Notes under the pieces: generated by a model | What the model was told of the DNA's origin: nothing | What the model saw: the letters and a program-made list of their open reading frames with translations, nothing else | The model's database searches: none | Position numbers and translations under genes: made by a program | Source of the DNA: a virus | Virus record (IMG/VR): IMGVR_UViG_3300030419_003599 | Coordinates: 1 to 64,000 of that record | Length of the DNA: 64,000 bases | Strand: one strand, 5' to 3' | Part shown: one piece after another, positions 1 to 64,000 of the stretch | Numbering within the stretch: the stretch's first letter is position 1 | Layout: every line of letters begins with the position of its first letter

Positions 1-3000
1 GGGTTTAGTTCAGAGTTCCAAGACATCCACACAGGCGAACCTATGGACCTCGCTTGGCGATTGCTCAAAGCACCACTTGACTTTGAATCTGTCCGTGATG
101 TAGGGGTTGTTGAAGAAGGGGGCTTTCCTTATCGGAGGTTTGAGGCTGATTTCATAGACCCTGAAACACAAGAACGGCTACCCGCCTTCGCTCGTCTGTC
201 CGATGATGGAGTGGGTGTAGGCCGTATTCAAGACCCTGACCCCGAATCTCTTCTAAGAAATAGGGCGTTCCACATGATACATCCTTATGGTGATAAAGGG
301 ATTTATCCATATTCTATCGGCACAGATAAAAACTTTAGAGGCCGAGGCTATCAAGAAGCCCTTTTGAATTTGATAATGCGTTTAGCCGAAGCAGAGGGAA
401 AAACATTCTACGAGCCACCTCAATCCTCCAAAACGGGTGATGGTAATATGTTCGCCCAAAGAATGCGTGAAAAATATGGTGATAAAGATGTTGAGGTAAT
501 AACGGGCGAACCAATGGACCTCTCTATGCGGTTGCTCAAAGGTAAGTTTGATTTAATACCAATGGAGGCTGCTAATGAATTATTGATGTTTCATGATGAC
601 CCTACAATCATAAGATGGCATAATGATAAATATGGATTAGGTTTGAGTGAAGAAGGTTTGTCCCAAGATGAAACGGATGAATTACTTAGTCATATAATAG
701 ATAGCGATACTGCATTTGAGCCTTCGGTCCCGGGTGGGATAAGTCATGCAGAAAATGTTGAACAATATGAAAAAGAGACAAGAAAACCCGCAAGACCTAT
801 GGGACTGAATATGCAATTAGGAGATGTTCCTGTCATTGACCCTACTAAGCCCGAAACTTGGAAAGACGGTCCCGGCACCACTTGGGTTGGGGGAAAACCT
901 ACAGTATCTCCGCAGATAACCCAACAACCATTTCCTTACGACTTTGATTACATTCACCAAGGCGAACCAATGGACCTCGTTTTCCGGTTGCTTAAAGCAC
1001 AACAAACACTCTATGCTTATGACCCTTCATTTATTGAAGAAGGCTTTCAACCCAATATTCAAAATGTAATTATTGCATCAAAGCCCGGTGCTAGAGATAT
1101 TAGTAACGAAGAGCAAAGTAAATTGCATGATGAGATGTTGAGGGATATTTCTGAATTAGATGGCTCTCATCGTATTAAGATAATAAGCGCTCGTGGGCGT
1201 AGTAATGAATGGGGTGACGAACATTCGTTTATGCTTACAAATGTCCCTGATGATATGATGCCCCATATTTTTTCATTGGCTGATAAATATGGTCAAGATT
1301 CTATATTACACTCACCAAAAGGAACAGCAGGAACACAATTTGTAGATAGTAGTGGTGAAGTAACTGGTGGTTTAGAAGAAGGTGGGTTTACTATAAAAAA
1401 GCCTGAAAACTATACTGAGTTTCCAACAGGGCAAAAATACGCATATGGTGATTATGTTACGGCGAGCGAACCAATGGACCTCGCTATGCGGTTGTTGAAA
1501 CTTGAATTAGCACCACCTATGACTCAAGGTGTTGAAGAGCAAGTACCAATGCAAGAAGATATACCTATGGTTGAAACTATGGATGAAGATGACTGTTGTG
1601 AAAAAGTTCGCGCATTTATTATTCAACAAAACCCGAATGTGCATGAATCTATTATTGAAAGGATTCGGAATATGCCGTGTGAAGAACTTCAATCTAATTT
1701 GAATTACAATGCAGTAGCAAACTTGGTTGGTTGCGGTGGCTTTAGCGAAGCGGACCAAATGAAATACGCAGGCGAGCCGATGGACATCGCTATGCGGTTG
1801 CTCAAAGAGGCTCGCCCTCATGCTCTCATACCTAATTTTGATTTACGACACATGCTTAATCCTAAATCTGATATACAAGAGCAATTGATAAGGCAACATG
1901 TTCCTCATGCTCTTTCCAATGCTGAATCAGCAACAGAAGTTTACAATCAACTTTTAGAAGAAGCCAAAATAAGAGAAGAAGAAACCGATTACTTCCCTTT
2001 ACCTCAAACTCAAATTGAAGATTACGGAGAGCAACACCCGCCTATTTTTCGTTACAACGCTACAAATGCGGTAACATATAGACCCGACTTTCAAGATATT
2101 CACACAGGCGAACCAATGGAAATCGCTATGCGGCTGCTCAAAGAAGAGGTTGATGACGAGGCTTTCAAACGGTCTGCTTACGGTTTAATGGATGAGGGAT
2201 GGGCTGACCATTTACCCGAAGATTTTGACCATGAAGGTTTTGATGCAGAAAACTACAATGAAATTATTGATAGAGAATATCCCACGGGTCAAAGTGGATA
2301 TAGCCCCGGAATAAAAGAATTACGAAGGTCGCTATACAACCGTTATGAAAGCCCCGAAGAAAATGAAAAGCGTTTTCGTGACTTAATGGATAACCCTACT
2401 CGTGAACCTATACTTGTCGTTAGAGATAAGAATGGAGAAGAGCATATTATTGCCGGCCATCATAGAATGGCGGCGAACATTGAGTCCAACAGACCACATC
2501 TTCCCGCTTTGATATTGGATATGGACAAGGATATTCAAACAGGCGAACCAATGGACATCGCTATGCGCTTCCTTAAGGCCCCATTTTACGAATACAGTAT
2601 GCCGACTTCCCAAATCACAGAAAACATTGTGCCTTTCGCCGAAGCAATGAATGAAGGGGAGGAGGATTGGCAATATATCCAGCCTAGAGCCCCAGATGCC
2701 CGAGCCCGAGAGCATTTGGCAGAACAAATGAAAGAGAGGAATATTGCTCAAACATCCCCTGCCTTGGGTCAGCCCATAATCCCCGGTGATGAGGACACTT
2801 TACATATCGGAAATCTCATTGCTGAATTGATGATGCGAGAAAATCCTGAAATCTTAGACCAATTGCCTCCCGGTGCTCGGGCCTCAATGCATTGGGGCAA
2901 TTTCCCAAAACCGAATATCATTTATCCATCAGAGCATTCCAAACAGCGAGTCCCATACCCCATGAAAGACTTGCATAGCGTCTTTTATCAGATACCGGGC

Positions 3001-3618
3001 GGAAAAGTATCACCCATTACAATACAGCCCACTCCCCCTTTCAGAGTGACCGAGCCCACTCAATTCATTCCTGCTGGTTCATTAGCAGAATGGCAGAAGG
3101 AGATGTTTGATGCTAGAAATCTGGAGCACGGACTGGAAACTCCAGCCCTGAGAGATTTACACTATCAGAGGCCCGAATTGGTGGAGGTGGCTGCTGCTGC
3201 ACCTGCTGCTCCGGCGGGAGCACTAGTCGCAACGGGCACAAGAGTACCTCCCGGATTGGAACACTTATTCAAAATCCCGCAGCAGGGACGCAGGGCAGGG
3301 CGGATAGTTTTTGCTGGCCCTCAGAGAGCCAGAAAATGGGCCAGCCCAGAGACAGGTTTTCCACACCAACTAAAGACGGTGAGTGAGTCTATGGCGAATA
3401 TGCAGCCAGAGCAGGCCAAGGCGTTCTACAGTGCACTATTACAGGCATGGATGGACAAAGGTATCTCCTTGGACGATTTGACAGGATACACTGGGAGAGG
3501 AGGACGGGACATGTCGGGGGTATCAGGATGGGAGGACGCTATTGCTGGACTCAAGAAGAAGAGTGAACCTATAGATATCGCTATGCAATTACTCAAAGTT
3601 GAACTTATGCGCAAATAA
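1..3618 (+). CDS. Modular polyprotein-like protein (5'-truncated by window edge): unrelated domains separated by 8 copies of a GEPMDLAMRLLK motif; includes GNAT-like and ParB/Srx-like modules
   Basis: Frame is open from base 1 (GFSSEFQDIHTGEPM...), so ATG43 is internal to a repeat. Module 1 has GNAT motif A (IGTDKNFRGRGYQEALL); module 6 has a ParB-like signature (EPILVV...IIAGHHRMAA). Confidence 0.85.
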   Translation, partial: GFSSEFQDIHTGEPMDLAWRLLKAPLDFESVRDVGVVEEGGFPYRRFEADFIDPETQERLPAFARLSDDGVGVGRIQDPDPESLLRNRAFHMIHPYGDKGIYPYSIGTDKNFRGRGYQEALLNLIMRLAEAEGKTFYEPPQSSKTGDGNMFAQRMREKYGDKDVEVITGEPMDLSMRLLKGKFDLIPMEAANELLMFHDDPTIIRWHNDKYGLGLSEEGLSQDETDELLSHIIDSDTAFEPSVPGGISHAENVEQYEKETRKPARPMGLNMQLGDVPVIDPTKPETWKDGPGTTWVGGKPTVSPQITQQPFPYDFDYIHQGEPMDLVFRLLKAQQTLYAYDPSFIEEGFQPNIQNVIIASKPGARDISNEEQSKLHDEMLRDISELDGSHRIKIISARGRSNEWGDEHSFMLTNVPDDMMPHIFSLADKYGQDSILHSPKGTAGTQFVDSSGEVTGGLEEGGFTIKKPENYTEFPTGQKYAYGDYVTASEPMDLAMRLLKLELAPPMTQGVEEQVPMQEDIPMVETMDEDDCCEKVRAFIIQQNPNVHESIIERIRNMPCEELQSNLNYNAVANLVGCGGFSEADQMKYAGEPMDIAMRLLKEARPHALIPNFDLRHMLNPKSDIQEQLIRQHVPHALSNAESATEVYNQLLEEAKIREEETDYFPLPQTQIEDYGEQHPPIFRYNATNAVTYRPDFQDIHTGEPMEIAMRLLKEEVDDEAFKRSAYGLMDEGWADHLPEDFDHEGFDAENYNEIIDREYPTGQSGYSPGIKELRRSLYNRYESPEENEKRFRDLMDNPTREPILVVRDKNGEEHIIAGHHRMAANIESNRPHLPALILDMDKDIQTGEPMDIAMRFLKAPFYEYSMPTSQITENIVPFAEAMNEGEEDWQYIQPRAPDARAREHLAEQMKERNIAQTSPALGQPIIPGDEDTLHIGNLIAELMMRENPEILDQLPPGARASMHWGNFPKPNIIYPSEHSKQRVPYPMKDLHSVFYQIPGGKVSPITIQPTPPFRVTEPTQFIPAGSLAEWQKEMFDARNLEHGLETPALRDLHYQRPELVEVAAAAPAAPAGALVATGTRVPPGLEHLFKIPQQGRRAGRIVFAGPQRARKWASPETGFPHQLKTVSESMANMQPEQAKAFYSALLQAWMDKGISLDDLTGYTGRGGRDMSGVSGWEDAIAGLKKKSEPIDIAMQLLKVELMRK
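31..3597 (+). repeat. Dispersed 39-bp in-frame repeat, consensus ~ACAGGCGAACCAATGGACMTCGCTATGCGGTTGCTCAAA; copies at 31, 502, 958, 1462, 1768, 2104, 2539, 3559
   Basis: Read directly. Spacings 471, 456, 504, 306, 336, 435 and 1020 nt are all multiples of 3; the last copy is the most diverged. Confidence 0.95.
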
Positions 3619-3735
3619 TAGCCGTTTGGTCGCAATCATGCTTAGGAAGCATGAAAACGCTATGATATTGGCCGCATTTTGAGCAAAGTACCTTTACATC
3701 CATGGTCAAGGGGAAGCATTGCCCTCTTATGAGGC

Positions 3736-4707
3736 TTGTCAGTAAATGCTTACTTAGAAAATGGTGTATTTTGCTGCACTTACTGCATCGGGTGTAACTT
3801 CTACACTTATGTTAAGAACCCTATTCGCACTATCGTGCCTCCGAGCCTGCGAATCTATGAAGTAGGGCCTAGAGATGGGCTACAGAACTCAAAAGTGCGA
3901 TTTTCAACATCTGAAAAGGTTGAACTTATTAAAATGCTAGAAAATGCCGGTATTTCTCATATTGAAATGGGTTCATTCGTAAATCCGGCTTTAGTCCCGG
4001 CCATGTCGGATACTGCGGCTGTATTTAGAGAAGTAATAGGCCAAATAGATGCTAAAACTGAGTTAGGCGCTCTTATTCCTAATGAAAAGGGCTTCAAAAC
4101 CGCAATTATGACTGGTTTAACCCATTTTAACATCTTTTTTTCTCCATCGGAGGCTTTTAACGCCCGAAATCTCGGAAAAACACGAAATGAGGCGTTTTTG
4201 CACTTCAAAAATGTATTGAAAGATATCCCTAAAGAAAATATCCGAGTTTATGTGTCATGTGCGTTTGGTTGCCCATTTGAAGGTGAAATTGACTCAAATC
4301 TACTGAAAAAAGCGATTCAAGACGCAAATGAACTAGGTTCAACTGTTGTTCTTTGTGATACAGTCGGAAAAGCGAACCCAAAAGCAGTAGAACGGGTTTT
4401 ACATCTAGTTGATTCAGGCATTAAAGCCGAAATTGCTTTACATTTACATGAAGGGGTTAGAGGACGCTCCGGTTTATTTGAAAATATAGAGACAGCGGTA
4501 GGACTTGGGGTGCATCAATTTGATACTAGTATTGGCGGTTTAGGTGGTTGCCCATTTATGCCGGGTTCTGGAGTGAATGTGGCTACCGAAGACCTTGTTG
4601 AATGGGCAAATGAGCGTGGGTTAGACACAGGAGTTTGCGAAAATGCTCTAGCGGAGGTCGCAGCATTTGTGGCAAGCCGCATTAGTCCTATGGAGGTGGC
4701 GCAATGA
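3736..4707 (+). CDS. hmgL: Hydroxymethylglutaryl-CoA lyase (DRE-TIM metallolyase); likely true start GTG 3835
   Basis: IYEVGPRDGLQN N-terminal motif, FGCPFEG, LCDTVG, LHLH metal-binding histidines, GLGGCPF and NVATEDLV motifs. Confidence 0.92.
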   Translation: MSVNAYLENGVFCCTYCIGCNFYTYVKNPIRTIVPPSLRIYEVGPRDGLQNSKVRFSTSEKVELIKMLENAGISHIEMGSFVNPALVPAMSDTAAVFREVIGQIDAKTELGALIPNEKGFKTAIMTGLTHFNIFFSPSEAFNARNLGKTRNEAFLHFKNVLKDIPKENIRVYVSCAFGCPFEGEIDSNLLKKAIQDANELGSTVVLCDTVGKANPKAVERVLHLVDSGIKAEIALHLHEGVRGRSGLFENIETAVGLGVHQFDTSIGGLGGCPFMPGSGVNVATEDLVEWANERGLDTGVCENALAEVAAFVASRISPMEVAQ

Positions 4708-4874
4708 TTGTAGATTTGATAATCGGACTATCTGTTGTTATGCTTGTTCTAGTGGTCTGGGTTACTTGGGAAATCTCTCAGTGGGAGACAGAAGTGAACC
4801 TAACAATGGAAGAAATAGAAGCAGTACATAATGACATGTGGCAAGGTTTGCACTTAAGCGGAAGAGATGATTGA
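4704..4874 (+). CDS. Small single-TM membrane protein (56 aa; not in ORF track)
   Basis: ATGA overlap with the hmgL stop; MIVDLIIGLSVVMLVLVVWVTWE hydrophobic N-terminus. Confidence 0.6.
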   Translation: MIVDLIIGLSVVMLVLVVWVTWEISQWETEVNLTMEEIEAVHNDMWQGLHLSGRDD

Positions 4875-5133
4875 TATGGCTCAAGGATTTTGGTTATTTC
4901 GTATTACCATGAAACTTTTGGAAAAACTCTACATTTGGGTAGAATCTAAAATGAAGTATCCAAATGACCATACTATCCTAGGGATTTCTATTGACGAAGA
5001 CCTCCAAAAAATGAGCCGTAGAGAATTGTGTGCTTATATTGAAGAGAACACACCCGGAGAAGGCTCATTTTGGAGATTAGATAGCACCACTAAGATTCGT
5101 TTTGGGTGTCAAATGATGCGAAAGTTTGATTGA
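4867..5133 (+). CDS. Hypothetical protein
   Basis: ORF coupled to the upstream gene; no recognisable motif. Confidence 0.6.
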   Translation: MIDMAQGFWLFRITMKLLEKLYIWVESKMKYPNDHTILGISIDEDLQKMSRRELCAYIEENTPGEGSFWRLDSTTKIRFGCQMMRKFD

Positions 5134-5180
5134 CCTTGCGCATTCCGCAAGTAATGGCCCCTCACGACCTCCCGACAGTG

Positions 5181-5200
5181 TTTCTTTCTGTTTTCTCTCT
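5181..5200 (+). terminator. Possible archaeal-type oligo-T/pyrimidine terminator
   Basis: TTTCTTTCTGTTTTCTCTCT in the intergenic gap after the hmgL gene cluster. Confidence 0.35.
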
Positions 5201-5259
5201 ATCACCGATTTAGTGAGGGTGCCACTAACTTTTAGAACTGAGTCTCTTTACGAGGTGTC

Positions 5260-5667
5260 ATGCCTGTAAGCGTGATGGCCATGGAAGAAGCATGGAATGC
5301 GCTAGTCATTCGTAAAGCCATTCGCAAGCAACATGAAGACGAAGACGAAATTGACCCTGTAGAATTGGGCGATTATGGTCTTTATGATACAGAAGCCGAG
5401 CAACCTGAAGATGAAGACGAGCGTGAGACCCCTTGGTTAGAGGAAGAACCTATCCATGATTTGCATCACGCCCCACCTTGGATAGGTAGAGATACTTATG
5501 TCCCATTAGAGAATCTTGAAGAGTCCGCCCCACATCAATTACCTAGCGGTGCCGGTGCTACTACACCTGCTGGCGGCAAAGTCGCAGTTGAGCCTAGACG
5601 CCAAGAAAAGGCTGGGGATGAAGACGATGAAGATGCAGGTGCCCCAGCATCTCTCCCTAAGCCTTGA
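5260..5667 (+). CDS. Acidic hypothetical protein with leader variant (MEEAWNALVIRKA)
   Basis: GAGGTG RBS upstream; D/E-rich sequence. Confidence 0.7.
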   Translation: MPVSVMAMEEAWNALVIRKAIRKQHEDEDEIDPVELGDYGLYDTEAEQPEDEDERETPWLEEEPIHDLHHAPPWIGRDTYVPLENLEESAPHQLPSGAGATTPAGGKVAVEPRRQEKAGDEDDEDAGAPASLPKP

Positions 5668-5806
5668 ACTTATCATCTGAAGGCCGCTCTTTGGGCTTTT
5701 GTCTAATTATTAGTTCATCTTCTATAGGATAGAGCATGCCAAATAAAGCCCCGAATAGAAATGCCCCTACCCAAAGTGCAGCATGGATGACGAGAGAGTA
5801 GTCCAT
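5657..5806 (-). CDS. Small membrane protein (49 aa; not in ORF track)
   Basis: TAATG coupling to the 5806..7251 gene; MDYSLVIHAALWVGAFLFGALFGMLYP hydrophobic segment. Confidence 0.55.
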   Translation of the reverse strand: MDYSLVIHAALWVGAFLFGALFGMLYPIEDELIIRQKPKERPSDDKFKA

Positions 5807-7251
5807 TAACGGACCCCTACTGATTTTAGGGTCCCTCTCTCTTTGAAATGTCTTGCTCGGTTGGCATGAGGGTCTTCTTCAACAAGTGTATGCTGACGAG
5901 TATGAGAAATATCAGGGCCGCCTCGTCCATATATACCGCGTTTGCGCCTCTCCCGATTGAGGTCTTCTCGGTATTTGACCCTTTTAGGATTTGATTCATA
6001 CTCAGTATCGTATTCTACTTTATGTCGTAAAGCCTCTGGACTTGTGGCGTGTTTGAGAAGCCTAAAAGCAAGGTCCATTGGTTCGCTAGCCAAATGGTAA
6101 TCTGGGTCATAGTCCCAATCAGTAGGTTCATTGATTTGCTCTGTCGGCTTTTCTGGTTTTGGTCGTACATCTTCCCAGTAAGGGAGGCTTGCCGAAGGGA
6201 CCGGCCTGTTGGGATTCGGATACGGGTTTGGCGTCAATCTGGTTTGTCCTCGTGCGTGCTTCCACGGTTCTTTCCCAAGTTGGGGGGGAGTTAATGGGGG
6301 TTGTTTTAATTCCTCAGATATATGTTCGCTCCATGGTACAGTAGTAATATCAGGGCGTAATGAGCCCCATTTTTCAGGGAGATGGAAATGACTTATTGTA
6401 TCAAATAATGTGTCACCCTCTTCCTCACCTAATTCCATATTATGTAAAGGGCCGAGTTCTGCAAAATGAGGGATTTTACCTAATTTACGGCCCGCTGCAC
6501 TACGCAGCCCTTTCGGTATTAACTTCATGGCTCTTGCTGCTAACCCCTGACCTTTGTCTGTGCGCGCTGAACTCATAAGTGCCCCTTCTCTACCAAGTAT
6601 TTGTTGTCCTAATAATGTCCCTAACCCTTGGCCTTCATAGCGAGGGTCAATTTGAATATAACTGACATGGGGACCCGCCATACTAGCGCGACCTATTGGT
6701 ATCATGCCTTTAGGGGCGTATGCTTCTTCATGAGGCAACAAACCTGTGTCTGGGTCGTAGAATCTTCCAGATGCATTTAGACTAGAAGGCGTATAATCCC
6801 CGCGATAAAAAGAGCCCCCCCATGATTCGCTTGGGCTTACTGCTCCTTTTGGAGCCCAAAGGGCATATTGTTTCTCCCCAAATAAATCGGACAATATACC
6901 CTTCATGTATTCATCTCTCACATCAACATCATCATCATCTTCCAATTCATCCCAATTATCGTGATACCAATCATATATTCGTTTTAATTTTGATGTAGAA
7001 GGGTCTCTTGTCGTCAAATCATTAGAGAGGTTGTAGTAATCGGCGAGGGCATTCCATTGGGGTCGCTGTGTAATTAAAGATGTAAGATGGAAATCGCTCG
7101 GTTTTAAGCCTAAGAGGCGCTTTTTATTATCTTGCGGAGAGCCAGTATCTGGTTTTTCTACTGCATCGCCTAGCGGTTTGGGCATGGCTCCCCAATCACT
7201 AAGAGTGGTCTGCCGTGCCTTCAAAAAAGACCACGATTTATCTATGCCCAT
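5806..7251 (-). CDS. Modular protein: leader + PIP-box-like motif + GNAT-like domain, then repeat motif and a basic HNH-like C-terminal module
   Basis: MGIDKSWSFLK|ARQTTLSDW; VSYIQIDPRYEGQGLGTLL (GNAT motif A); ASEPMDLAFRLLK at 6052-6090; C-terminal DISHT...HANRARH. Confidence 0.75.
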   Translation of the reverse strand: MGIDKSWSFLKARQTTLSDWGAMPKPLGDAVEKPDTGSPQDNKKRLLGLKPSDFHLTSLITQRPQWNALADYYNLSNDLTTRDPSTSKLKRIYDWYHDNWDELEDDDDVDVRDEYMKGILSDLFGEKQYALWAPKGAVSPSESWGGSFYRGDYTPSSLNASGRFYDPDTGLLPHEEAYAPKGMIPIGRASMAGPHVSYIQIDPRYEGQGLGTLLGQQILGREGALMSSARTDKGQGLAARAMKLIPKGLRSAAGRKLGKIPHFAELGPLHNMELGEEEGDTLFDTISHFHLPEKWGSLRPDITTVPWSEHISEELKQPPLTPPQLGKEPWKHARGQTRLTPNPYPNPNRPVPSASLPYWEDVRPKPEKPTEQINEPTDWDYDPDYHLASEPMDLAFRLLKHATSPEALRHKVEYDTEYESNPKRVKYREDLNRERRKRGIYGRGGPDISHTRQHTLVEEDPHANRARHFKERGTLKSVGVR

Positions 7252-7258
7252 GGCCCTG

Positions 7259-7278
7259 CCTCACCCCTACGGGTGAGG
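7259..7278. promoter_or_regulatory. Perfect inverted repeat CCTCACCC-ctac-GGGTGAGG between divergent genes, overlapping the RBS of the minus-strand gene
   Basis: 8-bp stem with 4-nt loop, read directly. Confidence 0.55.
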
Positions 7279-7336
7279 TACTAAGGAAATTAGGCTTTGG
7301 GCGTAACAATCAATATCTCCTTCCCTCTCGCAGGCG

Positions 7337-8494
7337 TTGATGCCCTCCGTTTTAGTGGAGCCTCCTATTGAAAAGGCAGCGCCTCTCGCTCTCGCCCCTA
7401 TTGCTGCAGGCACTGCTGCTACTGCTGGTGGTGTGGGTTTGGGCGCAAGAGCATTGGGTGCCATAGGAAGGTTATTCGGAAAAAAGCCGAAAGCGCCTAA
7501 AGCGCCTAAAGCGCCTGCTTCATTGCCTGCTAGTTCTAAAACAGCAATCAAACGCCCTACCCCAGTCGGTCATGTACCCGAGCCCCCTTCCCCAATAAAA
7601 CCAATAGCGCACTCTGACCCTTTTCAACATACACTAGATGTCATGCCTAAGCAACCGGGCGTACATACTGGTGCAGGCACAACAGTTACGCAAGAGGCTC
7701 TGGATATAGGAGGTCATACTGGTGCAGGCACAACAGTTACGCAAGAGGCTCTGGATATGAATATGGCGAAACCAGAGGTAAATCCTGTAGTGAGTGGTTT
7801 CAAAAGTGGGGCAGGGCAAGCGCTTGGATATGGTGCGCTAGGGGGCGCAATGACAGGAGGAGGAGGAGGCCAAAATCCTGCAATCCAAACTGCCCAACAG
7901 AGTGCTGCACAACAACAGCAGCACAATATGGATATGCAACAACAGGCTACTCAAGCCGCTGGTACTACTGCTGGGACTCAACCCGGTGTTGCATATGGTG
8001 ATACAGCCAAAAGTCTTGATAATTGGAAATTACTCCAAGAAGCAGATGCTCTTCGTAGCGGTGGAGACCCTTCTACTGCTAATCGTTTTGTGGCTGTGTC
8101 CAGAGCATTACAAAAACCGCAAGAGATTCGTAATAAGTTTATCCAAGATTATGGGCACCGAGCAGCCGAATTGCTTGGCGAAAAGGAACCAGAGTGGAGA
8201 GAGGCAGAGCATCTTTATGAGCAAGGCAAACAAAGTGCTGATTATAGAGATATGAGACAATCTCCGAGTGAATACGATGCTGAACAGCGTAACCAGTTTT
8301 TTGCTATGATGAGAAGATTAGGCATAGGTAAAGAAAGAGAACTGGCCGCTCAACAACGAGCAGAAGAGATGTTATCGCAACTAAGGCAAGATGACCCTTC
8401 TCAATATTTTTCCGATTTACCATTTAGAGTAGAAGGCTCAAATAATCCTATGGATTTAGGGCAAGAATGGCAAGAACTGCTTAAGCCAGAATGA
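7337..8494 (+). CDS. Low-complexity Ala/Gly/Gln-rich protein with motif variants (IEKA near N-terminus; NPMDLGQEWQELLK at C-terminus)
   Basis: ORF track plus motif inspection. Confidence 0.7.
   Translation: MMPSVLVEPPIEKAAPLALAPIAAGTAATAGGVGLGARALGAIGRLFGKKPKAPKAPKAPASLPASSKTAIKRPTPVGHVPEPPSPIKPIAHSDPFQHTLDVMPKQPGVHTGAGTTVTQEALDIGGHTGAGTTVTQEALDMNMAKPEVNPVVSGFKSGAGQALGYGALGGAMTGGGGGQNPAIQTAQQSAAQQQQHNMDMQQQATQAAGTTAGTQPGVAYGDTAKSLDNWKLLQEADALRSGGDPSTANRFVAVSRALQKPQEIRNKFIQDYGHRAAELLGEKEPEWREAEHLYEQGKQSADYRDMRQSPSEYDAEQRNQFFAMMRRLGIGKERELAAQQRAEEMLSQLRQDDPSQYFSDLPFRVEGSNNPMDLGQEWQELLKPE
7664..7758 (+). repeat. Tandem duplication with 51-bp period (44 bp identical; HTGAGTTVTQEALD x2)
   Basis: CATACTGGTGCAGGCACAACAGTTACGCAAGAGGCTCTGGATAT at 7664 and 7715. 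A separate AAAGCGCCT x3 lies at 7490-7516. Confidence 0.95.
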
Positions 8495-8528
8495 AGATAT
8501 AGAATGGTAAAGTTTAATTTGCCCTCTC

Positions 8529-9092
8529 GTGTGGCCTCATAACATGGTTTCGCATAGTGATGAGCAGCAAGCAGAAATTAGATTGATGGGTTTGATATTA
8601 GCCCAATCCCTATTTGTAGGAGTAGCAGTAGGTATTTTTAATGCTGAACTTTGGCTGAATCTAAATAGCCCTTTGCTAAATGGAATGACTTATTCTATGG
8701 GAGCATTTGCTATGCAAGGTCTTGGTTATTACATGTTCAAAATGTTCTTTCAACAAGGTATGGATGAAAGAATGCACATACAAGAAGGTGAAAGGCGCCG
8801 ACAGAGTCGTTATCGTGATATGCAACGAGTATTTGATGGCCGAAGAGAAGACCTTGAATTGAGAATGCAAGAAGCACAATTAGAAAATGAACTCCGTTGG
8901 ATGGAAAACAATCCCGGTAAAATCCCTACTTGGGCATCTCTTGAAAATCAAGAGAAACTATTCAATCCCACTCCTCCTTCCCATATTGCAGGTAGTCAGG
9001 AGGCTATCAATCTTGGAGTTTCTTTTGACAAGGCAGAAGAAAAAGAGAAAAAGCGGGGTTCAGACGGGAAGTTCAAAAAGAAGGATGACTGA
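8529..9092 (+). CDS. Membrane protein (2 TM + coiled coil)
   Basis: Two hydrophobic segments followed by a charged helical region; start may be ATG 8544. Confidence 0.75.
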   Translation: MWPHNMVSHSDEQQAEIRLMGLILAQSLFVGVAVGIFNAELWLNLNSPLLNGMTYSMGAFAMQGLGYYMFKMFFQQGMDERMHIQEGERRRQSRYRDMQRVFDGRREDLELRMQEAQLENELRWMENNPGKIPTWASLENQEKLFNPTPPSHIAGSQEAINLGVSFDKAEEKEKKRGSDGKFKKKDD

Positions 9093-9101
9093 GGACTCTA
9101 T

Positions 9102-9347
9102 ATGGGACGCATCTTCAAAACACCAAGTGATAATGCAGTTGAAGAGACATTAAGAGCGATGCATACCCAAAATGTATTGGATAATACTTATGAAAAAACT
9201 GTGGGTTGGGTTAAAGTCTTACTACTAGGCACTGTAGCAGTATTCACTCTTTCCGCTGTTGAGTATTATACTGACTGGAACTTATGGGAATCTACAGGGA
9301 ACTGGCTATCTGAATGGGCCGAGCGCCAATTGGAAAAGTTGATTTGA
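9102..9347 (+). CDS. Small single-TM membrane protein
   Basis: VGWVKVLLLGTVAVFTLSAV segment; GAGGA RBS. Confidence 0.75.
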   Translation: MGRIFKTPSDNAVEETLRAMHTQNVLDNTYEKTVGWVKVLLLGTVAVFTLSAVEYYTDWNLWESTGNWLSEWAERQLEKLI

Positions 9348-10064
9348 ATGTCAGCACTTGCTGGTTCAGCCCTTGTTGGGGGGATGGTATGGGCAAGAGA
9401 ATTGTGGAATTATTGGAAACCTCGTAAAGTCGGAGTTTATGGTCCACAATTAGTAGGGAAGACTACTCTTGATAGATTCATGACCACTCCGGGCGAAATG
9501 GAACCAATAGCGGAAGAAGAACGCACAACCCATTTCCGCATGATGGGTCGCTATGTTTTACCTCGCCCTACGCGTAAGCGCGTGCGTTGGAAGGGAGAGA
9601 AACGAGTTGTATATAGTTCTGATATAGGAGGGGATGAAAGATTCTGGAGCCTGTGGATTGATGATATGGTCCATAGGCAAGTAGAAGCGGTTGTATTCAT
9701 GTTTGATGATAGAGCAGCGAAAGGTGGAGATGAAGCAATCCAAGCAGTTGGCGGTTTCAAATATCTTGTAGACGCTCTCATCCATCGCCAATACCGCTAT
9801 CGTTCTCTTAAAACATGGTGGAAAGGAAAAAAGTATGCGCCTAAAATGGTTATGTTAGTTGCCAATAAAGCCGATAAATGGTGGGATGACGATGCCTCAG
9901 TATTATGGCAACAAGATAGAATTGGGGAGCACAAGGTGTTTGACCCATTTCGCCCTGACCTTATTCGTTTACAGAAGGCTGGCATCCCCACAAGGCGTGG
10001 TTTTATGGCCACTCGTATAGGCTGGCAAGTAGAAAATACTATGATAGACCTATTGAGTGGGTGA
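9348..10064 (+). CDS. Small Ras/Arf-superfamily-like GTPase
   Basis: G1 GPQLVGKTT, candidate G2 RTT, G3 DIGG followed by ERFWSLW, core strand AVVFMFD, G4 NKAD, G5-like MAT. Confidence 0.85.
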   Translation: MSALAGSALVGGMVWARELWNYWKPRKVGVYGPQLVGKTTLDRFMTTPGEMEPIAEEERTTHFRMMGRYVLPRPTRKRVRWKGEKRVVYSSDIGGDERFWSLWIDDMVHRQVEAVVFMFDDRAAKGGDEAIQAVGGFKYLVDALIHRQYRYRSLKTWWKGKKYAPKMVMLVANKADKWWDDDASVLWQQDRIGEHKVFDPFRPDLIRLQKAGIPTRRGFMATRIGWQVENTMIDLLSG

Positions 10065-10425
10065 TACCATGAGCCCGCTTGACGCCGCTTGGACAATTTT
10101 GAAATCTCGCCCTGTTTCATCTTCTGGAAAGCAGTATTCTCCTCAAGAATTGCAGCAATTGCGGGCTTTCGTTAATGCTAATATAGAAAGTCCTGACCCT
10201 AATTTACAGGCTCAAGCGCAGCAAATACTTGAAGAACTCACTACAGCCATGTCTTTTGCGGGCGGTCGTACCTCATTCAACACTCCTTCAGAGCCCATTG
10301 TCCCCGGCGCTGGGCCAGTTGTCCGTGGGGCCGGAGGCCCTGCTGCATCAGTAGGCGTTCGCCCGCCTTTACCTCCAGAACCTTCAGAAGAGGATGAGGA
10401 CGATGATAAGGCATTGCCCTCTTGA
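10057..10425 (+). CDS. Hypothetical protein with leader variant MSPLDAAWTILK|S
   Basis: GGGTGA RBS before ATG 10069; Pro/acidic tail. Confidence 0.7.
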   Translation: MGDTMSPLDAAWTILKSRPVSSSGKQYSPQELQQLRAFVNANIESPDPNLQAQAQQILEELTTAMSFAGGRTSFNTPSEPIVPGAGPVVRGAGGPAASVGVRPPLPPEPSEEDEDDDKALPS

Positions 10426-10664
10426 GCAACCTTTTTCATCTGCCTTCATTTGGGAGGGATATGGCTTACCCCACAGACACGACACTCATAGTACGGACTT
10501 CTGCCAAAAGCGACTCTCTAAGAGTGACTATACCCCAATGGGTTGTTAGGCAAATGAGGCTTAAAGCAGGGCATAGAATGAGATGGGAGTTAAAGCCTGA
10601 TGGGGATGATTTCAAATTAGTCGCTAAGCCGCTTAAAAGGAAACCCAATAAGGAGGATAATTAA
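10422..10664 (+). CDS. AbrB/SpoVT/MazE-like DNA-binding protein (likely start ATG 10461)
   Basis: SLRVTIPQWVVRQMRLKAGHRMRWEL fits the swapped-hairpin pattern; GGGAGG RBS. Confidence 0.75.
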   Translation: MSNLFHLPSFGRDMAYPTDTTLIVRTSAKSDSLRVTIPQWVVRQMRLKAGHRMRWELKPDGDDFKLVAKPLKRKPNKEDN

Positions 10665-11680
10665 TGTTGAACTTCGGGCTGCCTAGTATTGGTGGTCAAA
10701 CGCAGACCCAACAAGGGGCTCCTTTAGCCGGAGTAAATGAAGCACATATCAAAGCGCTTTCGCAGCAAGGCAATCCTGCTCTCACTTATGGTGAATTAAT
10801 GGAGCAGCAATCTGCTCAAACAGAGATGATGCGAGCCGCTGCTGAACAAAATATAGAAGTCCCTAAAGTTAATTTTTACCCAAGCCGCCATCCTAATCCG
10901 GTGAAAGCCCGTAAGCAAGATATCAAACAAGCATATCGTTTGCTTAGACCCGCTAAGCGTAGTATTTTCAGTCCTCGGCGTTGGTGGTTTGGCGGTAAAT
11001 ATCGTTATAATAAACACTCACATGTATGTGTAGTAGATGGTTGCGATTGTGAAACTCTTATCCGTTTTGATAATCTCTATATGCGCATTTCAGATGAAGA
11101 AAGCGGTCGTTCTCTCTATGAATCTTATTGGCTCAACCAAATAACTGGTGAACCTCAAGCCTTTGTAGCAAAAGAGGGAGTTACTGGTGGGCGTTCAATG
11201 AGAGGTACTTATTGTCCTGAGCATTTACATCTCTACCATTTACTCACAAAATGGGAACAAGAAGAAGATAAAGAACAAAAAGATAAACCTAAGAGCATTA
11301 GAGACCGAGTGAAACGAGGCGTATCTACTGTTGCTGTCCCTGTTTCTGTTGTAAAAAAGAAAGATAATACTCCGCCTATGTTACAAAAATATGAACAATT
11401 CTTTGCTGAATTAGATAAAGACTCTAAACGCTATAACGGAATTAATATCTTACATTACAAAAATCCTGTCACAGAATTAAACGATGTTACGATGATTGTT
11501 TTTGACCTTCGTATTTTCCAACACGAACTAGAACAAATGGAATCCCAAGCGGCAGAAGCCTTCCAAAATATGTTACAGCAACAGCAACAAATGCAGACTC
11601 AACAGGCATCAATAATGGCTCCCCAAGCAACTATAGCCGAGCAACAGGCTAATGAAGTGCCTATGGTTCAGGAGCAGTGA
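10664..11680 (+). CDS. Hypothetical protein, possible Zn-binding (CVVDGC...YCPEH), Gln-rich ends
   Basis: ORF track; Cys/His pattern. Confidence 0.7.
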   Translation: MLNFGLPSIGGQTQTQQGAPLAGVNEAHIKALSQQGNPALTYGELMEQQSAQTEMMRAAAEQNIEVPKVNFYPSRHPNPVKARKQDIKQAYRLLRPAKRSIFSPRRWWFGGKYRYNKHSHVCVVDGCDCETLIRFDNLYMRISDEESGRSLYESYWLNQITGEPQAFVAKEGVTGGRSMRGTYCPEHLHLYHLLTKWEQEEDKEQKDKPKSIRDRVKRGVSTVAVPVSVVKKKDNTPPMLQKYEQFFAELDKDSKRYNGINILHYKNPVTELNDVTMIVFDLRIFQHELEQMESQAAEAFQNMLQQQQQMQTQQASIMAPQATIAEQQANEVPMVQEQ

Positions 11681-12312
11681 GTGTTATGGGGATGTTTGAT
11701 AGGCAGCCGACTGCAACTGGGACAAGATTGAACTTAGGAGCGACCGGTGCTCCGGCTTATAATGGCGCTGCCGCAAACCCATTTGCGCAAGCGAGACAAC
11801 CTATTGGAGGTGCTTTTGGTGGTGGTGTGGCATCTGCTTTTGGTATGCAACAACCTGTGCAACAACAAGTGACTCCTCCAAATGAAACTGAAATCCTTAT
11901 TCATCTACTCAATAGTGGATATCCGATAGAGCGTTGGCTTACAGGCGCTGGCTTCCAATCATTTGTTCAAATGTTATCAGTAATGATGGAATTGGCTGTA
12001 GTCAATTTCTTTCGTGATGCCAAGTTCGTAATTGATGATGATACTGGGTCAATGATTCTTGACCCTACATCTTTATCCACTGAAATGCAGACACTATCTA
12101 GTGAAAATGTGGTAAGTGAGTTCGCCAATGTGCTAGCAGAAGCAGAGAAAACTAAGACAGAAGCAACTGCCCTCCAAACAGAGATTGCCACTTATTCTCA
12201 ACAGAGCATGATGGGTTCTGCTCTTGATGCTGCTCTTGCTAATGAAGGATTTATGGAAAAGATGGGTAGTGGCATTGGCTCATTGGGCCGCGGATTTATA
12301 GGAATGAAGTGA
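11677..12312 (+). CDS. Hypothetical protein
   Basis: Coupled ORF; Gly/Ala-rich N-terminus and helical C-terminus. Confidence 0.7.
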   Translation: MSVMGMFDRQPTATGTRLNLGATGAPAYNGAAANPFAQARQPIGGAFGGGVASAFGMQQPVQQQVTPPNETEILIHLLNSGYPIERWLTGAGFQSFVQMLSVMMELAVVNFFRDAKFVIDDDTGSMILDPTSLSTEMQTLSSENVVSEFANVLAEAEKTKTEATALQTEIATYSQQSMMGSALDAALANEGFMEKMGSGIGSLGRGFIGMK

Positions 12313-12572
12313 TTAAAATGATTAAACCTCCAGAAATGACAGGATTTGTACCTAAAGGGCTTGCTCATACTACTATGGATATTTTTAATCCCAAAAAGAA
12401 AGTAATAGTTGATATGATAATGGTTCAACTTTTGAGTCTCATAATTGTGTTTATGGGCGTCCTTGCTTTTGCCAACCAAAAGTTGGATGCTGCAGATATG
12501 TCATATGTCATGGCAGGTTTATTTTTTAGTCTCATAATGCTAGGCGGAGTTTATGGTCGTATAGCGAGATAG
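12309..12572 (+). CDS. Small 2-TM membrane protein (holin-like topology)
   Basis: Two hydrophobic helices with a short basic C-terminus. Confidence 0.65.
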   Translation: MIKMIKPPEMTGFVPKGLAHTTMDIFNPKKKVIVDMIMVQLLSLIIVFMGVLAFANQKLDAADMSYVMAGLFFSLIMLGGVYGRIAR

Positions 12573-12574
12573 CA

Positions 12575-12829
12575 CTACCATTTATCTAAAGGGCATTTAC
12601 TACTACTTAAACTAGTTTTAACCCTCATTTGGCAGCCACATTCACGGCACATATTGAGAGTCTTATTCCAACTAGGGCAAATCTCACAAATTGCTCTTCT
12701 TTCGGCCTTTTTCTCCTTTGAAACAAACCTACGATTAACCACATCTCCTGCCGCTTTGTAGAGTTCAGCGGCACGCGAACGCGGTGCTCTGGAGAGCCTC
12801 TTCATCGGCTTTATGGTAAAGTGGCTCAT
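12575..12829 (-). CDS. Small Cys-rich Zn-binding protein
   Basis: ICEICP...CRECGC...K...CPLDKW pattern common in phage hypothetical proteins. Confidence 0.7.
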   Translation of the reverse strand: MSHFTIKPMKRLSRAPRSRAAELYKAAGDVVNRRFVSKEKKAERRAICEICPSWNKTLNMCRECGCQMRVKTSLSSSKCPLDKW

Positions 12830-13558
12830 TGTAAAGACTTATCCACCGAGCCACCCTCACAGAGGGTGATGGCAGAGCGAGAGCGAGTGACAAAGAGGTC
12901 ATGCTCTTTCTGTCAATGTGATGAAAGAGACGAGTTAGAAGAACAACTTCAACAAGGTCTTATCTCCACTAAAGAACTAGACCGAGATATGGGTTGGAGG
13001 GCTAATACTGCTGACCGCCATTTCCGTAATCATATGGGAGATTATGTTAGAGGAGCGAATCCTTCTTGCCCTATATGCTCTCATCCGAATAGAGCCAATA
13101 TTGAGCGTTCTTATTACGAAGGGGAAATAGGTAGTGAGGCTATTGCCGAAGAAGCAGGAGTCCCAGAATCTACTGTTTATCATCATATGAGACTTCATTT
13201 CCAACCACTTGTTCAACAAACCGCAGCATTTGAAGTGGCTCTTGCGGCAGGAACCGAGGTCCAAACATTGCGTGAGAATGTAGAGGCACTTAACCATAAA
13301 TTACAACAATTGATGAGTGAAGGGAGTGTCCATGAAGAAGGATTCGTAAGAGATGCAGTAACTCTACACAAAGAAGTTCGTGAAAGTATCAAGGATTTAT
13401 TGAAGTTTGAAGAGAAATGGGGTGGGGAACCAGAAGCCCAAACTGTCAATAATACGATTAATGTACTAAAAGTAGAATTAGCGCAAGAATCTCCAGATGT
13501 TTGGCGCAGACTCAAGAAGCGTCTTTTGGAACAAGGAGATGTAGAGGTGATTGAATGA
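12821..13558 (+). CDS. Tandem Zn-finger/HTH protein with coiled coil; candidate terminase small subunit (likely start ATG 12869)
   Basis: Two CxxC...HxxxH units with HTH-like spacing followed by a coiled coil; lies upstream of the terminase large subunit. Confidence 0.55.
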   Translation: MAHCKDLSTEPPSQRVMAERERVTKRSCSFCQCDERDELEEQLQQGLISTKELDRDMGWRANTADRHFRNHMGDYVRGANPSCPICSHPNRANIERSYYEGEIGSEAIAEEAGVPESTVYHHMRLHFQPLVQQTAAFEVALAAGTEVQTLRENVEALNHKLQQLMSEGSVHEEGFVRDAVTLHKEVRESIKDLLKFEEKWGGEPEAQTVNNTINVLKVELAQESPDVWRRLKKRLLEQGDVEVIE

Positions 13559-13974
13559 AAGGCGTCCATGTCCCAATGAATATTTTATTGGCTTATGGCA
13601 CTCCATTCACCCATTTGTTACATGGGTCTGGCGCATTAGAAGATGATGAAATTGGTCCATTTTATGATGGAGTCCATGAATGTGTAAGCCGTTGGCTCCA
13701 TTATCTCAATCAACAGGTAGAGAATCCTCAAATGCAATCTTTCTATACACCAGTTGAGAATCTTCGCTCAGATTTGCTAGACCTTATTCATGAAGATGGT
13801 TGGGATACTTTTGAAATTAGAGATAGAGCGCGCCATGCTCTTATTGAGTTTGAACATATTTGTTCGGATATGGCTCGCTCTTTTACTCATCCACCTAGAG
13901 TGAAAGAGTTTTATCACAATCTTGCCAGCAGAAGTCGTGCTACGCTTGAGCGATTAGTGGAAGGTGAAGTATAA
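13555..13974 (+). CDS. Hypothetical protein
   Basis: Coupled ORF with GAGGTG RBS. Confidence 0.7.
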   Translation: MKGVHVPMNILLAYGTPFTHLLHGSGALEDDEIGPFYDGVHECVSRWLHYLNQQVENPQMQSFYTPVENLRSDLLDLIHEDGWDTFEIRDRARHALIEFEHICSDMARSFTHPPRVKEFYHNLASRSRATLERLVEGEV

Positions 13975-15830
13975 TGCCTAGCGGGACAGGAGGAATGGGG
14001 CGCGGGTCTGATACCCGAATGTATAGTCCTCGTTCAGAATCTACCCGAATGTTTGGTTATGAAGAGGATGATATTGGTCATGCTCATGGTTATGGTGACC
14101 CCGAACTTGCGGCGGAAAGCAGAGAAAAGAAGAAGCGAGAAAAAGAAGAAACCAAACAACGGCAAAAAATACATCATATCAAAATTAGACATAAAGATAT
14201 TCTTGATGAATTACCCCCTAGTATGGGTGAAGTTTCACAAGAAGGTGATAATGAACTTGCACCTAAAGATGAAGAGCAAGGCGAATTATCTGCTTTGACA
14301 GGTACTTCCGGTTCTCGCGGGGCCATGTTGGACCAAGCCATTGGTGCCAAAACTGGTACAGGTTCGGCGCTTGGTGGTACTCCGCCATTACTCGGTCCAA
14401 TGGGTGTGTATCATTCTGAGCCGATGGAGAACGCTTGGTCTGAGTTGTTGAAAAACAAGAAAGAACCTTTTACTCATTATGGCACCGATGGGCGTCCATT
14501 CAGACCAATAGCCACCCTTTTACAAGGTGATGTAGAGCCGGGTCAAGCGGGCTATATAGCAAACCGAGGTGATGAGACAGGGATACGGATACCCCATATT
14601 CCAGCAAAAGAACGCGCTGATTTTGATGACGAAGTTGAAGCGCACAGACAAGAAATGTATAGACAGGGGTTAGTAGATGACGATGAGGAGTTTGCTCTTT
14701 TGAACTCTTTAATAGACCAATTTTATGGTGCAGATAAGTCTCAATACCCAATAGAAGATGATTATGAAGTGCAGGTAGAACCTGTACTTGAAGATAGAAG
14801 TGAAACTGCTCAAATTGGCTCACCGATGGATTATACTCCCGATGAAATCTATGAGATGTTTAGAAACGGCGAGCCAATGGAGGTGGCTTGGTCTGAGTTG
14901 ATGAAATCTAAAAAAGATAAGGGCGAAGCGCCAATGGCTGCTGGCGAAATTGGTTCAGCGGGAACTACCACTCAACGCCGAAAAGAACATGCCAAAAAAT
15001 GGGCTCAACCTAAGTTCAAGGTCGCTCCCGGAGGGCGCAGACCTACTACAGCGACTTCCCGCCGAGCAAAAGCCCGTAGCCGAACTTTAGCACCTCGTCA
15101 TCGTGTTCATAATATCAAAGGCGGGCTAATGCAAAGTCCTTTGGCTGTGCATATGTCTCACCTTGGTGTCCAAACTAAACAACCTCTACGGCAATTCCCT
15201 GAAAAGTATAGGCAATATTACGGTCAGCAACTAAGGCGCCGTTTAACTGGTGATATTGCACAAACTGTAGCACCTCACGGGTTATTTGGTGAGCGCACTC
15301 AGAATCCCGGCCCTACTGGAGGAGGTCGTCTTCCGGGTCAATTGCCGGGACAAGCCGCTGCTGCTGGTATGCCATCTTTGCGTAGATTGGCTAGACCAAG
15401 AGTGCCCCGTTTGCGAAAACCTACTGGCTTTAGCCCTATGACTCCGCCTACTATCCCAACTGCCCCACCTCTCCCACAACCAGCCCAAGTAGGGTTGCCT
15501 TCTTCTAATATCCAAATGTCAGGAAAAGTAGGAGTAGGGTCCCCTCTCAAAAAGAATATTGATATTTTACGCCCCGGGACTTTTGCTTTCATGCATAGTC
15601 GGGAGATTGCTAAACTTTTGAGAGAATTGAAAGAGAAGTTAGAGCGGCATGGAAGGATGCGTAAAGGCAAGGGCACTGCTGATACTAGTGGTGCAGGAGA
15701 CGATAAACCCGATGCTCCAGCAAATGGGCCAAAGCAAACCAGCAAACTTGAAGGAGGAACCGAATCTAGTCCTGATGACGATGCAAGAAATTGGGGTATG
15801 GACCCTTCTGCTATTATAGGGAGTCATTGA
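13974..15830 (+). CDS. Low-complexity protein with alternating acidic/basic segments and two internal motif copies
   Basis: HSEPMENAWSELLK at 14412-14453 and NGEPMEVAWSELMK at 14865-14906. Confidence 0.75.
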   Translation: MPSGTGGMGRGSDTRMYSPRSESTRMFGYEEDDIGHAHGYGDPELAAESREKKKREKEETKQRQKIHHIKIRHKDILDELPPSMGEVSQEGDNELAPKDEEQGELSALTGTSGSRGAMLDQAIGAKTGTGSALGGTPPLLGPMGVYHSEPMENAWSELLKNKKEPFTHYGTDGRPFRPIATLLQGDVEPGQAGYIANRGDETGIRIPHIPAKERADFDDEVEAHRQEMYRQGLVDDDEEFALLNSLIDQFYGADKSQYPIEDDYEVQVEPVLEDRSETAQIGSPMDYTPDEIYEMFRNGEPMEVAWSELMKSKKDKGEAPMAAGEIGSAGTTTQRRKEHAKKWAQPKFKVAPGGRRPTTATSRRAKARSRTLAPRHRVHNIKGGLMQSPLAVHMSHLGVQTKQPLRQFPEKYRQYYGQQLRRRLTGDIAQTVAPHGLFGERTQNPGPTGGGRLPGQLPGQAAAAGMPSLRRLARPRVPRLRKPTGFSPMTPPTIPTAPPLPQPAQVGLPSSNIQMSGKVGVGSPLKKNIDILRPGTFAFMHSREIAKLLRELKEKLERHGRMRKGKGTADTSGAGDDKPDAPANGPKQTSKLEGGTESSPDDDARNWGMDPSAIIGSH

Positions 15831-15831
15831 A

Positions 15832-17931
15832 ATGAGCCAAATCATTGTCCTTAACCCTACAGAGACTTTACTCAAGTCATTTTTCGCTAATGTAGTTGAG
15901 CCTTCAATTATTCTCAAAGGCGATGGTGTCCTTTACATGGGACCCGAGGGTAACAAAATGATGGGTTTCCCTCCCCAACATATGTTCAATATGGACCCAA
16001 ATCAACCAGACCACCCTATGTGGTCATGGAATCCTCATACTGGAGAACCTACCGAAGGTGGTATGCATCCGATTGATGGAGTAGTAGCCCATTTGCAGCA
16101 GTATCTTGATAAAATGGGTATTAGGGCAGATGCTCGTTCCATAGTTCAAGATTCAATTGACGCCTTTAATCGTAAGCATATGTCTGATAATCATCATTTA
16201 CCGGCATTTGATTCCCCTGAATGGCGTAAGTTAGTTATCGGCCCTCATCCTACTAATGTGCCGGGTCATGAAATAGCAACTCGCGGTCATGACGGTAAGT
16301 TATTTACTCATTATGGTAATCGTGGCGGCTCAATTGGTTTATTCCCTGAGAGCGGAGCAGTCCCATTTTTCAGCGAACTTAATGATATTCTCACAGATAT
16401 GGGTTTGCATCAAGCAGAGGGAGAATTGGAGTTCGCTAAATATCCCAATATATCAGCCCAGCATTTGTCCCCTAATGTTTATCGTACTAAAGCGAATGAA
16501 TTAGCGGCGCACGGTTTAGTGCCGGGGCATATTCTTGAACAACACGCCCCAGAAGGAATGATGTTTGATGGAGCGCATGGGGCGCGACATACTTGGGAAG
16601 TGATGCATCATTTACCAGCGGCTATGTTCATGGGTACAGGTTATGCGCCTAGAGCCAATAGTGCAACAGTGCGTGAAGCAGAAGGTAATATCGCCGCCGC
16701 TCTTCAAAATATAGACCCTAAACAAATACCAAATCATCCAATTACTCTCCATGATGGGACTAAAACTACCTTCGCCGAGGCTATATCTAATCCTGCTACT
16801 CGCAGTACTTTAATTCAAGATATGGCGCGCAGTCCTGCTTTACAATTCATGTTTGCTGGAGCGGGAAGCCCTGCCACACGAACTAAGACCCGCACAATTA
16901 TGGGGCCTCTTCTTGATGTAGAGGGTTTTGATGTTCACCGTGGTCATACTGATACTGGTACTAGAAAAAGAGGACGCAGCCCTCATTCTTATGCTGTAAA
17001 TGTCGCTGCCGCTGCCGCCGCTCATGGTCCATGGGAAGCAGACCCTACTCGTTCAGCAATGGCTGATAATTCGCATGGTTTACCTGAAGGTGTAGACCAC
17101 AATGAAATCGGCAGGCGTAGAGAAATTATTGAAGGCATGGGAGACATGATGGCTAGAGCCCATGGGCATACTGAACGATGGACTCCAGATTGGGATAATC
17201 TCCCCACTGATATGCCCGCATCTCGCGCAATTGGTAATTTAGGTCAAGTAATGCATCAAGAAGTGCCTGAACATTTCATTAATCGTTTCTATACAGACAT
17301 GAATGCCGCTCCTACAAGAGATATACCTATCCCGGGCATGGGTGCTGGTCCAACTGCTCAAAGAGAGCAAACCCCGCCTGAACCTTCTATACCTGAAGTT
17401 AGAACTCAACCAGCAGCACCTGCCGCTCCTGCCGCTCAACCAATAGCCCCCCGAATTGAGCCCCGGGGACTTACTCCTGAATTACAAGCCGCTCGTAGGC
17501 AGATAGGGGCGGCCCAAGGAGTAGAAGGGGTGAGGCAAACGGCTAGAGAAATGGGAATGCCACCGCTTCCTGAAAACCCGGCGCATGTGAGCCGCTTCCA
17601 GCATTCTTTCGGTGACCCACACCAAACTCTTCTTGACCAATGGATGCGCTCTAATGATTCTGTAGAAATGTTAGACCGCATTGAAAAGGCAATGGAAGAA
17701 CTACAACTCAAAGATGCCCAAAGAGATGTAGCAGTTTTGAAACACCTTCCTAATCGCCAAAATCTCAATATCAATATTGAAGGCGATGTTGCTTTAATGG
17801 CCAATAAATTGGGGCTCACTAAGCACGATATACGAAGTCTTGCCATTTCCAAAGGAGATTGGCACCGTGTGGCTGAAGTATTTGATGTCCCGGCGCCTGT
17901 TGTAGGGGCAGTAAAGGTGGTGTTCTCATGA
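15832..17931 (+). CDS. His/Pro-rich hypothetical protein, putative virion-internal protein
   Basis: N-terminal TLLK|S and IILK|G sites; PIP-like QTLLDQW near the C-terminus. Confidence 0.7.
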   Translation: MSQIIVLNPTETLLKSFFANVVEPSIILKGDGVLYMGPEGNKMMGFPPQHMFNMDPNQPDHPMWSWNPHTGEPTEGGMHPIDGVVAHLQQYLDKMGIRADARSIVQDSIDAFNRKHMSDNHHLPAFDSPEWRKLVIGPHPTNVPGHEIATRGHDGKLFTHYGNRGGSIGLFPESGAVPFFSELNDILTDMGLHQAEGELEFAKYPNISAQHLSPNVYRTKANELAAHGLVPGHILEQHAPEGMMFDGAHGARHTWEVMHHLPAAMFMGTGYAPRANSATVREAEGNIAAALQNIDPKQIPNHPITLHDGTKTTFAEAISNPATRSTLIQDMARSPALQFMFAGAGSPATRTKTRTIMGPLLDVEGFDVHRGHTDTGTRKRGRSPHSYAVNVAAAAAAHGPWEADPTRSAMADNSHGLPEGVDHNEIGRRREIIEGMGDMMARAHGHTERWTPDWDNLPTDMPASRAIGNLGQVMHQEVPEHFINRFYTDMNAAPTRDIPIPGMGAGPTAQREQTPPEPSIPEVRTQPAAPAAPAAQPIAPRIEPRGLTPELQAARRQIGAAQGVEGVRQTAREMGMPPLPENPAHVSRFQHSFGDPHQTLLDQWMRSNDSVEMLDRIEKAMEELQLKDAQRDVAVLKHLPNRQNLNINIEGDVALMANKLGLTKHDIRSLAISKGDWHRVAEVFDVPAPVVGAVKVVFS

Positions 17932-18815
17932 AGCCAATAGATTCTGCTTGGGCGATTCTTAAGAATCCGGCTTTAGAAACAATGACACCTGCCGCTGTAG
18001 ATGCCGCAGGACCCGGTTTTTTCCTTGGACCACAAGGAATACAAGGGCAGAGTGGTCCTTTTATGTTCAATATGGGGGGTAGAGGGGCTAATCGCCCTAG
18101 TACAGCCAGACTCCTTCATGGTTTAGCCACAGGTCAAGCACCAAGAGGGACTAAGCGCGCACTTGCAGGAAGAGCGGCTGGGACTGGTTTAGGTCTGGTC
18201 AATGCTTTATTGGCTGCAGAAAGAGCACAGCGTGGTGGAGATATTGAAAGTGCTCTTGGTGCCGCTTATGCTGGCTATCAAGTACCTAAACAAAGTATTA
18301 CTGGTGCCGCAGAAGGGGAATGGAGCCATAAACCAATGTTGGATGCCCATGGGCGACCTATGCGAAAACCCAGATTAGATGAAGAAGGTAATCCAATATT
18401 AGACAAAACAGGGCGACCTATAATGGACCCAATGTTAGAGGAAGAACAAACACCCGGTGGCGCAATCGGAGGTCAGATGGAGGCCGCTCAACTTGGTCGT
18501 TCTTTTTACGATAATATAGTACAAGAAGAAGACCCTATTAATTTCCCTAGCGCTGCATCCGAATATGGCAACCTTCCTCCCCCTAAAGAAACATCTCTAC
18601 AAGCAGGGGTCCCAAATACAGCACCTACACTTGGTCAACTAAGAGCCTCAGCGACAGACACAATGCCACAAGGAGACCCTAATAGAATAACAAGTTGGAC
18701 AGGTACAGCAGTAGACCCAGCAGCGGACGCAACGCAGAATGTGGGGTTAGATGTATTCACAAACAGTGAACCGATGGACTTGGCTTTCCGTATGTTAAAG
18801 GGGGCTATGAGATGA
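17928..18815 (+). CDS. Hypothetical protein bracketed by motif copies
   Basis: MKPIDSAWAILK at the start; NSEPMDLAFRMLK at 18762-18800. Confidence 0.75.
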   Translation: MKPIDSAWAILKNPALETMTPAAVDAAGPGFFLGPQGIQGQSGPFMFNMGGRGANRPSTARLLHGLATGQAPRGTKRALAGRAAGTGLGLVNALLAAERAQRGGDIESALGAAYAGYQVPKQSITGAAEGEWSHKPMLDAHGRPMRKPRLDEEGNPILDKTGRPIMDPMLEEEQTPGGAIGGQMEAAQLGRSFYDNIVQEEDPINFPSAASEYGNLPPPKETSLQAGVPNTAPTLGQLRASATDTMPQGDPNRITSWTGTAVDPAADATQNVGLDVFTNSEPMDLAFRMLKGAMR

Positions 18816-20278
18816 GTGATGTTGAGAAACTCATTGAAGAAATGGACCGAGAAATGGCGGCCAAATCATTTGAGTTCTTTTTTACTGATATACTCGGGTA
18901 TGATTTCAATGACCATCACCGCGAGTGGGTAGATTGTTTGGACAATCACCGCTACTATGTAGTTAAAGCGGCTCGTGACCACGGTAAAAGCACTTTATTC
19001 ATGTCTTATGCTCTATGGATAGCGGCATTTAATCCCGGTACTCACATTATGATATTCAGTCACTCTCTTGAGCAGACTCTTGAGCATATGCGTATGATTC
19101 GTAGCCATATTGACGCTGAACCCATCCTACAATACCTCAAGCCACAAGGTATGCCATGGGCTAAATCCTACATGGAGTTCACAAACGGCAGCCGTTTGAT
19201 GGCTAAGTCGGTCGGCGGGGCAACTCGTGGTTTCCACCCTGATGTTGTAGTATGCGATGATATTCTTTGGGGTTCAACTGCTGGAGAGTTGGCTAGAACC
19301 GCTGATTGGTTTTATTCAGTTCTACTCCCTGTTCTTCACCACACTGGCCGTCTTATGATGGTAGGGACTCCATTTTCATATAATGACCTTTACACTGAAT
19401 TAGAATCCAAAGATGCTTTTGAAGTTGGAACTTTTCCTGCTATGGATTCTGATGGTATAGCATTATGGCCTAACCGTTGGGATGAAGAAGCACTAATGCA
19501 AAGGCGTATGTCAATGCCTGCTATCCAATTCGCCCGTGAGTATCTCTGTGAGCCTATTCACGATGTAGCAAGTATGTTTCCAATGGATATTTTGGAACAG
19601 GCGCGTGATGAAAATCTACGATTACTTGACCGGGCCGAAAGTGAATATGATGAAGAAGGTGAAAATATCGGCGTTTTTGGGCAACACTTTGTCGGTTGGG
19701 ACCCTGCTATTGCTTCTGATAAAAATGCAGACTATACAGCCATAGTAACAATGCGGACATTAGATGACGGCATTAAACAAGTAGTCCATGCCATCCACGA
19801 AAAGGGTTTGAACTCCGAAGCACAGAAACGCCATATCATTTTACTCAATAGTCGTTTCCAACCTGACCTTATTGAATTAGAAGGCAATAATTTTCAAAGA
19901 ATGTTTGAGACCGAATTGAGAGGTATGGATATACCAATTCGTACTTTTATGACAACTAGAGCACGAAAAGAGAGTTTATTCATGTCTCTTCTTCTCGCTT
20001 TTGAGCAGGGGCAAATTAGAACACCTTATGGGGATGAGAAGAGCAAAATATTTACTCATAAATTAGAGACTGAATTGAATAGATTTGGTATGACTAAACA
20101 AGGTAAGTTAGAGAGCGTGGGTGTGCATGACGACCTTGCTATGGGGCTTGCGTTAGCCAATTGGGCTACTAAAGAGTTCAAGGGCTCTGTTGTGATGTTA
20201 GATGATTTTCTTCCCGGGTTTGGGGAATGGGTCCAAGAAGAATTAGGTGGAGGAAGCCACCCATGGTATGTGATGTAA
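18812..20278 (+). CDS. terL: Terminase large subunit
   Basis: Walker A AARDHGKST, Walker B VVVCDD, coupling motif VGTP, RNase H-like nuclease motifs GWDPA...ADYTA and HDDLAM. Confidence 0.93.
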   Translation: MSDVEKLIEEMDREMAAKSFEFFFTDILGYDFNDHHREWVDCLDNHRYYVVKAARDHGKSTLFMSYALWIAAFNPGTHIMIFSHSLEQTLEHMRMIRSHIDAEPILQYLKPQGMPWAKSYMEFTNGSRLMAKSVGGATRGFHPDVVVCDDILWGSTAGELARTADWFYSVLLPVLHHTGRLMMVGTPFSYNDLYTELESKDAFEVGTFPAMDSDGIALWPNRWDEEALMQRRMSMPAIQFAREYLCEPIHDVASMFPMDILEQARDENLRLLDRAESEYDEEGENIGVFGQHFVGWDPAIASDKNADYTAIVTMRTLDDGIKQVVHAIHEKGLNSEAQKRHIILLNSRFQPDLIELEGNNFQRMFETELRGMDIPIRTFMTTRARKESLFMSLLLAFEQGQIRTPYGDEKSKIFTHKLETELNRFGMTKQGKLESVGVHDDLAMGLALANWATKEFKGSVVMLDDFLPGFGEWVQEELGGGSHPWYVM

Positions 20279-20279
20279 G

Positions 20280-20600
20280 ATGACTGATGCCTTAACTTGC
20301 CATTATTGCGGCCAGCGATTTAACCACCCAATGCAGCGTTTGATTCACGAAGAGCGAATGCATGAGGGCGGAGGAGGCTCCGAGAAAGACGCTATGTTCC
20401 AGACAGGTGAGCCTATGAATCTCGCTTGGCGTTTATTGAAAGAAAAAGAAGATGCCCCTAATTATCGTTGCCCGGCTGATGACCCGAAACAAAGTTGCGG
20501 GACTTGTAAGCATTGGGTCAAAAAAAGTGATGAAATAGGCACTTGTTCCCTCTTTAATTTCCAGTGCAATGCCAAATGCACTTGCGATGCTTGGAGTTGA
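20280..20600 (+). CDS. C2H2 Zn finger + repeat motif + HiPIP-like Cys domain
   Basis: CHYC...HEERMH; TGEPMNLAWRLLK at 20403-20441; NYR...CGTCKHW...GTCSLF...CDAW. Confidence 0.7.
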   Translation: MTDALTCHYCGQRFNHPMQRLIHEERMHEGGGGSEKDAMFQTGEPMNLAWRLLKEKEDAPNYRCPADDPKQSCGTCKHWVKKSDEIGTCSLFNFQCNAKCTCDAWS

Positions 20601-21966
20601 TATCATGTGGGGTTCGGGTTTAGTTGGCGACAATTATGATAGCGATTTAGATATTGAAGAAATACAAAGCCCTCTCGTGAGGGCAATTACTAAAGAGTTG
20701 TCACAGCACCCTCATTTCAAGGATAAACCGAAGGGGCTGGTTAGTATAGTCATCAATCTCCAAGGAAAAGAAAAAACAGAGGAGAAAGAGGAAGATATGT
20801 CTAAGAAATCTTACCCAGTATTCGCTGAAAATGGAGATGGTTGGTTTGAAGAAAATATTGGTAAGAGTGCTGATAATATTGTGAAAGACTTACGCAGAGC
20901 CCGCCGACATCATAAAGATTTCAAGAATGATATAGATGATATCATCCGTAGCGTTCAGACCCTAAAAGCCGCAGAAGTAGAAAATACTCTCCAGATGTTC
21001 CCATGGATGGATGGTCGTAGTGATACAATGCGTGAATTAGGTTTATCTGACCGCGATTTGAAAGCACTGCGTAGATTTGGTTCTGCTCGCTCTACTTCAT
21101 TAACTCGTGCTTGCGAACAGTGGGATAATGCAACTGGCGTAATTAAAACACTTGAATCAATAGAAGAAGCGTGGGATAGTGACCAAAAGAATGAATGGGC
21201 TAAGGCAATGAAACTTCGTAAAGATGCTCGTAAATCATGGAGAAGCACTTTACACCAAACTGATACTCTCAATAAATACGAAAAAGAATGGTTGAATATG
21301 GCTGTTGAAGAACTTGAACTTCGTGGCCCCATGAAAGCCCAAGATATGGTAGGCAATATGTTTGACAGAGGGCTTGACCAAAATCACAGAAAAGGTCTTT
21401 CAAGTCGCAAACTTGGCGGACTTCTGAATACATATGGGGAAGAAGTCAACATCATGAAGGGAGCAAGAAGAGGTGAATATGTCCTTCTTAAACAAAATGC
21501 TTTAGTCATCAAAGAATCTCAAGTGTGGCCTTATGCAGCAGGATTCCTTGATGCAGACGGCTATATTACAATCACAAAGAGAGGGGAGCCTCGTGCAGGA
21601 TTCATCGCTACAGGCGAGCGCGGGCGTGTGCATTGTGAGCAATTGCATAAAACTCTAGGTTGTGGAGTATTACAACTTGACCAGAAAGTGTATAAAGACG
21701 GGCAAAGAAGTCAGCACCGCCTCCAGTTTTATTCTAAAGATGATGTAAGGAAATTACTCAATGGTATCTCTCCTCATCTTCAAATGAAAAACTTACAAGC
21801 CAAAGCAGTATTAGAGTTCCTTGACGCAGATTCTGAAAGAAAAAGTCAATTACAAAGAGTAGTCCAATACCAAAATTGGTGTGATACAGCGAAAGGTAAA
21901 GAACTCCTCAATGAGTGGGGCATTAACGCAGAGACTATAGGTAAGTGGAGTGAGGCGATTAACTAA
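20569..21966 (+). CDS. Protein with C-terminal single LAGLIDADG endonuclease-like domain (likely start ATG 20605)
   Basis: YAAGFLDADGYITI motif at ~21532-21570 followed by typical beta-strand pattern and ISPHLQMK; ~310-aa unknown N-terminal region. Confidence 0.8.
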   Translation: MPNALAMLGVDIMWGSGLVGDNYDSDLDIEEIQSPLVRAITKELSQHPHFKDKPKGLVSIVINLQGKEKTEEKEEDMSKKSYPVFAENGDGWFEENIGKSADNIVKDLRRARRHHKDFKNDIDDIIRSVQTLKAAEVENTLQMFPWMDGRSDTMRELGLSDRDLKALRRFGSARSTSLTRACEQWDNATGVIKTLESIEEAWDSDQKNEWAKAMKLRKDARKSWRSTLHQTDTLNKYEKEWLNMAVEELELRGPMKAQDMVGNMFDRGLDQNHRKGLSSRKLGGLLNTYGEEVNIMKGARRGEYVLLKQNALVIKESQVWPYAAGFLDADGYITITKRGEPRAGFIATGERGRVHCEQLHKTLGCGVLQLDQKVYKDGQRSQHRLQFYSKDDVRKLLNGISPHLQMKNLQAKAVLEFLDADSERKSQLQRVVQYQNWCDTAKGKELLNEWGINAETIGKWSEAIN

Positions 21967-23744
21967 TGGTAGAAGAAGGAGAGGGTGGAAGCCGAATTGG
22001 TAGATTTCTATCTACATTAGCCAAGCCATTCAAGCGCAGAGAAACACCTGCCCCACAAATGCCACTTTGGACAAGTGGTATCCAAGAGCCAGTTCTTTCA
22101 CAAGGTATTACTATTCCTGCTCTTTATGCAGTTTCTAACGAGAATCTAATTCTACGCACAGTACTTTCCACTATTCGCCAAGAAATGTTTCGCCGTGGTT
22201 GGTTTTGGGAAAAGAAGTTTAGGCAAAAGTGCGAACAGTGTGATATAGAATATCAACATGAAGTAGAAGCGTGTGAAGAATGCGGGGGCGAAGTCAGAAA
22301 ACCTGACCAAGATGAACTCATATATCCTAAATGGTTATTTGGTCAAGACAACAGTATGGAGCAATCTTTCCTCCAAATACTTTCTGAGATTGAGAATGAT
22401 TTGAATATTGTAGATGACGCTTTTCTCATTATGGTGAAAGAGTATTTCGTGGATAAAGACAGTGGCAAACCTGCCTTTTATCGCATCAAAGAGATTATTC
22501 GCGGTGACCCAGTATTCATGCGTATAGTAGCGGATAAGCGTGGTGTTCGCGGAGGGCGCTACAAAGTCTGCCTCCTCCATCGTGACCAAGTTTCTTATCC
22601 GGGTCAAGAAACTGAGTGCCCTACTTGCGGAAATGAATTACACGATGTACATCACATTAATACTGCAGGAAGCGGTAAAACGCAATATTATCTTGAAGGA
22701 GAAGTAATACATATATCAAAATATAATCCTTCCAAACTCTATGGCAGACCGCCTGTGAATACATTATGGCGCCAAGCAATGACTCTTACTGCTATGGATA
22801 ATTATATCTATACAGCCTATCAAAAGCGTAGAACACCAAAAGGTATCATATCTGTGACTACAGACAACTTAGAATCCATGAAGTCTTTTTGGAAGGCTGT
22901 AGACGAAAAGATGGAGAGAGACCCGCACTATGTCCCACGAGTTGGTATTGAATCAAGTAGTGGTCGTGGTGGAGTGAATTGGGTTAAGTTCATGGATACA
23001 TTAGAAGAGATGCAATATATTGCTGTACGCGATGAGGTGCGTATGCGTATAGCAGCATTTTATGGTGTGTCTAATGTTTTCATGATGGATACTGGTAAAG
23101 GGGGTGGTTTGAATAATGAAGGCATGCAAATGGTTGTCACAAACCGCGCTGTTGAGTTTGGGCAAAAAATATATTCTGACCTTTTATTCCCTAAGATGCT
23201 TTCAGTTATGGGCGTTAAAGATTGGAAATTAACACTACGGCCTTCTGAGGAAGAAGATGAAGTTACCCGACTTCGTCGTGATGAAATGGAAGTTAATATC
23301 GCTCAGCGCATGATGATGTTAGGATTCCAGCCTGAACTCATTGATGAACATGAAAAGGATATACGCTTTACTTACAAATCACCTCCTCCTCAACCCGCTG
23401 CTCAACCCGGTATGCCTCCGGGTGGAATGCCTCCGGGTGGAATGCCTCCGGGTGGAATGCCAATGGCCGGTGGAATGCCACCAGCAATGATGCCGGGAAT
23501 GAATCAGTCTCACCCGTCTATGTCAAGAGGTATGGCACCGGGTATGGCGCAAGCAATGCCCGCTTCACAGCCCGGGGGAGAAGGTATGGGCATCCGAACG
23601 CCTAGTGGTCCTGCAGCACCAGTAAGAGGTTCTATGACCGCAGGCGCTCCCTTCCAAACTACTCAACAAAGAGGAGTGCAACCCGGCCCATCTGGTATGG
23701 CTTCTCAAGCAATTATGGACGCTCGGCGGCCTAGGGGTCTTTGA
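21966..23744 (+). CDS. Portal protein with Zn-ribbon insertions and Pro/Gly/Met-rich tail
   Basis: Follows terL; EVIHISKYNPSKLYGRPP and RIAAFYGVSNVFM portal-like segments; CxxC pairs. Confidence 0.85.
   Translation: MVEEGEGGSRIGRFLSTLAKPFKRRETPAPQMPLWTSGIQEPVLSQGITIPALYAVSNENLILRTVLSTIRQEMFRRGWFWEKKFRQKCEQCDIEYQHEVEACEECGGEVRKPDQDELIYPKWLFGQDNSMEQSFLQILSEIENDLNIVDDAFLIMVKEYFVDKDSGKPAFYRIKEIIRGDPVFMRIVADKRGVRGGRYKVCLLHRDQVSYPGQETECPTCGNELHDVHHINTAGSGKTQYYLEGEVIHISKYNPSKLYGRPPVNTLWRQAMTLTAMDNYIYTAYQKRRTPKGIISVTTDNLESMKSFWKAVDEKMERDPHYVPRVGIESSSGRGGVNWVKFMDTLEEMQYIAVRDEVRMRIAAFYGVSNVFMMDTGKGGGLNNEGMQMVVTNRAVEFGQKIYSDLLFPKMLSVMGVKDWKLTLRPSEEEDEVTRLRRDEMEVNIAQRMMMLGFQPELIDEHEKDIRFTYKSPPPQPAAQPGMPPGGMPPGGMPPGGMPMAGGMPPAMMPGMNQSHPSMSRGMAPGMAQAMPASQPGGEGMGIRTPSGPAAPVRGSMTAGAPFQTTQQRGVQPGPSGMASQAIMDARRPRGL
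23412..23461 (+). repeat. 15-bp tandem repeat ATGCCTCCGGGTGGA x3 (MPPGG)
   Basis: Read directly in the portal tail. Confidence 0.95.
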
Positions 23745-24127
23745 AAAGGTTGAATAGGCGAGTCCTTATGGGAGGTGCAGGTGACGATATGTCTGACTTA
23801 AGTAAAATGGACCCGATGGCTATGAAATTGAGGGCCGAAGTAGAGGCTTTTCATAAAGCGCTGGAAGGCGGAAATGCAAATGAAGCAAGGAATCGCATCA
23901 TGGAAGTCCAGAAGTTTGCTGACTATTTGGCTGATGATATTCATGCAGCAGTAAGAAAAGCAGAAAAGGCTACTGGGCCTAATGATATTTATGCAGGTGG
24001 AGCACCAGTCATGAAGTTTAATGAGACACAAAATGTGTTTGATGTTACTCAAAGAAACGATGTTTTGCCGGGTACTATTATTCCGGCAAGAACTGGTAAT
24101 ATCATGAAGCCATGGCGAAAGGTGTGA
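23741..24127 (+). CDS. Hypothetical protein (likely start ATG 23789)
   Basis: AGGTGA RBS before MSDLSKM. Confidence 0.7.
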   Translation: MKRLNRRVLMGGAGDDMSDLSKMDPMAMKLRAEVEAFHKALEGGNANEARNRIMEVQKFADYLADDIHAAVRKAEKATGPNDIYAGGAPVMKFNETQNVFDVTQRNDVLPGTIIPARTGNIMKPWRKV

Positions 24128-24130
24128 TTA

Positions 24131-24511
24131 ATGGGCGAAGAAAAGAACTCTGCAGAAGCATTAATGAATGTTCTTATCTCCAAAATGGAGGCCATGGATG
24201 GGGATATCAATGTTCTTAAACAAGAAAATAATCGTCTCAGGCAACTTGTCTCAAACCCAAATGCTCTTATGAAGCAAATGGGATTAGTCTCAGTATCTAC
24301 TCCTTTTTCGGAAGATGTTGCCCCTGACGGCTTTCGTCCTACAGAAGGAGATGCAATTTTGAAAAGCCCTGAAGAATTGGGGATACCGGTCAATAATACC
24401 GAGTTCCATAATACTTCATGGGAAGATATCCATGAAATGGCCGAACAAGCACGAGCGGCTGGTAATGTGGAAGAACCTTTCAAAGTAATAACAGGGAGGG
24501 ATAATAAATGA
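24131..24511 (+). CDS. Hypothetical coiled-coil protein
   Basis: Heptad pattern; AILK|S site; C-terminal TSWEDIHEMA resembles the scaffold end MEWGEVHRLA. Confidence 0.7.
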   Translation: MGEEKNSAEALMNVLISKMEAMDGDINVLKQENNRLRQLVSNPNALMKQMGLVSVSTPFSEDVAPDGFRPTEGDAILKSPEELGIPVNNTEFHNTSWEDIHEMAEQARAAGNVEEPFKVITGRDNK

Positions 24512-24957
24512 AGCCCCGTTGGACAGAATGCCATCCACGCGTAAATAATCTTGTGTCTAAAGCCAAAGACTTAGAAAAAAGAATAGAAAAAGCAGGTTGG
24601 GAAAACCCTCCTTCAGAAGGTTCTAAGATTGGCGGAGCCGATTTGGAAATAGAAACTGGGGGCAGAATAGCGCAGCGCCCACAATACTGGACAAATCAGT
24701 CTACTATTGAATCAGAAGCCATTACTCCAGAAGGCGCAGTTAAAGCCGCTGACCCTATCAATATGATGACAGCCCCTCCTAATCAATATGGACCTGAAGG
24801 CTCCACTCTTTACTCTCACGAGAGCGGCTCTGATACTACTACTGCTGCTTTGAAAAAGTCAGAAGACAGAGTTCTTGGTTCGTTACAAGAAGGTGACAGC
24901 CTCCGACTCCGCAAAGTCGCAGACGCGGCAGAGGACCTTGCTCGGCGACTTTTGTGA
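24508..24957 (+). CDS. Hypothetical protein
   Basis: Coupled ORF; IEK|A and LKK|S sites. Confidence 0.7.
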   Translation: MKPRWTECHPRVNNLVSKAKDLEKRIEKAGWENPPSEGSKIGGADLEIETGGRIAQRPQYWTNQSTIESEAITPEGAVKAADPINMMTAPPNQYGPEGSTLYSHESGSDTTTAALKKSEDRVLGSLQEGDSLRLRKVADAAEDLARRLL

Positions 24958-24968
24958 CCGGGTGAGGG

Positions 24969-27900
24969 ATGTGGATGAAAAAACAAGAAGGTCCAATAGA
25001 GGTTTATGAGCGTGCTCGCTCTACCTTAGCCAAGTCCTTAATGGACGGTATTGACCAAAAAAATGCTGCTGCTGAGTATTATTTTTCATTACTCAATTTA
25101 CAACAACATGGCGCTATTCGCTCATGGGATGAAGGAGATTGGGTTCTCCAGAAAATGATGGATGTAATTCTCAAAGATGATATTCAATTAGACAGCGACC
25201 AAAGCCCTGATTTAGGTGAAGGTGGGGGTCTTGAAGGATATAGAGAGACTGAACGAGCACTTGTCAATCATGCTTGGAGAGGGAGATACAAGCCGTTTCG
25301 CCCTCCCGCTGAATGGAAAAATGAACAACTAATGGCTGGAGATGAGCCGCATGGGGGTTTAATGCATGGTGCTTGGCCCGGATTAAAACATCTTAAACCC
25401 GGAGAATATCCCCATTTTCCTAATGAACACCCGTTTTCTTCAGATAATCATCCGCTTCTACAAGGAATGGAATATGGGACCCCAGAGTTTGTAGAAACAC
25501 TTGCTTCATTTTATTTGAGGCCAGACCCCAATACTCCTTCTAAAGCAGAGGAGGCTGCTATTGCTGAACGCAAATGGGAGATAGCCCATACTAATCACGC
25601 TATTACAAATCCTATTCATAGAACTGATGTGGGTCGCCATAGACAAAAAGTAAAACAAAATGAAGCCCATAAAACTCAACAAGAAGGCGAAGATTACGAA
25701 GCCATTTATGGTGATATTGAGATTCCTGAGAGAGGTATGTGGGCTAACCAAGGGGTACCTCAAGAGGAAGAAGAACGAGATTTCCCTCGTAGCCCATTCC
25801 TTGGACCATTAATAGGTAAAGGAGAAGGAGCACATGGCGCCCATCTCAATGATATATACAACCACCATTTTAACCGTTGGAAAAATAATCCTGAAAACTC
25901 AGAAGTTGTAGATGGGATAAAAGGGACATCTACTGAAGAAAAGGAATGGAACTTAAGGCAAGCGCATATGGAACATATGCGTAATGAATGGGTCAATGGA
26001 GAAGACCACATAGATGACGATGGTAAAGCCCACTCTTCTAAGTTAGGGTGGCTCGGTTATATGGGTGGTATGGAGTTTTTGACTCCTACAGAGCGGACTG
26101 ATGTAGTAAATCATATGCTAAATAATGGTACTGATTATGACCAAAACTCACCGCATGTTTCAATGGGTAGAATAAAGCGTAATTTTATGCAACGCTCTGT
26201 GCCCGAGTATTTGTGGTGGTATCGCCATCCCCAAATGCATGGACCTAATTTCCCTCAAATACCTGAGTTCCCTTATGAATATGAAGGTTCAGCGGGTTTC
26301 CCTGAATTACTTCAAGAATCTCAATACCATCTGGCGGGAGATACAGATGAAAGCATACATGATGTTCTATTAGACCATTTCAATCAAATGATGGGTTTTG
26401 AAGGGACTTCTGAACATACATTAATGCCCAGAATTATGCCTAATGGTAAAATCTACAAACAACGAGAAAGTGAAAGGTCATTACCGATACTTACTGACCA
26501 TACATATCGTATGTTAGCAGGTTATGACGAAAATGGGAATGCTTATCCTGCAAATGAACATCCTATTTTTGGCGAAAAATGGGAAGGGCCGTTGATTGGA
26601 CACGATGAATATAAGCAAGTGTATAAAAATGCCCTTGATAGCGCAAAACAGTCAATAGAAGGAAAAGGCATCCGAAATGCTGCTATCAATCATAGGGCAG
26701 CAGTTGGTCCTACAAAACAAGAAATTGAAGACCACAACCTCGGCGATTGGTATCTTGATAATACTAATGGGGAACATACCGATACGCTCGCTAGCCATTG
26801 GCACAAACCGTTCAATAAAGGCGGATTGAATCGGTCTCAAATGCATTATCTTCAAGCCCTCCATAGTTTTTTGACGACAGGTATAACTAGAGATGACCTT
26901 GAAACTAAAAGCGGCAAAGAAAAAATGCATCATAGCCATTCCTTGATTGGTAGTGGGGTGCACAACCCTGTTACAGGTGAATTAGATGGGTTTACTTTGC
27001 GCGATGATATGATGGGCATGTTGGCTTCAATTCATCCACCTATCGCTAGACCTCCGCGTTTAATGAAAGTCCCCGGTGAAACTCCTGAACAGGCAAAAAA
27101 GAGAAAAGAATGGAACTCCACCCCTCCTGAAAGAAAAATAGCAGAGATACTCAATCTTCATGAATCATCAGGGCCTGTAATTGGCCCAGACCTTAAGCCG
27201 ATTTTCCCCCCTCGTTCCGATAAGCATAATATCACATTAACTGCTTCAACTAATCATCCTGAGTTCTCCCAAAGAGCCATGCGTTTGAGTGATAGCGATA
27301 GACAAAAAGAATTAGGTACAAAAATGGCTTGGGATATGGATAAGCGTAATCTCCATACATATACTCCTTTTAATCGCATGGAAGCCCCTTTTAATCCTCA
27401 AGGACATATTAATCCGCGCACTGGTTCTATTATCTCAAATCGTATGGCTACTTTACTTGGGAGAATGCATCCCCCCAGTAACCCAATGCAAAGTAAATCT
27501 CTTAGTTTCAAAGATATAAGTGGAGGTTTAGTACAACCTCAACATATCAGTACAGGAGATATCCCTTCGTTCATGATTCAACAAGAATTGGTTACTCCAC
27601 AACTAGGTGGTCCTTCATTAGAAGAAGATAGAATGACTAAGATAGCCAATACTATAGTTGAAGAACTTATTGGTTTAGAAGAAGAAATGCATCATTCTCA
27701 AGGAAATGAGGAGAAAATGAAATCTCTTATTAATGAGTATAAGAGCATGGAAGAAGATTTGCGTTCTCTTGAGCAAGGTCTCATGGGGATGGATATAGAA
27801 GGCGCTAAATCTATGCATGGGAAAGGTATGGATTCATGGATAAAACATAACGATATGATGAGTAGCCATTTTGATGCAATTACTAATGTAGCGCAGCAAT

Positions 27901-30560
27901 TACGAGAGCAAATGGAAAAGGAGCACCCCGACCTTTATACTCCTGATGACCCATTAACTATGTTATCTAATGCTCTACAAACATTCCGTTTCGCTAATCG
28001 TTACATGATGGAAATGCCACATGAGCATCATGGGCAGCACGGTCTGGCATATGGAGAAAGTATTAGAGAAAGCCGACCTCTTGGGGAGATGTTAGGGCGA
28101 GACGCTAGTCCTTTTTCTCTTATAGCACAAGGGGCTCAAGGTCTTGATGCCCGAAAAATCAACCCTAATCATTCTGCCGAGGAAGTTATGGAATTACTTG
28201 GTATGAATCCAGAAGACCCTATTCATAAGAAGAACGCTAAAGCCTTGCTCCAAGCGTTGGACGGGAAAGAAATGATTCCATTGAAGGTATCAGAAGCCTA
28301 TAACGCTGGACTCATCCCAAATGTTGAACCAATAGCAGGAGATTTACATGATTTGGCTGATAAAGGAGACGATATTGTACATGGTGGTTTGCGCCGTGCA
28401 GATTATATGTTTAGACATAAAGGAGACGAAGCAGCAGAACACGGTCTTACTTGGGTGCCATCAGCATCACATGGAGAGCGTAGAGATATGCCCCGCTCTG
28501 GTGGCAGTGGGCGCGCTCCTGTCAAGCGGCATAACGACCGACTTGATGCGTTAGAAAGAGCCAATTCCCATATTCTTTATGACCCAAATGTAGAGATTCC
28601 AACAGAAATCGCCCCTACTACTGAAACTGTACAAACATGGTCTAATTATCCAATTCACCCAGTAGGCCCCAATGGTACAGGCACTGCTTTGGATTTATTA
28701 GAAGGAGACCGCATGAATTGGGGATGGGGCATGGCACCCGATTTCATACCCCGATTCCGAAATGATGGTTCAGTGCAAGTAAATCGTTCTAATGTGCCTG
28801 TCCCTACTCGCTTGCATAGCGTACCAGCGCCTTATTTATTGCAGGTTTTCCCTGAATTAAGTCAGCATTTAGGAGGAACAGACCTCTATTTATCCGAACC
28901 TAATATGATGACTATGAATGCATTAGGTGGAATGCCTACAGATGTTCCCGGTATGCTAACTAATTCTGATGACGATATGAGTATTTTAGGTTTGACTGAC
29001 CCAGATAGTCTTCTAGTAAAAGCCGGTCCCGAAGATTGGGCTCCGCCTATTAGACCAATGCATCGTATTTTCTCCAAAGAAGACTTAAACGCATTAAAAG
29101 GTTTTAGCGGAGACTGGTTAATATCCAGAATACCACAAGGGGAACGACTTATTGTTAAGAAAAAAGGAGGGAGGATTAGTGCATATGATGAAAATGGTGC
29201 TCGCAAATCATTAGAAACTGGTATGCCCGGCTCTTTCAAATCTATTTCTGATGAAGATTTCGTAGTAGATGGCATTCTCAATGAAAATCAATTTCAAGTA
29301 TTGGACATCCTTAAGCACATGGGAGATGATGTATCCGATTTACCTACTCGCGAAAGGGTGAAATTACTCCGAGCGCATTACTCTAGTAATGAAAATGTGG
29401 AAATACCAGCCCCTCATAATACGCGCACAACAGATGAAGAAGGTTTAGTGAAGGCTTTAGAAGGCTTAAAAGAAGAAGGAAATGGAGTATATCTACTTAG
29501 AGATGCGCAATCAACTTACATGAAAGGAGAACGAAGACATCCCAAATGGGTGCTTTTGAGGTCTCCTCAAGAAGTGAATCTTATTGTTCTTGACCGGAGA
29601 GGTAGCGGTCCTTTCTCCTATAGATTGGGAGCAGGGCCTCTTATTGATAGTGAAGGACTAGGTAATCGGGCCAAATCATTTGACGAAAAACCCTACATGG
29701 ATATTGGTACAGTAGTAAGGTCAGATAAAGCATTCAATGTAGGCGATATCGTTAATGTCGGGGTAGATAGTGTCACTCAATCTAGCCGTAAAGGGCGGGA
29801 TGTCTATACTATTCAAGCACAAGATGTTATTGGTGAAGGCTTCGGTGAAGGGCCAGCGAGTTTGGAAACTTTATCCCTTCTCACTAAATCTCATCCCCCT
29901 ATTCCATGGCCACATGAAGTATCACTTTCGGGAGACTGTGTACATGTAAGTATTCCCTCACTTAATGACGAAATAATCTACAAAGCACATGAATGGCCAG
30001 AGGGTTGGTTCATACATTCTCCATCTGCTATTATGGGAGATATGGCCGATACTGCTTATCCTATTCGGCTCGCTGAAAGCCTTCGCCCTTATTGGTCTCC
30101 TGTAGCAGGTGCTATGTTGAAAGGTTTGGAATATGAGCCGGAAGAAGAGAAAAAGGAAGAAGTCCATGAATCACAAGATGATGCAGAACCACTGATAGAA
30201 CCTAAGAAAATAAAAGACACTTTCCATAAACCGACTGTGACTAAGGCTTTAGAAGTGGCTTTACGCGCTTTAGAGTTAGTAAGTAAAGAGCGAACTACTT
30301 GGACAGGGTCTCGTGGTATGGGCTTTGACCAAGGCACTCCTACCGAATCTCCCCATGGCCCTACTAGTTTAGTCAATGAATCCACACTTCCTGATTGGGA
30401 TTTGAAACAAAGACCAGCAGAAGACCCAGAGAAACCATGGCCTAAAAAGTCCAAAAATAATTCAAAATCGCAAGATGATATACATGAAAAGGTCAAAACA
30501 GAAGAAGGAGATGAAGGCGATTTGGATATAGATGCAGAAAGCGCTACTCTATCTATTTGA
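24969..30560 (+). CDS. 1863-aa head-module protein containing a degenerate ATP-dependent DNA ligase (adenylation + OB) fold
   Basis: ~29025-29890: WLISRIPQGERL (motif I lacking Lys), FVVDGIL (III), FQVLDIL (IIIa), LPTRERVKLL, STYMKGERRHPKW; OB-like YRLGAGP...IVNV. Confidence 0.75.
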   Translation: MWMKKQEGPIEVYERARSTLAKSLMDGIDQKNAAAEYYFSLLNLQQHGAIRSWDEGDWVLQKMMDVILKDDIQLDSDQSPDLGEGGGLEGYRETERALVNHAWRGRYKPFRPPAEWKNEQLMAGDEPHGGLMHGAWPGLKHLKPGEYPHFPNEHPFSSDNHPLLQGMEYGTPEFVETLASFYLRPDPNTPSKAEEAAIAERKWEIAHTNHAITNPIHRTDVGRHRQKVKQNEAHKTQQEGEDYEAIYGDIEIPERGMWANQGVPQEEEERDFPRSPFLGPLIGKGEGAHGAHLNDIYNHHFNRWKNNPENSEVVDGIKGTSTEEKEWNLRQAHMEHMRNEWVNGEDHIDDDGKAHSSKLGWLGYMGGMEFLTPTERTDVVNHMLNNGTDYDQNSPHVSMGRIKRNFMQRSVPEYLWWYRHPQMHGPNFPQIPEFPYEYEGSAGFPELLQESQYHLAGDTDESIHDVLLDHFNQMMGFEGTSEHTLMPRIMPNGKIYKQRESERSLPILTDHTYRMLAGYDENGNAYPANEHPIFGEKWEGPLIGHDEYKQVYKNALDSAKQSIEGKGIRNAAINHRAAVGPTKQEIEDHNLGDWYLDNTNGEHTDTLASHWHKPFNKGGLNRSQMHYLQALHSFLTTGITRDDLETKSGKEKMHHSHSLIGSGVHNPVTGELDGFTLRDDMMGMLASIHPPIARPPRLMKVPGETPEQAKKRKEWNSTPPERKIAEILNLHESSGPVIGPDLKPIFPPRSDKHNITLTASTNHPEFSQRAMRLSDSDRQKELGTKMAWDMDKRNLHTYTPFNRMEAPFNPQGHINPRTGSIISNRMATLLGRMHPPSNPMQSKSLSFKDISGGLVQPQHISTGDIPSFMIQQELVTPQLGGPSLEEDRMTKIANTIVEELIGLEEEMHHSQGNEEKMKSLINEYKSMEEDLRSLEQGLMGMDIEGAKSMHGKGMDSWIKHNDMMSSHFDAITNVAQQLREQMEKEHPDLYTPDDPLTMLSNALQTFRFANRYMMEMPHEHHGQHGLAYGESIRESRPLGEMLGRDASPFSLIAQGAQGLDARKINPNHSAEEVMELLGMNPEDPIHKKNAKALLQALDGKEMIPLKVSEAYNAGLIPNVEPIAGDLHDLADKGDDIVHGGLRRADYMFRHKGDEAAEHGLTWVPSASHGERRDMPRSGGSGRAPVKRHNDRLDALERANSHILYDPNVEIPTEIAPTTETVQTWSNYPIHPVGPNGTGTALDLLEGDRMNWGWGMAPDFIPRFRNDGSVQVNRSNVPVPTRLHSVPAPYLLQVFPELSQHLGGTDLYLSEPNMMTMNALGGMPTDVPGMLTNSDDDMSILGLTDPDSLLVKAGPEDWAPPIRPMHRIFSKEDLNALKGFSGDWLISRIPQGERLIVKKKGGRISAYDENGARKSLETGMPGSFKSISDEDFVVDGILNENQFQVLDILKHMGDDVSDLPTRERVKLLRAHYSSNENVEIPAPHNTRTTDEEGLVKALEGLKEEGNGVYLLRDAQSTYMKGERRHPKWVLLRSPQEVNLIVLDRRGSGPFSYRLGAGPLIDSEGLGNRAKSFDEKPYMDIGTVVRSDKAFNVGDIVNVGVDSVTQSSRKGRDVYTIQAQDVIGEGFGEGPASLETLSLLTKSHPPIPWPHEVSLSGDCVHVSIPSLNDEIIYKAHEWPEGWFIHSPSAIMGDMADTAYPIRLAESLRPYWSPVAGAMLKGLEYEPEEEKKEEVHESQDDAEPLIEPKKIKDTFHKPTVTKALEVALRALELVSKERTTWTGSRGMGFDQGTPTESPHGPTSLVNESTLPDWDLKQRPAEDPEKPWPKKSKNNSKSQDDIHEKVKTEEGDEGDLDIDAESATLSI

Positions 30561-30568
30561 CCAGCCGG

Positions 30569-30577
30569 TATTAAATA
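30569..30577 (+). promoter_or_regulatory. Candidate archaeal TATA box upstream of the protease-capsid operon
   Basis: TATTAAATA ~25 nt before GTG 30603, with a GGTGA RBS at 30593. Confidence 0.45.
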
Positions 30578-30578
30578 G

Positions 30579-31961
30579 GTGTGCAGAAGTTTGGTGAATT
30601 GTGTGCTGGCTGAACCTAGACTCCGAACACTGCCTCGGGAGGGCATCACTCTCCTCAAAGGAAGTGACCTCGTTGTCGCAGGCTACGCAAGCGTGGAGTT
30701 GGTAGATAAACAGGGTGACCTGATAACCAAGGAGGCATTAAAGGACGCATTCCGTAAGTTCATGGAGAACCCCGGCTATCAAAATGTCCAACTCGCACAC
30801 TCAAATATCCAAGTAGGAGAAGTAGTCAAGGACCACACAGACAGTAATGGGAGGGTATGGAAGAGCGAAGTTGATGATGTCGGGATGTTCGTAGTAGTAA
30901 AACTAAGAAACGACATTGAAAAAGCACGAGAAGTCGCAGCAGAAATCCGAAAAGGCAACCTACGAGGATTTAGCATTGGAGGACAAGCATTCAAACGCAT
31001 GAATAAAAGCGACAAAGAACACGGCTCATACACTGAAATCTCCAAACTTGAACTACACGAAGTAACAATATGTGAAAAAGGAATTAATGCGGAAGCGACA
31101 TTTAGAATATTAAAAGAGGACACCAGCATGACTATAGAAGACAATGGACAAACAGACACCTTGAACCAATTGAGTAGTGTTTTGAACCGACTAGAGGGGA
31201 GAATTGACTCAATGGAGAAAGGAGAAAATCCTTTTGCAGACGCAAAGGATGAGAAAGTGAACGACAAAGAAGAGAGTGACGATGATGACAACGGCGACGA
31301 TGAGGACACCAAAAAGTCCGAATACAGCGATGTCATCTCAAGTGAGTACTTGAGTTATCTTGAAGACACCGTGAAAAGCGCTGGCATAGACACAGCGGCA
31401 GCACGAGCGCACTTTGACGAAATGAACAAGGCTCAAATGGGAGGCGACCCTAATATTGATGGCGCTTCTTACTTTGGCGGCCAAGCCCCAAAGAGAGAGC
31501 AAGTAGAAGGTAAGCCTGAAGCACCAAAGGCCGAGTATGGCGCTGGTGGCAAGGGCAAGAAATCCAGTATTGATAAGGCTGATTTCCTACACCCTAACAA
31601 CATTAACTCTGCTGACATTGAAGCAGCATATCAAGTCTATAAGGCCGCTGCAGAAGAACAGCAGTTCAAGGCTAACCTTGGCGAAGTTTTCGCAGAGAGA
31701 CTAGGCAAAGAGCAAGAAGTAGCAAAGGCAGAAGCCGAGCGCAGTGCTTTTGATGCACGCGCTCCACTTGGAGAAATCCAGAAGGCTATTGAAAACCTAA
31801 ACGAGCGTATTGACAATCTATCTGGTGGAGGAAGCGGAACTGATATCCAGAAATCCGTAACCCCATCTAGCGCAGTTCCAATCCCAACAACTGAGGAACT
31901 GGCTACTATGGAGTGGGGCGAAGTACACCGTCTCGCAGGTAGCGTATGGCAGGGAGAGTGA
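30579..31961 (+). CDS. Prohead (maturation) protease fused to acidic scaffold region (likely start GTG 30603)
   Basis: VVAGYASVELVDKQGD, LAHS (His), GFSIGG (Ser), LHEVTICEKGIN fit the HK97/XkdF-type protease; immediately precedes the MCP. Confidence 0.9.
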   Translation: MCRSLVNCVLAEPRLRTLPREGITLLKGSDLVVAGYASVELVDKQGDLITKEALKDAFRKFMENPGYQNVQLAHSNIQVGEVVKDHTDSNGRVWKSEVDDVGMFVVVKLRNDIEKAREVAAEIRKGNLRGFSIGGQAFKRMNKSDKEHGSYTEISKLELHEVTICEKGINAEATFRILKEDTSMTIEDNGQTDTLNQLSSVLNRLEGRIDSMEKGENPFADAKDEKVNDKEESDDDDNGDDEDTKKSEYSDVISSEYLSYLEDTVKSAGIDTAAARAHFDEMNKAQMGGDPNIDGASYFGGQAPKREQVEGKPEAPKAEYGAGGKGKKSSIDKADFLHPNNINSADIEAAYQVYKAAAEEQQFKANLGEVFAERLGKEQEVAKAEAERSAFDARAPLGEIQKAIENLNERIDNLSGGGSGTDIQKSVTPSSAVPIPTTEELATMEWGEVHRLAGSVWQGE

Positions 31962-31966
31962 AATAA

Positions 31967-33103
31967 ATGGCACGAGATTATATCCGAACAGTAACTGACT
32001 TAGAGCGCTATTATTATGGCGCCGGGAACGCAATGGGCTACTCCTACAGTGGCTCTGAACTATTGAAGGCTGATGCTCCACTAATGAGCACAACTGCTGG
32101 TACTTACCAAGCAATTTATGGCCGCAAGGTTTGGTCGCAACTAAACCAAGAGTTCAATGCTTTTAGCATTCTACCTAAGAAGCCTTGGGACCGAAGTGGA
32201 TGGCGTATCATTACTGCCAAGCCTTCCTTCACTAAGGGCGGCGGTGTTGCAGAGAATGCTACACTACCTGACACAACCAAGCCAACATTCCTACATGTTG
32301 CAGCCAAGCCAAAGACCGTTGCTCACACATTTGACATGAGTGAAGTAGCAATCTTCCTAGCAGACAAAGATGACGGTATGGGTGACATCCGCCAAGTCCT
32401 CAAAGAGGAAATGGGCAAGCATCACGCAGACCATGTAAATCGTATGCTACTTGAAGATGTAGATACTCCAGCAGGTAACGATTACGAATCATTGGACCGT
32501 ATTACATCTGACCCTGACAACATGACAACTGGTACTACGCATGTAAGCGCAACTACTGACCACGATATGTACTCTATTACTCGTGATGGTAGTGTAGGCT
32601 TCCACAGCGCAGAAGTTAGTGTTGATTCAAGCAGTACTAACCGCAACCTCAGTCTTGACCACCTAGATACCATCTTCCAGCAAGTTTGGACTCGTGGTGG
32701 TAATCCAAAGGTCATGATGACTGGATATGATACACTAATGAGAATCCAGCAACTACTACAGACCCAGCAGAGGTTCATGGAAGAGAAGAGAGTCGTACCT
32801 ACCTTCAACGGTGTAAAGGGTGTCCCCGGTATAGAAGCCGGATTCGTGGTCGCTACTTACAACGGTGTTCCAATTATTCCAACCAAAGACATGCAAACAG
32901 ACGGCATCAGTCGTATCTACTTCCTTGATACTGACTATGTATGGTTTAGCACTGCAATACCAACTCAATACTATGAAAGCGGAATTGAGACCGGAGACCC
33001 ATTCGGAATCAACAGGCTTGGCCAAGAAGGACTCTACCGAACCATGGGTGAAGTATGGTGCTCTTTCTTCGGAGGACAAGGGAGTGTGCGTGACCTACAG
33101 TGA
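31967..33103 (+). CDS. Major capsid protein (HK97 fold)
   Basis: 378 aa directly after the protease/scaffold; ILPKKPWDRSGWR, YNGVPIIP and IYFLDTD segments; ELLK|ADAP candidate maturation site. Confidence 0.88.
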   Translation: MARDYIRTVTDLERYYYGAGNAMGYSYSGSELLKADAPLMSTTAGTYQAIYGRKVWSQLNQEFNAFSILPKKPWDRSGWRIITAKPSFTKGGGVAENATLPDTTKPTFLHVAAKPKTVAHTFDMSEVAIFLADKDDGMGDIRQVLKEEMGKHHADHVNRMLLEDVDTPAGNDYESLDRITSDPDNMTTGTTHVSATTDHDMYSITRDGSVGFHSAEVSVDSSSTNRNLSLDHLDTIFQQVWTRGGNPKVMMTGYDTLMRIQQLLQTQQRFMEEKRVVPTFNGVKGVPGIEAGFVVATYNGVPIIPTKDMQTDGISRIYFLDTDYVWFSTAIPTQYYESGIETGDPFGINRLGQEGLYRTMGEVWCSFFGGQGSVRDLQ

Positions 33104-33139
33104 GGGCACATGGAGACAAATGAAAAGGAGTGATTAAAA

Positions 33140-33547
33140 ATGCCAGCAGCAACACACAGAGGAGTAACTTATACAACGAGCGGAAGCGCCACTATTGCAG
33201 TGGACTTAGACTTGCCCCTATGGGCAGGCGTAGACCAAGATGATACATCATGGCTAACATCCTACCCGGGTGCTTTGACTTCATTCTCAGCACGACAGAC
33301 CGATGGTACAAACAGAATGCAACCAAGGCTAGTTTGCTTGACGCTTGGTGCAGTGGCAAACGCAGAAACGCTTACCTTGAGTGGCGAATGCAACGCCATT
33401 CTCGGGATGATGTGTCACGGTCAAGACACTACGGCCAACCTCGCTCTTACCGTGAGTGGTCTTGTTGTAACCGCAACTTGCGACCAGACGACCGACGGGA
33501 CGACCAACGACACCAGCAACGCATCCGTTTGGCTACTCGTGGCTTGA
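33140..33547 (+). CDS. Putative structural/decoration protein
   Basis: Thr/Ala-rich beta-type sequence directly after the MCP; GGAGTGA RBS. Confidence 0.6.
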   Translation: MPAATHRGVTYTTSGSATIAVDLDLPLWAGVDQDDTSWLTSYPGALTSFSARQTDGTNRMQPRLVCLTLGAVANAETLTLSGECNAILGMMCHGQDTTANLALTVSGLVVTATCDQTTDGTTNDTSNASVWLLVA

Positions 33548-33558
33548 GGTGGTTCACA

Positions 33559-33993
33559 GTGCCTACTGTGACCTTCTTGGGGCCATTTGCTGAAAGGCGG
33601 TCCCCTTGCGGTACAGCAGAAGATTTCGGTCGCATGAAGCCTAGGCAAGTCACACAAGCGTGGTTAGACCAATGGCGCAGAAGGCTACCTAGTAGCCACT
33701 GGCGAATTGAAGGCGATGAAATCCAACAAGATGATTCAAGTGAAGTAACAGGCACGCCTGATTCTACTTGGACTCGTAAAGAGATAATAGCATGGTTAGA
33801 AGCCTATGATTCAAGTCCCGGTCGTTATGCGACCAAGACGCAACTTCTTGATATAGCAGACGCTTTATTAAATCCTGACCGAGTTAATGAAGTCCAAGAC
33901 CTTGTAGAAGAGCCTGCGGTAGAAGAAGAAAAAATAGATGAAGAGGGAAACATTGATGAAGTCCCTCCATCTGACCCGAAGCAACTGGAGTGA
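33559..33993 (+). CDS. Hypothetical protein with HeH/LEM-like domain (start GTG 33559)
   Basis: GAGGTGG RBS; PDSTWTRKEIIAWL...TKTQLLDIA. Confidence 0.6.
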   Translation: MPTVTFLGPFAERRSPCGTAEDFGRMKPRQVTQAWLDQWRRRLPSSHWRIEGDEIQQDDSSEVTGTPDSTWTRKEIIAWLEAYDSSPGRYATKTQLLDIADALLNPDRVNEVQDLVEEPAVEEEKIDEEGNIDEVPPSDPKQLE

Positions 33994-33998
33994 CTTAA

Positions 33999-34535
33999 AT
34001 GGCAGCAGGAAATACAACAGATACACGAGTGCATGTAATGGGCGACCTTTACATGATGACAGGAACTTTCACAGACGGCGGAATAGATGTACCTTATGGG
34101 GACCATCTATCTAGCGTTTTGGCGGCAGGCGGACACCTAACAAGCAATTACAATACAGGCGTCCGTATCAATAATGGCGCTGGATATGCAGCAGGTGAAA
34201 CTGGTGCTATGACTGTAGATACTATTGATATCAGATTGCATTTCAGTGTTGGTGACACACTATACAATGCATCAGGTGTGAGACTCGGAACTATTACAGC
34301 AATCGGTAGCGCAACTTCTGTCACTGTTGGTGGCGGCCTTCTTGTGGCAGTCGCTGATAATGATTTCATCCACAAGTTGGGAGCATTTAATCCAGCAGTC
34401 ACGCTCCAAAACGGAACACTTGATGTCGCTATTGATGAAACCGCCAAATATGTAGTATTCGGCCTAGGTAATGAAGGCGCAACAAGCACAGCATCTACCC
34501 ACGATGGTCGTTGGTGGATTCTTGGAACACGCTGA
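33999..34535 (+). CDS. Putative virion structural protein
   Basis: Gly/Thr-rich; shares a beta module with the major tail protein. Confidence 0.65.
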   Translation: MAAGNTTDTRVHVMGDLYMMTGTFTDGGIDVPYGDHLSSVLAAGGHLTSNYNTGVRINNGAGYAAGETGAMTVDTIDIRLHFSVGDTLYNASGVRLGTITAIGSATSVTVGGGLLVAVADNDFIHKLGAFNPAVTLQNGTLDVAIDETAKYVVFGLGNEGATSTASTHDGRWWILGTR

Positions 34536-34550
34536 TGGGGGTGAAGCCCC

Positions 34551-35042
34551 ATGGCGCTACCAGCAATTACAGCACAGATATACCGGTTCCCACCTAATGG
34601 ACCATATGATACTGGCCTATCTGTAAAAACTGCTGTAACTATCAATGCTAGTGGTACTTCTAGTGTTGTCACACAAGATGCTGCTCATGCCGCAACTGAT
34701 TTCACTACAGCCAATGCGAATGGGATACTGAACCCTAATGCTAAAGCCAATAGTGCAACTCGCCTATATGTCAAAAACTCGGAAGTAAGTTTGGACGGAT
34801 TAGGCTATACTTACATTGGTCATGTTAGTGCTACAAATACAGGCGCTGACCCAGAAACTTTTACATTAACAGAAGCGGCTTCTTGTACTATCCCGATAGG
34901 AGCCAAGTTATATTCGCATACTTTCGCTCCTATGTTAAATGGACGCATTTTGGATGTTTTCGCTGGAGCCTCATCTGCGGTGACAGGGATAGAGGTATCT
35001 GAAGCGCGTGGCGAAATAGTAGTATCTGTGAATTATGCATGA
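34551..35042 (+). CDS. Putative virion structural protein
   Basis: Thr/Ala-rich; GGGGTGA RBS. Confidence 0.6.
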   Translation: MALPAITAQIYRFPPNGPYDTGLSVKTAVTINASGTSSVVTQDAAHAATDFTTANANGILNPNAKANSATRLYVKNSEVSLDGLGYTYIGHVSATNTGADPETFTLTEAASCTIPIGAKLYSHTFAPMLNGRILDVFAGASSAVTGIEVSEARGEIVVSVNYA

Positions 35043-35346
35043 GAGTGATATCATGGAAAAGGCTGTTTTAGACGCAAAAGAAATAATGCGCCTTGAACAG
35101 CGCGGTATCCGTTTAGCAGAAGCCCGAGGAGAAGGCACTGTAGTAGATGAAGACCGTCCCCTCAAAGGTGTGACACACAAACAGCGCGTTCGCAATTCTA
35201 ATGCTAAAGATATCTTGAATATCAGTAGTGGCACACGCTGTACTAATTGCGGTCTACTCTATTTTTGTTGGACTGAAAACTGCTCTGCTTGTGGCAAACA
35301 AATGGATTTCAATTTAGGACATCGTGATGAGGGGGCTCGCCTATGA
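35035..35346 (+). CDS. Zn-ribbon protein
   Basis: CTNCG...CSACG. Confidence 0.7.
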   Translation: MHESDIMEKAVLDAKEIMRLEQRGIRLAEARGEGTVVDEDRPLKGVTHKQRVRNSNAKDILNISSGTRCTNCGLLYFCWTENCSACGKQMDFNLGHRDEGARL

Positions 35347-35912
35347 GTATGATTCTCGTTAAGATGCCTGTGCGCCCTGACCGCCAGCGTGTGTTGGTAG
35401 GTGAAGAAGGCGCTGAAACAGATATGCGTTTAAGGCAATGGGCTAACAAGAAAGCCTTTGCGGAAGGGCTGACTGGTGAAGCAGCAGCCGCTCGCCGTGA
35501 TGAACTTATGCGAGAAGCCGTAAAAGATGCAGGTAAGCACGGACTTACTTTCATGGATGACCCAATTCCTTTTGATGTTGATGACGAAAAAGACCCTGAC
35601 GCTTGGATGGGAGACGAAAGCCCCAAACACTTTGAAAATATGAAAGAGCAGGGCTACCCGAAAGGCGGACCCCCTGAAGGACCATTTATCGGTGAAGGAG
35701 ACGAGCCTCCTGAAGGAGCATCAATGGCTGACGATGGCTCTTGGTACAATCTTGATGATGGTGACCCCAAAGTCCAACAATGGCAATCATCCAAGACGAA
35801 AAAACCACTCCCTACAGGTCAAACTTCTTTAGATGATTTCGCCCCAAAATCCTTTGACCCGCATCCCGGAGACGCAATGTTGAAGGCTGTCCGTGCGCGC
35901 TTGGGATGGTGA
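35343..35912 (+). CDS. Acidic hypothetical protein with PIP-like motif
   Basis: QTSLDDF at 35820-35840; AMLK|A near the C-terminus. Confidence 0.65.
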   Translation: MSMILVKMPVRPDRQRVLVGEEGAETDMRLRQWANKKAFAEGLTGEAAAARRDELMREAVKDAGKHGLTFMDDPIPFDVDDEKDPDAWMGDESPKHFENMKEQGYPKGGPPEGPFIGEGDEPPEGASMADDGSWYNLDDGDPKVQQWQSSKTKKPLPTGQTSLDDFAPKSFDPHPGDAMLKAVRARLGW

Positions 35913-35923
35913 GGGGATGAGGC

Positions 35924-37531
35924 ATGCCTGTAGTATTTTCACCCGGCGAAGTTGAAGTTAGACCTTTACGGCCCGATGAAACAATCTATACTACCGCCCA
36001 GCGTGTTGCTGATTTACTTGAGATAGGCAAGCCCGAAGCAGTGGCTATTAGCGCCGCTTCTGTATCTGATGGCGTTTATGTAACCGGTGCTGATTATCGT
36101 AGCCACGGTTTTTCGGTAGGAGATAGCATCCTCATTTACAGTGACGCTGCACCTCTTGGTGTAACTAAAACAATAACTGCTATCTCAGACGGAGGTTCTA
36201 GTGGAGTTAAATTAGTATTCACTGGCGCTTTCACTCATGCTAATTTTGATTATGCTAATGATAACACCTTTGTGCAAAACCAAGCATCTTTCACTGACCG
36301 TACAGGTAGTGGTGTGACTAAGGCTAAAGTGGATAGACTCATCTTGCGCGCTCAAGACATCATTGATAACAAGACTCATAATGCTTGGAGACCTTATTTG
36401 GTCGTCTCTGAATACCTTAATTTTGATACCTATAAGCCGTATAGACGCAGATATTATACTGATTATGTAGGTACTGCTCCCCTCTTATTCCGTAATGTAC
36501 AACAGATGCTACGATTAGAATTGTGGCAAGGAGACGATTACAGAGAAGTTGGGTCAGCAGAAGCCCGTATAACAATAGGTGACCATGCCGCTTTAGGTAG
36601 TGATGGTGTGTATTTATGCCCCGGTGGTGGAGGTGTTTTCAGTCTAACTGTAGGTACAACTACTAGTACATGGAATAATGCCTTTGATAAAATGAGCGCA
36701 GTCCAACAATTGGCTGATTTGATTAACAAAGACTCAAGAAAGGGCAAGACCGCTGTAGCGGCTAGTCCCTCTTTTACAATGGAGGACGCCTCTCAGTCAG
36801 ATGGGACTCGTACTGTTTATGTAAATGACGAGTTCCTCGCTAGCGCCAATTCTGATTATGGGAGAGGTGTTGTAAAAATCACTAGCATGAGAGATGGCGC
36901 TGCAGGGGAGACCTGTTCCATAGCGACTAGTGACCTCACCAATATAGAAATCAGCCAAACTACTACACAAACTACTACAAGTACAAGTGTGTCTTCTACT
37001 ACAGTCAATGTGGCTAGCACAGCAGGTTTTGCGTCATATGGATTAATTATGGTTGGTTCTGGCACTAGTGTAGAGGTTTTATCCTATACTGGGAAAACTG
37101 CTACATCTTTTACTGGATGCGCAAATGTAGTAGGCAGTCCGCTAACTACACTCAACTCAAGTGGTACAACTGCCTTCCAATATCTTATGTCTATAGATTT
37201 CCAAGGCGGGAGTGCTGTTGGAGACAAAGCCCGATTACGAGATTGGTGGATTGATACAGAGATGGGTATCATTTATTTCAACAATTCATACCCCTTCTTT
37301 GAGTGGAATGCAATAAAAGCATCTTATATCTATGGGGAGAGATATGTTGAGAAAGCAATTGAAGATGTTTGTACTAAGATGGTAGCCATTGAATTACTGA
37401 TGAGTGATGACCGTTCAGTATTAATTCCAGAAGGTACTCAAAATGTGGATTTGACTTCCAAGATTCAATTATGGCAAAAGGATATTGATACCACATTACC
37501 GAGATATCGTGAAGTGGTGGTGTTTGAGTAA
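35924..37531 (+). CDS. Putative head-tail adaptor/neck protein with inserted beta domains
   Basis: Position; YTTAQRVADLL, LILRAQDIIDNKT and SYIYG...IEDVCTKMVAIELL are adaptor-like segments. Confidence 0.6.
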   Translation: MPVVFSPGEVEVRPLRPDETIYTTAQRVADLLEIGKPEAVAISAASVSDGVYVTGADYRSHGFSVGDSILIYSDAAPLGVTKTITAISDGGSSGVKLVFTGAFTHANFDYANDNTFVQNQASFTDRTGSGVTKAKVDRLILRAQDIIDNKTHNAWRPYLVVSEYLNFDTYKPYRRRYYTDYVGTAPLLFRNVQQMLRLELWQGDDYREVGSAEARITIGDHAALGSDGVYLCPGGGGVFSLTVGTTTSTWNNAFDKMSAVQQLADLINKDSRKGKTAVAASPSFTMEDASQSDGTRTVYVNDEFLASANSDYGRGVVKITSMRDGAAGETCSIATSDLTNIEISQTTTQTTTSTSVSSTTVNVASTAGFASYGLIMVGSGTSVEVLSYTGKTATSFTGCANVVGSPLTTLNSSGTTAFQYLMSIDFQGGSAVGDKARLRDWWIDTEMGIIYFNNSYPFFEWNAIKASYIYGERYVEKAIEDVCTKMVAIELLMSDDRSVLIPEGTQNVDLTSKIQLWQKDIDTTLPRYREVVVFE

Positions 37532-37929
37532 TGGTTCGTATTGGTTTCAGAAACTTCAAACTTGACCCAAAGTTCAATCCTGAAGATTGGGAAGAAGACA
37601 TGATAAGGCTTGACCCTCAATCTAAAATGGCTGTCACTGACCTCCGCGAAACAATGGATATTACCTTCAATCCTAAAGACATGGGAGAACTCTTAACAAA
37701 AATGCAGAATGAACCTCTTGAATTACGCGAACGATTTATGCGCATTGAAGCAGAGGCAGAGGGTTTTGAGTCTGACGGGAAAGGAGGATATACAGACAAT
37801 GGTAAAAAAATGACTCCTGCTCAGGAAAAACGCTTTCAAAGAAAAATAGACCGTCTAATGGTTTTGCGCAATCCCCATCTAAGTGACTTCCCTTCATATA
37901 TACAAAAAGTACTAAGGGAGCGTGCTTAA
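37531..37929 (+). CDS. Hypothetical protein
   Basis: Coupled ORF in the neck region. Confidence 0.65.
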   Translation: MVRIGFRNFKLDPKFNPEDWEEDMIRLDPQSKMAVTDLRETMDITFNPKDMGELLTKMQNEPLELRERFMRIEAEAEGFESDGKGGYTDNGKKMTPAQEKRFQRKIDRLMVLRNPHLSDFPSYIQKVLRERA

Positions 37930-38380
37930 AATGACAGCGACATGGAAAGAGACAATCCCCTTACTGACAGATTTACTAGAAGATGGTTGGAATAGAGCCA
38001 ATACAGACAACATCAAACCAGTCATCCAAGATATATCCGAAACATCACCTGAAAAAGGTAAGCGTTTGGATTTGCGTAGGCATGATTATGTTCTCATTTA
38101 TGAGACTGCTCACAACGAAGAAGCGCCTGAATTATTCTATGATTTCGTGACAACTAGGGTCAATTTGACTGTAGATATGCGTACCGATAAAGGCAGAAGC
38201 CGCCTCTATAAAATGGAGAACGAACTCAGGCGAGTTGTACATACTAATCGTAAGGGAGATGGCACTAATTTTGACCGCCTTTTATTCAAAGTACGGACAG
38301 ATTTGAGTGATAGAACCAAACATTTGCACCGTTTCACTTTCCAAATTGAGGTTATTACCTTTGCGGAGTTGATTCCATGA
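37922..38380 (+). CDS. Putative tail completion/terminator protein
   Basis: ~150 aa just before the major tail protein, with a beta-strand-rich C-terminus. Confidence 0.5.
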   Translation: MLKMTATWKETIPLLTDLLEDGWNRANTDNIKPVIQDISETSPEKGKRLDLRRHDYVLIYETAHNEEAPELFYDFVTTRVNLTVDMRTDKGRSRLYKMENELRRVVHTNRKGDGTNFDRLLFKVRTDLSDRTKHLHRFTFQIEVITFAELIP

Positions 38381-38427
38381 TAATCGCTACCTTTACAGGC
38401 TGGGCGGGAATGGGAGTGTGAGAGCGC

Positions 38428-40968
38428 ATGCCATCTACAGTGTATAAGGGAGACCTCGCAGAGGTCACATTAGGTCATGAAAGTGGTTTATATTTAGAGC
38501 ATGGAGCATGGGGAACCCTTACTTTCACGGTGTCAGCAGGAACTGGAGATTCTTCTATTTTGACTTTTTCTGGAACAAGTAGTCACGCTGCTAGTTATCT
38601 TTTTGACAGTAGTCACAGATTAAAGTATCCTACTAATATGCTTGTAGGAGCCCGTCTTATTGTAAAAGGTGGCGGAAATTATGGAGATGATGATTTTGAA
38701 TCTACAGGCAGAGAATACACAATTATCGCTAACAGTCTTACTACAATTACTGTGTCCCCTGCTATGAAAACAAGTGCAACTACAGCATCTACCGCAGGCG
38801 ATGTTCTTATTATCCCATCTTTTGGTGTGCCTTCTCCAGATGTAACTAATACTGATTATACAGCAGGAACAACTGCAAAGTTGGCTAAAGAATCATTACT
38901 TACAGACCAATTCATTGGAATCGCTGCTACAGTAGCACTACCTGAGACTAAGGTAGATTTGAAGCGTTACCATGTAGTTGGTGTCGGTAGAGATGTCGTA
39001 GTGCAGGCTCCGGGCAAGTTCACCAACGAAGGAGGCTCTATGGAACTCATGATGAATAATGCCCGATGGCTTCATTATTGTTTAGGGAAAACAGTATCAA
39101 GACCTAACCATAAAGCAGATTTTTATAATTGTGTAGATAAAATTGGAACAGCACTTGATGCGGGTCAAAATTATATTGATTTAACTACAACAACTAATAT
39201 TAAAACTTCGGCGGGTAATGACCTTGCAGTAGGTCATTATGTGTATATTAGAGATAATAATGCAGGTGGGTCTGGTGGCAATTTGTTACCAGTACATCAA
39301 CACCGAGAAGATGATTTATCTGTCGCAGGCACAGTAAGTAGCACACCTACATATTTTGGTTATACAGGAACAGAGGCGGGGAGTGATAATGGAGTAAGCC
39401 ATGATGCTCCTCATTTTAATGCTACTGGGCGCAGTGAGTTAAGGAGAATAGTAGCAATTGATACTGATAATCATAGGATTTATTTAGACTCCCCTCTTTC
39501 TTTTTCACATGCCGCTTCTGCTACTGGAGTAACAAATGATGGAGGAGATGCAGCATCGGTTGGCACAGTAGATATGGACACTGGTGGTACAGATGCTACA
39601 CTAAGTTTTTCACCCGGTGATGAAATATTTAATGCAGATGGAAGTTTGCTTGGTATCGCTAATACTGTTGTTGCTGCTGATATACAATTTCATGCAGATG
39701 ATGGTGGTTTGAGAATTGCTGTTGCTAATACTGATGTATTACATTCTTCAAGTCTCAATTTCCTTGAGTTTAATTCTACTGTAAGTCCATCAAGCCACAC
39801 TGCTACTGCTATGAAGTTTGCAGCATCCTATACAGCGTCTCATGCAAGTGCTATGAATGTTGATACTACACTGCCCGGCACATTTTTGACTATTGGTACA
39901 TCTCTTTTTAATAGTGCAGGAGTATTATTAGGAGAAGTGACCGCATTTGATGGTGTTAGTGGCACAAACACAGTCACAATTGGTGGGGGCTTAAAGGTAG
40001 ATGTAGCCAATAACGATGATATATATTGGATGGCTAGCCCACATATTAGTTCTGACGGGCACCTTTCTGACCCAGTAGAGCATTTAATTTTCAGTCAAGA
40101 TACTATCCCTTCATTTTCATTAGAAACCTCTATGCGTACCCGTAATGTAGGAGCGTATAATCAAGAAGATGCTACTAATGCACCGGGAAGCGCTACTGAT
40201 GCTAAAATATTAACTAGAGTATTCCGTGGTTGTAAAGTGAAGGATTGGTCGCTTTCCGCTGATACTGATGCGGCTCTAAAATTAGGAGTTAATTTTGATG
40301 CAGCACTATGTTATACTGATACCGGGCGATTAGAAGCAACAGCAGCAAATCGTGGCGACCGATTACAAGCACATAGAATGTTTGAAAATACCGCTAATAC
40401 ATTAGAAGCGCGCAAAGAATCTGGTATTGCTCAATATGGGCAAAAGCCATATTTCTTTTACAATGGCACACTTACTGTTGGTGGAGTAGCAATAGCACAA
40501 GTAACTAACTTTACTCTAAGCGGAAGCACTGGTGTAACTTATCATCACACAATACGCGGGACGCCCGCAGCGACTACTACAGGCTTGACAGGAGCAGCAG
40601 GGCATGTATTATCCACAGACCAAGTACCATTTGGTGGTAGTCGCAATGCTTCCTTTGCAGTTGAAGGGAAACAAACTTTTGACTTGAGTATGGAAGTCAT
40701 TGTAGATGACCCAATCTTTTGGCATCACATGAGAACTACAACTGAGTTTAATAATGTGCATGGGGCTAATGCGGATGGTATAGTATTGAAATTACAAAAA
40801 CAAGGGGCAGGGGCAGTACGAGAGCGTATGACAATAGTAATAGATGATTTCTTTATTACAGAAGCACCTTTACCAATTCCAGAAGATAAAGGAGTAGTTC
40901 GCAGTAGTCTTAAAATTGCCCCAAAACATGTACGCGTATTAGCCACTGATGCAATATATGACTATTGA
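38428..40968 (+). CDS. Putative major tail (tube) protein with accessory insertions
   Basis: Position before chaperone and tape measure; tube-like segments PSFSLETS...RVFRGCKVKDWSLS and VTNFTLSG. Confidence 0.65.
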   Translation: MPSTVYKGDLAEVTLGHESGLYLEHGAWGTLTFTVSAGTGDSSILTFSGTSSHAASYLFDSSHRLKYPTNMLVGARLIVKGGGNYGDDDFESTGREYTIIANSLTTITVSPAMKTSATTASTAGDVLIIPSFGVPSPDVTNTDYTAGTTAKLAKESLLTDQFIGIAATVALPETKVDLKRYHVVGVGRDVVVQAPGKFTNEGGSMELMMNNARWLHYCLGKTVSRPNHKADFYNCVDKIGTALDAGQNYIDLTTTTNIKTSAGNDLAVGHYVYIRDNNAGGSGGNLLPVHQHREDDLSVAGTVSSTPTYFGYTGTEAGSDNGVSHDAPHFNATGRSELRRIVAIDTDNHRIYLDSPLSFSHAASATGVTNDGGDAASVGTVDMDTGGTDATLSFSPGDEIFNADGSLLGIANTVVAADIQFHADDGGLRIAVANTDVLHSSSLNFLEFNSTVSPSSHTATAMKFAASYTASHASAMNVDTTLPGTFLTIGTSLFNSAGVLLGEVTAFDGVSGTNTVTIGGGLKVDVANNDDIYWMASPHISSDGHLSDPVEHLIFSQDTIPSFSLETSMRTRNVGAYNQEDATNAPGSATDAKILTRVFRGCKVKDWSLSADTDAALKLGVNFDAALCYTDTGRLEATAANRGDRLQAHRMFENTANTLEARKESGIAQYGQKPYFFYNGTLTVGGVAIAQVTNFTLSGSTGVTYHHTIRGTPAATTTGLTGAAGHVLSTDQVPFGGSRNASFAVEGKQTFDLSMEVIVDDPIFWHHMRTTTEFNNVHGANADGIVLKLQKQGAGAVRERMTIVIDDFFITEAPLPIPEDKGVVRSSLKIAPKHVRVLATDAIYDY

Positions 40969-40977
40969 GGTGAAAGA

Positions 40978-41406
40978 ATGCCTAGAACCTACATGAATCC
41001 TAGTGCTGCTCGTAAAATACAAAAGCAAGTTGAACCCAAGTGGGTAGAAACTGCCAAAGAGGTTCTTGACGAAAAAAGCACCGAAGTATTTGACCCTGAA
41101 GCAGGTAAGGTAACTGATGACCCTTTTAACAATGAACTTACTTCTGATGGTTATGATGACATGACTGTAGCACAACTCAAGGAGATTCTTCAAGAAGAAG
41201 GGCTCTCCACTAAAGGCAAGAAAGCGGACCTCATAGCCCGTCTTCGTATGCCTGTATCCGATTCCACCGAAGCCCCCGCAGAAGCGGCTGTTGAGGAGGA
41301 GCAGGTAGCCCCCGTTGAAGAAACGGCTGTTGCCGATGAAAACCCCGAGGAGGGGAATGTAAGTGAGTCAGAGGAGAGTAGCGAACAAGAGCCAGTTATT
41401 GAATAG
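40978..41406 (+). CDS. SAP-domain protein
   Basis: YDDMTVAQLKEILQEEGLSTKGKKADLIARL is a canonical SAP motif. Confidence 0.85.
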   Translation: MPRTYMNPSAARKIQKQVEPKWVETAKEVLDEKSTEVFDPEAGKVTDDPFNNELTSDGYDDMTVAQLKEILQEEGLSTKGKKADLIARLRMPVSDSTEAPAEAAVEEEQVAPVEETAVADENPEEGNVSESEESSEQEPVIE

Positions 41407-41743
41407 CCAGAATGTGCAAAAGCATGAAGTCCAAGTGGACCCGAACGATTCGGAAGTCATAATGGAAGTCTGGGTTAAGGAATTAACCTTTCTTGATATC
41501 CAGCGTGCAGCCCAAGAGATGATTATCATCCAAGAAGGGGGTGACCTCGGATTTTCATTAGAAGGCTATTGGAGGCACGCTTTCAGTCATTGGGTCACTA
41601 GAACAAACCCTGAACTTAGCGCTAATGAACTCCTTGAACTCAGTGGATATGCCGGTGATAAGTTAGCCGCTATTCTTCCTCAACCCAATGACCTTGTTGA
41701 GGCCATGCAGGGGGGGTTTCACAATCCCACAGAGACCGAGTAA
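41363..41743 (+). CDS. Tail assembly chaperone (lambda gpG-like)
   Basis: Lies between tail tube and tape measure; ends just after a G7 run. Confidence 0.7.
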   Translation: MSQRRVANKSQLLNSQNVQKHEVQVDPNDSEVIMEVWVKELTFLDIQRAAQEMIIIQEGGDLGFSLEGYWRHAFSHWVTRTNPELSANELLELSGYAGDKLAAILPQPNDLVEAMQGGFHNPTETE

Positions 41744-42015
41744 AGAGGTTTCTGTCGCAAAAGAAAATCAAGGAGGCTAATGATTATCAACTGCAGATTG
41801 AATCTTGGGTCTATACAATCGCTTCACATTTCTCAATTTCACCTGTTGAGGTTTGGGATATGCCTCAAGATATATTCCAGAGGACTTTAGGTTGGGTATT
41901 GGCAGTACAAGAAGAACGCGAACGGATGCGCAAAGAACAAACAAAGGGAGCACAGAGTAATACAGAGACTGTAAGCGTTGATTATACAGCATTTTTTAAC
42001 GATGAGGGGATTTGA
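41701..42015 (+). CDS. -1 frame extension of the tail chaperone (gpGT-like; not in ORF track)
   Basis: Stop-free -1 frame (…SHRDRVKRFLSQ…YTIASHFSISPVEVWDMP…DEGI*) with no early ATG; slippery G-GGG-GGG at 41710-41716. Confidence 0.75.
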   Translation, partial: GHAGGVSQSHRDRVKRFLSQKKIKEANDYQLQIESWVYTIASHFSISPVEVWDMPQDIFQRTLGWVLAVQEERERMRKEQTKGAQSNTETVSVDYTAFFNDEGI

Positions 42016-43223
42016 TGGTTTCAGTAGCAGGGGCACAAGCAATTTCTTCTGCATTCCAAATGGCCGCTGATGGGGCCAAGAAGATAGTAGATTGGGTTAA
42101 GCAAATTTGGCAGACAATTAAGGATGCTGCTTCAGATGCTTGGGCTTGGATTCAAGAAAAAGCCTCTGATGCTTACGACTTCATAGACGAAAACTTACTC
42201 ACCCCACTGGGTGAGTTTTGGGGTGACCTCCAAGAGACAGCGGGAGTGGTTGTAGATACTATCCAAGAGAAATGGGGTGAATTGAAAACTTGGTTAGATG
42301 AAAATATATTCACCCCTTTGAGTGATTTTTGGGGTAATTTCAAAGAAGGAGCAGTAGAAAAATTAGATGCTGTTAAAGAATGGTGGGCTAATTTCAAAAG
42401 TTACATAGATGATAATATCTTAACTCCTTTGAAAGACTTTTGGGGCGATTTGGAAGAAGCGGCAGTAGAAAAATTAGACGCTGTTAAAGAATGGTGGGCT
42501 GATTTCATAGAATGGATTGACGAAAAAGTATATACTCCTTTGAGTGATTTTTGGAATAATCTCAAAGATACAGTAACGGATAAATTAGACGCCATTAAAG
42601 AACAGTGGACCTCATTCAAAGATTCTACATTAGAGAGACTACAACCAATCAAAGATTGGTGGACTGGCTTCCAAGATGGAGTGATAGAAAAATGGGACGC
42701 TATCAAGGAAAGGGGTGCAGGGATAGTTGACGGCTTAAAGGAAAAATGGCAAGGGCTCAAAGACTGGTGGAACCAGTTTAAGGATAATCTTACAGAAAAA
42801 TGGGATGAGGTCGCATCAATTCTTGGTAATGCTCTCAAGCCTGCTATAGATGGATTGAAAAGGATATGGAATATGATTGTGAATGCTATCAGTGAAAAAG
42901 GTTTTACTATACCCGGTGTTGAAGCGCTTGATATTGGTCCATGGGAGATATATACCCCTAATTTAGAGGATTGGTTAGTCCCATTGGCTAAAGGTGGTAT
43001 TGTCACTAGCCCGACAGCGGCATTAATTGGTGAAGCGGGAGCAGAAGCAGTAGTACCACTTGATAAAGCGGGTAGTATAGGTGGCACATACAATATGACA
43101 TTCAATCTAAGCGGTCTTACTGACCGCTCGGACAAACGCCAATTTGCCGAAGAAATAAGTAGGCTGATTCAGCAGGAAATGAGAAGAACCGTGGGCTCAG
43201 GGACAACAAGGGGTAGGTACTGA
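42012..43223 (+). CDS. Tape measure protein (short; likely start ATG 42015)
   Basis: Trp-periodic ~11-residue helical repeats; C-terminal LAKGGIVTSPTAALIGEAGAEAVVPL motif. Confidence 0.8.
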   Translation: MMVSVAGAQAISSAFQMAADGAKKIVDWVKQIWQTIKDAASDAWAWIQEKASDAYDFIDENLLTPLGEFWGDLQETAGVVVDTIQEKWGELKTWLDENIFTPLSDFWGNFKEGAVEKLDAVKEWWANFKSYIDDNILTPLKDFWGDLEEAAVEKLDAVKEWWADFIEWIDEKVYTPLSDFWNNLKDTVTDKLDAIKEQWTSFKDSTLERLQPIKDWWTGFQDGVIEKWDAIKERGAGIVDGLKEKWQGLKDWWNQFKDNLTEKWDEVASILGNALKPAIDGLKRIWNMIVNAISEKGFTIPGVEALDIGPWEIYTPNLEDWLVPLAKGGIVTSPTAALIGEAGAEAVVPLDKAGSIGGTYNMTFNLSGLTDRSDKRQFAEEISRLIQQEMRRTVGSGTTRGRY

Positions 43224-44416
43224 TGGGGGTTCCAATTCGTTTAATTCGCACAGACGGAGAGAAGATTCCTCTGATGGCAGAAAGCATCACAATGACAGTA
43301 GATAGGTCAGTGGGCTCTATGCCTCTTCCATTCTCAGGTAGTCAGCGTGTGGGTTTGGATTTCAATAGGGCTAAAGCGGCTATAGTTATTACAGGTGTAC
43401 TTACTGATGACGGAAGAGACAAGACACAAACAAGTTCAGCAAGTTTTTGCTTTATTGATTTCGCGAAGACTAAGTTTAACAGGACTTGGTATAGCGCAGC
43501 CTCTTTGGTATTAAATGCAGTTCCTATTTACAATAAAGATATCATAATACTTGATGCACTGGGGAATGAGCATACTTTTCGGCTCACTAATCAAGCCGCT
43601 CTTGCTACAAGTGCTTCAGATATTGCTTCAACGGGGCCGGGTAATACGATAGTGTCTGTCCCAATCGGTAATGCTGCTTCTGCTGCTAATGTGGCCAGCG
43701 CTCTAGTATTAGGCATTAATAGCCTTTCTCATCCTAGTGGTGTCAGTGCTGGTAGTCAGCCGGGTTTTTGGTTCAACGCATCAGCGGAAGCATCTGAAAG
43801 AGACCGTACTCAAGGTAATTGTAAAGTGAAAATTAAACAATCTACTCACGGCCCTCATGGGGGCAACGGTCCGACTTTTCGGGGATGGGGAGGTAGTTGG
43901 TTTGTTGCGACAGCAAGCCATCGTTCTGCTTTTGATACGCCTGCTTATACGGTATGGGAAAAAGGTACGGTCGCAGTTGGTCCTAAATCTGCTGGTGATA
44001 AAGCAATGGACCTTTACGGTTCTCTCAATAATATGAATAACAGTAGTGCTGAATGGAAGGAAAATTTACTGCCCGGTGATTGGTTTGATACATATCAAGA
44101 AAATGTAGATGATGATGACGCTGGGACTGGAGATTATATCATTGGTATCCAGATTCCATATAATTCAATGGTTAAAGGTTCAAACGGAGATTATGTGCAA
44201 CGCAATTTTTTCATGCCCACAGGGAAAAATAAGACTAAAAATAATAAGGGTTCAGAATCCAATAATTCGCCGGTAGATGTAGATTTCCGCCCATGGAACT
44301 TTGGTGGTACTAAAGGCATTAAAGGCACAGTCCAACAATTTGTTATCACTTATGATGCGGGCGAAACTGTCTATAATTATCAATTGACATTCTTGCCTGT
44401 TGATATAATTATTTGA
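43223..44416 (+). CDS. Putative distal tail/baseplate protein
   Basis: Directly follows the tape measure gene. Confidence 0.5.
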   Translation: MGVPIRLIRTDGEKIPLMAESITMTVDRSVGSMPLPFSGSQRVGLDFNRAKAAIVITGVLTDDGRDKTQTSSASFCFIDFAKTKFNRTWYSAASLVLNAVPIYNKDIIILDALGNEHTFRLTNQAALATSASDIASTGPGNTIVSVPIGNAASAANVASALVLGINSLSHPSGVSAGSQPGFWFNASAEASERDRTQGNCKVKIKQSTHGPHGGNGPTFRGWGGSWFVATASHRSAFDTPAYTVWEKGTVAVGPKSAGDKAMDLYGSLNNMNNSSAEWKENLLPGDWFDTYQENVDDDDAGTGDYIIGIQIPYNSMVKGSNGDYVQRNFFMPTGKNKTKNNKGSESNNSPVDVDFRPWNFGGTKGIKGTVQQFVITYDAGETVYNYQLTFLPVDIII

Positions 44417-47400
44417 GGTGTTACAAATTGACAGTAGTTGGTAGAAGCAGTCATGCGCTTTTACTCAATGGAGTTAGCGATGGTGTAGTTGTGCCATTAG
44501 CCGATTTTACTGGTTCAGATTTGAAATTGCGCGAAGCCTCTTCTTCCTTACCTACTCTAGGTTCTCCGGTACACGGAGTTAAGACTAGTAGCCATAACTC
44601 CCTTAAGACTCTAACAATAGAAGCATGGGTTCGCCCTGATTGTGGAGGAGTTGTAGTTTCTAAAGCGGAAACATTTGAATTAAAAGTGGGGCAAGTGGGG
44701 GAGCCGGGGCCAGCGGTATTTACATTATTTATGAGTAATACAGAAGGCCCGCAAATTATAGAATTAAGCACAGCATACCTAGATGCAACTCCACGATGGG
44801 TAGGAACTACATACCCTCGCCACGGGTCAGATTTACACGCTTCGTATAATAGTAATATTTCCGGTGTTAATGATGCTACTTCTCTCAATTTTTCTCATAG
44901 AGAATTATTGCATATAGTAGCCACCCTTCGTGGTAATATAATATCCTTATTCATTAATGGTTCTTTAGCGGTCCAAGAAGTATTACCGGAAAGCGGTTAC
45001 CGAGTAAAAATGAGCCCCGGTGATTTTGAAATCGGCGGCACAGGCGGTGAGTTCAGAGGGGCTATTGAAGCGATACATATCGCTAATTCTTTCAATTCCC
45101 AAATGTTAGTAGGACATGGGCCGATACCACTCCCTACTACACTAGGATTATGGAGATTTGAAGAACCGGCAGATGTCCATCCTACCATTTATCAAAGCGG
45201 GACTTTTAGTGCAGGTCCTAGTGTCAAGACAATTACAATAACCGCTGCTAGCGCTCAATCTATTATTGAAGCAATAACTGGAAATACTTACAATTCTGCT
45301 AGCCCGTCTGTAGATTTAACGGCTTCTCCCTATTCTAATGGTAATTACAAGGTAGTAGATTATGTTTCTAGCCCCGGCACTGGGAATACTATCGCTATAC
45401 CCCATACTCCGTATAACATTATGTTCAATGCGGATGCAGTTAATCCTCTTACTAAGAAGCCTAACCAAAAGCCACCTGAACGCCTGCGCTTACTATCAGT
45501 AAATGGGGCAACAGGAGTGCTTGGGGTAGAGAGCATCCATCTTGATTTCACAATAGCGGGGGCGAGAAGAGGAGTACTTTGTGATAGAACTACCAATGTA
45601 GATGACCACTTTGTCCTTTTATCTGGAGATTTGTTGTTAGACTCAGGGACAGGTAAGCCGTATCAACCTCCTCATTATGCTTCACAAGCCATTGACCGTA
45701 CTGGACAAATGGTAATTGATGAAAGTGGTAACGATATGCATGGGCTCATCTATGCGTCTAGTATGGCTACTACAGCCAATACGACCGACAATCCGTTTGC
45801 AGCAGTATGGCCTGCTGCTCTTGATACCGGTTTCCAGATAGGGCATACTGGTCGCCACGCTCTTTCTGCGGTAGATGGGCACCATTACTTACGGCAACTC
45901 CCTCTTGCTAACGAAGAAATTGTACATCAAAGTATTGACGGAACCGCTGATATTACTGAAATATATTATGATTCTAATTATAGAAATCTCAAAGACTCTT
46001 TACCTCCTAATAGTAGAGTAGATATTTTCCGTGATACTCTTAAATCCCAAGTCATGTATGTTCGCAATGAAGGCATAGCATTCCAAATGGTAGAAAACGG
46101 GATGGCAGGTATTGATGATGCTCAGCGTAAAATGTTGGCAATAGGAGGCTCTGGTACCCAAAACCATGCTACTACCAATGTATTTGATTACCAACCATTT
46201 CTACTCAAAAATCCGCTAGAAGGAGGGGTGAGCAATGATGATACTGCATTTAGGCGACATCATCTCCGACCAATTGAAACTAGCCGCGTAGCAATTCTTA
46301 GTGTACCTACACTAGGTACTACTCATAATCTCGCTCCTTTTGTAGAAATACACTATAATGCAGTAGATGTAACCGGCGCTAGTGCTGGTCTCACAGTAGG
46401 TAATGTAGTTAGTGTAAGCATCACTAGTGGGGGAAGTGGTTATTCGGCAGGCACTGCCGCTACTACAGGTGGCACAGGCACAGGCTGCACAGTGACTTAT
46501 ACTGTTTCAGCAGGGGCAATTAATGCTGTCACGGCTATTGCCACTAAAGGGACTGATTATACTGTCGGAGATATATTGACTGTATCTGGTGGAGGGGGGA
46601 ATGCCACCTTAACTGTCACTTCAGTAGGCGGTCCTTGTTTAATGGTAGAGAAAACCGTTCCTTCTGGCGAAGTTGTATTATCTACAGGGCCGACTGTTAG
46701 AGTATTAGATGTAATAGCGGCTGACCTCGCCGATGCAGCCAAAGATACTACTCTTTATTCTCCCGGGGGCATTATCCGTCTTGACACAACTGAGGCCACT
46801 GGTAACTTCCCTGCTGGTGTTACTCTGGAAACTCTATTTGCAGCAGACCCTCATGAGGGTATTGACCATGAGGATATTTTAGATGAAAGTCTCAGTCCGG
46901 CTAACTATACCCCGCTACACTCAAGCGATTTACCTAATGCCAATCCTACATCTGTTGATGCTGAGCATTCCCTTACCCAACAAGATGCTGTATTCAACCG
47001 ATTAGTAATGAATAATAATAACGAAGACCTCATTGACCAATTAACTATTACTGATAATTATTTCAAACGCAACCCGAGCACAGTTAATTCGGGCGTAGGC
47101 GCATACGATATTGGTAATGTTTCAGAATCTACTCATTTATTTGAGTCATATGATATCATCGGCGCTTTCGCAGACAAAGGTAAACGGAAAGGGATTACCT
47201 TCCTTATCCATCCTACTAATAGAAGTAGAACAAATCAATTGAGTAAAGTGGCTTCAACTACTACTCATGCCCAAGAAACTAATACTGTTTCAGTACAATA
47301 TCTAATGAGTCGCGCTCGCGCCCAATCTTTTTCCGATACAGATGGAGATGAAAGGCAATTCACACTAACTTGTGTGGGTCTTATGGGAGATGTCGCATCC

Positions 47401-50400
47401 AGAAGTATTGACCTTTTAGGTGCAGGAGCCCCTGATTCTCATATTGTCAAAGAAGTAATGCCCGGCGCTCCTGTTGTTAGCGTTACTCTCGGTGGAGTCG
47501 GTCAAGGGGCAGTTAATACTAAGCCGACTTTTGACCCTTCACCATTCACTAGATTGGGCTGGAATACTCGGCGCGATTGCGCTACGCAAATATCAGTAGT
47601 CGGTGCTGCTGGTGGTTCTACTGCTACCCTTACTGTGATACCACTCAATAATGATGCCACTGACCTCGCTTCATGGGGCACCTATTGTTTCCCTAAAACA
47701 GGGAGAATATATCTTGAAAATGGAGGGAGTGCTGAATACCAAAGCAAGACTGGTAGCACATTTGTAGTAGATGGGACAACGACTACTGGGACAAACAAGT
47801 TCCTTAACGGAGACGGTTCAGAAGCCGCTAATTATGCGGCATGGCTTTCGGCGAACACCATTATCGCAGGTACTCTCCTTTTAGTAGATGATAAGTTTGG
47901 AGATGACTCAACATGCAACGATGGTTCTACTATCAATGACCGTATGTTTCAACGAATGGATACAGTAAGTCACGATTATCAATTAGGTAGCCAATATGCT
48001 AGCACTCGCGCTCTCGCCGAAATACCTCTTTTCCCTCATTTGTTCTTTGAGGACAGAGAACGATGTATTACACCGGGGCCAGATAATTCTCTCAAATTGC
48101 ATATAGACGCTACGCACACAGCCCACACTTGGGCTCCTAATCCTGTAGGCCGTAGATGCCCAGATAATCCGCCAACAGACCAAACTGTACATTCTGTATT
48201 TTCTTCCAATAAAGCACTAAAAGCATTGAGAAAAGGCACTCACATTACCCGCACTCTTCTGGATAATAGTGGTACATTAGAAATCTATGTAGAAGAACCA
48301 GAGATGTTTTTAGCCTCTACTACAACTGCTACTACTTTTGGTGGAACTCCTTTGGGGGTCCGATACTTTAGGGCTTTCCTCCAAAATGGAGAATGGATGA
48401 TTTATACTACAGTAGATATGGTAAATAAAAAACTCACCATCCCCGCAAACCTTCAACCAGCAGGCTTCTCTAAACATTTCAAAGACACTCACACGGTAGG
48501 AATGAGGCTTTTCCCCGCTCCCGGATTGTTTGATGAAAATGTCCCTGCTATCCGTGACCACCCTAATATTCTAAGCGCTGCTTATGAACGCCGCCGCCCT
48601 TATTACTACGATAGAGCCAATGTACAGACTCAAGGGGGTAATATTGACTATGGGTTAAGACAGTATGTATCTGCAGTTGAGTTTAGGGCGGGACCCCGTG
48701 AAAATCCACATCTCCCTAAAACTAAAACGAAGCGTGCCCGAGCGAAGGTAGTCTCTTGGGACTCTGGTAGCAATTTTTTATTCTTAGATAGCGCTTTAGA
48801 GTTCCCAGAAGCAGGTATTGCTTCAAAATATATGGTTGGGGGAGCCGCCCAATTTATGCACCGTATAGCCTATATTGAGGCGGGTGGGACTGAGCGAACT
48901 GCCCAATATCTCGGTAAGCAAGGCGGTAACCAATTACTCATTTATGCTCCTACTATAGGGGCTGGTTGGAATCCTTCCGCCGGAACAGAAGTTTTCGTTA
49001 AAGCGATAGAGAATGTCAGTGCTACCGCATATCCCCAAGAAATAGAAGGGCCACTGAATGCTTCTTGGGAACATCCTTACGCAGCCGGTGGATTACGAGA
49101 TGGCGATACTATTTGGATGAATATGCATTACACTAATCCTCATGCTGTAGAAGGATTATTCTGCAAAAGTCGCGGCACTTTCAATGAAGCGAAAGTGAGT
49201 GCTCACTTTAACGGAGGGGAAGGGGCATTGGCTTCGCGCCCTAGAGATAGTATCCCGCTTGAGAACTTCCTCATTGGTAATGACTGTTTAGAAACGGCGC
49301 GCAATATGGCGCAGCATGTCAATAAAACGATAGAATTGAATTGGACTGAACTTGGTCGCGATGACGCTGTCCCAGTCGTGGCTTTTGTAGACCCCTACCA
49401 AGCCACTGAAACTTTTGCTCGTGTTTTACTCTATGATGTAGCGCATGATAGAGAGTTTGTCGCTATGCAAGATATCCATATGCAAGTACAAAGTAGTCCT
49501 GCTACACCGAAAATAGGAACTGGCGCTTTACATGAAGACCCCGATGACACAGGGAGTGGTTTTGATGGAATTGCTACTACAACAAACTACAGCACACAAT
49601 TGGATGTAGCCGCTGGATTTGAAAGCGAAGATAAAACGCTACGCCCTAATACTCAATCTGATTTCATGGAAAGCGCTTTTACTCACAATTCAGTTTGGAA
49701 TAGCCAATTGGCATTGGCGACAGCCACTGCCTCTCATATTGACCATGAGCATCATACTCAAGACGCAGGTTGTTTAGGTGATGGGTCATTCCCTCGTACC
49801 GCCGAATCTGTTTGTTGCCCTTCACAGGCAGCGACTAGACATATAGATTCGCAAGCCCCCGCGAGTCCAATTAATGAATACGCCACTTTCTTTGATACCC
49901 CTGAAGGGACAAGAGCGATTCCTGCTTTCCTTTGCTTAAAGGGGATACGAAACCAAACACTTGATTTATCTAATCACAGGGAAAACCGACTTCAACATCT
50001 TCCTCATTGGACTCAAATGGATTTCGTGCGAAGGCTCACAATTGATTGCGGTGAAGTAGGAGTCAAAGAAGGTGTAACTGATATTGAGGCCGCCGCTAGA
50101 GAAATAGTTCGCCTCATCAATCAAGGAGGGGCGCTCAATGGGCGCACACACGCCCGCAGACCGGCTGACCAATATCCGGGTGAAAGCGAAAGACTTGACC
50201 TCGCTACTATAGGCCCTAATCCTGACGCTGCCCATTCTGACCTTGACTCATCTGCCCCACATTTATTTGCTGATTTCTCTGCTACTGGTAGTACTTTTGA
50301 CCCAGCGCCATTCTGGGATGAAGAAAAATCGTTCTCATCATATGATAGAGGTACGCATATGGGATATATCCGTGCTCATATTGGCCGTGTAGTAGAAGAT

Positions 50401-53400
50401 TCTGAAGGTAACGAAGGCTATACTGTCGTTATCCATAGCACAATACCCGGGGCGAGTGGTCGCAATTTCTGTGTATGGCTTGATAACGCTCGCGGTCAAT
50501 CATCATACCGACCAGAGTTCCTTATCGGCCATGGAGGGCGCTTCCGCAATTTCTGGTGTAAGCCCGATGAAGTGCTAATGGAGAATATGCATCCAGCGCC
50601 TATGCCTATCAATAAAGATGGGCGGCCATTCGCCCCAATAACTACTCTTAATGAATACCTCCCTCCAGAAGAGCCTGAAGATGAGTTCCGCAATAATTTG
50701 AATTATGGTTTAATTTCAACAGCGGGAGACCCCGTAACTAATGCTAATAATGAAGCAGTAATGGGACGAGTTCAAAATACTGTTTACCATGATTCGTTTG
50801 AAGGACAAAGCCCTGATTCAGTCCTTACCGAAGGTTTGCGTATGGGTACTCATTCCCATGCTCGCATCAATTTTGGTGGATTAGTGGCAACAGGTGTCCC
50901 CGGCTTTTCACCTGATGCAGGTCAATGGGGTATGGGTAAAAATGGTAACACCCGCTATATACACACTTACGGCAAAAATATAGCAGCGGCTACTAGTGTC
51001 GCTTACACATCAGGTACTACTGGGTCACGCCATGTACCAGCAGCAGATGTGACTGATGATGCTATAGGTAGTACTAGTGAACTCTACGGTCTGCGTTTTA
51101 CTGACCACATAGGGCGAACCCACACAATCCGGTTCATTTATTCACAATTTGGAGAACCATTCGTAAATGAAGATTCTTTATTACCCCCTACAATAGATAA
51201 CGAAATCTGTATTTGGATAGATGACCGCGATTGTGCCCAAGGCGGTTTTACAATTGGTAGGCATATGTGGGGAGCGGGAGAAGTATGCGGGCGTCTTACT
51301 GGAACTAGTGGTAATAATTGGGTAGGAAATGAGTGGAGAGGATATCCATCCCCTGCGTCTGGTATCCATGTAGCGACTGCCTCAGTATCAAGCACTGCTG
51401 TCACTATGACTTTTACTGAACCTTATCACACTGGCAGCAGTCTAACAAACGGAGATATGTTAGGATATTTAGGATTCCCCGATTCAGGCGTTTTCCAATA
51501 TAGTAATGGTAATACTCGCACAGATACTTTTTCCTATACTCACCGTACTCATAATAGTGCATCGGGCACCCATACTTTTTACGGAGTATCTGGTGATACA
51601 TCCCTTTTAGTTAATGATAGAGTCATCACTTCTCGCATTAATTGGACTACCTTATTGACAGATGAAGTTTTAGCCGCTGCTGTAGATTTCGCCATTAATA
51701 TGGAAAATCCTAATTCAGAAAGATTGGCAGAGACTTCTTTTGATTGTACTAATTTAAGGGCAGCAGATGGTAAAACTCTAGGTGAGTGGGGTGTATCACC
51801 TACCGCCATCCGCGTGCGCGCGCATAGCCGTAATCATGAGGTAATGCCTTTACGCTGTTTATTTGAAAGTACTCTCGGGAAAGATTGGGGGCTTAACGCC
51901 AGTAATCTTGATAGTGAATTAAGCGATGCCAATATCACTAATGGTAAGCGTTTTGCTACTGGTTATTTACCGAGCACTGTTCTACATATTACAACGCGTT
52001 ATAGAGGGACAGGAGGGAATACTGCTACTCCTATTCTTGTAGATACAATGAATAATGCGGTAGATACAGAAATATGGAAAGAGAATCTTCGTGGCACTCG
52101 TTACTTGAGTGACCCCGGCGACCTCATTTTACCTAAAATTGAGAATGTCACAATTGAGATTGACCAAGCCACCATTGATACAAGCGCCACTCCTCGCACA
52201 ATGACGGTAGCAGCAGGGTTACAACTTTGGAGACTCTTAGTCCCTGCATCCAATGACACTGATTCTTGGAGTGAAAAGAAAAAGGTATGGCTTGATGACC
52301 AAGATTGGGCAGTAGTAGAAACTACTAACCGAGTACATGCTACTTTCCCCAGTAGAACTGAATTAGTATGGCCATCTACTAATGACGCTGCCATTTCTCC
52401 TGATTGGAATACTAAGATAGAGGCTTTTGATGCTGCTAATATCAATCCGGTATTATCCGCCTATGCTTTACCGGCAGAAGTATTGCAGTTTGATGGTTTG
52501 CGCCTTAAGGGTAGCGAATACGGAGAACCCTTAGTCTATTTCCGAGGAGGGAGAGATAGCCCAGACCACAGCGTCCCTGTCTATTTCGGTGGCGGGTTCA
52601 GCGGTGTAGTGCTTGATATTAATGATGGTACTGCTAATGATTATAGCGACTTCTATACACATCCTTACGCCAAAGGCCCAACTGGTAGCGCGGGATTACA
52701 AAATATTGGAGAAAAATCTACTTCTTATTGTCTTCTTGACTGCGCTGCCATCCTCGCTATGTTCCCCGGCACTCCATTCCTTGATGACCACAAAGGCAGC
52801 AATAACCCTCCCTATTTCAATCAGGATACTATACTCTCTCAAGATACTGATGCAGGCAATAATGCTTCTGCTGCTTCCACAGGTATTACTTATGCTAGTG
52901 GAGGTAATACTGTTAATTGTACTAGACCTAGCCCTGTCATTCTCCGTTTTGGGCATCAGCACGCCCGCTATAGCCCCACAGGAGACGGAGGAGGGAAAAC
53001 TACCTACATTATTTTCGGGCCGGGCCAAGCATTCCCTCATAACACAGCAAGTGTTCAGCCCCAACCTAGCGATATAGTTACTACAGGCAACGGTTGGAGC
53101 AGCGTCCCTGCACCGAATGTCTTTCTCCCTAATGAAATAAGTCACGGAGATTCCACCAGTCGTAGCGGATTCAATGCTAATCTTCCCCCTACTAGGGAGT
53201 TCCAACGAGGTAATGTACAAGGCTGGAATTATGAAACTAATTGGGAACCTGCCCACGGTTCCCCTAATGTGATTTCCGCAGATAACAGCGCTGCCCCCGG
53301 GACAAAGTTTGGTTACGACCAAATGCCGCATAACGGATTATACTATGGCAGTCATTATCAAAATGTGGCTTCATGCACTCCTCCTCCCTATTCGCACCCA

Positions 53401-56400
53401 TTTAATTACTCTCCTTCTTTAGCCAATGCGGCAATCCGCAGGGCTGGATATATTTGGCATATGGATGGCGGTTATCATCCGGGAGGGCATTTCCTTGATA
53501 ATCATATTCTCGCAAATCCATTACACCCTATTGATAATGCAAACATCCCTCATTCTACAGCGGGTAAAAAGCACCCTGCAGGTTATAGAATAGGTAGTCT
53601 ATTGGCGTCTGCTTATGGTGCTACGACACAATACTCCACTGAAGAATATGTAATTATAGATGCTACCCGTGTTCAAAACGCAGAAGAGTTAGCAGCAGTT
53701 CTATCTTGTGGGATTAACGAATGGCCCGGTCGTGACCCCCTCAAGGCTTTGGGTGGCACTTTTTTGCCTTCTTTCCAAAGTGCAAAAAAGCAAGACCGTT
53801 ATGGTTGGGTGACTTTTGACACTGTCGCTGATGGTTATGATGAAGCCTCTGGTTATATTGATGTAGTGAATCCTTATGGTGGAGGTTCTAGCACTATTCC
53901 CCCTATACCTAGATACGGTTGGATTAGAACTAATAAAGGAGGGGCAGGAGTTACAGGATATGGCGCTGGGGCAACTGCCACTTGCGCTCCCTATAATAAT
54001 GTCACAGCGCCTTCTGCTGGTGTATTAAGATTCACTTTAGCGACCAATAGAAGCGGAGCAGCCCGATTGAATGAAACTATTGCCGATTCAGGTACTGACG
54101 CAAACGAAACGACAGTAAGAGGTAATGTCACTAAAGTATATGTGTGGTCTAAATCCAGTTGCCAATTATTCAATAATGGCAGAGTAACTGGTAGCATAAT
54201 CTCTACTGCTACTAGCCAAGACCATATGTGTCGTGTGCATTTTAGTGGGACAGTAGATGCAATTGACCGCACTCGCCCAGTAGGTGCTGTAGGATGGCAT
54301 GGTGAACGCTATTCGTATTTCAACAGCCTTGTTCTTAACAATCCTAGTGACGCATCTACCAATGTCTTTTCGGCTGGTTTAGGCGCTTGGCATCCGTATC
54401 TTGGATTCAGTCCTTATGGCTCTACTTCTACTTGCCAAGGGCCAGTACTACCCAGTAAATATGATGAAAGTACAAGTTCTGTAATAGAGAACGATGGTTG
54501 CCCTCAAGGTCTATCTCCACGCCATTTAGTTGCTGTCACTTATGAATCAGAGATGGCTTTAGCAGCAAAAGCAGATAGAAATGGGACTAAAGCGGCAGGT
54601 GATTGGATTTACGGTAAACAAGGTAGAAGTGGCGCTAGTACTAATTTCGGTGGAACAATTACTGTGGCCGACCAAGTCTACAATCTTGACCGATATGTCG
54701 CTCCCGCGAATGGCGGGCCGAATGTTGAAGCGATGTTCGTTACAGGCCAAACGCAACCAACAAATGGTAACGCTGTAGATACCACATCTTGGTGGCACAC
54801 TCGCGTTACTGCAGCGGCTCACACTAGCCTATCCACACCATGTTCTGCTCCTACTGGTGACCTCTTTTGGGATGACTCCAAAATGAATAGTAACATAATG
54901 CATGCTGACCGCGATAGTCTAAGGACTGATTGCATTCAATTAAACAAGGTCGTATCGGTTACTATAATTAACGGTGGTTCAAATTATAATGCGACTGAAA
55001 CTATTACTATGAGTAATCCTACTGGGGGGACTGCTTTACTTTTGACTATATCTACTGTTAGCGGAGTAAAAGCAGTAACAGGTGTAACTGTGACTACTGC
55101 TGGCTCAGGCTACAAAGTAGGTGATACTCTTACTCAAACAGCCACAAGCGGGAGCGGTACTAATTTTACTTGCAGGGTAACTAGTGTTGGAGATGCAGAC
55201 ACAAGGCCGTGGGAATACTGGAAAAATAGAAGCGCTGGAAGAAACTTCAATGTTGAACATGTAGTTTGGAAGCGAATGGATGGGGGTAATCTCACTATGC
55301 CTGCTTCTAACACACGAGGACTCGGTGGAGTACCGAGAACTACCCGTTTATCTGCGGCTACTGGTTCTATCACTATTGTGGATAAAGGGGGCGGAGCGAC
55401 AGATATTAATCACTTACATAATGCAGATGGGTTTGTACTCACCAATACTGTCGGTTTAGCCAAGGAATATGTGTTTGACAAAACTGGCACATGGGGAGCG
55501 ACTGGTGCCTCCCATGCCAATGGTATTGTTATACAGGTCAATGGGATGTCTGCCGCAGCGGATGTGGCTAACCAAGTGAAAGCAGCGATATTAAGCGCTA
55601 ATGGGCACAATGGCACAATCGCTGCCACTGTCGCTAGTAATGTAGTCAGCCTTGAGCAGCGCACACCGGGCACTGCCGGTAATGTTACGATAGACCCCGG
55701 TAGCACAGCGACCCCTAGTTATATCACATATTCAGGAATGAGCGGAGGAGGAGTTCATACTATGGGTGAAACAATTTATGGTAATTGTAGATTCTCATTT
55801 GAAACTACTAATGCTGCTATGTTCCCAATTATCCAAGCGCAAGAATTAGCCCATCCTCAATTGGCTGAACAACACCCAATAGAATTACGCAATATTCTTT
55901 CAATACCTAATGAAGAGATACAATTCCAAAGTGTCAATGTAGAAGATGATACTGGACAAATCCATATTCTGGAAGGTGGGTCACCTTTCGGTACAGTCAT
56001 TCGTGATTTTGACCATATTGGTGATAGAGCCTCAGAGGGACTTTCCCCGTCTCTTGCTAATAGCGGTTTATCCCCGAATATGCGTATTCGCTTACCTAAT
56101 GCCGATTCTATACCGGGTAATATCATAGTGCGCAGCGGGTTTGACCGCGTGCAATCTTATCAAAATGAGACCTTTGGGAGTGGAGGCATGATGCATCCAG
56201 CGCAACCCGCTCAAGGAGTGAAAGATACTTTCACCAATAATAATGCTCCCGGACCTAGAGCGTGGCCTACTTGGGAAAATAAAGGCTGGGAGCATATTTC
56301 CCAAGACGCAGAAAACATCCGAACAGGAGTTACTTCTGCTCCAGTAGGAGAAGGTACTCGTTTGGCTTTCCCTGACAGCCATAGTCAAGGATGGACTGAC

Positions 56401-59400
56401 CATACGAATGATAATCCGTTAGAAACTGCTTATGAACAACATGACCGTACTCTCTTTTTCCATGTTACTCGTATGGGTCACACTGGCTCTAGTAGAGAAC
56501 CTGTAGTAATTTCATCAAGTAATACTATTTCTGACCCATTAACATACTCTTCATCGGATACTAATACTGTGACAGCAGGGTCTGCCCCTAACGATGCTGT
56601 TTGGAAAAATACAGGAGAACAGACTAGTGATGGTCGCTGGTTTGCTAGAGTGGAGGATGGTACTGGGTCTGGGGCCATTTTCTCTTATACTAACACTTCT
56701 GGTAGCACTTTCACTGGAGTTGTTTTTGACCCTGATTTCTCTACTTTCATATCTGGTAAAACTGGATTGACTATCCGCCCATCATGGTATATACCAGCAG
56801 GCTCCAATCGCTTCTTCGCTGCTCGTAGAATGAGAGACCATTCAGAGATGAGCGGCAATTCACCAGACATGAAGAGATGGGATTGGTCTGCGGCAGGGAC
56901 TCCTCTCAATATGATAACTGCCCCAGAAATGACACCCATGCCTATACCTAGAATGGGTCATCACTATGTGACTCCTACCATGGCTGTAATGCCGGGTCAT
57001 TTCGCCCATCCGTATTATGAGAGAACTTTCAGTAATCATTACGCATGCAGGTCTTCAGGTCATAGTCCTATAGACGAAAGTGGTACAGAATCAACCATTC
57101 CCGGCGCTAACCCATTAGTATGGTTTTCAACACCGACTAACGCTTTACGGCCTAGCGATATACATGGAGGGGCATTTACTCTTTTGACAGAAACTAAGGT
57201 CGCTTACGATGGATATGGTATTGCCGCATCTAAAGGCACTCCCGGAGCAGAAAATGCGACAGGGAGACATATTCTATATCTTGAACCGGCTGGTGCATAT
57301 AGCCTCAAACCTAATTTCCCTGACCCAATGGAAGTGGGCGCTTACCAAATTGTAATACAACCTAATCTGCATAAGCAACAGTTAGGAGGATTCCATAGAA
57401 ATGGTGGAGCAGCCGCCTTACCCGATGGCTCTGTTGTAGAACTTACTGGGCAGCAAGTGAATCTTGTGGTAGGTCTTGATGAAGACTCTTCTAGCCCTAT
57501 GGGTTGCGTTGGGCTTCTTTTAGCCGAAGCCACAATGGCCGATACTCGTGGTTGTGAGATATTCATCAATGAAGTAATGCTTGATTTTGAACCAGACCCC
57601 GGAAGCCAATTCGCTAATATCCCCCCGTTGGGTCTATACAACCCATTAGGGGTGAATGAAAATACAAGCCCCCCATTCAGTCGCCGTAGTCTACCCTATA
57701 GAGCGGGCACTTTTGATAGAGCGACTCCGGGTTACACTATTTCTGTCCCTTGGTGGAGTATATTGCATAAATCAGGGGCAACTCATGCTACATCTACCGG
57801 TTTCCGGCATTTGGAATGGCATAAACCAGATGACTATTATCAATTCTGTAGAGCAACTTACGGGTCTATAGGCTGTCAAATAACTTTGGCTGGTTATCCA
57901 TCTATCTATTTGGATATCTATGAACCCCACCGAAGATTGCGTAGTTTGAACCCTCATTGTGTAGTTCTCGCCGACTCCTCAAGTAGTAGCATTACAGTAG
58001 ATAATAACGAATTATTCCCTGTAAAACCTTACTATGGTGAAGTGCTAGAATATACAGATACTAGTGGGGTTAGACAAACAGCGAGTTATGTGAATAGAAC
58101 TGGCACACTCGCTCATACAATCGCTTCAGGTCCTTCTTCATTTGAGACCGTCGCTGAAATCACAGCGGGCTTTTTCCCTATATCTGCGGGCACAATCCTG
58201 AAACTCTCTCGTGCTTACGATAACTTTGCTACGGGTGATGTTTTCAAGGATTCAGGAACTAGCGCTATTACTCGTGTCTTACCTCAAACTTTGCATGGGA
58301 GTAGAGATACTAATAGCCTCCACCTAGGAGACGCATTCCTTTGTTTATGGCATCCTAATCTTGGTCGCCCTTACACATTCTATAGCGATACAGGGCGCAC
58401 TTTCTATACTAACTCAGGTGCTATAGACGCGCCACAAGATAAGAAAGCATTGAATCATGTACCTGAACACTTTGAAACAATCCATTATCATGACTTCCTC
58501 TATAGTATCAGCAAAGGGCCTTTCTTGTTTGACATGAAAGCAATGGATGCCGCTAACGATGGGACAGTTTATGATGCGACAGGAGTGACAGAGGCCGATA
58601 CGATTGTTGCTGGCGGTTCTGGCTATACCGCAGGGACTGCTGCTACATCAGGGGGTAGCGGGACAGGTTGTACAGTTACTTACACTGTTAGTTCTGGTGC
58701 AGTAAATGGTATTACCGCTATTACCGTGGCAGGCACAGGTTATGTTGTAGGAGATGTACTCACTATAACAGGGGGCGGAGGAAATGCCACTATTAGAGTG
58801 GGCGCTCTAGGGGCATACCCCTCAACCAAACAACCTCAAGGAGATACATCACGCCATTACGCTGGCTTTTGGCCCGGCGGAAGCCGTGGTGGCCCGGCTG
58901 CAAGTAGATTAGATGGTTATGGTTACATCAAAGCAGGATGGGGAGATAATGACTACGGTATGGATTGCATACCATATGCTATACACGGTAGCGGTTCTGC
59001 TAGCGGTTTAGCCCGTACTGCTTATGGTTCTTTGAGCGATGTCCATATCCGTCAAACATGCTTTGGGTATAGATTTGCTGTCCGCCCTCCATACAACAGA
59101 CCCCGCTGGTCACCAAGTGTGCGCGGTATTGACGAAGCCGCTGGTAGTGCTGCCGCTGCCCAACTTCTATCTGGGTATTACCATGGTCCTTTCGTCGCTC
59201 AAGATGATAGAGCGCAAGGGTCAGGTGGTTGGAAGGAGAATGCCAACGCCGCTTTATCTACAGCCGATGTAGCATGGTCTGCCACCGCCACCGGCATTCT
59301 TGAGCGCCAAACTCAAGCCAGCGCTATGCTCGGCAACGACCAAGTTATGCGACAAGTGCGTTATAGTCATGGTCGTAGGATTACTCGTTCTTTTGGGTGC

Positions 59401-60993
59401 CCTGTAAGAACAATTAGAAATGGCGCCACTATGAGAAAGAAGTTCCCCGGAGATGATTTCGCTCTCGGTAAAGATGAACTTGCAGAGGCTCATCGTTTCT
59501 ATCTAATTGACTGGTGGGGTAATACTCGCGGTGAGGATGTTCGCCGATTCCCAGCCCGAGGATTCGGTATCCGTCCTGCTTGGGACCCCGAAGATGCGTA
59601 TCTTGATGGAGGATACGCAAATGAGCCGGGGGCACAAGGGCTATGGCACGCTGATGGCGCTTCTTATCCTTCAGAACAAGAGGGTACTACTAATACAGTA
59701 AATAATGGAACTATGACCAAGGTAGATTGGTATAACCCCAAGAAGGCGCAAAGGATTGGGGATAGAGGTGATGGCCGCGGTTGCCGTTGGCCTACTGCGT
59801 TTAATGAAAGCCTCCTTCATGATATTTCCACGCCAATGGCTGCTACAGGAGTCGTAGCGAGCCATAGTACAGCAGAGCCTCCTTTCAGTACTGGCTATAT
59901 GAGAGCGTCTAATAGCGTACAAAGTAGCACAGAAACACCAAGAGGAATCAGTGCTCGCCTACAAGTATCTCAAGATGGTCTATTGAAACCCGAAGCCAAT
60001 GTAAGTGAAAATATAGAAACGATTAGCGGTACTTTCACTCCCGGCAATGAAACATTGGCTGACCCCATTTCTCGCTCTGCTCCCCGAATTGGTTTGGATA
60101 CTGATACAATCAATGAGTTAAGTGGAGGGCAAGAAACGGATTATATTGGTCTTTCAACGCAAGCGCATAGTCTTCACACAGATAAAGAAGTGGGGCAAAG
60201 GCTTTCATTGAGAGGAGCGCATAATGCAGGCTCTGTGTCCCTCACCCATTTTGACCTCACTAGCCCTACATGGGCGACTCAACCTGATTGCGCAGTATTG
60301 AGAGTCTCTAATGCTCATGCTATGTGGGCACTAGGCGGGACCTATGTGCTTGAGGCGCGGAACTATGTCAAACCGTTTGACGATAGTAATTGGGGGGCAA
60401 GTGGCTCTTCTTCATCTAATCCTTATTCAGATTCTAACCATAATCCACTGGCTAGTAGTGGCACTCAAACCAACTTACGAGATAAGAAAATACGATTCTT
60501 ATTAAGGCCAGTCCGAGTATTGGATAATCGCCATATTGAATTGTTTAGGGCTAATAGCGTTATTTCTGCAGGCCCATCTACAAACAACGATGCTTACCGT
60601 TCTACTGCTGGAGGTAAATACGGTCTCTTCAACTATGAAATGCCCAATGCTCGTGTAGGTACTGTAAGCCCGACCAATCCCCCTTACGCCCCATCTTATA
60701 CAGTAAATAGCGCATCACCTACTGTAACAACTTCTGCTGGACCATTGATTCCCGGAGCAGATGTAACTGGATTCACTGGAGCATTAGACCAAACGGTAGG
60801 GCGTATCCTCATTAGCGAGAATACTTTAGAGCATTTCCGCAGCGATGCCCCTAGGCGCCGGGCAGTTACTGAGGATGACACTGAACTTACTCGCCCCGAT
60901 TATAGCATCCAACCGCGACACAGCCAAACTCTTCATCCGAAAGGTGAAGCAGGTACAGCATCGTATAACACAGGAGACCATAGCACGGAGTGA
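44413..60993 (+). CDS. Giant (5526 aa) putative tail-tip/adhesin protein with N-terminal LamG/ConA-like domain (likely start TTG 44428)
   Basis: TIEAWVRP...HIVAT...SLFING...FRGAIEAIHI...GLWRFEE; three GSGY-type beta modules; uninterrupted 16.6-kb frame in the tail module. Confidence 0.75.
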   Translation: MRCYKLTVVGRSSHALLLNGVSDGVVVPLADFTGSDLKLREASSSLPTLGSPVHGVKTSSHNSLKTLTIEAWVRPDCGGVVVSKAETFELKVGQVGEPGPAVFTLFMSNTEGPQIIELSTAYLDATPRWVGTTYPRHGSDLHASYNSNISGVNDATSLNFSHRELLHIVATLRGNIISLFINGSLAVQEVLPESGYRVKMSPGDFEIGGTGGEFRGAIEAIHIANSFNSQMLVGHGPIPLPTTLGLWRFEEPADVHPTIYQSGTFSAGPSVKTITITAASAQSIIEAITGNTYNSASPSVDLTASPYSNGNYKVVDYVSSPGTGNTIAIPHTPYNIMFNADAVNPLTKKPNQKPPERLRLLSVNGATGVLGVESIHLDFTIAGARRGVLCDRTTNVDDHFVLLSGDLLLDSGTGKPYQPPHYASQAIDRTGQMVIDESGNDMHGLIYASSMATTANTTDNPFAAVWPAALDTGFQIGHTGRHALSAVDGHHYLRQLPLANEEIVHQSIDGTADITEIYYDSNYRNLKDSLPPNSRVDIFRDTLKSQVMYVRNEGIAFQMVENGMAGIDDAQRKMLAIGGSGTQNHATTNVFDYQPFLLKNPLEGGVSNDDTAFRRHHLRPIETSRVAILSVPTLGTTHNLAPFVEIHYNAVDVTGASAGLTVGNVVSVSITSGGSGYSAGTAATTGGTGTGCTVTYTVSAGAINAVTAIATKGTDYTVGDILTVSGGGGNATLTVTSVGGPCLMVEKTVPSGEVVLSTGPTVRVLDVIAADLADAAKDTTLYSPGGIIRLDTTEATGNFPAGVTLETLFAADPHEGIDHEDILDESLSPANYTPLHSSDLPNANPTSVDAEHSLTQQDAVFNRLVMNNNNEDLIDQLTITDNYFKRNPSTVNSGVGAYDIGNVSESTHLFESYDIIGAFADKGKRKGITFLIHPTNRSRTNQLSKVASTTTHAQETNTVSVQYLMSRARAQSFSDTDGDERQFTLTCVGLMGDVASRSIDLLGAGAPDSHIVKEVMPGAPVVSVTLGGVGQGAVNTKPTFDPSPFTRLGWNTRRDCATQISVVGAAGGSTATLTVIPLNNDATDLASWGTYCFPKTGRIYLENGGSAEYQSKTGSTFVVDGTTTTGTNKFLNGDGSEAANYAAWLSANTIIAGTLLLVDDKFGDDSTCNDGSTINDRMFQRMDTVSHDYQLGSQYASTRALAEIPLFPHLFFEDRERCITPGPDNSLKLHIDATHTAHTWAPNPVGRRCPDNPPTDQTVHSVFSSNKALKALRKGTHITRTLLDNSGTLEIYVEEPEMFLASTTTATTFGGTPLGVRYFRAFLQNGEWMIYTTVDMVNKKLTIPANLQPAGFSKHFKDTHTVGMRLFPAPGLFDENVPAIRDHPNILSAAYERRRPYYYDRANVQTQGGNIDYGLRQYVSAVEFRAGPRENPHLPKTKTKRARAKVVSWDSGSNFLFLDSALEFPEAGIASKYMVGGAAQFMHRIAYIEAGGTERTAQYLGKQGGNQLLIYAPTIGAGWNPSAGTEVFVKAIENVSATAYPQEIEGPLNASWEHPYAAGGLRDGDTIWMNMHYTNPHAVEGLFCKSRGTFNEAKVSAHFNGGEGALASRPRDSIPLENFLIGNDCLETARNMAQHVNKTIELNWTELGRDDAVPVVAFVDPYQATETFARVLLYDVAHDREFVAMQDIHMQVQSSPATPKIGTGALHEDPDDTGSGFDGIATTTNYSTQLDVAAGFESEDKTLRPNTQSDFMESAFTHNSVWNSQLALATATASHIDHEHHTQDAGCLGDGSFPRTAESVCCPSQAATRHIDSQAPASPINEYATFFDTPEGTRAIPAFLCLKGIRNQTLDLSNHRENRLQHLPHWTQMDFVRRLTIDCGEVGVKEGVTDIEAAAREIVRLINQGGALNGRTHARRPADQYPGESERLDLATIGPNPDAAHSDLDSSAPHLFADFSATGSTFDPAPFWDEEKSFSSYDRGTHMGYIRAHIGRVVEDSEGNEGYTVVIHSTIPGASGRNFCVWLDNARGQSSYRPEFLIGHGGRFRNFWCKPDEVLMENMHPAPMPINKDGRPFAPITTLNEYLPPEEPEDEFRNNLNYGLISTAGDPVTNANNEAVMGRVQNTVYHDSFEGQSPDSVLTEGLRMGTHSHARINFGGLVATGVPGFSPDAGQWGMGKNGNTRYIHTYGKNIAAATSVAYTSGTTGSRHVPAADVTDDAIGSTSELYGLRFTDHIGRTHTIRFIYSQFGEPFVNEDSLLPPTIDNEICIWIDDRDCAQGGFTIGRHMWGAGEVCGRLTGTSGNNWVGNEWRGYPSPASGIHVATASVSSTAVTMTFTEPYHTGSSLTNGDMLGYLGFPDSGVFQYSNGNTRTDTFSYTHRTHNSASGTHTFYGVSGDTSLLVNDRVITSRINWTTLLTDEVLAAAVDFAINMENPNSERLAETSFDCTNLRAADGKTLGEWGVSPTAIRVRAHSRNHEVMPLRCLFESTLGKDWGLNASNLDSELSDANITNGKRFATGYLPSTVLHITTRYRGTGGNTATPILVDTMNNAVDTEIWKENLRGTRYLSDPGDLILPKIENVTIEIDQATIDTSATPRTMTVAAGLQLWRLLVPASNDTDSWSEKKKVWLDDQDWAVVETTNRVHATFPSRTELVWPSTNDAAISPDWNTKIEAFDAANINPVLSAYALPAEVLQFDGLRLKGSEYGEPLVYFRGGRDSPDHSVPVYFGGGFSGVVLDINDGTANDYSDFYTHPYAKGPTGSAGLQNIGEKSTSYCLLDCAAILAMFPGTPFLDDHKGSNNPPYFNQDTILSQDTDAGNNASAASTGITYASGGNTVNCTRPSPVILRFGHQHARYSPTGDGGGKTTYIIFGPGQAFPHNTASVQPQPSDIVTTGNGWSSVPAPNVFLPNEISHGDSTSRSGFNANLPPTREFQRGNVQGWNYETNWEPAHGSPNVISADNSAAPGTKFGYDQMPHNGLYYGSHYQNVASCTPPPYSHPFNYSPSLANAAIRRAGYIWHMDGGYHPGGHFLDNHILANPLHPIDNANIPHSTAGKKHPAGYRIGSLLASAYGATTQYSTEEYVIIDATRVQNAEELAAVLSCGINEWPGRDPLKALGGTFLPSFQSAKKQDRYGWVTFDTVADGYDEASGYIDVVNPYGGGSSTIPPIPRYGWIRTNKGGAGVTGYGAGATATCAPYNNVTAPSAGVLRFTLATNRSGAARLNETIADSGTDANETTVRGNVTKVYVWSKSSCQLFNNGRVTGSIISTATSQDHMCRVHFSGTVDAIDRTRPVGAVGWHGERYSYFNSLVLNNPSDASTNVFSAGLGAWHPYLGFSPYGSTSTCQGPVLPSKYDESTSSVIENDGCPQGLSPRHLVAVTYESEMALAAKADRNGTKAAGDWIYGKQGRSGASTNFGGTITVADQVYNLDRYVAPANGGPNVEAMFVTGQTQPTNGNAVDTTSWWHTRVTAAAHTSLSTPCSAPTGDLFWDDSKMNSNIMHADRDSLRTDCIQLNKVVSVTIINGGSNYNATETITMSNPTGGTALLLTISTVSGVKAVTGVTVTTAGSGYKVGDTLTQTATSGSGTNFTCRVTSVGDADTRPWEYWKNRSAGRNFNVEHVVWKRMDGGNLTMPASNTRGLGGVPRTTRLSAATGSITIVDKGGGATDINHLHNADGFVLTNTVGLAKEYVFDKTGTWGATGASHANGIVIQVNGMSAAADVANQVKAAILSANGHNGTIAATVASNVVSLEQRTPGTAGNVTIDPGSTATPSYITYSGMSGGGVHTMGETIYGNCRFSFETTNAAMFPIIQAQELAHPQLAEQHPIELRNILSIPNEEIQFQSVNVEDDTGQIHILEGGSPFGTVIRDFDHIGDRASEGLSPSLANSGLSPNMRIRLPNADSIPGNIIVRSGFDRVQSYQNETFGSGGMMHPAQPAQGVKDTFTNNNAPGPRAWPTWENKGWEHISQDAENIRTGVTSAPVGEGTRLAFPDSHSQGWTDHTNDNPLETAYEQHDRTLFFHVTRMGHTGSSREPVVISSSNTISDPLTYSSSDTNTVTAGSAPNDAVWKNTGEQTSDGRWFARVEDGTGSGAIFSYTNTSGSTFTGVVFDPDFSTFISGKTGLTIRPSWYIPAGSNRFFAARRMRDHSEMSGNSPDMKRWDWSAAGTPLNMITAPEMTPMPIPRMGHHYVTPTMAVMPGHFAHPYYERTFSNHYACRSSGHSPIDESGTESTIPGANPLVWFSTPTNALRPSDIHGGAFTLLTETKVAYDGYGIAASKGTPGAENATGRHILYLEPAGAYSLKPNFPDPMEVGAYQIVIQPNLHKQQLGGFHRNGGAAALPDGSVVELTGQQVNLVVGLDEDSSSPMGCVGLLLAEATMADTRGCEIFINEVMLDFEPDPGSQFANIPPLGLYNPLGVNENTSPPFSRRSLPYRAGTFDRATPGYTISVPWWSILHKSGATHATSTGFRHLEWHKPDDYYQFCRATYGSIGCQITLAGYPSIYLDIYEPHRRLRSLNPHCVVLADSSSSSITVDNNELFPVKPYYGEVLEYTDTSGVRQTASYVNRTGTLAHTIASGPSSFETVAEITAGFFPISAGTILKLSRAYDNFATGDVFKDSGTSAITRVLPQTLHGSRDTNSLHLGDAFLCLWHPNLGRPYTFYSDTGRTFYTNSGAIDAPQDKKALNHVPEHFETIHYHDFLYSISKGPFLFDMKAMDAANDGTVYDATGVTEADTIVAGGSGYTAGTAATSGGSGTGCTVTYTVSSGAVNGITAITVAGTGYVVGDVLTITGGGGNATIRVGALGAYPSTKQPQGDTSRHYAGFWPGGSRGGPAASRLDGYGYIKAGWGDNDYGMDCIPYAIHGSGSASGLARTAYGSLSDVHIRQTCFGYRFAVRPPYNRPRWSPSVRGIDEAAGSAAAAQLLSGYYHGPFVAQDDRAQGSGGWKENANAALSTADVAWSATATGILERQTQASAMLGNDQVMRQVRYSHGRRITRSFGCPVRTIRNGATMRKKFPGDDFALGKDELAEAHRFYLIDWWGNTRGEDVRRFPARGFGIRPAWDPEDAYLDGGYANEPGAQGLWHADGASYPSEQEGTTNTVNNGTMTKVDWYNPKKAQRIGDRGDGRGCRWPTAFNESLLHDISTPMAATGVVASHSTAEPPFSTGYMRASNSVQSSTETPRGISARLQVSQDGLLKPEANVSENIETISGTFTPGNETLADPISRSAPRIGLDTDTINELSGGQETDYIGLSTQAHSLHTDKEVGQRLSLRGAHNAGSVSLTHFDLTSPTWATQPDCAVLRVSNAHAMWALGGTYVLEARNYVKPFDDSNWGASGSSSSNPYSDSNHNPLASSGTQTNLRDKKIRFLLRPVRVLDNRHIELFRANSVISAGPSTNNDAYRSTAGGKYGLFNYEMPNARVGTVSPTNPPYAPSYTVNSASPTVTTSAGPLIPGADVTGFTGALDQTVGRILISENTLEHFRSDAPRRRAVTEDDTELTRPDYSIQPRHSQTLHPKGEAGTASYNTGDHSTE

Positions 60994-62471
60994 TATTTAT
61001 GGCAGTAGTAACAAATGGGAAAACTGGTCGTTCAGACGCAGACCATCCTACAGCAATGAAAGTGGCTCGCACCCCTGTATTTGTTGATAATTGCATACAT
61101 CATGGTACTTATAATGCAGGTAAAGTGACGCCATCCACGCGCGGAGATTTCCAAATAACTAACTCTCAATCTTACTTAACTATAGAAGAAGAATCAGGTA
61201 TTAGACTAGTCCACCGACAAACAGATGGGCATAATTATACTGGTGATGTATTCTTTAATGATGGTAAATTAACTACAGGAAGTACTCGTCCTGCCATCTT
61301 GTATGGGGTAGACAATGATTCTCAACGCTTAGTAGCAGAAAGCGTAGAGAGCGCAAGCATTGGCAGCCGACTCATCCTACCTAATATGAAAGGCTCTTCG
61401 TTGTCAAAGATAGGCTTCACAGAAACGGCAGTGCGCTTAGGCCAAGAAGTAGATGTAGGATTACGAACTACTGATTTAGCAATGCGTTTGGCTGAACCTC
61501 TAGGTGAAGTACTTACTTCTGTTAATATCGCTGACAAATCCAAACCGTCTTCATCTTATTCCCAAAGGATGCATCATTCACAAAAGTTCCTTTCTCAAGA
61601 TTTCAGTGGAGTCAATCTTAGCACAGCCTTGCGCTATACAGGGAGACATGATGGGCGCATTCTTTACTACGATAAGTGGGGCAATCTGCTCTACATACCA
61701 TTCCGTTCAGGAGGGACAGGTCGCCGCCTAAGAGGCTCATTAACTCAAGGGGGACAAACTCGCAATACCATAGAAGATTCACCTAATCGCGTTACAGTCA
61801 TGGGTAAACAGAGGGCGTTAAACGATAACAATGTTGTCACCATTGATGACCGCTCCTCCCAGCACAGTAAGGATAGCAGTCAAACTGTCCGGCAAGGGAC
61901 TCCTGTGCAAGACCCTACTGTCAAGAATGTCACTGATGGTCGTAGAGTGGGCAGGCAAATATTACGGGCACATGCGGCTACAAAAGGGTCATTGAGTATT
62001 GGCAAGCAAGCCAATGCTTGGGATTTGCGTGCAGGAGATATTGTGCAATATGAAGGTAGAGAAGGTAGAGAGACTCTTGTCGTGTCTAGTTCCACTCATC
62101 GTATGTCAAATAGAGAGAGTGATTTTGACTTTTTGTCTCTTTCTGTGGGCGTTGAGGGAGTTTTACAGGGTATAACTGACAGTGCAATTGCCCTTGGAGA
62201 CCTGCTTCCCGACAATACAACCCAACTCAAAAAGGAAGAAATGGGGCTTTTCCTTGATTTTACACTCAGGACTACCCTAATAGTGAAGGAGCGATTAGTT
62301 ACTAGACAAGGTAAGCGCATCGGCCACAACACAGGGAGTTACCCGAATGGCATCGGCCCAAGCGTCATTGGCCGCAAACATCAAACGGGGTACGCTACTG
62401 AAGGGGACAGCAATGGGGAGTCCGCCGGTAGTAACAAAAATATTTACGCATTTAAGGAGGTTGTAATTTAA
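60990..62471 (+). CDS. Putative tail/baseplate hub protein
   Basis: Position; ILYYDKWGNLLY, PNRVTVMG and DLRAGDIVQY are hub-like segments. Confidence 0.5.
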   Translation: MIFMAVVTNGKTGRSDADHPTAMKVARTPVFVDNCIHHGTYNAGKVTPSTRGDFQITNSQSYLTIEEESGIRLVHRQTDGHNYTGDVFFNDGKLTTGSTRPAILYGVDNDSQRLVAESVESASIGSRLILPNMKGSSLSKIGFTETAVRLGQEVDVGLRTTDLAMRLAEPLGEVLTSVNIADKSKPSSSYSQRMHHSQKFLSQDFSGVNLSTALRYTGRHDGRILYYDKWGNLLYIPFRSGGTGRRLRGSLTQGGQTRNTIEDSPNRVTVMGKQRALNDNNVVTIDDRSSQHSKDSSQTVRQGTPVQDPTVKNVTDGRRVGRQILRAHAATKGSLSIGKQANAWDLRAGDIVQYEGREGRETLVVSSSTHRMSNRESDFDFLSLSVGVEGVLQGITDSAIALGDLLPDNTTQLKKEEMGLFLDFTLRTTLIVKERLVTRQGKRIGHNTGSYPNGIGPSVIGRKHQTGYATEGDSNGESAGSNKNIYAFKEVVI

Positions 62472-62818
62472 TGGCGACACTAACAAGAGCGAAACGATTA
62501 TTGATAGATACATTGGCTAATAACATCAACGAAGTAGTACTAGGTTTTGATGGTACTTATGCCACACCAGATGATGGTTCTGCCGGGCGCCCTGCTGTCA
62601 CACTTACCCCCACGATTACAGTATTAGATGACACTAGTCTGTTAGTAGAAGCCACTCTAGGGACTCAACATAGTTTCACAGAATCTTTGAAAGAAGTTTA
62701 TGTGCAATTCCGTGCCGCTGACGGCACTTTCACCCCTATAGGGCGCTACACCATCCTACCAATAGCCAAGAATGACGAGAACGAGGTTCATATACAACTA
62801 CTTGTGGAGGTTATCTGA
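62471..62818 (+). CDS. Hypothetical tail-module protein
   Basis: Coupled ORF. Confidence 0.6.
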   Translation: MATLTRAKRLLIDTLANNINEVVLGFDGTYATPDDGSAGRPAVTLTPTITVLDDTSLLVEATLGTQHSFTESLKEVYVQFRAADGTFTPIGRYTILPIAKNDENEVHIQLLVEVI

Positions 62819-63957
62819 TGCCCGGCAACCCCTTATCAGGCCATACGGCGGCTAATACCTCCGATACTGTAGATGGACTCCGTGACGGTGACCACATCCT
62901 TTCCCCTTCTTTTACCAATGCATACGAAGGAATCCATGGTAATGGCATCATACTCTTAGAGGACGGGGATGCTTCTGATTCAGACCGCAATAATCCTACT
63001 AACCTACCCGGAGCGTGCTCCAAACATGATGCAGATACAGTGAATGTCAAAGGGGGTCACTGCGTTATAGACGGAGTGGTCTATACTTTCGGTGGAGGCC
63101 CCGGTGCCACATACCCATTGAACATAACCAATGCAGGCAACAATGTACGGGGTTCTTCATCGGCCTTGCACGCCACTACTCCCCAAGAGGTGCTTTACAC
63201 CATTTATGTCACCCCTGATGACGGTGGGGGTAGTGCCACTTCTAACATCTGTTACATGCAGGGCACTATCATAACTAAATCTTCGGCATCTTATGCGGAT
63301 GGCCCTAGTGCTTATTTGACTGACCCCCATGGCGGTACTCTCGGTTCATTGTCTAATTTCCAATGCGTTGTATTGGCAGTAGTTAGAGCAGATAACGGGG
63401 CAAGTTCTACAGGCCCAGACAACATAAATATCCTAGAGATAAATGACAAACGCCACTTCTTAAACGGGGGACCATTCTATATGCACCCAATGGAAACAGA
63501 AGCGGGCACTCCTGTAGATAGCCACACTGACCTTGATGCATTACACGCAAGCGGTGTGCAAGATGGCGATTTCACTGCCTCCACTTTAGGGGGTCTATGG
63601 CTTGGTCAAGGCACAAGCGGAGCCCAGTCTCTTTTCTTTAGTGGTAAAGATGCAGGGGGGACGCGCTTCACTCGGGCAGTAGATACAATGGGGGATGTAG
63701 AAGTTATCAGCACTAGTGCTAACCAGACCTTCACTCATAACGGTAAGCGTATTTGGATAATCACAGCGGGCTCTGGCCTCAACCTTAACCCAAGCGGTAC
63801 ATTCTACGAAGGCTATACTGTAGAGGTGCGCGCAATCACCAACACTGTCACTTTTGATAGCACTGCCCTCAATCAAGCCGTGGCTGCTGGTAGGTATGCC
63901 CGCTTCGCTTATACTGGCTCAGCGTGGGTCAAGGTGTTCATGGTGGCGACTCTCTGA
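62818..63957 (+). CDS. Putative tail fibre/structural protein
   Basis: Gly/Thr/Ser-rich; VKGGHCVIDG segment; C-terminal FAYTGSAWVKV. Confidence 0.55.
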   Translation: MPGNPLSGHTAANTSDTVDGLRDGDHILSPSFTNAYEGIHGNGIILLEDGDASDSDRNNPTNLPGACSKHDADTVNVKGGHCVIDGVVYTFGGGPGATYPLNITNAGNNVRGSSSALHATTPQEVLYTIYVTPDDGGGSATSNICYMQGTIITKSSASYADGPSAYLTDPHGGTLGSLSNFQCVVLAVVRADNGASSTGPDNINILEINDKRHFLNGGPFYMHPMETEAGTPVDSHTDLDALHASGVQDGDFTASTLGGLWLGQGTSGAQSLFFSGKDAGGTRFTRAVDTMGDVEVISTSANQTFTHNGKRIWIITAGSGLNLNPSGTFYEGYTVEVRAITNTVTFDSTALNQAVAAGRYARFAYTGSAWVKVFMVATL

Positions 63958-64000
63958 TGGGCAGGCTATTGGATAAACTCAAGCGCACTTGCCCTCAGTG
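63957..64000 (+). CDS. Start of a probable Zn-ribbon protein (truncated by window)
   Basis: TGATG coupling; MGRLLDKLKRTCPQ... Confidence 0.4.
   Translation, partial: MGRLLDKLKRTCPQ

What the first reader, a model, noticed from the sequence alone, without database searches (positions are those of the whole stretch)
1..20600. Candidate capsid-addressing / protease-release tag system shared by many unrelated genes
Seen: one short amphipathic peptide, (G/S)EPM(D/E/N)xA(W/M/F)xxL(L/M)K, occurs 8x in ORF 1-3618. It also occurs at 6052-6090 (minus strand), 14412, 14865, 18762 and 20403, and as a variant ending the 7337-8494 gene. Shorter versions start stand-alone genes (MKPIDSAWAILK, MSPLDAAWTILK, MGIDKSWSFLK, MEEAWNALVIRK). 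The flanked domains are unrelated to each other. I did not see the motif in terminase, hmgL, the GTPase or the tail genes. Known precedent: T4 internal proteins carry a ~10-aa capsid-targeting sequence removed by the prohead protease. Inference: this is an analogous but much expanded tag that loads diverse effectors into the prohead, with cleavage after the final Lys, for delivery into the host with the DNA.
Basis: partly seen in the sequence, partly recalled or inferred. Interest (0 to 1): 0.93.

Follow-up and report, generated by a model that had tools for sequence, protein, structure and literature searches.

The report
Shared address-and-cut tag, magrovirus proteins
An abundant ocean virus of archaea places one 12-residue helix ending in Leu-Leu-Lys before, between and after dozens of unrelated, fast-changing protein modules; the tag most likely loads them into the virus head and marks where the head protease cuts, but neither step has been shown.

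Summary
The peptide [G/S]-E-P-M-D-x-A-[W/M/F]-[R/Q]-L-L-K occurs about 20 times on this 108.6-kb contig. The DNA pattern gives 11 matches in the window against 0.00 expected. All copies lie in accessory genes next to the head genes. None lies in the replication block or the structural genes.

The contig is a group-A magrovirus, a tailed virus of marine Poseidoniales archaea. The tag is restricted to this lineage. It was absent from 596 Gb of prokaryote genomes.

The tag joins shuffled, mostly unknown modules: 164 families among 279 modules. Its end resembles three conserved sites where the virus's only recognisable protease, an HK97-family prohead protease, is expected to cut:
- both edges of the protease domain;
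- an L-L-K in the capsid protein's N-terminus.

HK97 itself cuts after Lys.

Two sister lineages carry shorter tags of the same kind. In one of them, position -3 of the tag changes together with the protease junction.

Internal tags are also conserved at synonymous sites, so their DNA probably serves as a recombination joint.

Best reading: an address-plus-cleavage tag for capsid cargo (about 0.5). Packaging, cutting and delivery are all inferred.

The scan noted the same idea on four other magrovirus genomes. No magrovirus paper I opened or searched mentions it.

The parts
1..3618 (+). 5'-open polyprotein with 8 tags (34-69, 505-540, 961-996, 1465-1500, 1771-1806, 2107-2142, 2542-2577, 3562-3597) separating modules of 90-328 aa
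   Evidence: Modules are acidic (pI 4.1-5.9), have no Pfam match as a whole and give a weak PHROG ParB-like hit at residues 801-846.
5806..7251 (-). 481-aa gene with an internal tag at 6087-6052, followed by an 81-aa C-terminal module (phrog_6437 family, cyanophage Syn5 gp50-like). It has a weak N-terminal form at 7251-7219.
8447..8485 (+). degenerate tag-like end of gene 7337-8494 (P-M-D ... W-Q-E-L-L-K, then 2 residues and stop)
   Evidence: regex; not scored by the HMM
10069..10104 (+). N-terminal short tag (M-S-P-L-D-A-A-W-T-I-L-K) of a 118-aa gene
   Evidence: 22.3 bits
13974..15830 (+). conserved (core) 618-aa gene with two one-residue-longer tags (14415-14453, 14868-14906; E-P-M-E-x-A-W-S-E-L-[LM]-K). 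The C-terminal cargo 14907-15830 is basic and disordered.
   Evidence: homologue in 58 of 80 terminase-related loci; pI 11.3, net +33; 52 orthologues, median pI 11.0
17928..18815 (+). 295-aa gene in a hypervariable slot just upstream of terminase, with an N-terminal tag (17928-17963) and a C-terminal tag (18765-18800)
   Evidence: no homologue in 80 related loci; slot contents listed
20280..20600 (+). 106-aa gene: 44-aa Cys/His module, tag (20406-20441), 52-aa Cys-rich module
   Evidence: (29.2 bits)
30579..31961 (+). HK97-family (Peptidase_S78) prohead protease fused to an acidic scaffold-like region. Candidate self-processing sites are I-T-L-L-K at 30645-30659 and F-R-I-L-K at 31101-31115.
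   Evidence: S78, E 6.5e-10
32054..32068 (+). S-E-L-L-K in the N-terminus of the major capsid protein (gene 31967-33103); candidate propeptide cut after residue 34
   Evidence: L-L-K is kept after a Gly-rich stretch of variable length in lineages only 38-40% identical.

Best explanation
The peptide is a portable protein tag of group-A magroviruses. It is an amphipathic helix of about 9 residues (E-P-M-D-x-A-[W/M/F]) that runs into a hydrophobic-hydrophobic-Lys ending.

Proposed mechanism:
- The helix docks tagged proteins to a component of the assembling procapsid (scaffold, capsid interior or the protease itself).
- The ending is a substrate site for the HK97-family prohead protease, which cuts after the Lys.
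- Stand-alone proteins therefore lose an N-terminal tag.
- Polyproteins of up to 8 or more modules are cut into single modules inside the head.
- The modules leave with the DNA at infection.

The cargo is a hypervariable set of mostly unknown small domains, some of conflict type (ParB/sulfiredoxin-like, HD, SLOG, GNAT), plus one conserved very basic polypeptide.

A second layer exists. The DNA of the inter-module tags is kept nearly uniform, so it probably also acts as a homology joint at which modules are exchanged.

Shown: the tag itself, its distribution, its helical and exposed character in a model, the look-alike sites in protease and capsid protein, module shuffling and codon uniformity.

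Inferred: docking, cleavage, packaging and delivery.
For: (1) Enrichment and placement.
- 11 DNA-pattern matches against 0 expected.
- 20 HMM copies on the contig, all in accessory genes adjoining the head module.
- In four near-complete genomes, 41 of 43 copies (95%) are co-oriented with terminase and capsid genes. In one of them, tagged genes sit directly downstream of the capsid gene.
- In 80 terminase-related loci, tags occur only at fixed syntenic places, on the terminase strand, and never 3-11 kb downstream.

(2) Short-linear-motif anatomy.
- A logo from 195 distinct copies carries 2.3-4.3 bits from -11 to 0.
- It falls to below 1 bit at +1 and to about 1.2 bits or less from -12 upstream.
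- The AlphaFold2 model of tag-module-tag gives helices for both tags. The downstream tag sits on a low-confidence linker, outside the folded domain.

(3) Termini.
- Tags at extreme N-termini, and tags followed by only 2-7 residues, cannot serve to separate modules. They fit an address or propeptide.

(4) Protease link.
- The only recognisable protease is an S78 prohead protease.
- Its domain ends in F-R-I-L-K in all 9 distinct junction sequences collected from the capsid-related loci, and the motif is at least 90% conserved among 50 distinct homologues.
- An A-x-[F/Y]-x-[I/L]-[L/I/V]-K boundary followed by variable sequence is the prevailing pattern among about 110 diverse representatives that aligned across this point; a few end in Q or E instead of K.
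- A second site precedes the domain.
- The capsid protein keeps L-L-K after a variable Gly-rich stretch in three lineages.
- HK97 cuts at K103/S104 (PMC10275583).

(5) Co-variation.
- In a sister lineage the junction is F-D-I-L-K and 113 distinct N-terminal tags read M-x-W-x-x-[I/V]-L-K. Position -3 is D/N/E in 65% and R in 1 of 113.
- Here the junction has R and the tags have R/Q in 90%.

(6) Cargo.
- The conserved tagged cargo is basic: pI 11.3 here, median 11.0 in 52 orthologues.
- T4 precedent: diverse internal defence proteins share only a capsid-targeting sequence (PMC3012670).
Against: - No proteomic or biochemical datum exists; the host is uncultivated.
- The look-alike F-x-I-L-K at the end of the protease domain lies inside the Pfam S78 domain. 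It may be conserved for folding rather than as a cut site.
- Genome-wide, the 5-residue pattern has one other non-tag hit besides the protease junction.
- Co-variation rests on two lineages. A third lineage (junction Y-T-I-L-K, tags ending [L/I/V]-V-K) does not show it.
- Untagged hmgL, GTPase, membrane and HTH genes are interspersed with tagged genes, so the region is not purely a virion-protein region.
- The timing of expression is unknown.
- One tagged gene here and one in a relative lie on the opposite strand.
- Twelve conserved residues are more than a protease site needs, and the docking partner is unidentified.
Confidence: 0.5

Rival explanations
1. Processing signal only. The tag is a cleavage site that turns polyproteins into single modules in the infected cell's cytoplasm. 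The cutter is the prohead protease acting outside the capsid, or a host protease. There is no role in capsid loading or delivery.
For: The Lys is invariant and conservation drops sharply after it. The modules have beads-on-a-string anatomy. Look-alike sites occur in the protease and capsid protein.
Against: Many tags sit at the very N-terminus of small single-module proteins, or 2-7 residues from the C-terminus, where cutting separates nothing. Prohead proteases of this family are normally active only inside procapsids (established knowledge of HK97). No second protease was found.
Confidence: 0.15
2. Docking peptide for another hub. The helix binds a common partner that is not the procapsid and is not cut. 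Candidates are the virus-encoded chaperonin, a viral assembly factory component or a host protein. The peptide would concentrate or regulate many accessory proteins.
For: The conserved face has helical periodicity, including a strictly small residue (Ala at -5, 93%). The tag works at either end or internally. The virus encodes a thermosome-type chaperonin.
Against: Sister lineages reported to carry GroEL instead of thermosome (PMC5434244) have tags of the same kind. No replication protein carries the tag. The strict motif is absent from 185,579 prokaryote species' genomes, so host mimicry is unlikely. This reading leaves the resemblance to the protease and capsid sites unexplained.
Confidence: 0.12
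3. Primarily a DNA element. The 36-nt sequence is a recombination joint for cassette shuffling, and the encoded peptide is merely a tolerated linker.
For: - Same-codon pairs within the tags number 247 of 462, against 154 +/- 12 expected from this genome's codon usage.
- Across 196 distinct copies from many contigs, rare codons dominate: CGG 0.48 against 0.09 background, CTC 0.48 against 0.11, ATC 0.71 against 0.20.
- Module families occur in many different neighbourhoods.
- The assembly breaks in a 77-nt repeat that begins in a tag.
Against: - N-terminal short forms keep the peptide while codon choice in their first half returns to near background (GAT 0.59, GCT 0.44).
- Position -4 varies among W, M and F, and -6 between I and L, as expected of selection on the protein.
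- Sister lineages conserve only a 6-7-residue peptide at N-termini.
- A linker would not need an invariant Pro, Ala, Leu and Lys.

The two readings are compatible. This rival concerns only which one is primary.
Confidence: 0.1

Closest known systems
Capsid targeting sequence (CTS) of phage T4 internal proteins IPI-III and Alt
   Same: A short conserved peptide is the only thing shared by a diverse, fast-evolving set of accessory or defence proteins. In T4 it loads them into the scaffolding core and can carry foreign proteins (PMC3012670). Its removal by the prohead protease is my own knowledge of the T4 literature and is not in the passages I read. The basic conserved cargo here recalls the DNA-associated internal proteins.
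   Different: There is no sequence similarity. T4 uses a different protease (gp21) that cuts after Glu; that is my own knowledge and was not checked here. The T4 tag is N-terminal only and occurs once per protein. Here it is used at N-termini, C-termini and up to 8 times inside polyproteins. The host is an archaeon, and nothing is experimentally shown.
HK97 prohead protease gp4: cut at K103/S104 of the capsid protein, and the protease's own C-terminal capsid-targeting tail
   Same: The protease belongs to the same family (Pfam S78). P1 is Lys in HK97 (PMC10275583). The idea that a short peptide carried by the protease itself directs encapsidation is shared (Duda et al. 2013, my own knowledge, not in the library searches).
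   Different: In HK97 no set of cargo proteins is known to share the signal. Here the look-alike lies at the edges of the protease domain, not at its C-terminal tail.
Polyvalent proteins of phages and conjugative elements (Iyer et al. 2017, PMC5512222)
   Same: Many unrelated conflict-type domains sit in one polypeptide encoded next to virion genes and are proposed to be delivered with the DNA. ParB/sulfiredoxin-like and GNAT domains occur in both, and the HD_4 (RelA/SpoT-type hydrolase) hits here recall the paper's RelA/SpoT domains. Processing into units is proposed for both.
   Different: There the proposed processing is by an in-built zincin-like metallopeptidase domain, and no uniform inter-domain peptide is described. 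Here no such peptidase domain was found, and every joint is the same 12-residue tag.
Release (R) and maturation (M) sites of herpesvirus assemblin-scaffold proteins
   Same: A protease of the same fold class is fused to a scaffold. The cut sites share one consensus, and one lies exactly at the end of the protease domain (my own knowledge).
   Different: The consensus differs (Ala/Ser there). It is not used as a tag on cargo.
Cargo-loading peptides of encapsulins and encapsulation peptides of bacterial microcompartments
   Same: Short peptides, often amphipathic helices on flexible linkers, sit at either terminus or between domains and load unrelated enzymes into a protein shell (my own knowledge).
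   Different: They are not cleaved, are not viral, and show no sequence relation.

Membership tests
T4-type capsid targeting sequence | One short conserved peptide on otherwise unrelated accessory proteins of one virus | tested here: met
T4-type capsid targeting sequence | Strictly N-terminal, one per protein | tested here: not met
   N-terminal, internal (up to 8 per ORF) and C-terminal copies
T4-type capsid targeting sequence | Tagged proteins are found inside proheads and virions, and the tag is removed by the prohead protease | not testable with these tools
   Uncultivated host; no proteome is held
Substrates of an HK97-family (S78) prohead protease | The genome encodes an S78 protease next to the capsid gene | tested here: met
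   (PF04586, E 6.5e-10, above cut-off)
Substrates of an HK97-family (S78) prohead protease | The same site motif occurs at expected maturation boundaries of capsid protein and protease/scaffold | tested here: met
   Sequence level only. P1 Lys agrees with HK97 K103/S104.
Substrates of an HK97-family (S78) prohead protease | Tag and protease-junction residues change together across lineages | tested here: inconclusive
   Position -3 co-varies between lineages A (R) and B (D) but not in lineage C
Substrates of an HK97-family (S78) prohead protease | Cleavage demonstrated | not testable with these tools
   Needs enzyme assay or N-terminomics
Polyvalent proteins (Iyer et al. 2017) | 2-15 unrelated domains in one polypeptide, phage-encoded, near virion genes | tested here: met
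Polyvalent proteins (Iyer et al. 2017) | Signature domains (DdrB-like ParB, RelA/SpoT, GNAT, MuF, zincin-like peptidase) | tested here: inconclusive
   ParB/sulfiredoxin-like module: PHROG E 4.8e-4; Foldseek top hits sulfiredoxin, Noc and Osa at E 0.02. HD_4 x3 and GNAT x1. No peptidase or MuF domain was found among 150 modules.

The most novel reading that the evidence does not exclude
Magroviruses run a general cargo code. Any protein module bearing a short helix that imitates the prohead protease's own self-processing sites is loaded into the capsid and cut free. In group A the DNA encoding that helix doubles as the recombination joint, so the same 36 nt both addresses the cargo and lets the virus population reshuffle hundreds of effector cassettes. 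This would be a combined protein-sorting and gene-shuffling device, not described for any virus.
Probability: 0.3. Interest if true: 0.9.

Novelty: new variant of a known kind. Interest (0 to 1): 0.78.

Why it matters
Magroviruses are among the most abundant archaeal viruses in the surface ocean, and most of their genes have no known function.

If the tag is a capsid address and cut mark, it would:
- pick out, from sequence alone, the set of proteins these viruses inject into Poseidoniales cells; these are probably counter-defence and take-over factors;
- predict the specificity of an archaeal-virus prohead protease;
- give a testable rule (tag plus protease plus capsid protein in E. coli) for a host that cannot be grown;
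- be the first capsid-targeting system described for an archaeal virus, so far as I know and so far as the papers searched here show;
- offer a natural example of multi-cargo polyproteins, and a possible handle for loading foreign proteins into HK97-type shells.

The codon-level uniformity of the joints adds a concrete mechanism for the extreme turnover of accessory genes.

Tried and rejected
- **Known relatives.** Megablast and tblastn of the region and of ORF1 against 50,697 phage records found nothing. A 22-residue tag query also found nothing.
- **Host mimicry or provirus.** The strict pattern gave 0 hits in 596 Gb of prokaryote genomes.
- **One repeated domain.** Rejected: modules fall into 164 families, and Pfam names only 10 families among 150 modules.
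- **Second viral protease.** None was found in the remaining 67 proteins.
- **Replication-factor or clamp-binding motif.** Rejected: no replication gene carries the tag.
- **Chaperonin-specific signal.** Unlikely, since sister lineages reported to carry another chaperonin type (PMC5434244) have tags too.
- **Similarity of the tag to the protease's extreme C-terminal tail.** Examined by eye on the alignment; the spacing of hydrophobic residues differs, so it was not pursued.
- **Co-variation in a third lineage.** Not found.
- **Syn5 gp50 homology of the C-terminal module.** It gave no functional clue.
- **W-R-I-L-K inside sister-lineage capsid proteins.** This is a conserved core segment (S-G-W-R-I here), not a site.
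- **The look-up of encoding contigs.** I used the search for related loci instead.
- **Literature.** The magrovirus papers in the library do not mention such a motif.


Full report
**What the window is**

The window is the first 64 kb of a single 108,650-bp viral contig.
- It encodes a T4-type large terminase (18812-20278), a portal (21966-23744), an HK97-family Peptidase_S78 prohead protease (30579-31961) and an HK97-fold capsid protein (31967-33103).
- It has a 1863-aa head-module protein and a 5526-aa tail-region protein.
- A minus-strand block at 64-104 kb holds a thermosome-type chaperonin (E 2e-133), family-B DNA polymerase, SNF2 helicase, TFIIB, ERCC4, an RFC-like AAA ATPase and a PD-(D/E)XK nuclease.
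- Thermosome plus SNF2 plus a genome of about 100 kb matches group A of the magroviruses, tailed viruses assigned to marine group II (Poseidoniales) archaea (PMC5434244; PMC11706807).
- No GenBank phage record is close.

**The observation**

- The window has 11 DNA-pattern matches at up to 2 mismatches, against 0.00 expected.
- The contig has 20 HMM copies of 9.6-29 bits. The best score elsewhere is 5.8 bits.
- All copies lie at 106.9-108.6 kb or 0-20.6 kb. These are the two contig ends, which adjoin the head module.
- Beyond the window, three more genes carry the tag, one with three copies.
- The contig's last 77 nt are identical to window 1465-1541, starting in a tag. The assembly therefore broke in this repeat, and the order of modules around the ends is uncertain.

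**Anatomy**

A logo from 195 distinct copies reads [G/S]-E-P-M-D-[I/L]-A-[W/M/F]-[R/Q]-L-L-K.
- Pro is 98%, Ala 93%, the last Leu 99% and Lys 100% conserved.
- Information falls from 4.3 bits at Lys to below 1 bit at +1, and is about 1.2 bits or less from -12 upstream.

The pieces between tags are 59-381 aa long, median 148. They fall into 164 BLAST families among 279 modules, and the same family appears with many different neighbours. One C-terminal family has 16 members with 13 different neighbour contexts. The ParB-like family occurs stand-alone, N-terminal, internal and C-terminal.

Pfam names only HD_4, DUF5872, a SLOG family, DprA-like, GNAT and a few others among 150 non-redundant modules.

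An AlphaFold2 model of tag-module-tag has mean pLDDT 78:
- the upstream tag is a helix (residues 4-12);
- the domain is folded (14-166);
- a linker has pLDDT below 50;
- the downstream tag is a detached, low-confidence helix.

The domain's best structural matches are sulfiredoxin, Noc and the plasmid protein Osa. These are weak, at E 0.02. They agree with a G-G-H-R motif and a PHROG ParB-like hit.

**Distribution**

- The strict DNA pattern hits 59 stretches in IMG/VR and none in one genome each of 185,579 prokaryote species.
- Of 43 tag-bearing viral records searched, 37 hold a capsid protein 75-90% identical to this one, including all 10 that are at least 90% complete. The long tag therefore marks one virus lineage.
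- In 80 terminase-related loci, tags lie only on the terminase strand and at fixed places: about -10 kb, -5 to -3 kb, -1 kb and +1 to +3 kb. None lies in the 3-11 kb downstream.
- In four near-complete genomes, 41 of 43 copies are co-oriented with the structural genes. In one genome with terminal repeats, three tagged genes sit directly downstream of the capsid gene.
- The gene at -5 to -3 kb (here 13974-15830) is conserved, with a homologue in 58 of 80 loci. It always carries a one-residue-longer tag variant.
- Its C-terminal cargo is a Pro/Gly/Arg-rich polypeptide of pI 11.3 and net charge +33. The median pI in 52 orthologues is 11.0.
- The slot just upstream of terminase holds unrelated proteins in different genomes.

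**Link to the prohead protease**

The S78 protease is the only protease recognisable in the genome.

- Protease domain end. The domain ends in F-R-I-L-K, followed at once by a variable acidic region. This is conserved in 50 distinct homologues. Among about 110 diverse representatives of the family that aligned across this point, the domain mostly ends A-x-[F/Y]-x-[I/L]-[L/I/V]-K and is then variable; a few end in Q or E instead of K.
- Protease domain start. A second hydrophobic-hydrophobic-Lys site lies just before the domain: I-T-L-L-K here, [D/P]-F-x-I-L-K or D-F-L-L-K in sister lineages.
- Capsid protein. It keeps L-L-K after a Gly-rich stretch of variable length and sequence. This holds in lineages 38-40% identical and 62-67% identical to this one.
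- Precedent. HK97's protease cuts its capsid protein at K103/S104 (PMC10275583).

The last five residues of the tag thus match sites where self-processing and capsid maturation are expected. The caveats are real. The junction lies inside the Pfam domain and may be structural. The 5-residue pattern also has one other non-tag hit in the genome.

**Sister lineages**

- Lineage B. Relatives of a 48%-identical protease have 113 distinct N-terminal tags M-x-W-x-x-[I/V]-L-K on small genes. These genes are placed between portal and protease, and right after the capsid gene. Their protease junction is F-D-I-L-K (19 of 20). Tag position -3 is D/N/E in 65% and R in 1 of 113. In the present lineage the junction has R, and the tags have R or Q in 90%. 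That is co-variation.
- Lineage C. This lineage has junction Y-T-I-L-K and 8 distinct tags M-x-x-F-D-x-A-W-x-[L/I/V]-V-K. It does not show the co-variation.

I therefore rate the co-variation test as inconclusive.

**DNA layer**

- Within this genome, same-codon pairs in the tags number 247 of 462, against 154 +/- 12 expected.
- Across 196 distinct copies from many contigs, the preferred codons depart strongly from background. Examples are CGG 0.48 against 0.09, CTC 0.48 against 0.11, ATC 0.71 against 0.20 and GAC 0.78 against 0.40.
- The bias is strong in inter-module tags. It is largely lost in the first half of N-terminal short forms, which nevertheless keep the peptide.

So the peptide is selected in its own right. 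The internal joints are additionally homogenised at the DNA level. This fits recombination at the joints, the shuffled module contexts and the assembly break.

**Reading**

The best-supported explanation is an address-plus-cut tag for proteins loaded into the procapsid. It is analogous to the T4 capsid-targeting sequence, where diverse internal defence proteins share only that sequence (PMC3012670). Here it is built on an HK97-type protease and extended to polyproteins that resemble polyvalent proteins (PMC5512222).

Tags at extreme termini argue for a role beyond separating modules. The basic conserved cargo and the placement inside head modules fit internal virion proteins.

Docking, cleavage, packaging and delivery are all inferences, and I give the combined reading about 0.5. 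The rivals are cytoplasmic processing only, docking to another hub, and a primarily DNA-level joint. They are listed with their tests.

The scan noted the same idea on four other magrovirus genomes and twice more on this one. Those are unchecked notes and not independent evidence. None of the magrovirus papers I opened or searched mentions the motif.

Noticed in passing
window 1465-1541 and contig end (G000:C1:108574-108650): The last 77 nt of the contig are identical to an internal stretch of ORF1 that begins in a tag. This is an assembler-style repeat break, so the module order around the contig ends may be mis-joined or polymorphic in the population.
   Followed up: partly
L060:1127-2680 (contig 65127-66680, minus strand), and a TFIIB hit among contig genes beyond the window: The virus encodes a thermosome-type chaperonin (E 2e-133) and its own TFIIB/TFB (E 7e-39, with the zinc ribbon). 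It also has ERCC4, an RFC-like AAA ATPase and SAP/HeH domains. This is an archaeal-type transcription and replication toolkit.
   Followed up: partly
window 24969-30560: The 1863-aa protein between portal and protease matches the Snurportin1 m3G-cap-binding domain (E 2.8e-5, residues 1379-1479), a nucleotidyltransferase/ligase-type fold. It carries no tag.
   Followed up: no
window 17800-18815 and the same slot in L063-L142: In many relatives, the variable protein just upstream of terminase starts with another short N-terminal peptide, M-x-K-[I/V]-[L/F/Y]-V-[K/R]-K. This peptide again ends in hydrophobic-hydrophobic-Lys. Some of these proteins end with the long tag.
   Followed up: partly
window 31830-31850 (protease/scaffold residues about 418-425): A conserved [T/F]-[I/L]-x-K-S lies about 35 residues before the C-terminus of the scaffold region, inside otherwise variable sequence. 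It may be a second maturation site that frees the conserved C-terminal tail.
   Followed up: no
window 5809-6051 (minus strand): The 81-aa C-terminal module (phrog_6437) has homologues in marine cyanophages (Syn5 gp50, S-CBS2, P60, P-SSP phages; up to 47% identity over 68 residues). This suggests gene exchange between archaeal and bacterial viruses of the same waters.
   Followed up: partly
L107:10046-10606: In one relative the ParB-like module follows a DUF5872 module directly. That module's own conserved end, P-T-I-V-K, takes the place of the long tag, giving another hydrophobic-hydrophobic-Lys junction.
   Followed up: no
window 3736-4707 and 8529-12572: An HMGL-like gene (E 2.5e-36) and a cluster of membrane proteins, a GTPase-like protein and an HTH protein lie untagged among the tagged genes. 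The accessory region therefore mixes at least two kinds of genes.
   Followed up: no

What the first reader, a model, noticed from the sequence alone, without database searches (positions are those of the whole stretch)
1..3618. Beads-on-a-string polyprotein whose linker is also a DNA repeat: possible shuffling cassette array
Seen: seven modules of about 90-330 aa sit between 39-bp repeats. Copies 1-7 are conserved at many synonymous positions (GGCGAACCAATGGACCTCG...), and copies 1 and 6 share extra upstream sequence (FQDIHT). The ORF continues beyond the left edge, so the array may be longer. Inference: the repeats could act as recombination anchors that let cargo domains be gained, lost or reordered in frame, giving a variable array with no dedicated recombinase visible in this window.
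Basis: partly seen in the sequence, partly recalled or inferred. Interest (0 to 1): 0.85.

Follow-up and report, generated by a model that had tools for sequence, protein, structure and literature searches.

The report
Swappable cargo cassettes joined by tags
A marine archaeal virus (magrovirus type) strings unrelated small protein modules together with one 12-residue tag; the tag's 36-bp coding sequence is kept unusually uniform, and related viruses and co-occurring strains differ by whole modules exchanged at these tags, so the tag acts as an in-frame joint for cassette exchange as well as a protein signal.

Summary
ORF 1-3618 has seven unrelated modules (90-328 aa) separated by eight copies of a 12-codon tag, [GS]EPMD[LI]AMRLLK.

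The window is the start of a 108.6-kb magrovirus-like contig. Its far end carries more of the same array.

The tag is a family-wide peptide. It sits N-terminally on stand-alone genes and internally in fused ones: 527 proteins match among 1.84 billion cluster representatives.

The internal version is also conserved as DNA. Codon identity at same-residue sites is 0.59-0.66, against 0.35-0.38 expected from codon usage and 0.48-0.56 in orthologous capsid genes. It does not fall as the viruses diverge. N-terminal tags lack this codon uniformity.

Relatives share single modules at 87-91% nucleotide identity. Homology stops at or inside the tags, and one crossover lies after codon 5.

In the run that holds most of the stretch, module depths run from 6x to 100x. 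Another run joins a different left neighbour to module 3 through a hybrid tag.

No site-specific recombinase was found in the genome.

The seven-module order in the contig is probably a path through a strain mixture.

What the peptide does (address or cut signal for the head) remains inferred. This scan noted the same tag before, on this genome and on others; no paper searched contains the tag's sequence strings.

The parts
1..3618 (+). Cargo polyprotein ORF, open at its 5' end at the contig start: seven modules and eight tags
34..69 (+). tag 1, GEPMDLAWRLLK
70..504 (+). Module m1 (145 aa), GNAT-like (weak, Pfam E 0.071). 90.7% nt identical to L042, where it follows a different leader. Depth 6x in X1.
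505..540 (+). tag 2, GEPMDLSMRLLK
541..960 (+). Module m2 (140 aa), no family match. 90% nt identical to L040 (homology 508-996, that is tag to tag). Depth 8-14x in X1.
961..996 (+). tag 3, GEPMDLVFRLLK. Compared with L040, the crossover lies after codon 5. Run X2 has a hybrid version that joins module B to m3.
997..1464 (+). Module m3 (156 aa), SAM-lyase/DUF3293-like (weak here, E 0.037). The 38%-identical homologue in L012 reaches DUF3293 at E 2e-5. Depth 100x in X1.
1465..1500 (+). tag 4, SEPMDLAMRLLK. Window 1465-1541 is identical to the last 77 nt of the contig, where it follows module B.
1501..1770 (+). Module m4 (90 aa), Cys-rich, no family match. A 42%-identical version directly follows m2 in L040.
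1771..1806 (+). tag 5, GEPMDIAMRLLK. It is the only internal tag that an X1 contig spans.
1807..2106 (+). Module m5 (100 aa), no family match and no relative found
2107..2142 (+). tag 6, GEPMEIAMRLLK. In L041 the same module starts a separate gene with the N-terminal form MKPFDIAWRLLK.
2143..2541 (+). Module m6 (133 aa), ParB/Srx-like (phrog_4715 E 5e-4; PDB 4umk E 0.014). 87% nt identical to L041. Depth 49x in X1, about half of its neighbours.
2542..2577 (+). tag 7, GEPMDIAMRFLK. In runs X3 and X5, likeness to m7 begins at base 2543, with unlike sequence upstream.
2578..3561 (+). Module m7 (328 aa), no family match. Present at 95-99% identity in X3 and X5 behind other neighbours.
3562..3597 (+). 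tag 8, SEPIDIAMQLLK, 6 codons before the stop (a C-terminal tag)
3736..4707 (+). HMG-CoA-lyase-like gene, a flank next to the arrays of relatives that is present but moderately conserved (43-59% aa identity)
5806..7251 (-). Tagged gene on the other strand: N-terminal tag (7219-7251), GNAT-like module, internal tag (6052-6087), then a basic 81-aa C-terminal domain (5809-6051, phrog_6437)
10057..10425 (+). Small gene with the N-terminal tag MSPLDAAWTILK (10069-10104)
13974..15830 (+). Conserved 618-aa protein with two variant tags (14415-14453 and 14868-14906). Only the 135-aa piece between the tags is replaced in relative G031; the flanks are 70-75% identical.
17928..18815 (+). Gene with an N-terminal tag (17928-17963) and a C-terminal tag (18765-18800, 4 codons before the stop). 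No relative matches this gene; in G031 and G013 the 1.1-1.4 kb between orf699 and TerL, where it would lie, gave no match (its content there was not examined).
20280..20600 (+). 106-aa gene with an internal tag GEPMNLAWRLLK (20406-20441)
32060..32068 (+). The only LLK in the capsid protein, inside the family-conserved SGSELLKAD at residues 28-36 (L33, K34 and D36 invariant, the others at least 90% conserved). A possible maturation cut site with the same ending as the tag.
30651..31115 (+). Prohead-protease domain, bracketed by ITLLK (30651-30659) and FRILK (31107-31115). Possible self-cut sites.

Best explanation
The ORF is a cargo polyprotein of a magrovirus-type tailed virus of marine archaea. 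It is a string of unrelated small modules, some enzyme-like (GNAT, SAM-lyase-like, ParB-like), each bounded by one 12-residue tag.

The tag works at two levels.

**As a peptide** it is a family-wide signal that can sit at the N-terminus of stand-alone genes, between fused modules or at a C-terminus. Most likely it is an address and/or cut mark used during head assembly. This step is inferred.

**As DNA**, the 36-bp internal version is kept nearly uniform at synonymous sites. It serves as an in-frame crossover point for ordinary homologous recombination between co-infecting relatives and between copies within a genome. Whole modules are therefore gained, lost, replaced, fused or split without breaking the reading frame.

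Shown here: the variation, the breakpoints in the tags and the excess nucleotide identity. Inferred: that recombination at the tags is the cause, and that it relies on general recombination functions rather than a dedicated enzyme.
For: 1. **Tag census.** 22 or so tags lie in about 10 genes, all between 107.0 kb and 20.6 kb across the contig ends and next to terminase and portal. None lies elsewhere in the genome.

2. **Family-wide spread.**
- 39 viral contigs hold the exact degenerate pattern.
- All six near-complete ones searched have a capsid protein 75-82% identical to ours; over all matching records the range is 73-90%.
- A tag profile finds 527 proteins at E<=1e-3 among 1.84e9 representatives, with up to 8 tags each.
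- No match in 185,579 prokaryote genomes.

3. **DNA-level conservation.**
- Codon identity at same-residue sites is 0.66 within this genome against 0.36 expected.
- For tags with unrelated flanks it is 0.588 between contigs and 0.664 within contigs, against 0.35-0.38 expected.
- Orthologous capsid genes give 0.515.
- Tag identity stays near 0.60 while capsid-gene codon identity falls from 0.56 to 0.48 with divergence. Tags exceed the capsid gene in 84% of contig pairs.
- The consensus uses rare codons: CGG in 34 of 58 Arg positions against a background of 0.07, and CTC in 39 of 77 against 0.10.
- Residue variants are single-base neighbours: GGC/AGC, CGG/CAG, ATC/CTC.
- 47 N-terminal tags keep the peptide but scatter their codons: GAT 14 / GAC 12, against GAC 74 / GAT 10 in internal tags.

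4. **Breakpoints.**
- Homology with relatives covers 67-539, 508-996 and 2111-2588 in the window, and 107606-108093 in the contig, at 87-91% nt identity. Nothing aligns beyond these ranges.
- G000 and L040 are identical through the end of m2 and the first five tag codons, then switch to different downstream modules.
- m6 is fused here but heads a separate gene in L041.
- In the conserved 618-aa protein, only the piece between its two tags is replaced.
- Backbone genes stay collinear.

5. **Population data.**
- In X1, contigs break at five of six internal tags, with depths of 6x to 100x.
- X2 (all pieces at 99% or more, none with a differing letter) lacks m1 and m2 and reads module B + hybrid tag + m3.
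- X3 and X5 carry m7 behind other sequence, starting at base 2543.

6. **No site-specific recombinase** in the genome.

7. **Combinatorics.** 459 modules from 150 tagged proteins fall into 197 families. Recurrent families have many different neighbours.
Against: - No recombination event was seen directly. Only assembled contigs of public runs were available, so single-molecule deletions, circles or rates are unknown.
- Unequal depths could reflect distinct co-occurring lineages rather than recent exchange within one lineage.
- Uniform codons in internal tags could also mean that this tag subtype is young and spread recently, or that some RNA- or translation-level constraint acts on it. Cause and consequence of recombination cannot be separated.
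- 36 bp is short for homologous recombination.
- No recombinase of any kind was recognised in the virus.
- The peptide's role is unproven. The only hints are LLK at the conserved start region of the capsid protein and on both sides of the protease domain.
Confidence: 0.62

Rival explanations
1. The repeat is only a peptide signal. The DNA likeness is a passive by-product of strong purifying selection and shared descent. Modules differ between viruses through ordinary illegitimate recombination or gene turnover that happens to be tolerated only at domain borders.
For: The peptide is clearly functional by itself. N-terminal tags keep it with scattered codons, and 527 proteins carry it. Selection would remove out-of-frame or domain-breaking junctions, which enriches visible breakpoints at linkers.
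Against: - Codon identity is well above the codon-usage expectation and above orthologous capsid genes, and it does not depend on divergence.
- One crossover lies inside the tag, with identical sequence up to codon 5.
- Run X2 has a hybrid tag.
- Survivor bias would place junctions anywhere in the loose flanks, not inside the 36 bp.
Confidence: 0.15
2. The uniform codons of internal tags serve an RNA- or translation-level purpose, such as a pause between domains, internal initiation at the Met codon, or an RNA processing site. Recombination is incidental.
For: The consensus uses rare codons (CGG, CTC) at a domain border and contains an in-frame ATG.
Against: - No stable or conserved RNA fold: z-scores of -0.7 to +0.6.
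- No viral tRNA genes that would decode the rare codons.
- N-terminal tags with the same core peptide lack the codon pattern.
- This reading does not explain the hybrid tags or the tag-bounded homology.
Confidence: 0.08
3. This is a dedicated, enzyme-driven cassette system. A virus nuclease or recombinase recognises the 36-bp tag DNA and actively stimulates exchange, comparable to an integron or to homing. Candidates are the conserved 465-aa HNH-containing ORF at 20569-21966 and the basic C-terminal domain that ends many tagged proteins.
For: - The nucleotide consensus is sharply bounded and independent of virus divergence.
- An HNH-domain ORF sits inside the tagged region and is conserved in relatives at 47-71%.
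- A basic 77-aa domain follows a tag in 64 of 150 tagged proteins.
Against: - No tyrosine or serine recombinase was found.
- Nothing links the HNH ORF to the tag.
- The C-terminal domain has no detectable fold relative.
- Breakpoints are not at one fixed position of the tag.
Confidence: 0.08
4. The apparent variation is an assembly artefact. Short-read assemblers mis-join at a repeated 36-mer, so neither the array nor its variants exist as drawn.
For: - The contig starts and ends inside the array, and its end duplicates 77 nt of the interior.
- The contig of relative G031 also starts in its array.
- X1 contigs break at the tags.
Against: - Tags differ from each other at several bases, and the junction contigs extend 130-490 nt into unique modules on at least one side (table 8).
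- Independent samples and assemblies give the same kind of tag-bounded differences.
- The depth differences of 6x to 100x lie in unique module sequence, so they are real.
Confidence: 0.05

Closest known systems
PeSL-mediated modular shuffling in T4-type phages (Arbiol et al. 2010, PMC2839356; Comeau et al. 2014, PMC4122927)
   Same: Short conserved DNA motifs flank variable, mostly unknown genes. Close relatives differ by insertion, deletion or replacement with crossovers inside the motifs. No dedicated recombinase is involved. The authors compare their system to integron cassettes.
   Different: PeSLs are intergenic promoter-plus-terminator cassettes. Here the joint is coding, in frame, and also a conserved peptide, so exchange builds or splits fusion proteins. 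The host is an archaeon. Mini-circles were shown for PeSLs and were not testable here.
Phage T4 internal proteins with the capsid targeting sequence, in hypervariable IP loci (my own knowledge; the IP loci and Repoila 1994 are mentioned in PMC2839356)
   Same: One short conserved N-terminal peptide heads many unrelated, fast-turning-over small proteins encoded near the head genes. PeSL-like conserved sequences were seen at those variable loci.
   Different: - There is no sequence likeness to the T4 tag (compared from my memory of its sequence, not tested).
- Here the tag also occurs internally and C-terminally and links up to 8 modules in one chain.
- Packaging and cleavage are unproven here.
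Polyvalent proteins of phages and conjugative elements (Iyer et al. 2017, PMC5512222)
   Same: One polypeptide carries many unrelated, conflict-type domains (ParB-like, acetyltransferase-like and others) and is encoded beside virion genes. Processing into pieces is proposed there too.
   Different: That paper describes no repeated linker ('linker' and 'conserved motif' occur 0 times). Its hallmark zincin peptidase, ArdC-N and DarA domains gave no Pfam match in this polyprotein (E<=1) or in the ten arrays of relatives scanned (E<=0.01). Most modules here have no family at all.
Glycine-rich motifs that delimit hypervariable segments in T4-superfamily gp38 adhesins (Trojet et al. 2011, PMC3157838; content from my own knowledge, only the abstract was seen)
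   Same: Conserved in-frame motifs inside one gene flank variable segments and are proposed to allow in-frame swapping by recombination.
   Different: Those segments are variants of one binding surface in one protein. They are not unrelated whole domains, and the motif is not shared among many genes.
Integron gene cassettes (attC sites plus integrase; textbook knowledge)
   Same: Arrays of unrelated cassettes are bounded by a recurring short site, and content varies between close relatives.
   Different: No integrase was found. The site is translated. Cassettes are protein modules rather than whole genes with their own starts.

Membership tests
Magrovirus-type tailed archaeal virus (Philosof et al. 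2017, PMC5434244) | About 100-kb genome with an HK97-type head module, family B DNA polymerase and a chaperonin; SNF2 helicase in group A | tested here: met
   108,650-bp contig. Terminase, portal, protease and capsid protein. Cpn60/TCP-1 at E 2e-133, PolB at E 1e-43, SNF2 at E 2e-37. Paper text read. No tree was built and the host was not tested.
Polyvalent proteins (Iyer et al. 2017) | Two to 15 unrelated effector-type domains in one polypeptide of a virus or plasmid | tested here: met
   Seven modules without mutual similarity. Weak GNAT, SAM-lyase and ParB-like matches. Relatives add NUDIX, HD and GNAT.
Polyvalent proteins (Iyer et al. 2017) | Hallmark accessory domains (zincin-like peptidase, ArdC-N, DarA, MuF) | tested here: not met
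   No such Pfam match in this polyprotein at E<=1 or in ten arrays of relatives at E<=0.01.
Polyvalent proteins / T4-type internal proteins | Delivered inside the virion and released into the host | not testable with these tools
   Needs virion proteomics. Only the gene position next to terminase and portal speaks for it.
T4-type capsid targeting sequence | One short conserved N-terminal peptide on many unrelated proteins | tested here: met
   47 N-terminal tags of the form M-x-[PA]-F-[DE]-x-A-W-x-[LI]-L-K in this genome and in related loci.
T4-type capsid targeting sequence | Removal by the prohead protease at a defined site | tested here: inconclusive
   LLK also ends the conserved SGSELLKAD at capsid-protein residues 28-36 (L33, K34 and D36 invariant, the rest at least 90%). 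LLK and ILK also bracket the protease domain, against chance expectations of 0.06 and 0.16 LLK per protein. No termini were measured.
PeSL-type modular shuffling | A conserved short DNA motif flanks variable units, and relatives differ by indels or replacements with crossovers in the motif | tested here: met
   population data
PeSL-type modular shuffling | The motif is an intergenic promoter plus stem-loop terminator | tested here: not met
   The motif lies in frame inside ORFs and has no significant fold.
PeSL-type modular shuffling | Excised mini-circles | not testable with these tools
   Only assembled contigs of runs were served.
Integron | Tyrosine-recombinase integrase next to the array | tested here: not met
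   PF00589 and PF00239 gave no match in the whole genome, and the controls were positive.

The most novel reading that the evidence does not exclude
The internal tag is a dual-use element selected at both levels: a translated, in-frame equivalent of a cassette attachment site. A whole family of abundant ocean viruses would then run an integrase-free 'protein-domain integron', possibly helped by a tag-specific nuclease (the conserved HNH ORF or the basic C-terminal domain), which continuously re-deals a pool of hundreds of payload modules among co-infecting viruses.
Probability: 0.12. Interest if true: 0.9.

Novelty: new variant of a known kind. Interest (0 to 1): 0.68.

Why it matters
Magroviruses are among the most abundant viruses of the surface ocean, and almost nothing is known about how they deal with their uncultured archaeal hosts. 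This locus looks like their fast-evolving payload. It draws on hundreds of mostly unknown modules: 197 families among only 150 proteins sampled. The modules are re-dealt at a shared joint that keeps the reading frame.

If the joint really works both as a protein signal and as a crossover site, it is a natural design for in-frame domain shuffling without a recombinase. It also gives a simple handle, one 12-residue pattern, for cataloguing candidate host-takeover and anti-defence proteins of archaeal viruses.

It also explains why assemblies of these viruses break at this locus.

Tried and rejected
- **Complex prediction, capsid protein + 35-residue tag piece:** no verdict (score 0.00, below the mark). 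Not evidence either way. Two earlier attempts failed because the machine was busy.
- **RNA folds of the tag consensus and four copies:** z-scores of -0.7 to +0.6, so no structure.
- **tRNA scan of the whole genome:** none. The idea that viral tRNAs decode the tag's rare codons is dropped.
- **blastn of the ORF against 50,697 phage records:** no match.
- **Exact tag pattern in 185,579 prokaryote genomes:** none.
- **Literature string search for the motif:** 0 papers. The polyvalent-protein paper and two magrovirus papers contain no description of it.
- **The 81-aa basic C-terminal domain:** no Pfam or PDB sequence match. The AlphaFold model has mean pLDDT 67 and a helix-helix-hairpin-helix layout. 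Foldseek gave nothing at E<=0.001, and VIA-align gave a best Z of 3.3. My idea of a His-Me-finger-like fold remains unsupported.
- **ESM Atlas for m7:** no usable hit.
- **Joints in table 5:** they have sides of only 20-39 nt inside tags, so I did not interpret them as deletions.
- **Does a tag travel with its upstream or its downstream module?:** tags are too alike (random pairs 0.77) to tell.
- **Rad51/RadA and Hjc:** no match. This does not show that the virus lacks recombination proteins of unknown type.
- **Likeness of the tag to encapsulin cargo-loading peptides:** considered by eye and rejected, because the hydrophobic register differs.

Full report
**What is there.** The window is the first 64 kb of a single 108,650-bp viral contig. 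It carries terminase (18812-20278), portal (21966-23744), prohead protease (30579-31961), an HK97-type capsid protein (31967-33103) and tail genes on the + strand. On the far side, on the - strand, it carries a Cpn60/TCP-1 chaperonin, a family B DNA polymerase and an SNF2 helicase. This matches the magroviruses described for Marine Group II archaea (PMC5434244).

ORF 1-3618 runs off the contig start. Its translation shows seven segments with no mutual similarity (145, 140, 156, 90, 100, 133 and 328 aa). They are separated by eight copies of [GS]EPMD[LI]AMRLLK. The eighth copy lies six codons before the stop.

Family matches for the modules are weak:
- GNAT for m1 and S-adenosylmethionine lyase for m3.
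- ParB-like for m6.
- Homologous or neighbouring modules in relatives add NUDIX (E 4e-22), GNAT, DUF3293/SAM lyase and an HD domain.

**The tag is a family-wide peptide.** In this genome it occurs about 22 times in about 10 genes. All of them lie between 107.0 kb and 20.6 kb across the contig ends, next to the packaging genes.

It comes in two forms:
- An N-terminal form, M-x-[PA]-F-[DE]-x-A-W-x-[LI]-L-K, heads stand-alone genes.
- An internal or C-terminal form is a sharply bounded 12-residue block (information profile).

Its spread:
- A degenerate DNA pattern found it in 39 IMG/VR contigs.
- Every near-complete one has a capsid protein 75-82% identical to ours, and all matching records fall at 73-90%, so this is one virus family.
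- A profile of 96 tags finds 527 proteins at E<=1e-3 among 1.84 billion cluster representatives, with up to eight tags per protein.
- The pattern is absent from 185,579 prokaryote genomes.
- The motif strings occur in no paper of the library.

**The internal tag is also conserved as DNA.**
- Within this genome, codon identity at same-residue sites is 0.66 against 0.36 expected.
- Across 37 other contigs the consensus is RGC GAA CCA ATG GAC ATC GCT ATG CGG TTG CTC AAA. It prefers codons that are rare in the same ORFs. Residue variants are single-base neighbours of the consensus.
- I counted only pairs of tags whose 150-nt flanks share no 11-mers. For these, identity is 0.588 between contigs and 0.664 within contigs, against 0.35-0.38 expected.
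- As a calibration, the orthologous capsid genes of the same viruses give 0.515.
- Capsid-gene identity falls from 0.56 to 0.48 as the viruses diverge, while tag identity stays near 0.60.
- The 47 N-terminal tags keep the peptide but not the codons. The uniformity is therefore not needed for the peptide.
- No RNA fold and no viral tRNA explains it.

**Modules move, and the breakpoints are in the tags.** Syntenic relatives were compared over the region upstream of terminase: G031 (= L040/L065), G013 and G029, plus L036 and L041. They keep ten backbone genes collinear at about 28-88% aa identity, mostly above 45%. The tagged arrays share only single modules:
- m1 with L042 (90.7% nt).
- m2 with L040 (90%).
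- m6 with L041 (87%).
- Module A of the contig-end ORF with L036 (88%).

In each case homology stops at or within a tag.

At base level, this genome and L040 are identical through the end of m2 and the first five tag codons. They then continue into different modules. m6 is fused here but opens a separate gene in L041 with the N-terminal form of the tag. So the same joints fuse and split genes.

In the conserved 618-aa protein (13974-15830), only the 135 residues between its two tags are replaced in G031. The tagged gene at 17928-18815 has no match in any relative; in G031 and G013 the 1.1-1.4 kb between orf699 and terminase, where it would lie, gave no match, and I did not examine what lies there.

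Among the 150 best tagged proteins, 459 modules fall into 197 families, and recurrent families have many different neighbours. One basic 77-aa C-terminal domain follows a tag in 64 proteins, behind 43 different modules.

**Population evidence.** All runs are marine or seawater metagenomes, served as assembled contigs only.

- **X1** holds 95% of the sampled words and may be the source sample. Its contigs break at five of the six internal tags. Depths are 6x (m1), 8-14x (m2), 100x (m3), 93x (m4-m5), 49x (m6) and 93x (m7 onward).
- **X2** is from another study, and its pieces carry no differing letter. It covers m3 and m5-m7 but nothing at 1-868. One of its contigs reads the last 30 nt of module B of the contig-end ORF (exact match at 108545-108574). 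It continues through a tag whose first 19 nt are those of the B-side tag and whose remainder is tag 3, and then runs into m3.
- **The contig itself** instead ends with B + tag 4 + the first 41 nt of m4, and internally has m2 + tag 3 + m3. These are three different junction arrangements around m3 and m4.
- **X3 and X5** carry m7 at 95-99% identity, with unlike sequence directly upstream of base 2543, the second base of tag 7.

I conclude that the seven-module order in the contig is probably a path through a strain mixture. I also conclude that module content truly varies in nature at these joints.

**Mechanism.** No tyrosine or serine recombinase, Rad51/RadA or Hjc was found in the complete contig. 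The simplest reading is general homologous recombination between co-infecting relatives, and between copies within a genome, at the 36-bp joints. Repeated exchange or conversion then keeps the joints uniform. This is inference; no event was observed.

The peptide's own function is also inferred. The tag's ending recurs at three places:
- as the only LLK of the capsid protein, inside the conserved SGSELLKAD at residues 28-36;
- as ITLLK just before the protease domain;
- as FRILK just after it.

I could check it only at this level.

**Comparison with known systems.** The closest working analogue is PeSL-mediated modular shuffling in T4-type phages (PMC2839356). The closest protein-level analogues are T4 internal proteins with their capsid targeting sequence and the polyvalent proteins of Iyer et al. 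(PMC5512222).

It differs from all three in that one element is both a translated linker or signal and the crossover site. The units exchanged are therefore protein domains kept in frame.

The scan had already noted the tag on this genome and on other magroviruses. New here are the DNA-level conservation with controls, the base-level breakpoints and the read-depth evidence.

Noticed in passing
window 5809-6051 (-): A basic 77-81-aa C-terminal domain (phrog_6437; conserved KxEYDxxYESxPERVKYRxELNRERRKRG...DMSHT...HxNRAR). It ends 64 of the 150 best tagged proteins, always directly after a tag and behind 43 different modules. No Pfam, PDB or fold match. It could be a nucleic-acid-binding anchor.
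   Followed up: partly
window 13974-15830: The conserved 618-aa protein has a long Arg/Pro/Gly-rich basic tail and carries a swappable 135-aa cassette between two variant tags (EPMENAWSELLK type). It looks like an internal, DNA-associated virion protein that carries cargo.
   Followed up: partly
G000 about 91,850-93,270 (= L044 7845-9270), - strand: A second small-gene array with two recurring DNA blocks: six copies of a 24-nt gene-start block and five copies of CGCAACCGCTTGACTTCTGCGAG. I confirmed only the repeats.
   Followed up: partly
window 44413-60993: A single 5526-aa ORF downstream of the tape-measure-like gene. It carries no tags and was not analysed.
   Followed up: no
window 24969-30560: A 1863-aa ORF between portal and protease, with weak matches to an ATP-dependent DNA-ligase / nucleotidyl-transferase fold at residues 1379-1527.
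   Followed up: no
window 3736-4707: An HMG-CoA-lyase-like gene (Pfam HMGL-like, E 2.5e-36) lies beside the arrays of several relatives at 43-59% aa identity (L036, L040, L041). This is an unexpected metabolic gene at this position.
   Followed up: no
window 20569-21966: A 465-aa ORF with an HNH domain between terminase and portal, conserved in relatives at 47-71% identity.
   Followed up: no
L065 (G031 contig start) and G000 contig ends: Two independent assemblies of related viruses both break inside the tagged array. This fits strain heterogeneity at the locus. IMG/VR calls these contigs 'linear' although CheckV rates them 94-100% complete.
   Followed up: partly
window 3418-3555: In run X3, one contig replaces 138 nt near the end of m7 with 135 unlike letters while matching on both sides. 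This is a small variable patch that is not bounded by tags (table 5).
   Followed up: no

Follow-up and report, generated by a model that had tools for sequence, protein, structure and literature searches.

A small Arf/Sar-like GTPase within a conserved and mobile membrane-protein module of magroviruses, a candidate egress system

Gene content of the locus

The window, by which we mean the whole 64-kb stretch of DNA analysed here, is the first part of a 108,650-bp (108.6-kb) magrovirus record. Pfam scans place TerL, portal, prohead protease and HK97-type MCP genes within it, together with an HMGL-like gene of a kind also known from published magroviruses (PMC10768690), while PolB, a thermosome-type chaperonin and an SNF2 helicase are encoded in the remaining part of the record. 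The TerL, portal, HK97-type capsid protein, PolB and thermosome-type chaperonin identify the source as a magrovirus, that is, judging by its gene content, a tailed virus whose hosts are Poseidoniales, archaea of the sea. A homologous 106-kb contig, also carrying a GTPase homologue, is present in a Poseidoniales single-cell genome.

Positions 8529-12572 hold a tightly packed block with intergenic gaps of +9 to -8 bases, transcribed in the direction of the virion genes (Table 1). All open reading frames named in the first-pass annotation exist where it had placed them, and the 238-aa GTPase indeed lies directly downstream of two membrane proteins, as hydropathy confirms. Five genes form the core of the block: two for membrane proteins, the first 2-TM and the second 1-TM, and those of the GTPase, the Zn protein and the helical protein.

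Table 1. Features of the GTPase locus and its downstream flank
Position	Strand	Feature	Basis
8529..9092	+	187-aa membrane protein, first core-module gene	ORF, hydropathy
9102..9347	+	81-aa single-pass membrane protein	ORF, hydropathy (one TM segment)
9348..10064	+	238-aa small GTPase, Arf/Sar/SRbeta-like branch	G1/G3/G4 motifs, profile matches
9441..9464		GTPase G1, GPQLVGKT (residues 32-39)	
9621..9632		GTPase G3, DIGG (residues 92-95)	
9864..9875		GTPase G4, NKAD (residues 173-176)	
10057..10425	+	122-aa ORF, Pro/Ala/Gly-rich, C-terminus acidic	variable insertion
10422..10664	+	80-aa SpoVT/AbrB (MazE-like) fold candidate	Pfam MazE_antitoxin E 0.0017, below curated cut-off
10664..11680	+	338-aa Gln-rich putative Zn protein, 10% Gln	alignment
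11677..12312	+	211-aa helical protein	alignment
12309..12572	+	87-aa protein, two TM segments	ORF, hydropathy
12575..12829	-	84-aa Cys-rich protein, DUF6171-like	Pfam DUF6171 E 7.6e-5 (below cut-off), phrog_13558 E 2.5e-13
12821..13558	+	245-aa HTH plus Cys-cluster protein	Pfam HTH_20 E 2.1e-7
18812..20278		TerL	

The 187-aa protein, whose gene is found in 24/24 related loci, has hydrophobic segments near its N-terminus at about 17-41 and 52-75; one hydropathy window exceeds the TM threshold, and the 52-75 segment is recognised from the sequence and its homologues. There follow a helical tail rich in Arg and Glu and a C-terminus rich in Lys. Conservation of the 81-aa protein is concentrated in its first 36 residues (MGWLFKTPSDDAVExTLRxxHxxN..D..YE...GW), with 13 of the 15 invariant alignment columns falling in the first 35; conservation is poor in the TM segment, and the C-terminus is rich in Trp. 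The stop codon of its gene abuts the GTPase start with a zero-base gap, and in locus L021 there is a one-base overlap between the two.

The Zn, helical and 2-TM proteins said to follow the GTPase are all there, with two intervening frames that had gone unmentioned. The 122-aa ORF was detected in the closest relatives L001 and L002 only, with no family match in Pfam or PHROG, and the 80-aa ORF occurs in the same two loci and weakly in L011. In the other loci, which lack the latter, the Zn protein gene comes directly after that of the GTPase, with a 4-base overlap in L015 and L020. Both frames (10057-10664) are thus variable insertions outside the core module. The 338-aa protein ranks second in conservation among the module proteins and has a putative Zn site of invariant C122, C127, C184, H187 and H189 (C..DGC ... 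TYCPEHxH); it has no known fold, as searches of PDB profiles, Atlas, BFVD and VIA returned no match. The 211-aa protein has a conserved helical core, preceded by a low-complexity N-terminus rich in Gln, Asn and Gly and followed by a basic, Gly-rich C-terminus.

The 87-aa 2-TM gene, present in 22/23 loci reaching its position, closes the series of co-directional genes. The opposite-strand Cys-rich gene beyond it, which keeps its position and orientation in 23/23 loci reaching there, marks the border between the module and the packaging genes. The 245-aa HTH protein, likewise kept in 23/23 loci, opens the packaging block leading to TerL and is flanking context outside the module. About five credible TM proteins are encoded in the 108-kb genome, three of them in the unit; the other apparent TM cluster of the genome was discarded, being antisense to real genes.

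Recurrence of the unit in three virus groups

Gene order is identical in 24/24 loci of the group to which the window belongs (group 1), and across these loci GTPase identity (58-84%) tracks that of TerL (49-87%), the GTPase being the central and best conserved gene of the five. A second group carries the unit between its MCP and tail tube genes. Here the Zn protein (E 4.9e-6) and the fifth gene, corresponding to the 211-aa helical protein (hhalign E 2e-6), are homologous to those of group 1, and the first gene is alike in architecture to the 187-aa protein with a similarity that is not significant (E 0.056); profile comparison of both TM proteins detected no significant sequence homology between groups 1 and 2. 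In the third group the unit is placed after the chaperonin gene, with homologous Zn (E 6.9e-40) and first 2-TM (hhalign E 1.4e-10) proteins and a positional counterpart only of the helical protein (E 0.1). The 81-aa protein has positional counterparts in groups 2 and 3 with weak profile similarity (E 0.21 and 0.012). No counterpart of the 87-aa gene is found at the equivalent position in groups 2 or 3, and it is kept within group 1 only. The five-gene unit recurs in three diverged groups at three genome positions, so that one outcome set beforehand as fatal to the proposal, a cluster not conserved as a unit, is not what is observed. The unit is conserved and mobile.

These genomic settings bear on the possibility that the module is a membrane-anchored platform on which TM proteins and GTPase would nucleate procapsid assembly or DNA packaging, or license either, the GTPase being a checkpoint switch at the cytoplasmic membrane. 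In T4, comparably, the prohead is initiated at the membrane by the portal together with gp40. The group 1 module stands directly upstream of the block of HTH protein, TerL and portal, its counterparts lie between MCP and tail tube genes or adjoin the chaperonin gene, its conservation tracks TerL, and the GTPase is basic. However, no single morphogenetic gene accompanies the module from place to place, and its three different neighbourhoods argue against a fixed partner among head or packaging proteins. We also know of no tailed virus in which a small GTPase is needed for assembly, and consider a role of this kind unlikely, if worth keeping in view.

A diverged small GTPase

The three motifs ascribed to the 238-aa protein were located in its reading frame, and its assignment as an Arf/Ras-like GTPase can be narrowed, with the backing of Pfam, hhalign and Atlas comparisons, to the Arf/Sar1/SRbeta-like branch, of which sequence comparison supports it as a genuine, highly diverged member. 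Among 11 diverse family members 8 match Pfam Arf, with only P0204 exceeding the cut-off, and 3 match SRPRB (best E 5.9e-6). P0204 is a cellular-looking, weakly Arf-like member to which hhalign aligns the family with 97.6% probability, and it is the one intermediate through which Pfam Arf and SRPRB can be reached. The nearest non-viral clusters in the Atlas are bacterial Arf-like. A family profile searched against 1.84 billion representatives gave 87 matches, most of them fragments, with no bridge to canonical GTPase families among them except the weak P0204.

On sequence evidence the family appears restricted to viruses: only 1 of 101 Poseidoniales genomes has it, the one holding the viral contig. 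The module genes are real and not chance ORFs, with homologues on IMG/VR contigs (at least 238, at least 140 and 4 of them) and 471 matching protein clusters in a collection of 5.8 billion proteins. The remark that small GTPases are rare in tailed viruses needs amending, since this family alone has hundreds of members; all those that can be placed do belong to one archaeal virus lineage. Some members already bear the automatic label "SAR1 family"; in the literature examined we found no published description of the family or of the five-gene unit.

In 138 distinct viral homologues, picked by a search demanding G1, DxxG and NKx[DL] patterns, GKTT is present in 137 and NKxD in all 138. The position of the Arf catalytic Gln is variable (Q 75, E 53, D 9, H 1), with Asp in the window GTPase, so that hydrolysis may be slow or partner-dependent. 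The N-terminus, starting MSALAGSALVGGMVWARELWNYW, had been described as hydrophobic or amphipathic. A structure model does predict a helix at residues 3-23, with low confidence (pLDDT 49-67 for residues 1-20), but the segment is below the TM hydropathy threshold and moderately amphipathic (muH about 0.3), and the helix contains Arg and Glu. The protein is predicted to bind GTP and membranes.

The GTPase has a pI of 9.8 (family median 9.7), 5% Trp against 1.5% in the large ORFs of the window, and a conserved basic hairpin, LPRPTRKRVRWKGEKR. Its basic charge is compatible with nucleic-acid binding as much as with membrane binding. One could accordingly picture the GTPase and the Zn protein binding nucleic acid and regulating late transcription, genome processing or packaging, with the TM proteins as unrelated neighbours. 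The pI, the hairpin and the proximity of the Zn protein, the AbrB-like ORF and the HTH protein would fit; yet in each of the three groups two TM genes accompany the GTPase, their reading frames abutting or overlapping, and the AbrB-like ORF is a variable insertion. We regard this explanation as improbable.

Candidate function and known systems

The presence of the virus's own Arf/Sar-like GTPase in a conserved unit with membrane proteins makes the unit a candidate for egress. We tentatively propose that it is a GTP-switched, membrane-acting late module, whose most likely role is timed membrane disruption for virion release. The two membrane proteins would supply the membrane site, on which the basic, Trp-rich GTPase in its GTP state might dock through its N-terminal helix, as Sar1 and Arf do, with the Zn and helical proteins as regulator and effector. 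The assembled unit would then perturb the host cytoplasmic membrane late in infection, and its timed disruption could release virions from a host without a murein wall. A virus abundant in the ocean and infecting marine archaea would thereby offer a candidate for the egress route of tailed archaeal viruses, whose egress machinery has been described as completely uncharacterised (PMC10791045).

Sar1/Arf proteins (Pfam PF00025) share with the viral GTPase the GKTT P-loop, NKxD, and DxGG followed by Leu-Trp at +10/+11, a stretch spanned by the Pfam Arf alignment and whose spacing we take to be that of Arf1 and Sar1. The predicted N-terminal helix of about 20 residues ahead of the first strand is a further likeness, and about 31 residues precede G1 in both the viral protein and Sar1. 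Unlike them, the window GTPase scores 10.2 bits against Pfam Arf (cut-off 22.3), has Asp for the catalytic Gln at a position variable across its family, carries two additional basic elements, a beta-hairpin between switch I and G3 and a Trp-rich insert ahead of G4, lacks a Gly2 that could be myristoylated, and belongs to a virus of archaea.

SRbeta (PF09439) is comparable in being an Arf-like GTPase that is anchored in the membrane by a hydrophobic N-terminus, whereas the window GTPase has no significant SRPRB match and an N-terminal segment insufficiently hydrophobic for a clear TM span. Neither Pfam scan nor PDB profile search recognised an SRX-type partner among the module neighbours. The SRbeta-like similarity could hint at interference with protein targeting and, with the richness of the module in membrane proteins, suggest that it modifies or blocks a host receptor, secretion or division, either for superinfection exclusion or to redirect host physiology. 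Such genes are usually accessory, fast-evolving and early, while this unit is core, strongly conserved and co-directional with late genes, and we give the idea little credence.

ArvA/ArvB/ArvC (OapABC) form an archaeal operon in which the cellular small GTPase ArvA, with a Zn-ribbon partner, drives membrane vesiculation in Haloferax (PMC10927574). Judged from its genes, the viral unit resembles it in a small GTPase with a predicted, moderately amphipathic N-terminal helix, a putative Zn-binding protein and a presumed action on archaeal membranes; it differs in its two or three additional TM proteins and in neighbours without a Pfam match to DUF2073 (ArvB) or DUF2072 (ArvC). Arf/Sar1/ArvA-style formation of vesicles or compartments without lysis, whether for replication and assembly or as virus-induced extracellular vesicles, would suit the fold and helix, and the virus encodes both a replisome and a chaperonin of its own. 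A search of 41 Poseidoniales genomes found no OapB/ArvB (PF09846), so that the virus may supply a function its host lacks. Against this, the viral family, judged indirectly, shows no detectably closer relationship to ArvA than to small GTPases of other kinds, and compartments are to our knowledge unreported for archaeal tailed viruses. We hold such remodelling to be rather unlikely.

With respect to the proposed egress function, phage holin cassettes are likewise compact, mobile and late in direction, with small membrane proteins. The two TM segments and highly charged C-terminal tail of the 187-aa protein are holin-like, as is the location of the unit. Classic sites of lysis cassettes are just upstream of the terminase (lambda) and between head and tail genes (P2), and the unit sits either just upstream of the packaging block or where head and tail genes meet. 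The place of the unit among head, tail and packaging genes suits an assembly role equally. In line with the first-pass annotation, Pfam scans of the large ORFs of the window recognised no endolysin, and no spanin was recognised either, which sets the unit apart from holin cassettes; we also know of no holin system containing a GTPase. Holins are usually small and poorly conserved, while the module TM proteins are larger and better conserved, being 30-75% identical across group 1, which counts against egress. No module protein matched a holin family, the only PHROG line labelled 'holin' being noise (E 0.48) on the GTPase itself.

Among viral small GTPases, those of giant viruses, including the Mimivirus Rab, were clearly captured from eukaryotic Rab, to which their sequences are highly similar. 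The magrovirus family, in contrast, is Arf-like and has no detectable close cellular source, and its genes reside in a conserved multi-gene membrane unit of a tailed archaeal virus.

A virus-restricted GTPase and its relatives

At the centre of the five-gene unit, the 238-aa protein is a genuine GTPase, conserved and restricted to viruses, that is co-inherited with membrane, Zn and helical proteins. The motifs quoted in the first-pass annotation are all in place: a G1 P-loop GPQLVGKT at residues 32-39, which conforms to GxxxxGK[ST], the G3 motif DIGG at residues 92-95 and the G4 motif NKAD, responsible for guanine specificity, at residues 173-176. D92, G95 and N173-D176 are invariant in the GTPase alignment (A1), and among 138 distinct viral homologues from the fetched loci, gathered with a pattern that itself required G1, DxxG and NKx[DL], GKTT occurs in 137 and NKxD in every one. 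At the G5 position the window protein reads MATRIGW (A221, T222); in distant members the aligned residues form a canonical ISA[K/R/L/Q]. The six-stranded G-domain fold of the Ras superfamily (TRAFAC) is recovered in an AlphaFold model built from 18 homologues (pLDDT 71, pTM 0.72), and Foldseek matches small GTPases of the PDB at E about 1e-6. Leu-Trp follows at +10/+11 from the G3 Asp, as it also does in Arf, Sar1 and G-alpha.

Several features set the protein apart in composition. Its pI is 9.8, Trp makes up 5% of its residues versus 1.5% in the window's large ORFs, and it has a basic hairpin, LPRPTRKRVRWKGEKR, as well as an insert ahead of G4 that is basic and rich in Trp. The N-terminus, originally described as hydrophobic or amphipathic, comprises a median of 31 residues before G1 across the family. 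Its hydrophobic character is retained in all virus groups. The AlphaFold model predicts a low-confidence helix over residues 3-23; muH is about 0.3, a moderate amphipathicity, and the mean hydropathy is modest. No fused form of the GTPase longer than 417 aa was found, and matches to PHROG 'holin' (E 0.48) and 'tail' (E 0.089) families were dismissed as noise.

The window GTPase matches 471 protein clusters, and the 120 matches listed are all at least 70% identical. A search of 1.84 billion representatives with the family profile retrieved 87, mostly fragments, and none of these bridges to a canonical family except, weakly, the protein P0204; no cellular family was significant against the viral profile. 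The window protein fails the Pfam Arf model (PF00025) with 10.2 bits against a cut-off of 22.3, and its best PDB sequence match is IFT22/RabL5 (E 0.12). Of 11 diverse members, eight have a Pfam match to Arf and three one to SRPRB. P0204, the most distant member and cellular-looking, is the only one above both curated cut-offs (Arf 36.2 bits), and the viral profile finds it with 97.6% probability (E 3.5e-12), the N-terminal region included. A P0204-like protein lies on a cellular-looking metagenome contig that has an IS element and lacks the module, and the viral contig collection returned nothing for P0204 or for the family protein P0157. Searches by tblastn with the window GTPase and the family protein P0145 gave no match in a 'phages' collection, which may lack magroviruses. 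The nearest proteins in the ESM Atlas are viral 'putative GTPase' clusters, followed by bacterial Arf-like clusters.

Gene context in the virus and across virus groups

The genome has the make-up of a magrovirus (order Magrovirales), combining morphogenetic genes with its own archaeal-type replisome and a chaperonin, a size within the range of about 90-110 kb and a link to Poseidoniales. TerL, a portal, a prohead protease, an HK97/SU10-type capsid protein and an HMGL-like enzyme are encoded in the window; the window covers bases 1-64,000 of a 108,650-bp record, and genes on the opposite strand of the remainder specify a family B DNA polymerase (PolB), a thermosome-type chaperonin (Cpn60_TCP1) and an SNF2 helicase. 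A gene set of this kind characterises the magroviruses described in the literature, which are tailed and infect Marine Group II (Poseidoniales) archaea (PMC5434244, PMC10768690). Of 101 sampled Poseidoniales genomes, the GTPase family occurs solely in the one that carries the viral contig, which marks the gene as viral and not as part of the host's own set. That genome also supplies a direct virus-host link and independent support for a Poseidoniales host: a GTPase homologue is encoded on a near genome-length magrovirus-like contig (L111, CACGHY010000002.1, 106,262 bp) of a Poseidoniales single-amplified genome. Two short contigs with the viral GTPase (L109 and L110) have been assigned to MAGs of Maricaulis and Parvibaculum, which is probably a binning error. 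In the surface ocean, magroviruses rank with the most abundant viruses; to our knowledge, no magrovirus and no host of one has been brought into culture.

Genes of the GTPase unit and other features of the window
Position	Strand	Length (aa)	Feature
3736-4707	+		HMGL-like (HMG-CoA lyase type) gene, kept near the module in 11 of 24 related loci
4704-4874		56	tiny TM ORF overlapping the end of the HMGL-like gene
8529-9092	+	187	membrane protein
9102-9347	+	81	membrane protein
9348-10064	+	238	GTPase
10057-10425	+	122	variable ORF
10422-10664	+	80	variable ORF (AbrB-like)
10664-11680	+	338	Zn protein
11677-12312	+	211	helical protein
12309-12572	+	87	membrane protein
12575-12829	-	84	Cys-rich gene, DUF6171-like (phrog_13558, E 2.5e-13)
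24969-30560	+	1,863	ORF between portal and protease genes
44413-60993	+	5,526	single ORF in the tail region

The module genes are tightly packed and co-directional, with intergenic gaps of +9 to -8 bases from 8529 onward, and the stop codon of the 81-aa gene abuts the start codon of the GTPase. Hydropathy assigns one TM segment to the 81-aa protein, two to the 87-aa protein and none to the GTPase; the 187-aa protein has one strong TM window, a second hydrophobic stretch read from the sequence, and a charged C-terminal tail. Three of the roughly five credible TM proteins of the whole genome belong to the unit. A second apparent 'TM cluster' at about 91.4-93.6 kb of the genome was rejected as an antisense artefact. 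On the minus strand there, outside the window (91,400-93,500 of the record G000; 7392-9480 of the fetched locus L027), at least seven small paralogues of 60-120 aa are arrayed in tandem, most of which start with MIDTDK[YH]EGH and many of which carry the motif LLAEVKRLRE; it is their antisense strand that yields the false 'TM' ORFs.

Two long ORFs lie elsewhere in the window. The 1,863-aa product has two weak matches that fall short of the Pfam cut-offs, one to an ATP-dependent DNA ligase and one to an m3G-cap-binding (nucleotidyltransferase-like) domain. For a tailed virus of archaea the 5,526-aa ORF is of unusual size, and a 493-aa ORF after it has a weak Phage-tail_3 match.

All 24 group 1 loci first fetched from IMG/VR share the order 187-aa TM protein, 81-aa TM protein, GTPase, Zn protein, 211-aa protein and 87-aa TM protein, followed by the reverse-strand DUF6171-like gene, an HTH protein and the genes leading on to TerL. 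Lying on the opposite strand, the DUF6171-like gene separates the module from the packaging genes in 23 of the 23 related loci that extend this far. Only the closest relatives have the 122-aa and AbrB-like ORFs; in other group 1 loci the Zn gene comes directly after the GTPase, at times with a 4-base overlap. GTPase identity within the group (58-84%) tracks that of TerL (49-87%), as expected of a vertically inherited core gene.

In group 2, represented by at least 140 contigs, the GTPase is about 31% identical and the series runs from a ~140-aa 2-TM protein and a 74-aa protein through the GTPase to a ~226-aa Zn protein and a ~235-aa helical protein, located between the capsid protein and tail tube genes. 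The Zn (E 4.9e-6) and helical (E 2e-6) proteins are homologous to those of the window, while the TM proteins are architectural counterparts only (E 0.056 and 0.21). In the four contigs of group 3 the series comes after the chaperonin gene, and homology to the window's proteins is seen for the Zn protein (E 6.9e-40) as well as the 2-TM protein (E 1.4e-10). More than 380 contigs were found in all. A cluster not conserved as a unit would, by the first-pass annotation, have spoken against its proposal; the same series in fact recurs in three groups at three neighbourhoods. The five genes hence travel together as a block, which is co-oriented with the virion genes.

A possible role in egress

What could such a unit do? 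Basic, rich in Trp and equipped with a predicted N-terminal helix, the GTPase would act as a peripheral membrane switch. The two TM proteins would recruit it, and the Zn and helical proteins would be its putative regulator and effector. A role directed at nucleic acids, in which membranes are not involved, seems improbable to us. In the protein P0080, which is encoded on a 1,627-bp public contig and corresponds to window positions 9102-10064, the C-terminal part of the 81-aa protein runs in-frame into the GTPase (...WVSGDQ-MVEPAGT...), with Gln in place of the stop codon that normally separates the two genes; this could reflect an error of sequencing or else a natural fusion that is tolerated. 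The fusion, from a single short contig, is weak evidence that the two proteins work together. A complex prediction for the GTPase (alignment A1), with GTP and Mg, and the 81-aa TM protein (alignment A4) scored 0.00, which speaks neither for nor against binding.

We tentatively favour a GTPase-switched membrane module serving egress, as the original proposal of a lysis, egress or membrane-organising system had suggested, and regard this as possible rather than probable. Viruses of this kind depend on lysis for their release. A 2024 review calls the exit route of tailed archaeal viruses "completely uncharacterized" (PMC10791045). Since the host lacks murein, a membrane lesion could suffice for release. 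The reading is further favoured by the holin-like outline of the first TM protein and by the apparent resemblance of the unit, on analogy, to a mobile late cassette at typical phage lysis-cassette positions, such as those known from lambda and P2. It is weakened by the modest amphipathicity of the N-terminal helix and by the conservation of the module's TM proteins, which is unusually high for holins. The siting among structural genes would fit a membrane-anchored assembly or packaging platform equally well, although we judge such a platform unlikely overall; host takeover or exclusion at the envelope deserves little credence.

In its most specific form, the egress reading would make the five-gene unit a GTPase-gated machine, a type of lysis without described counterpart, which is a rather doubtful proposition. 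The membrane proteins would build up in the host membrane until the viral Sar1/Arf-like switch, under control of the Zn protein, triggers a timed membrane rupture. If true, this would be the first release mechanism identified for tailed archaeal viruses, and in a group highly abundant in the surface ocean. A core, virus-specific unit rich in membrane proteins around an Arf/Sar-like switch offers a concrete five-gene candidate testable in a model archaeon.

Comparison with known systems

Some members have already been labelled 'GTPase SAR1 family protein' or 'putative GTPase domain-containing protein' by automated annotation, and the GTPase call itself is therefore not new. No GTPase is mentioned in the main texts of the magrovirus papers PMC5434244, PMC10160649, PMC11706807, PMC8651126 and PMC10768690, and a full-text literature search combining Marine Group II, virus and GTPase retrieved nothing relevant. 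The virus-restricted family, the five-gene membrane unit and the mobility of this unit appear to be undescribed so far, and whatever its role, the family adds a virus-restricted branch to the small-GTPase superfamily.

Judged from its sequence, the viral GTPase may be likened in its working to the distantly related Arf, Sar1 and SRbeta. Arf and Sar1 carry a catalytic Gln or His, respectively, after DxGG, whereas the window protein has Asp96 and the family is variable at this position (Q 75, E 53, D 9, H 1); falling below the Pfam Arf cut-off and lacking a fixed catalytic Gln, it is not filed as an Arf-family member. In Arf and Sar1, moreover, an amphipathic N-terminal helix inserts into membranes in the GTP state. 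SRbeta (PF09439) possesses an N-terminal TM anchor and an SRX-domain partner. In the viral protein no 19-residue window reaches a Kyte-Doolittle value of 1.6. No SRX-like partner was recognised among the neighbours by Pfam, nor for the Zn protein in a PDB profile search.

A holin-endolysin cassette sets a small TM protein with a charged C-terminus beside a cell-wall hydrolase. The 187-aa protein shows the architecture of a TM segment plus charged tail. No cell-wall hydrolase was recognised by Pfam or PHROG among the module neighbours and the scanned ORFs of the window, and none is expected because the host is without murein; the module is not a recognisable holin-endolysin cassette.

The formation of vesicles or compartments in the manner of ArvA (PMC10927574) is a reading that we consider quite unlikely here. 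The unit is not an ArvABC vesiculation operon, because no neighbour matches DUF2073 (ArvB/OapB) or DUF2072 (ArvC) at Pfam E <= 1; OapB was not found in 41 Poseidoniales genomes either. ArvC is a DUF2072 Zn-ribbon, to which the module's Zn protein has no detectable relation. After ArvA, the viral unit would be a second instance from archaea in which a small GTPase is linked with membrane proteins.
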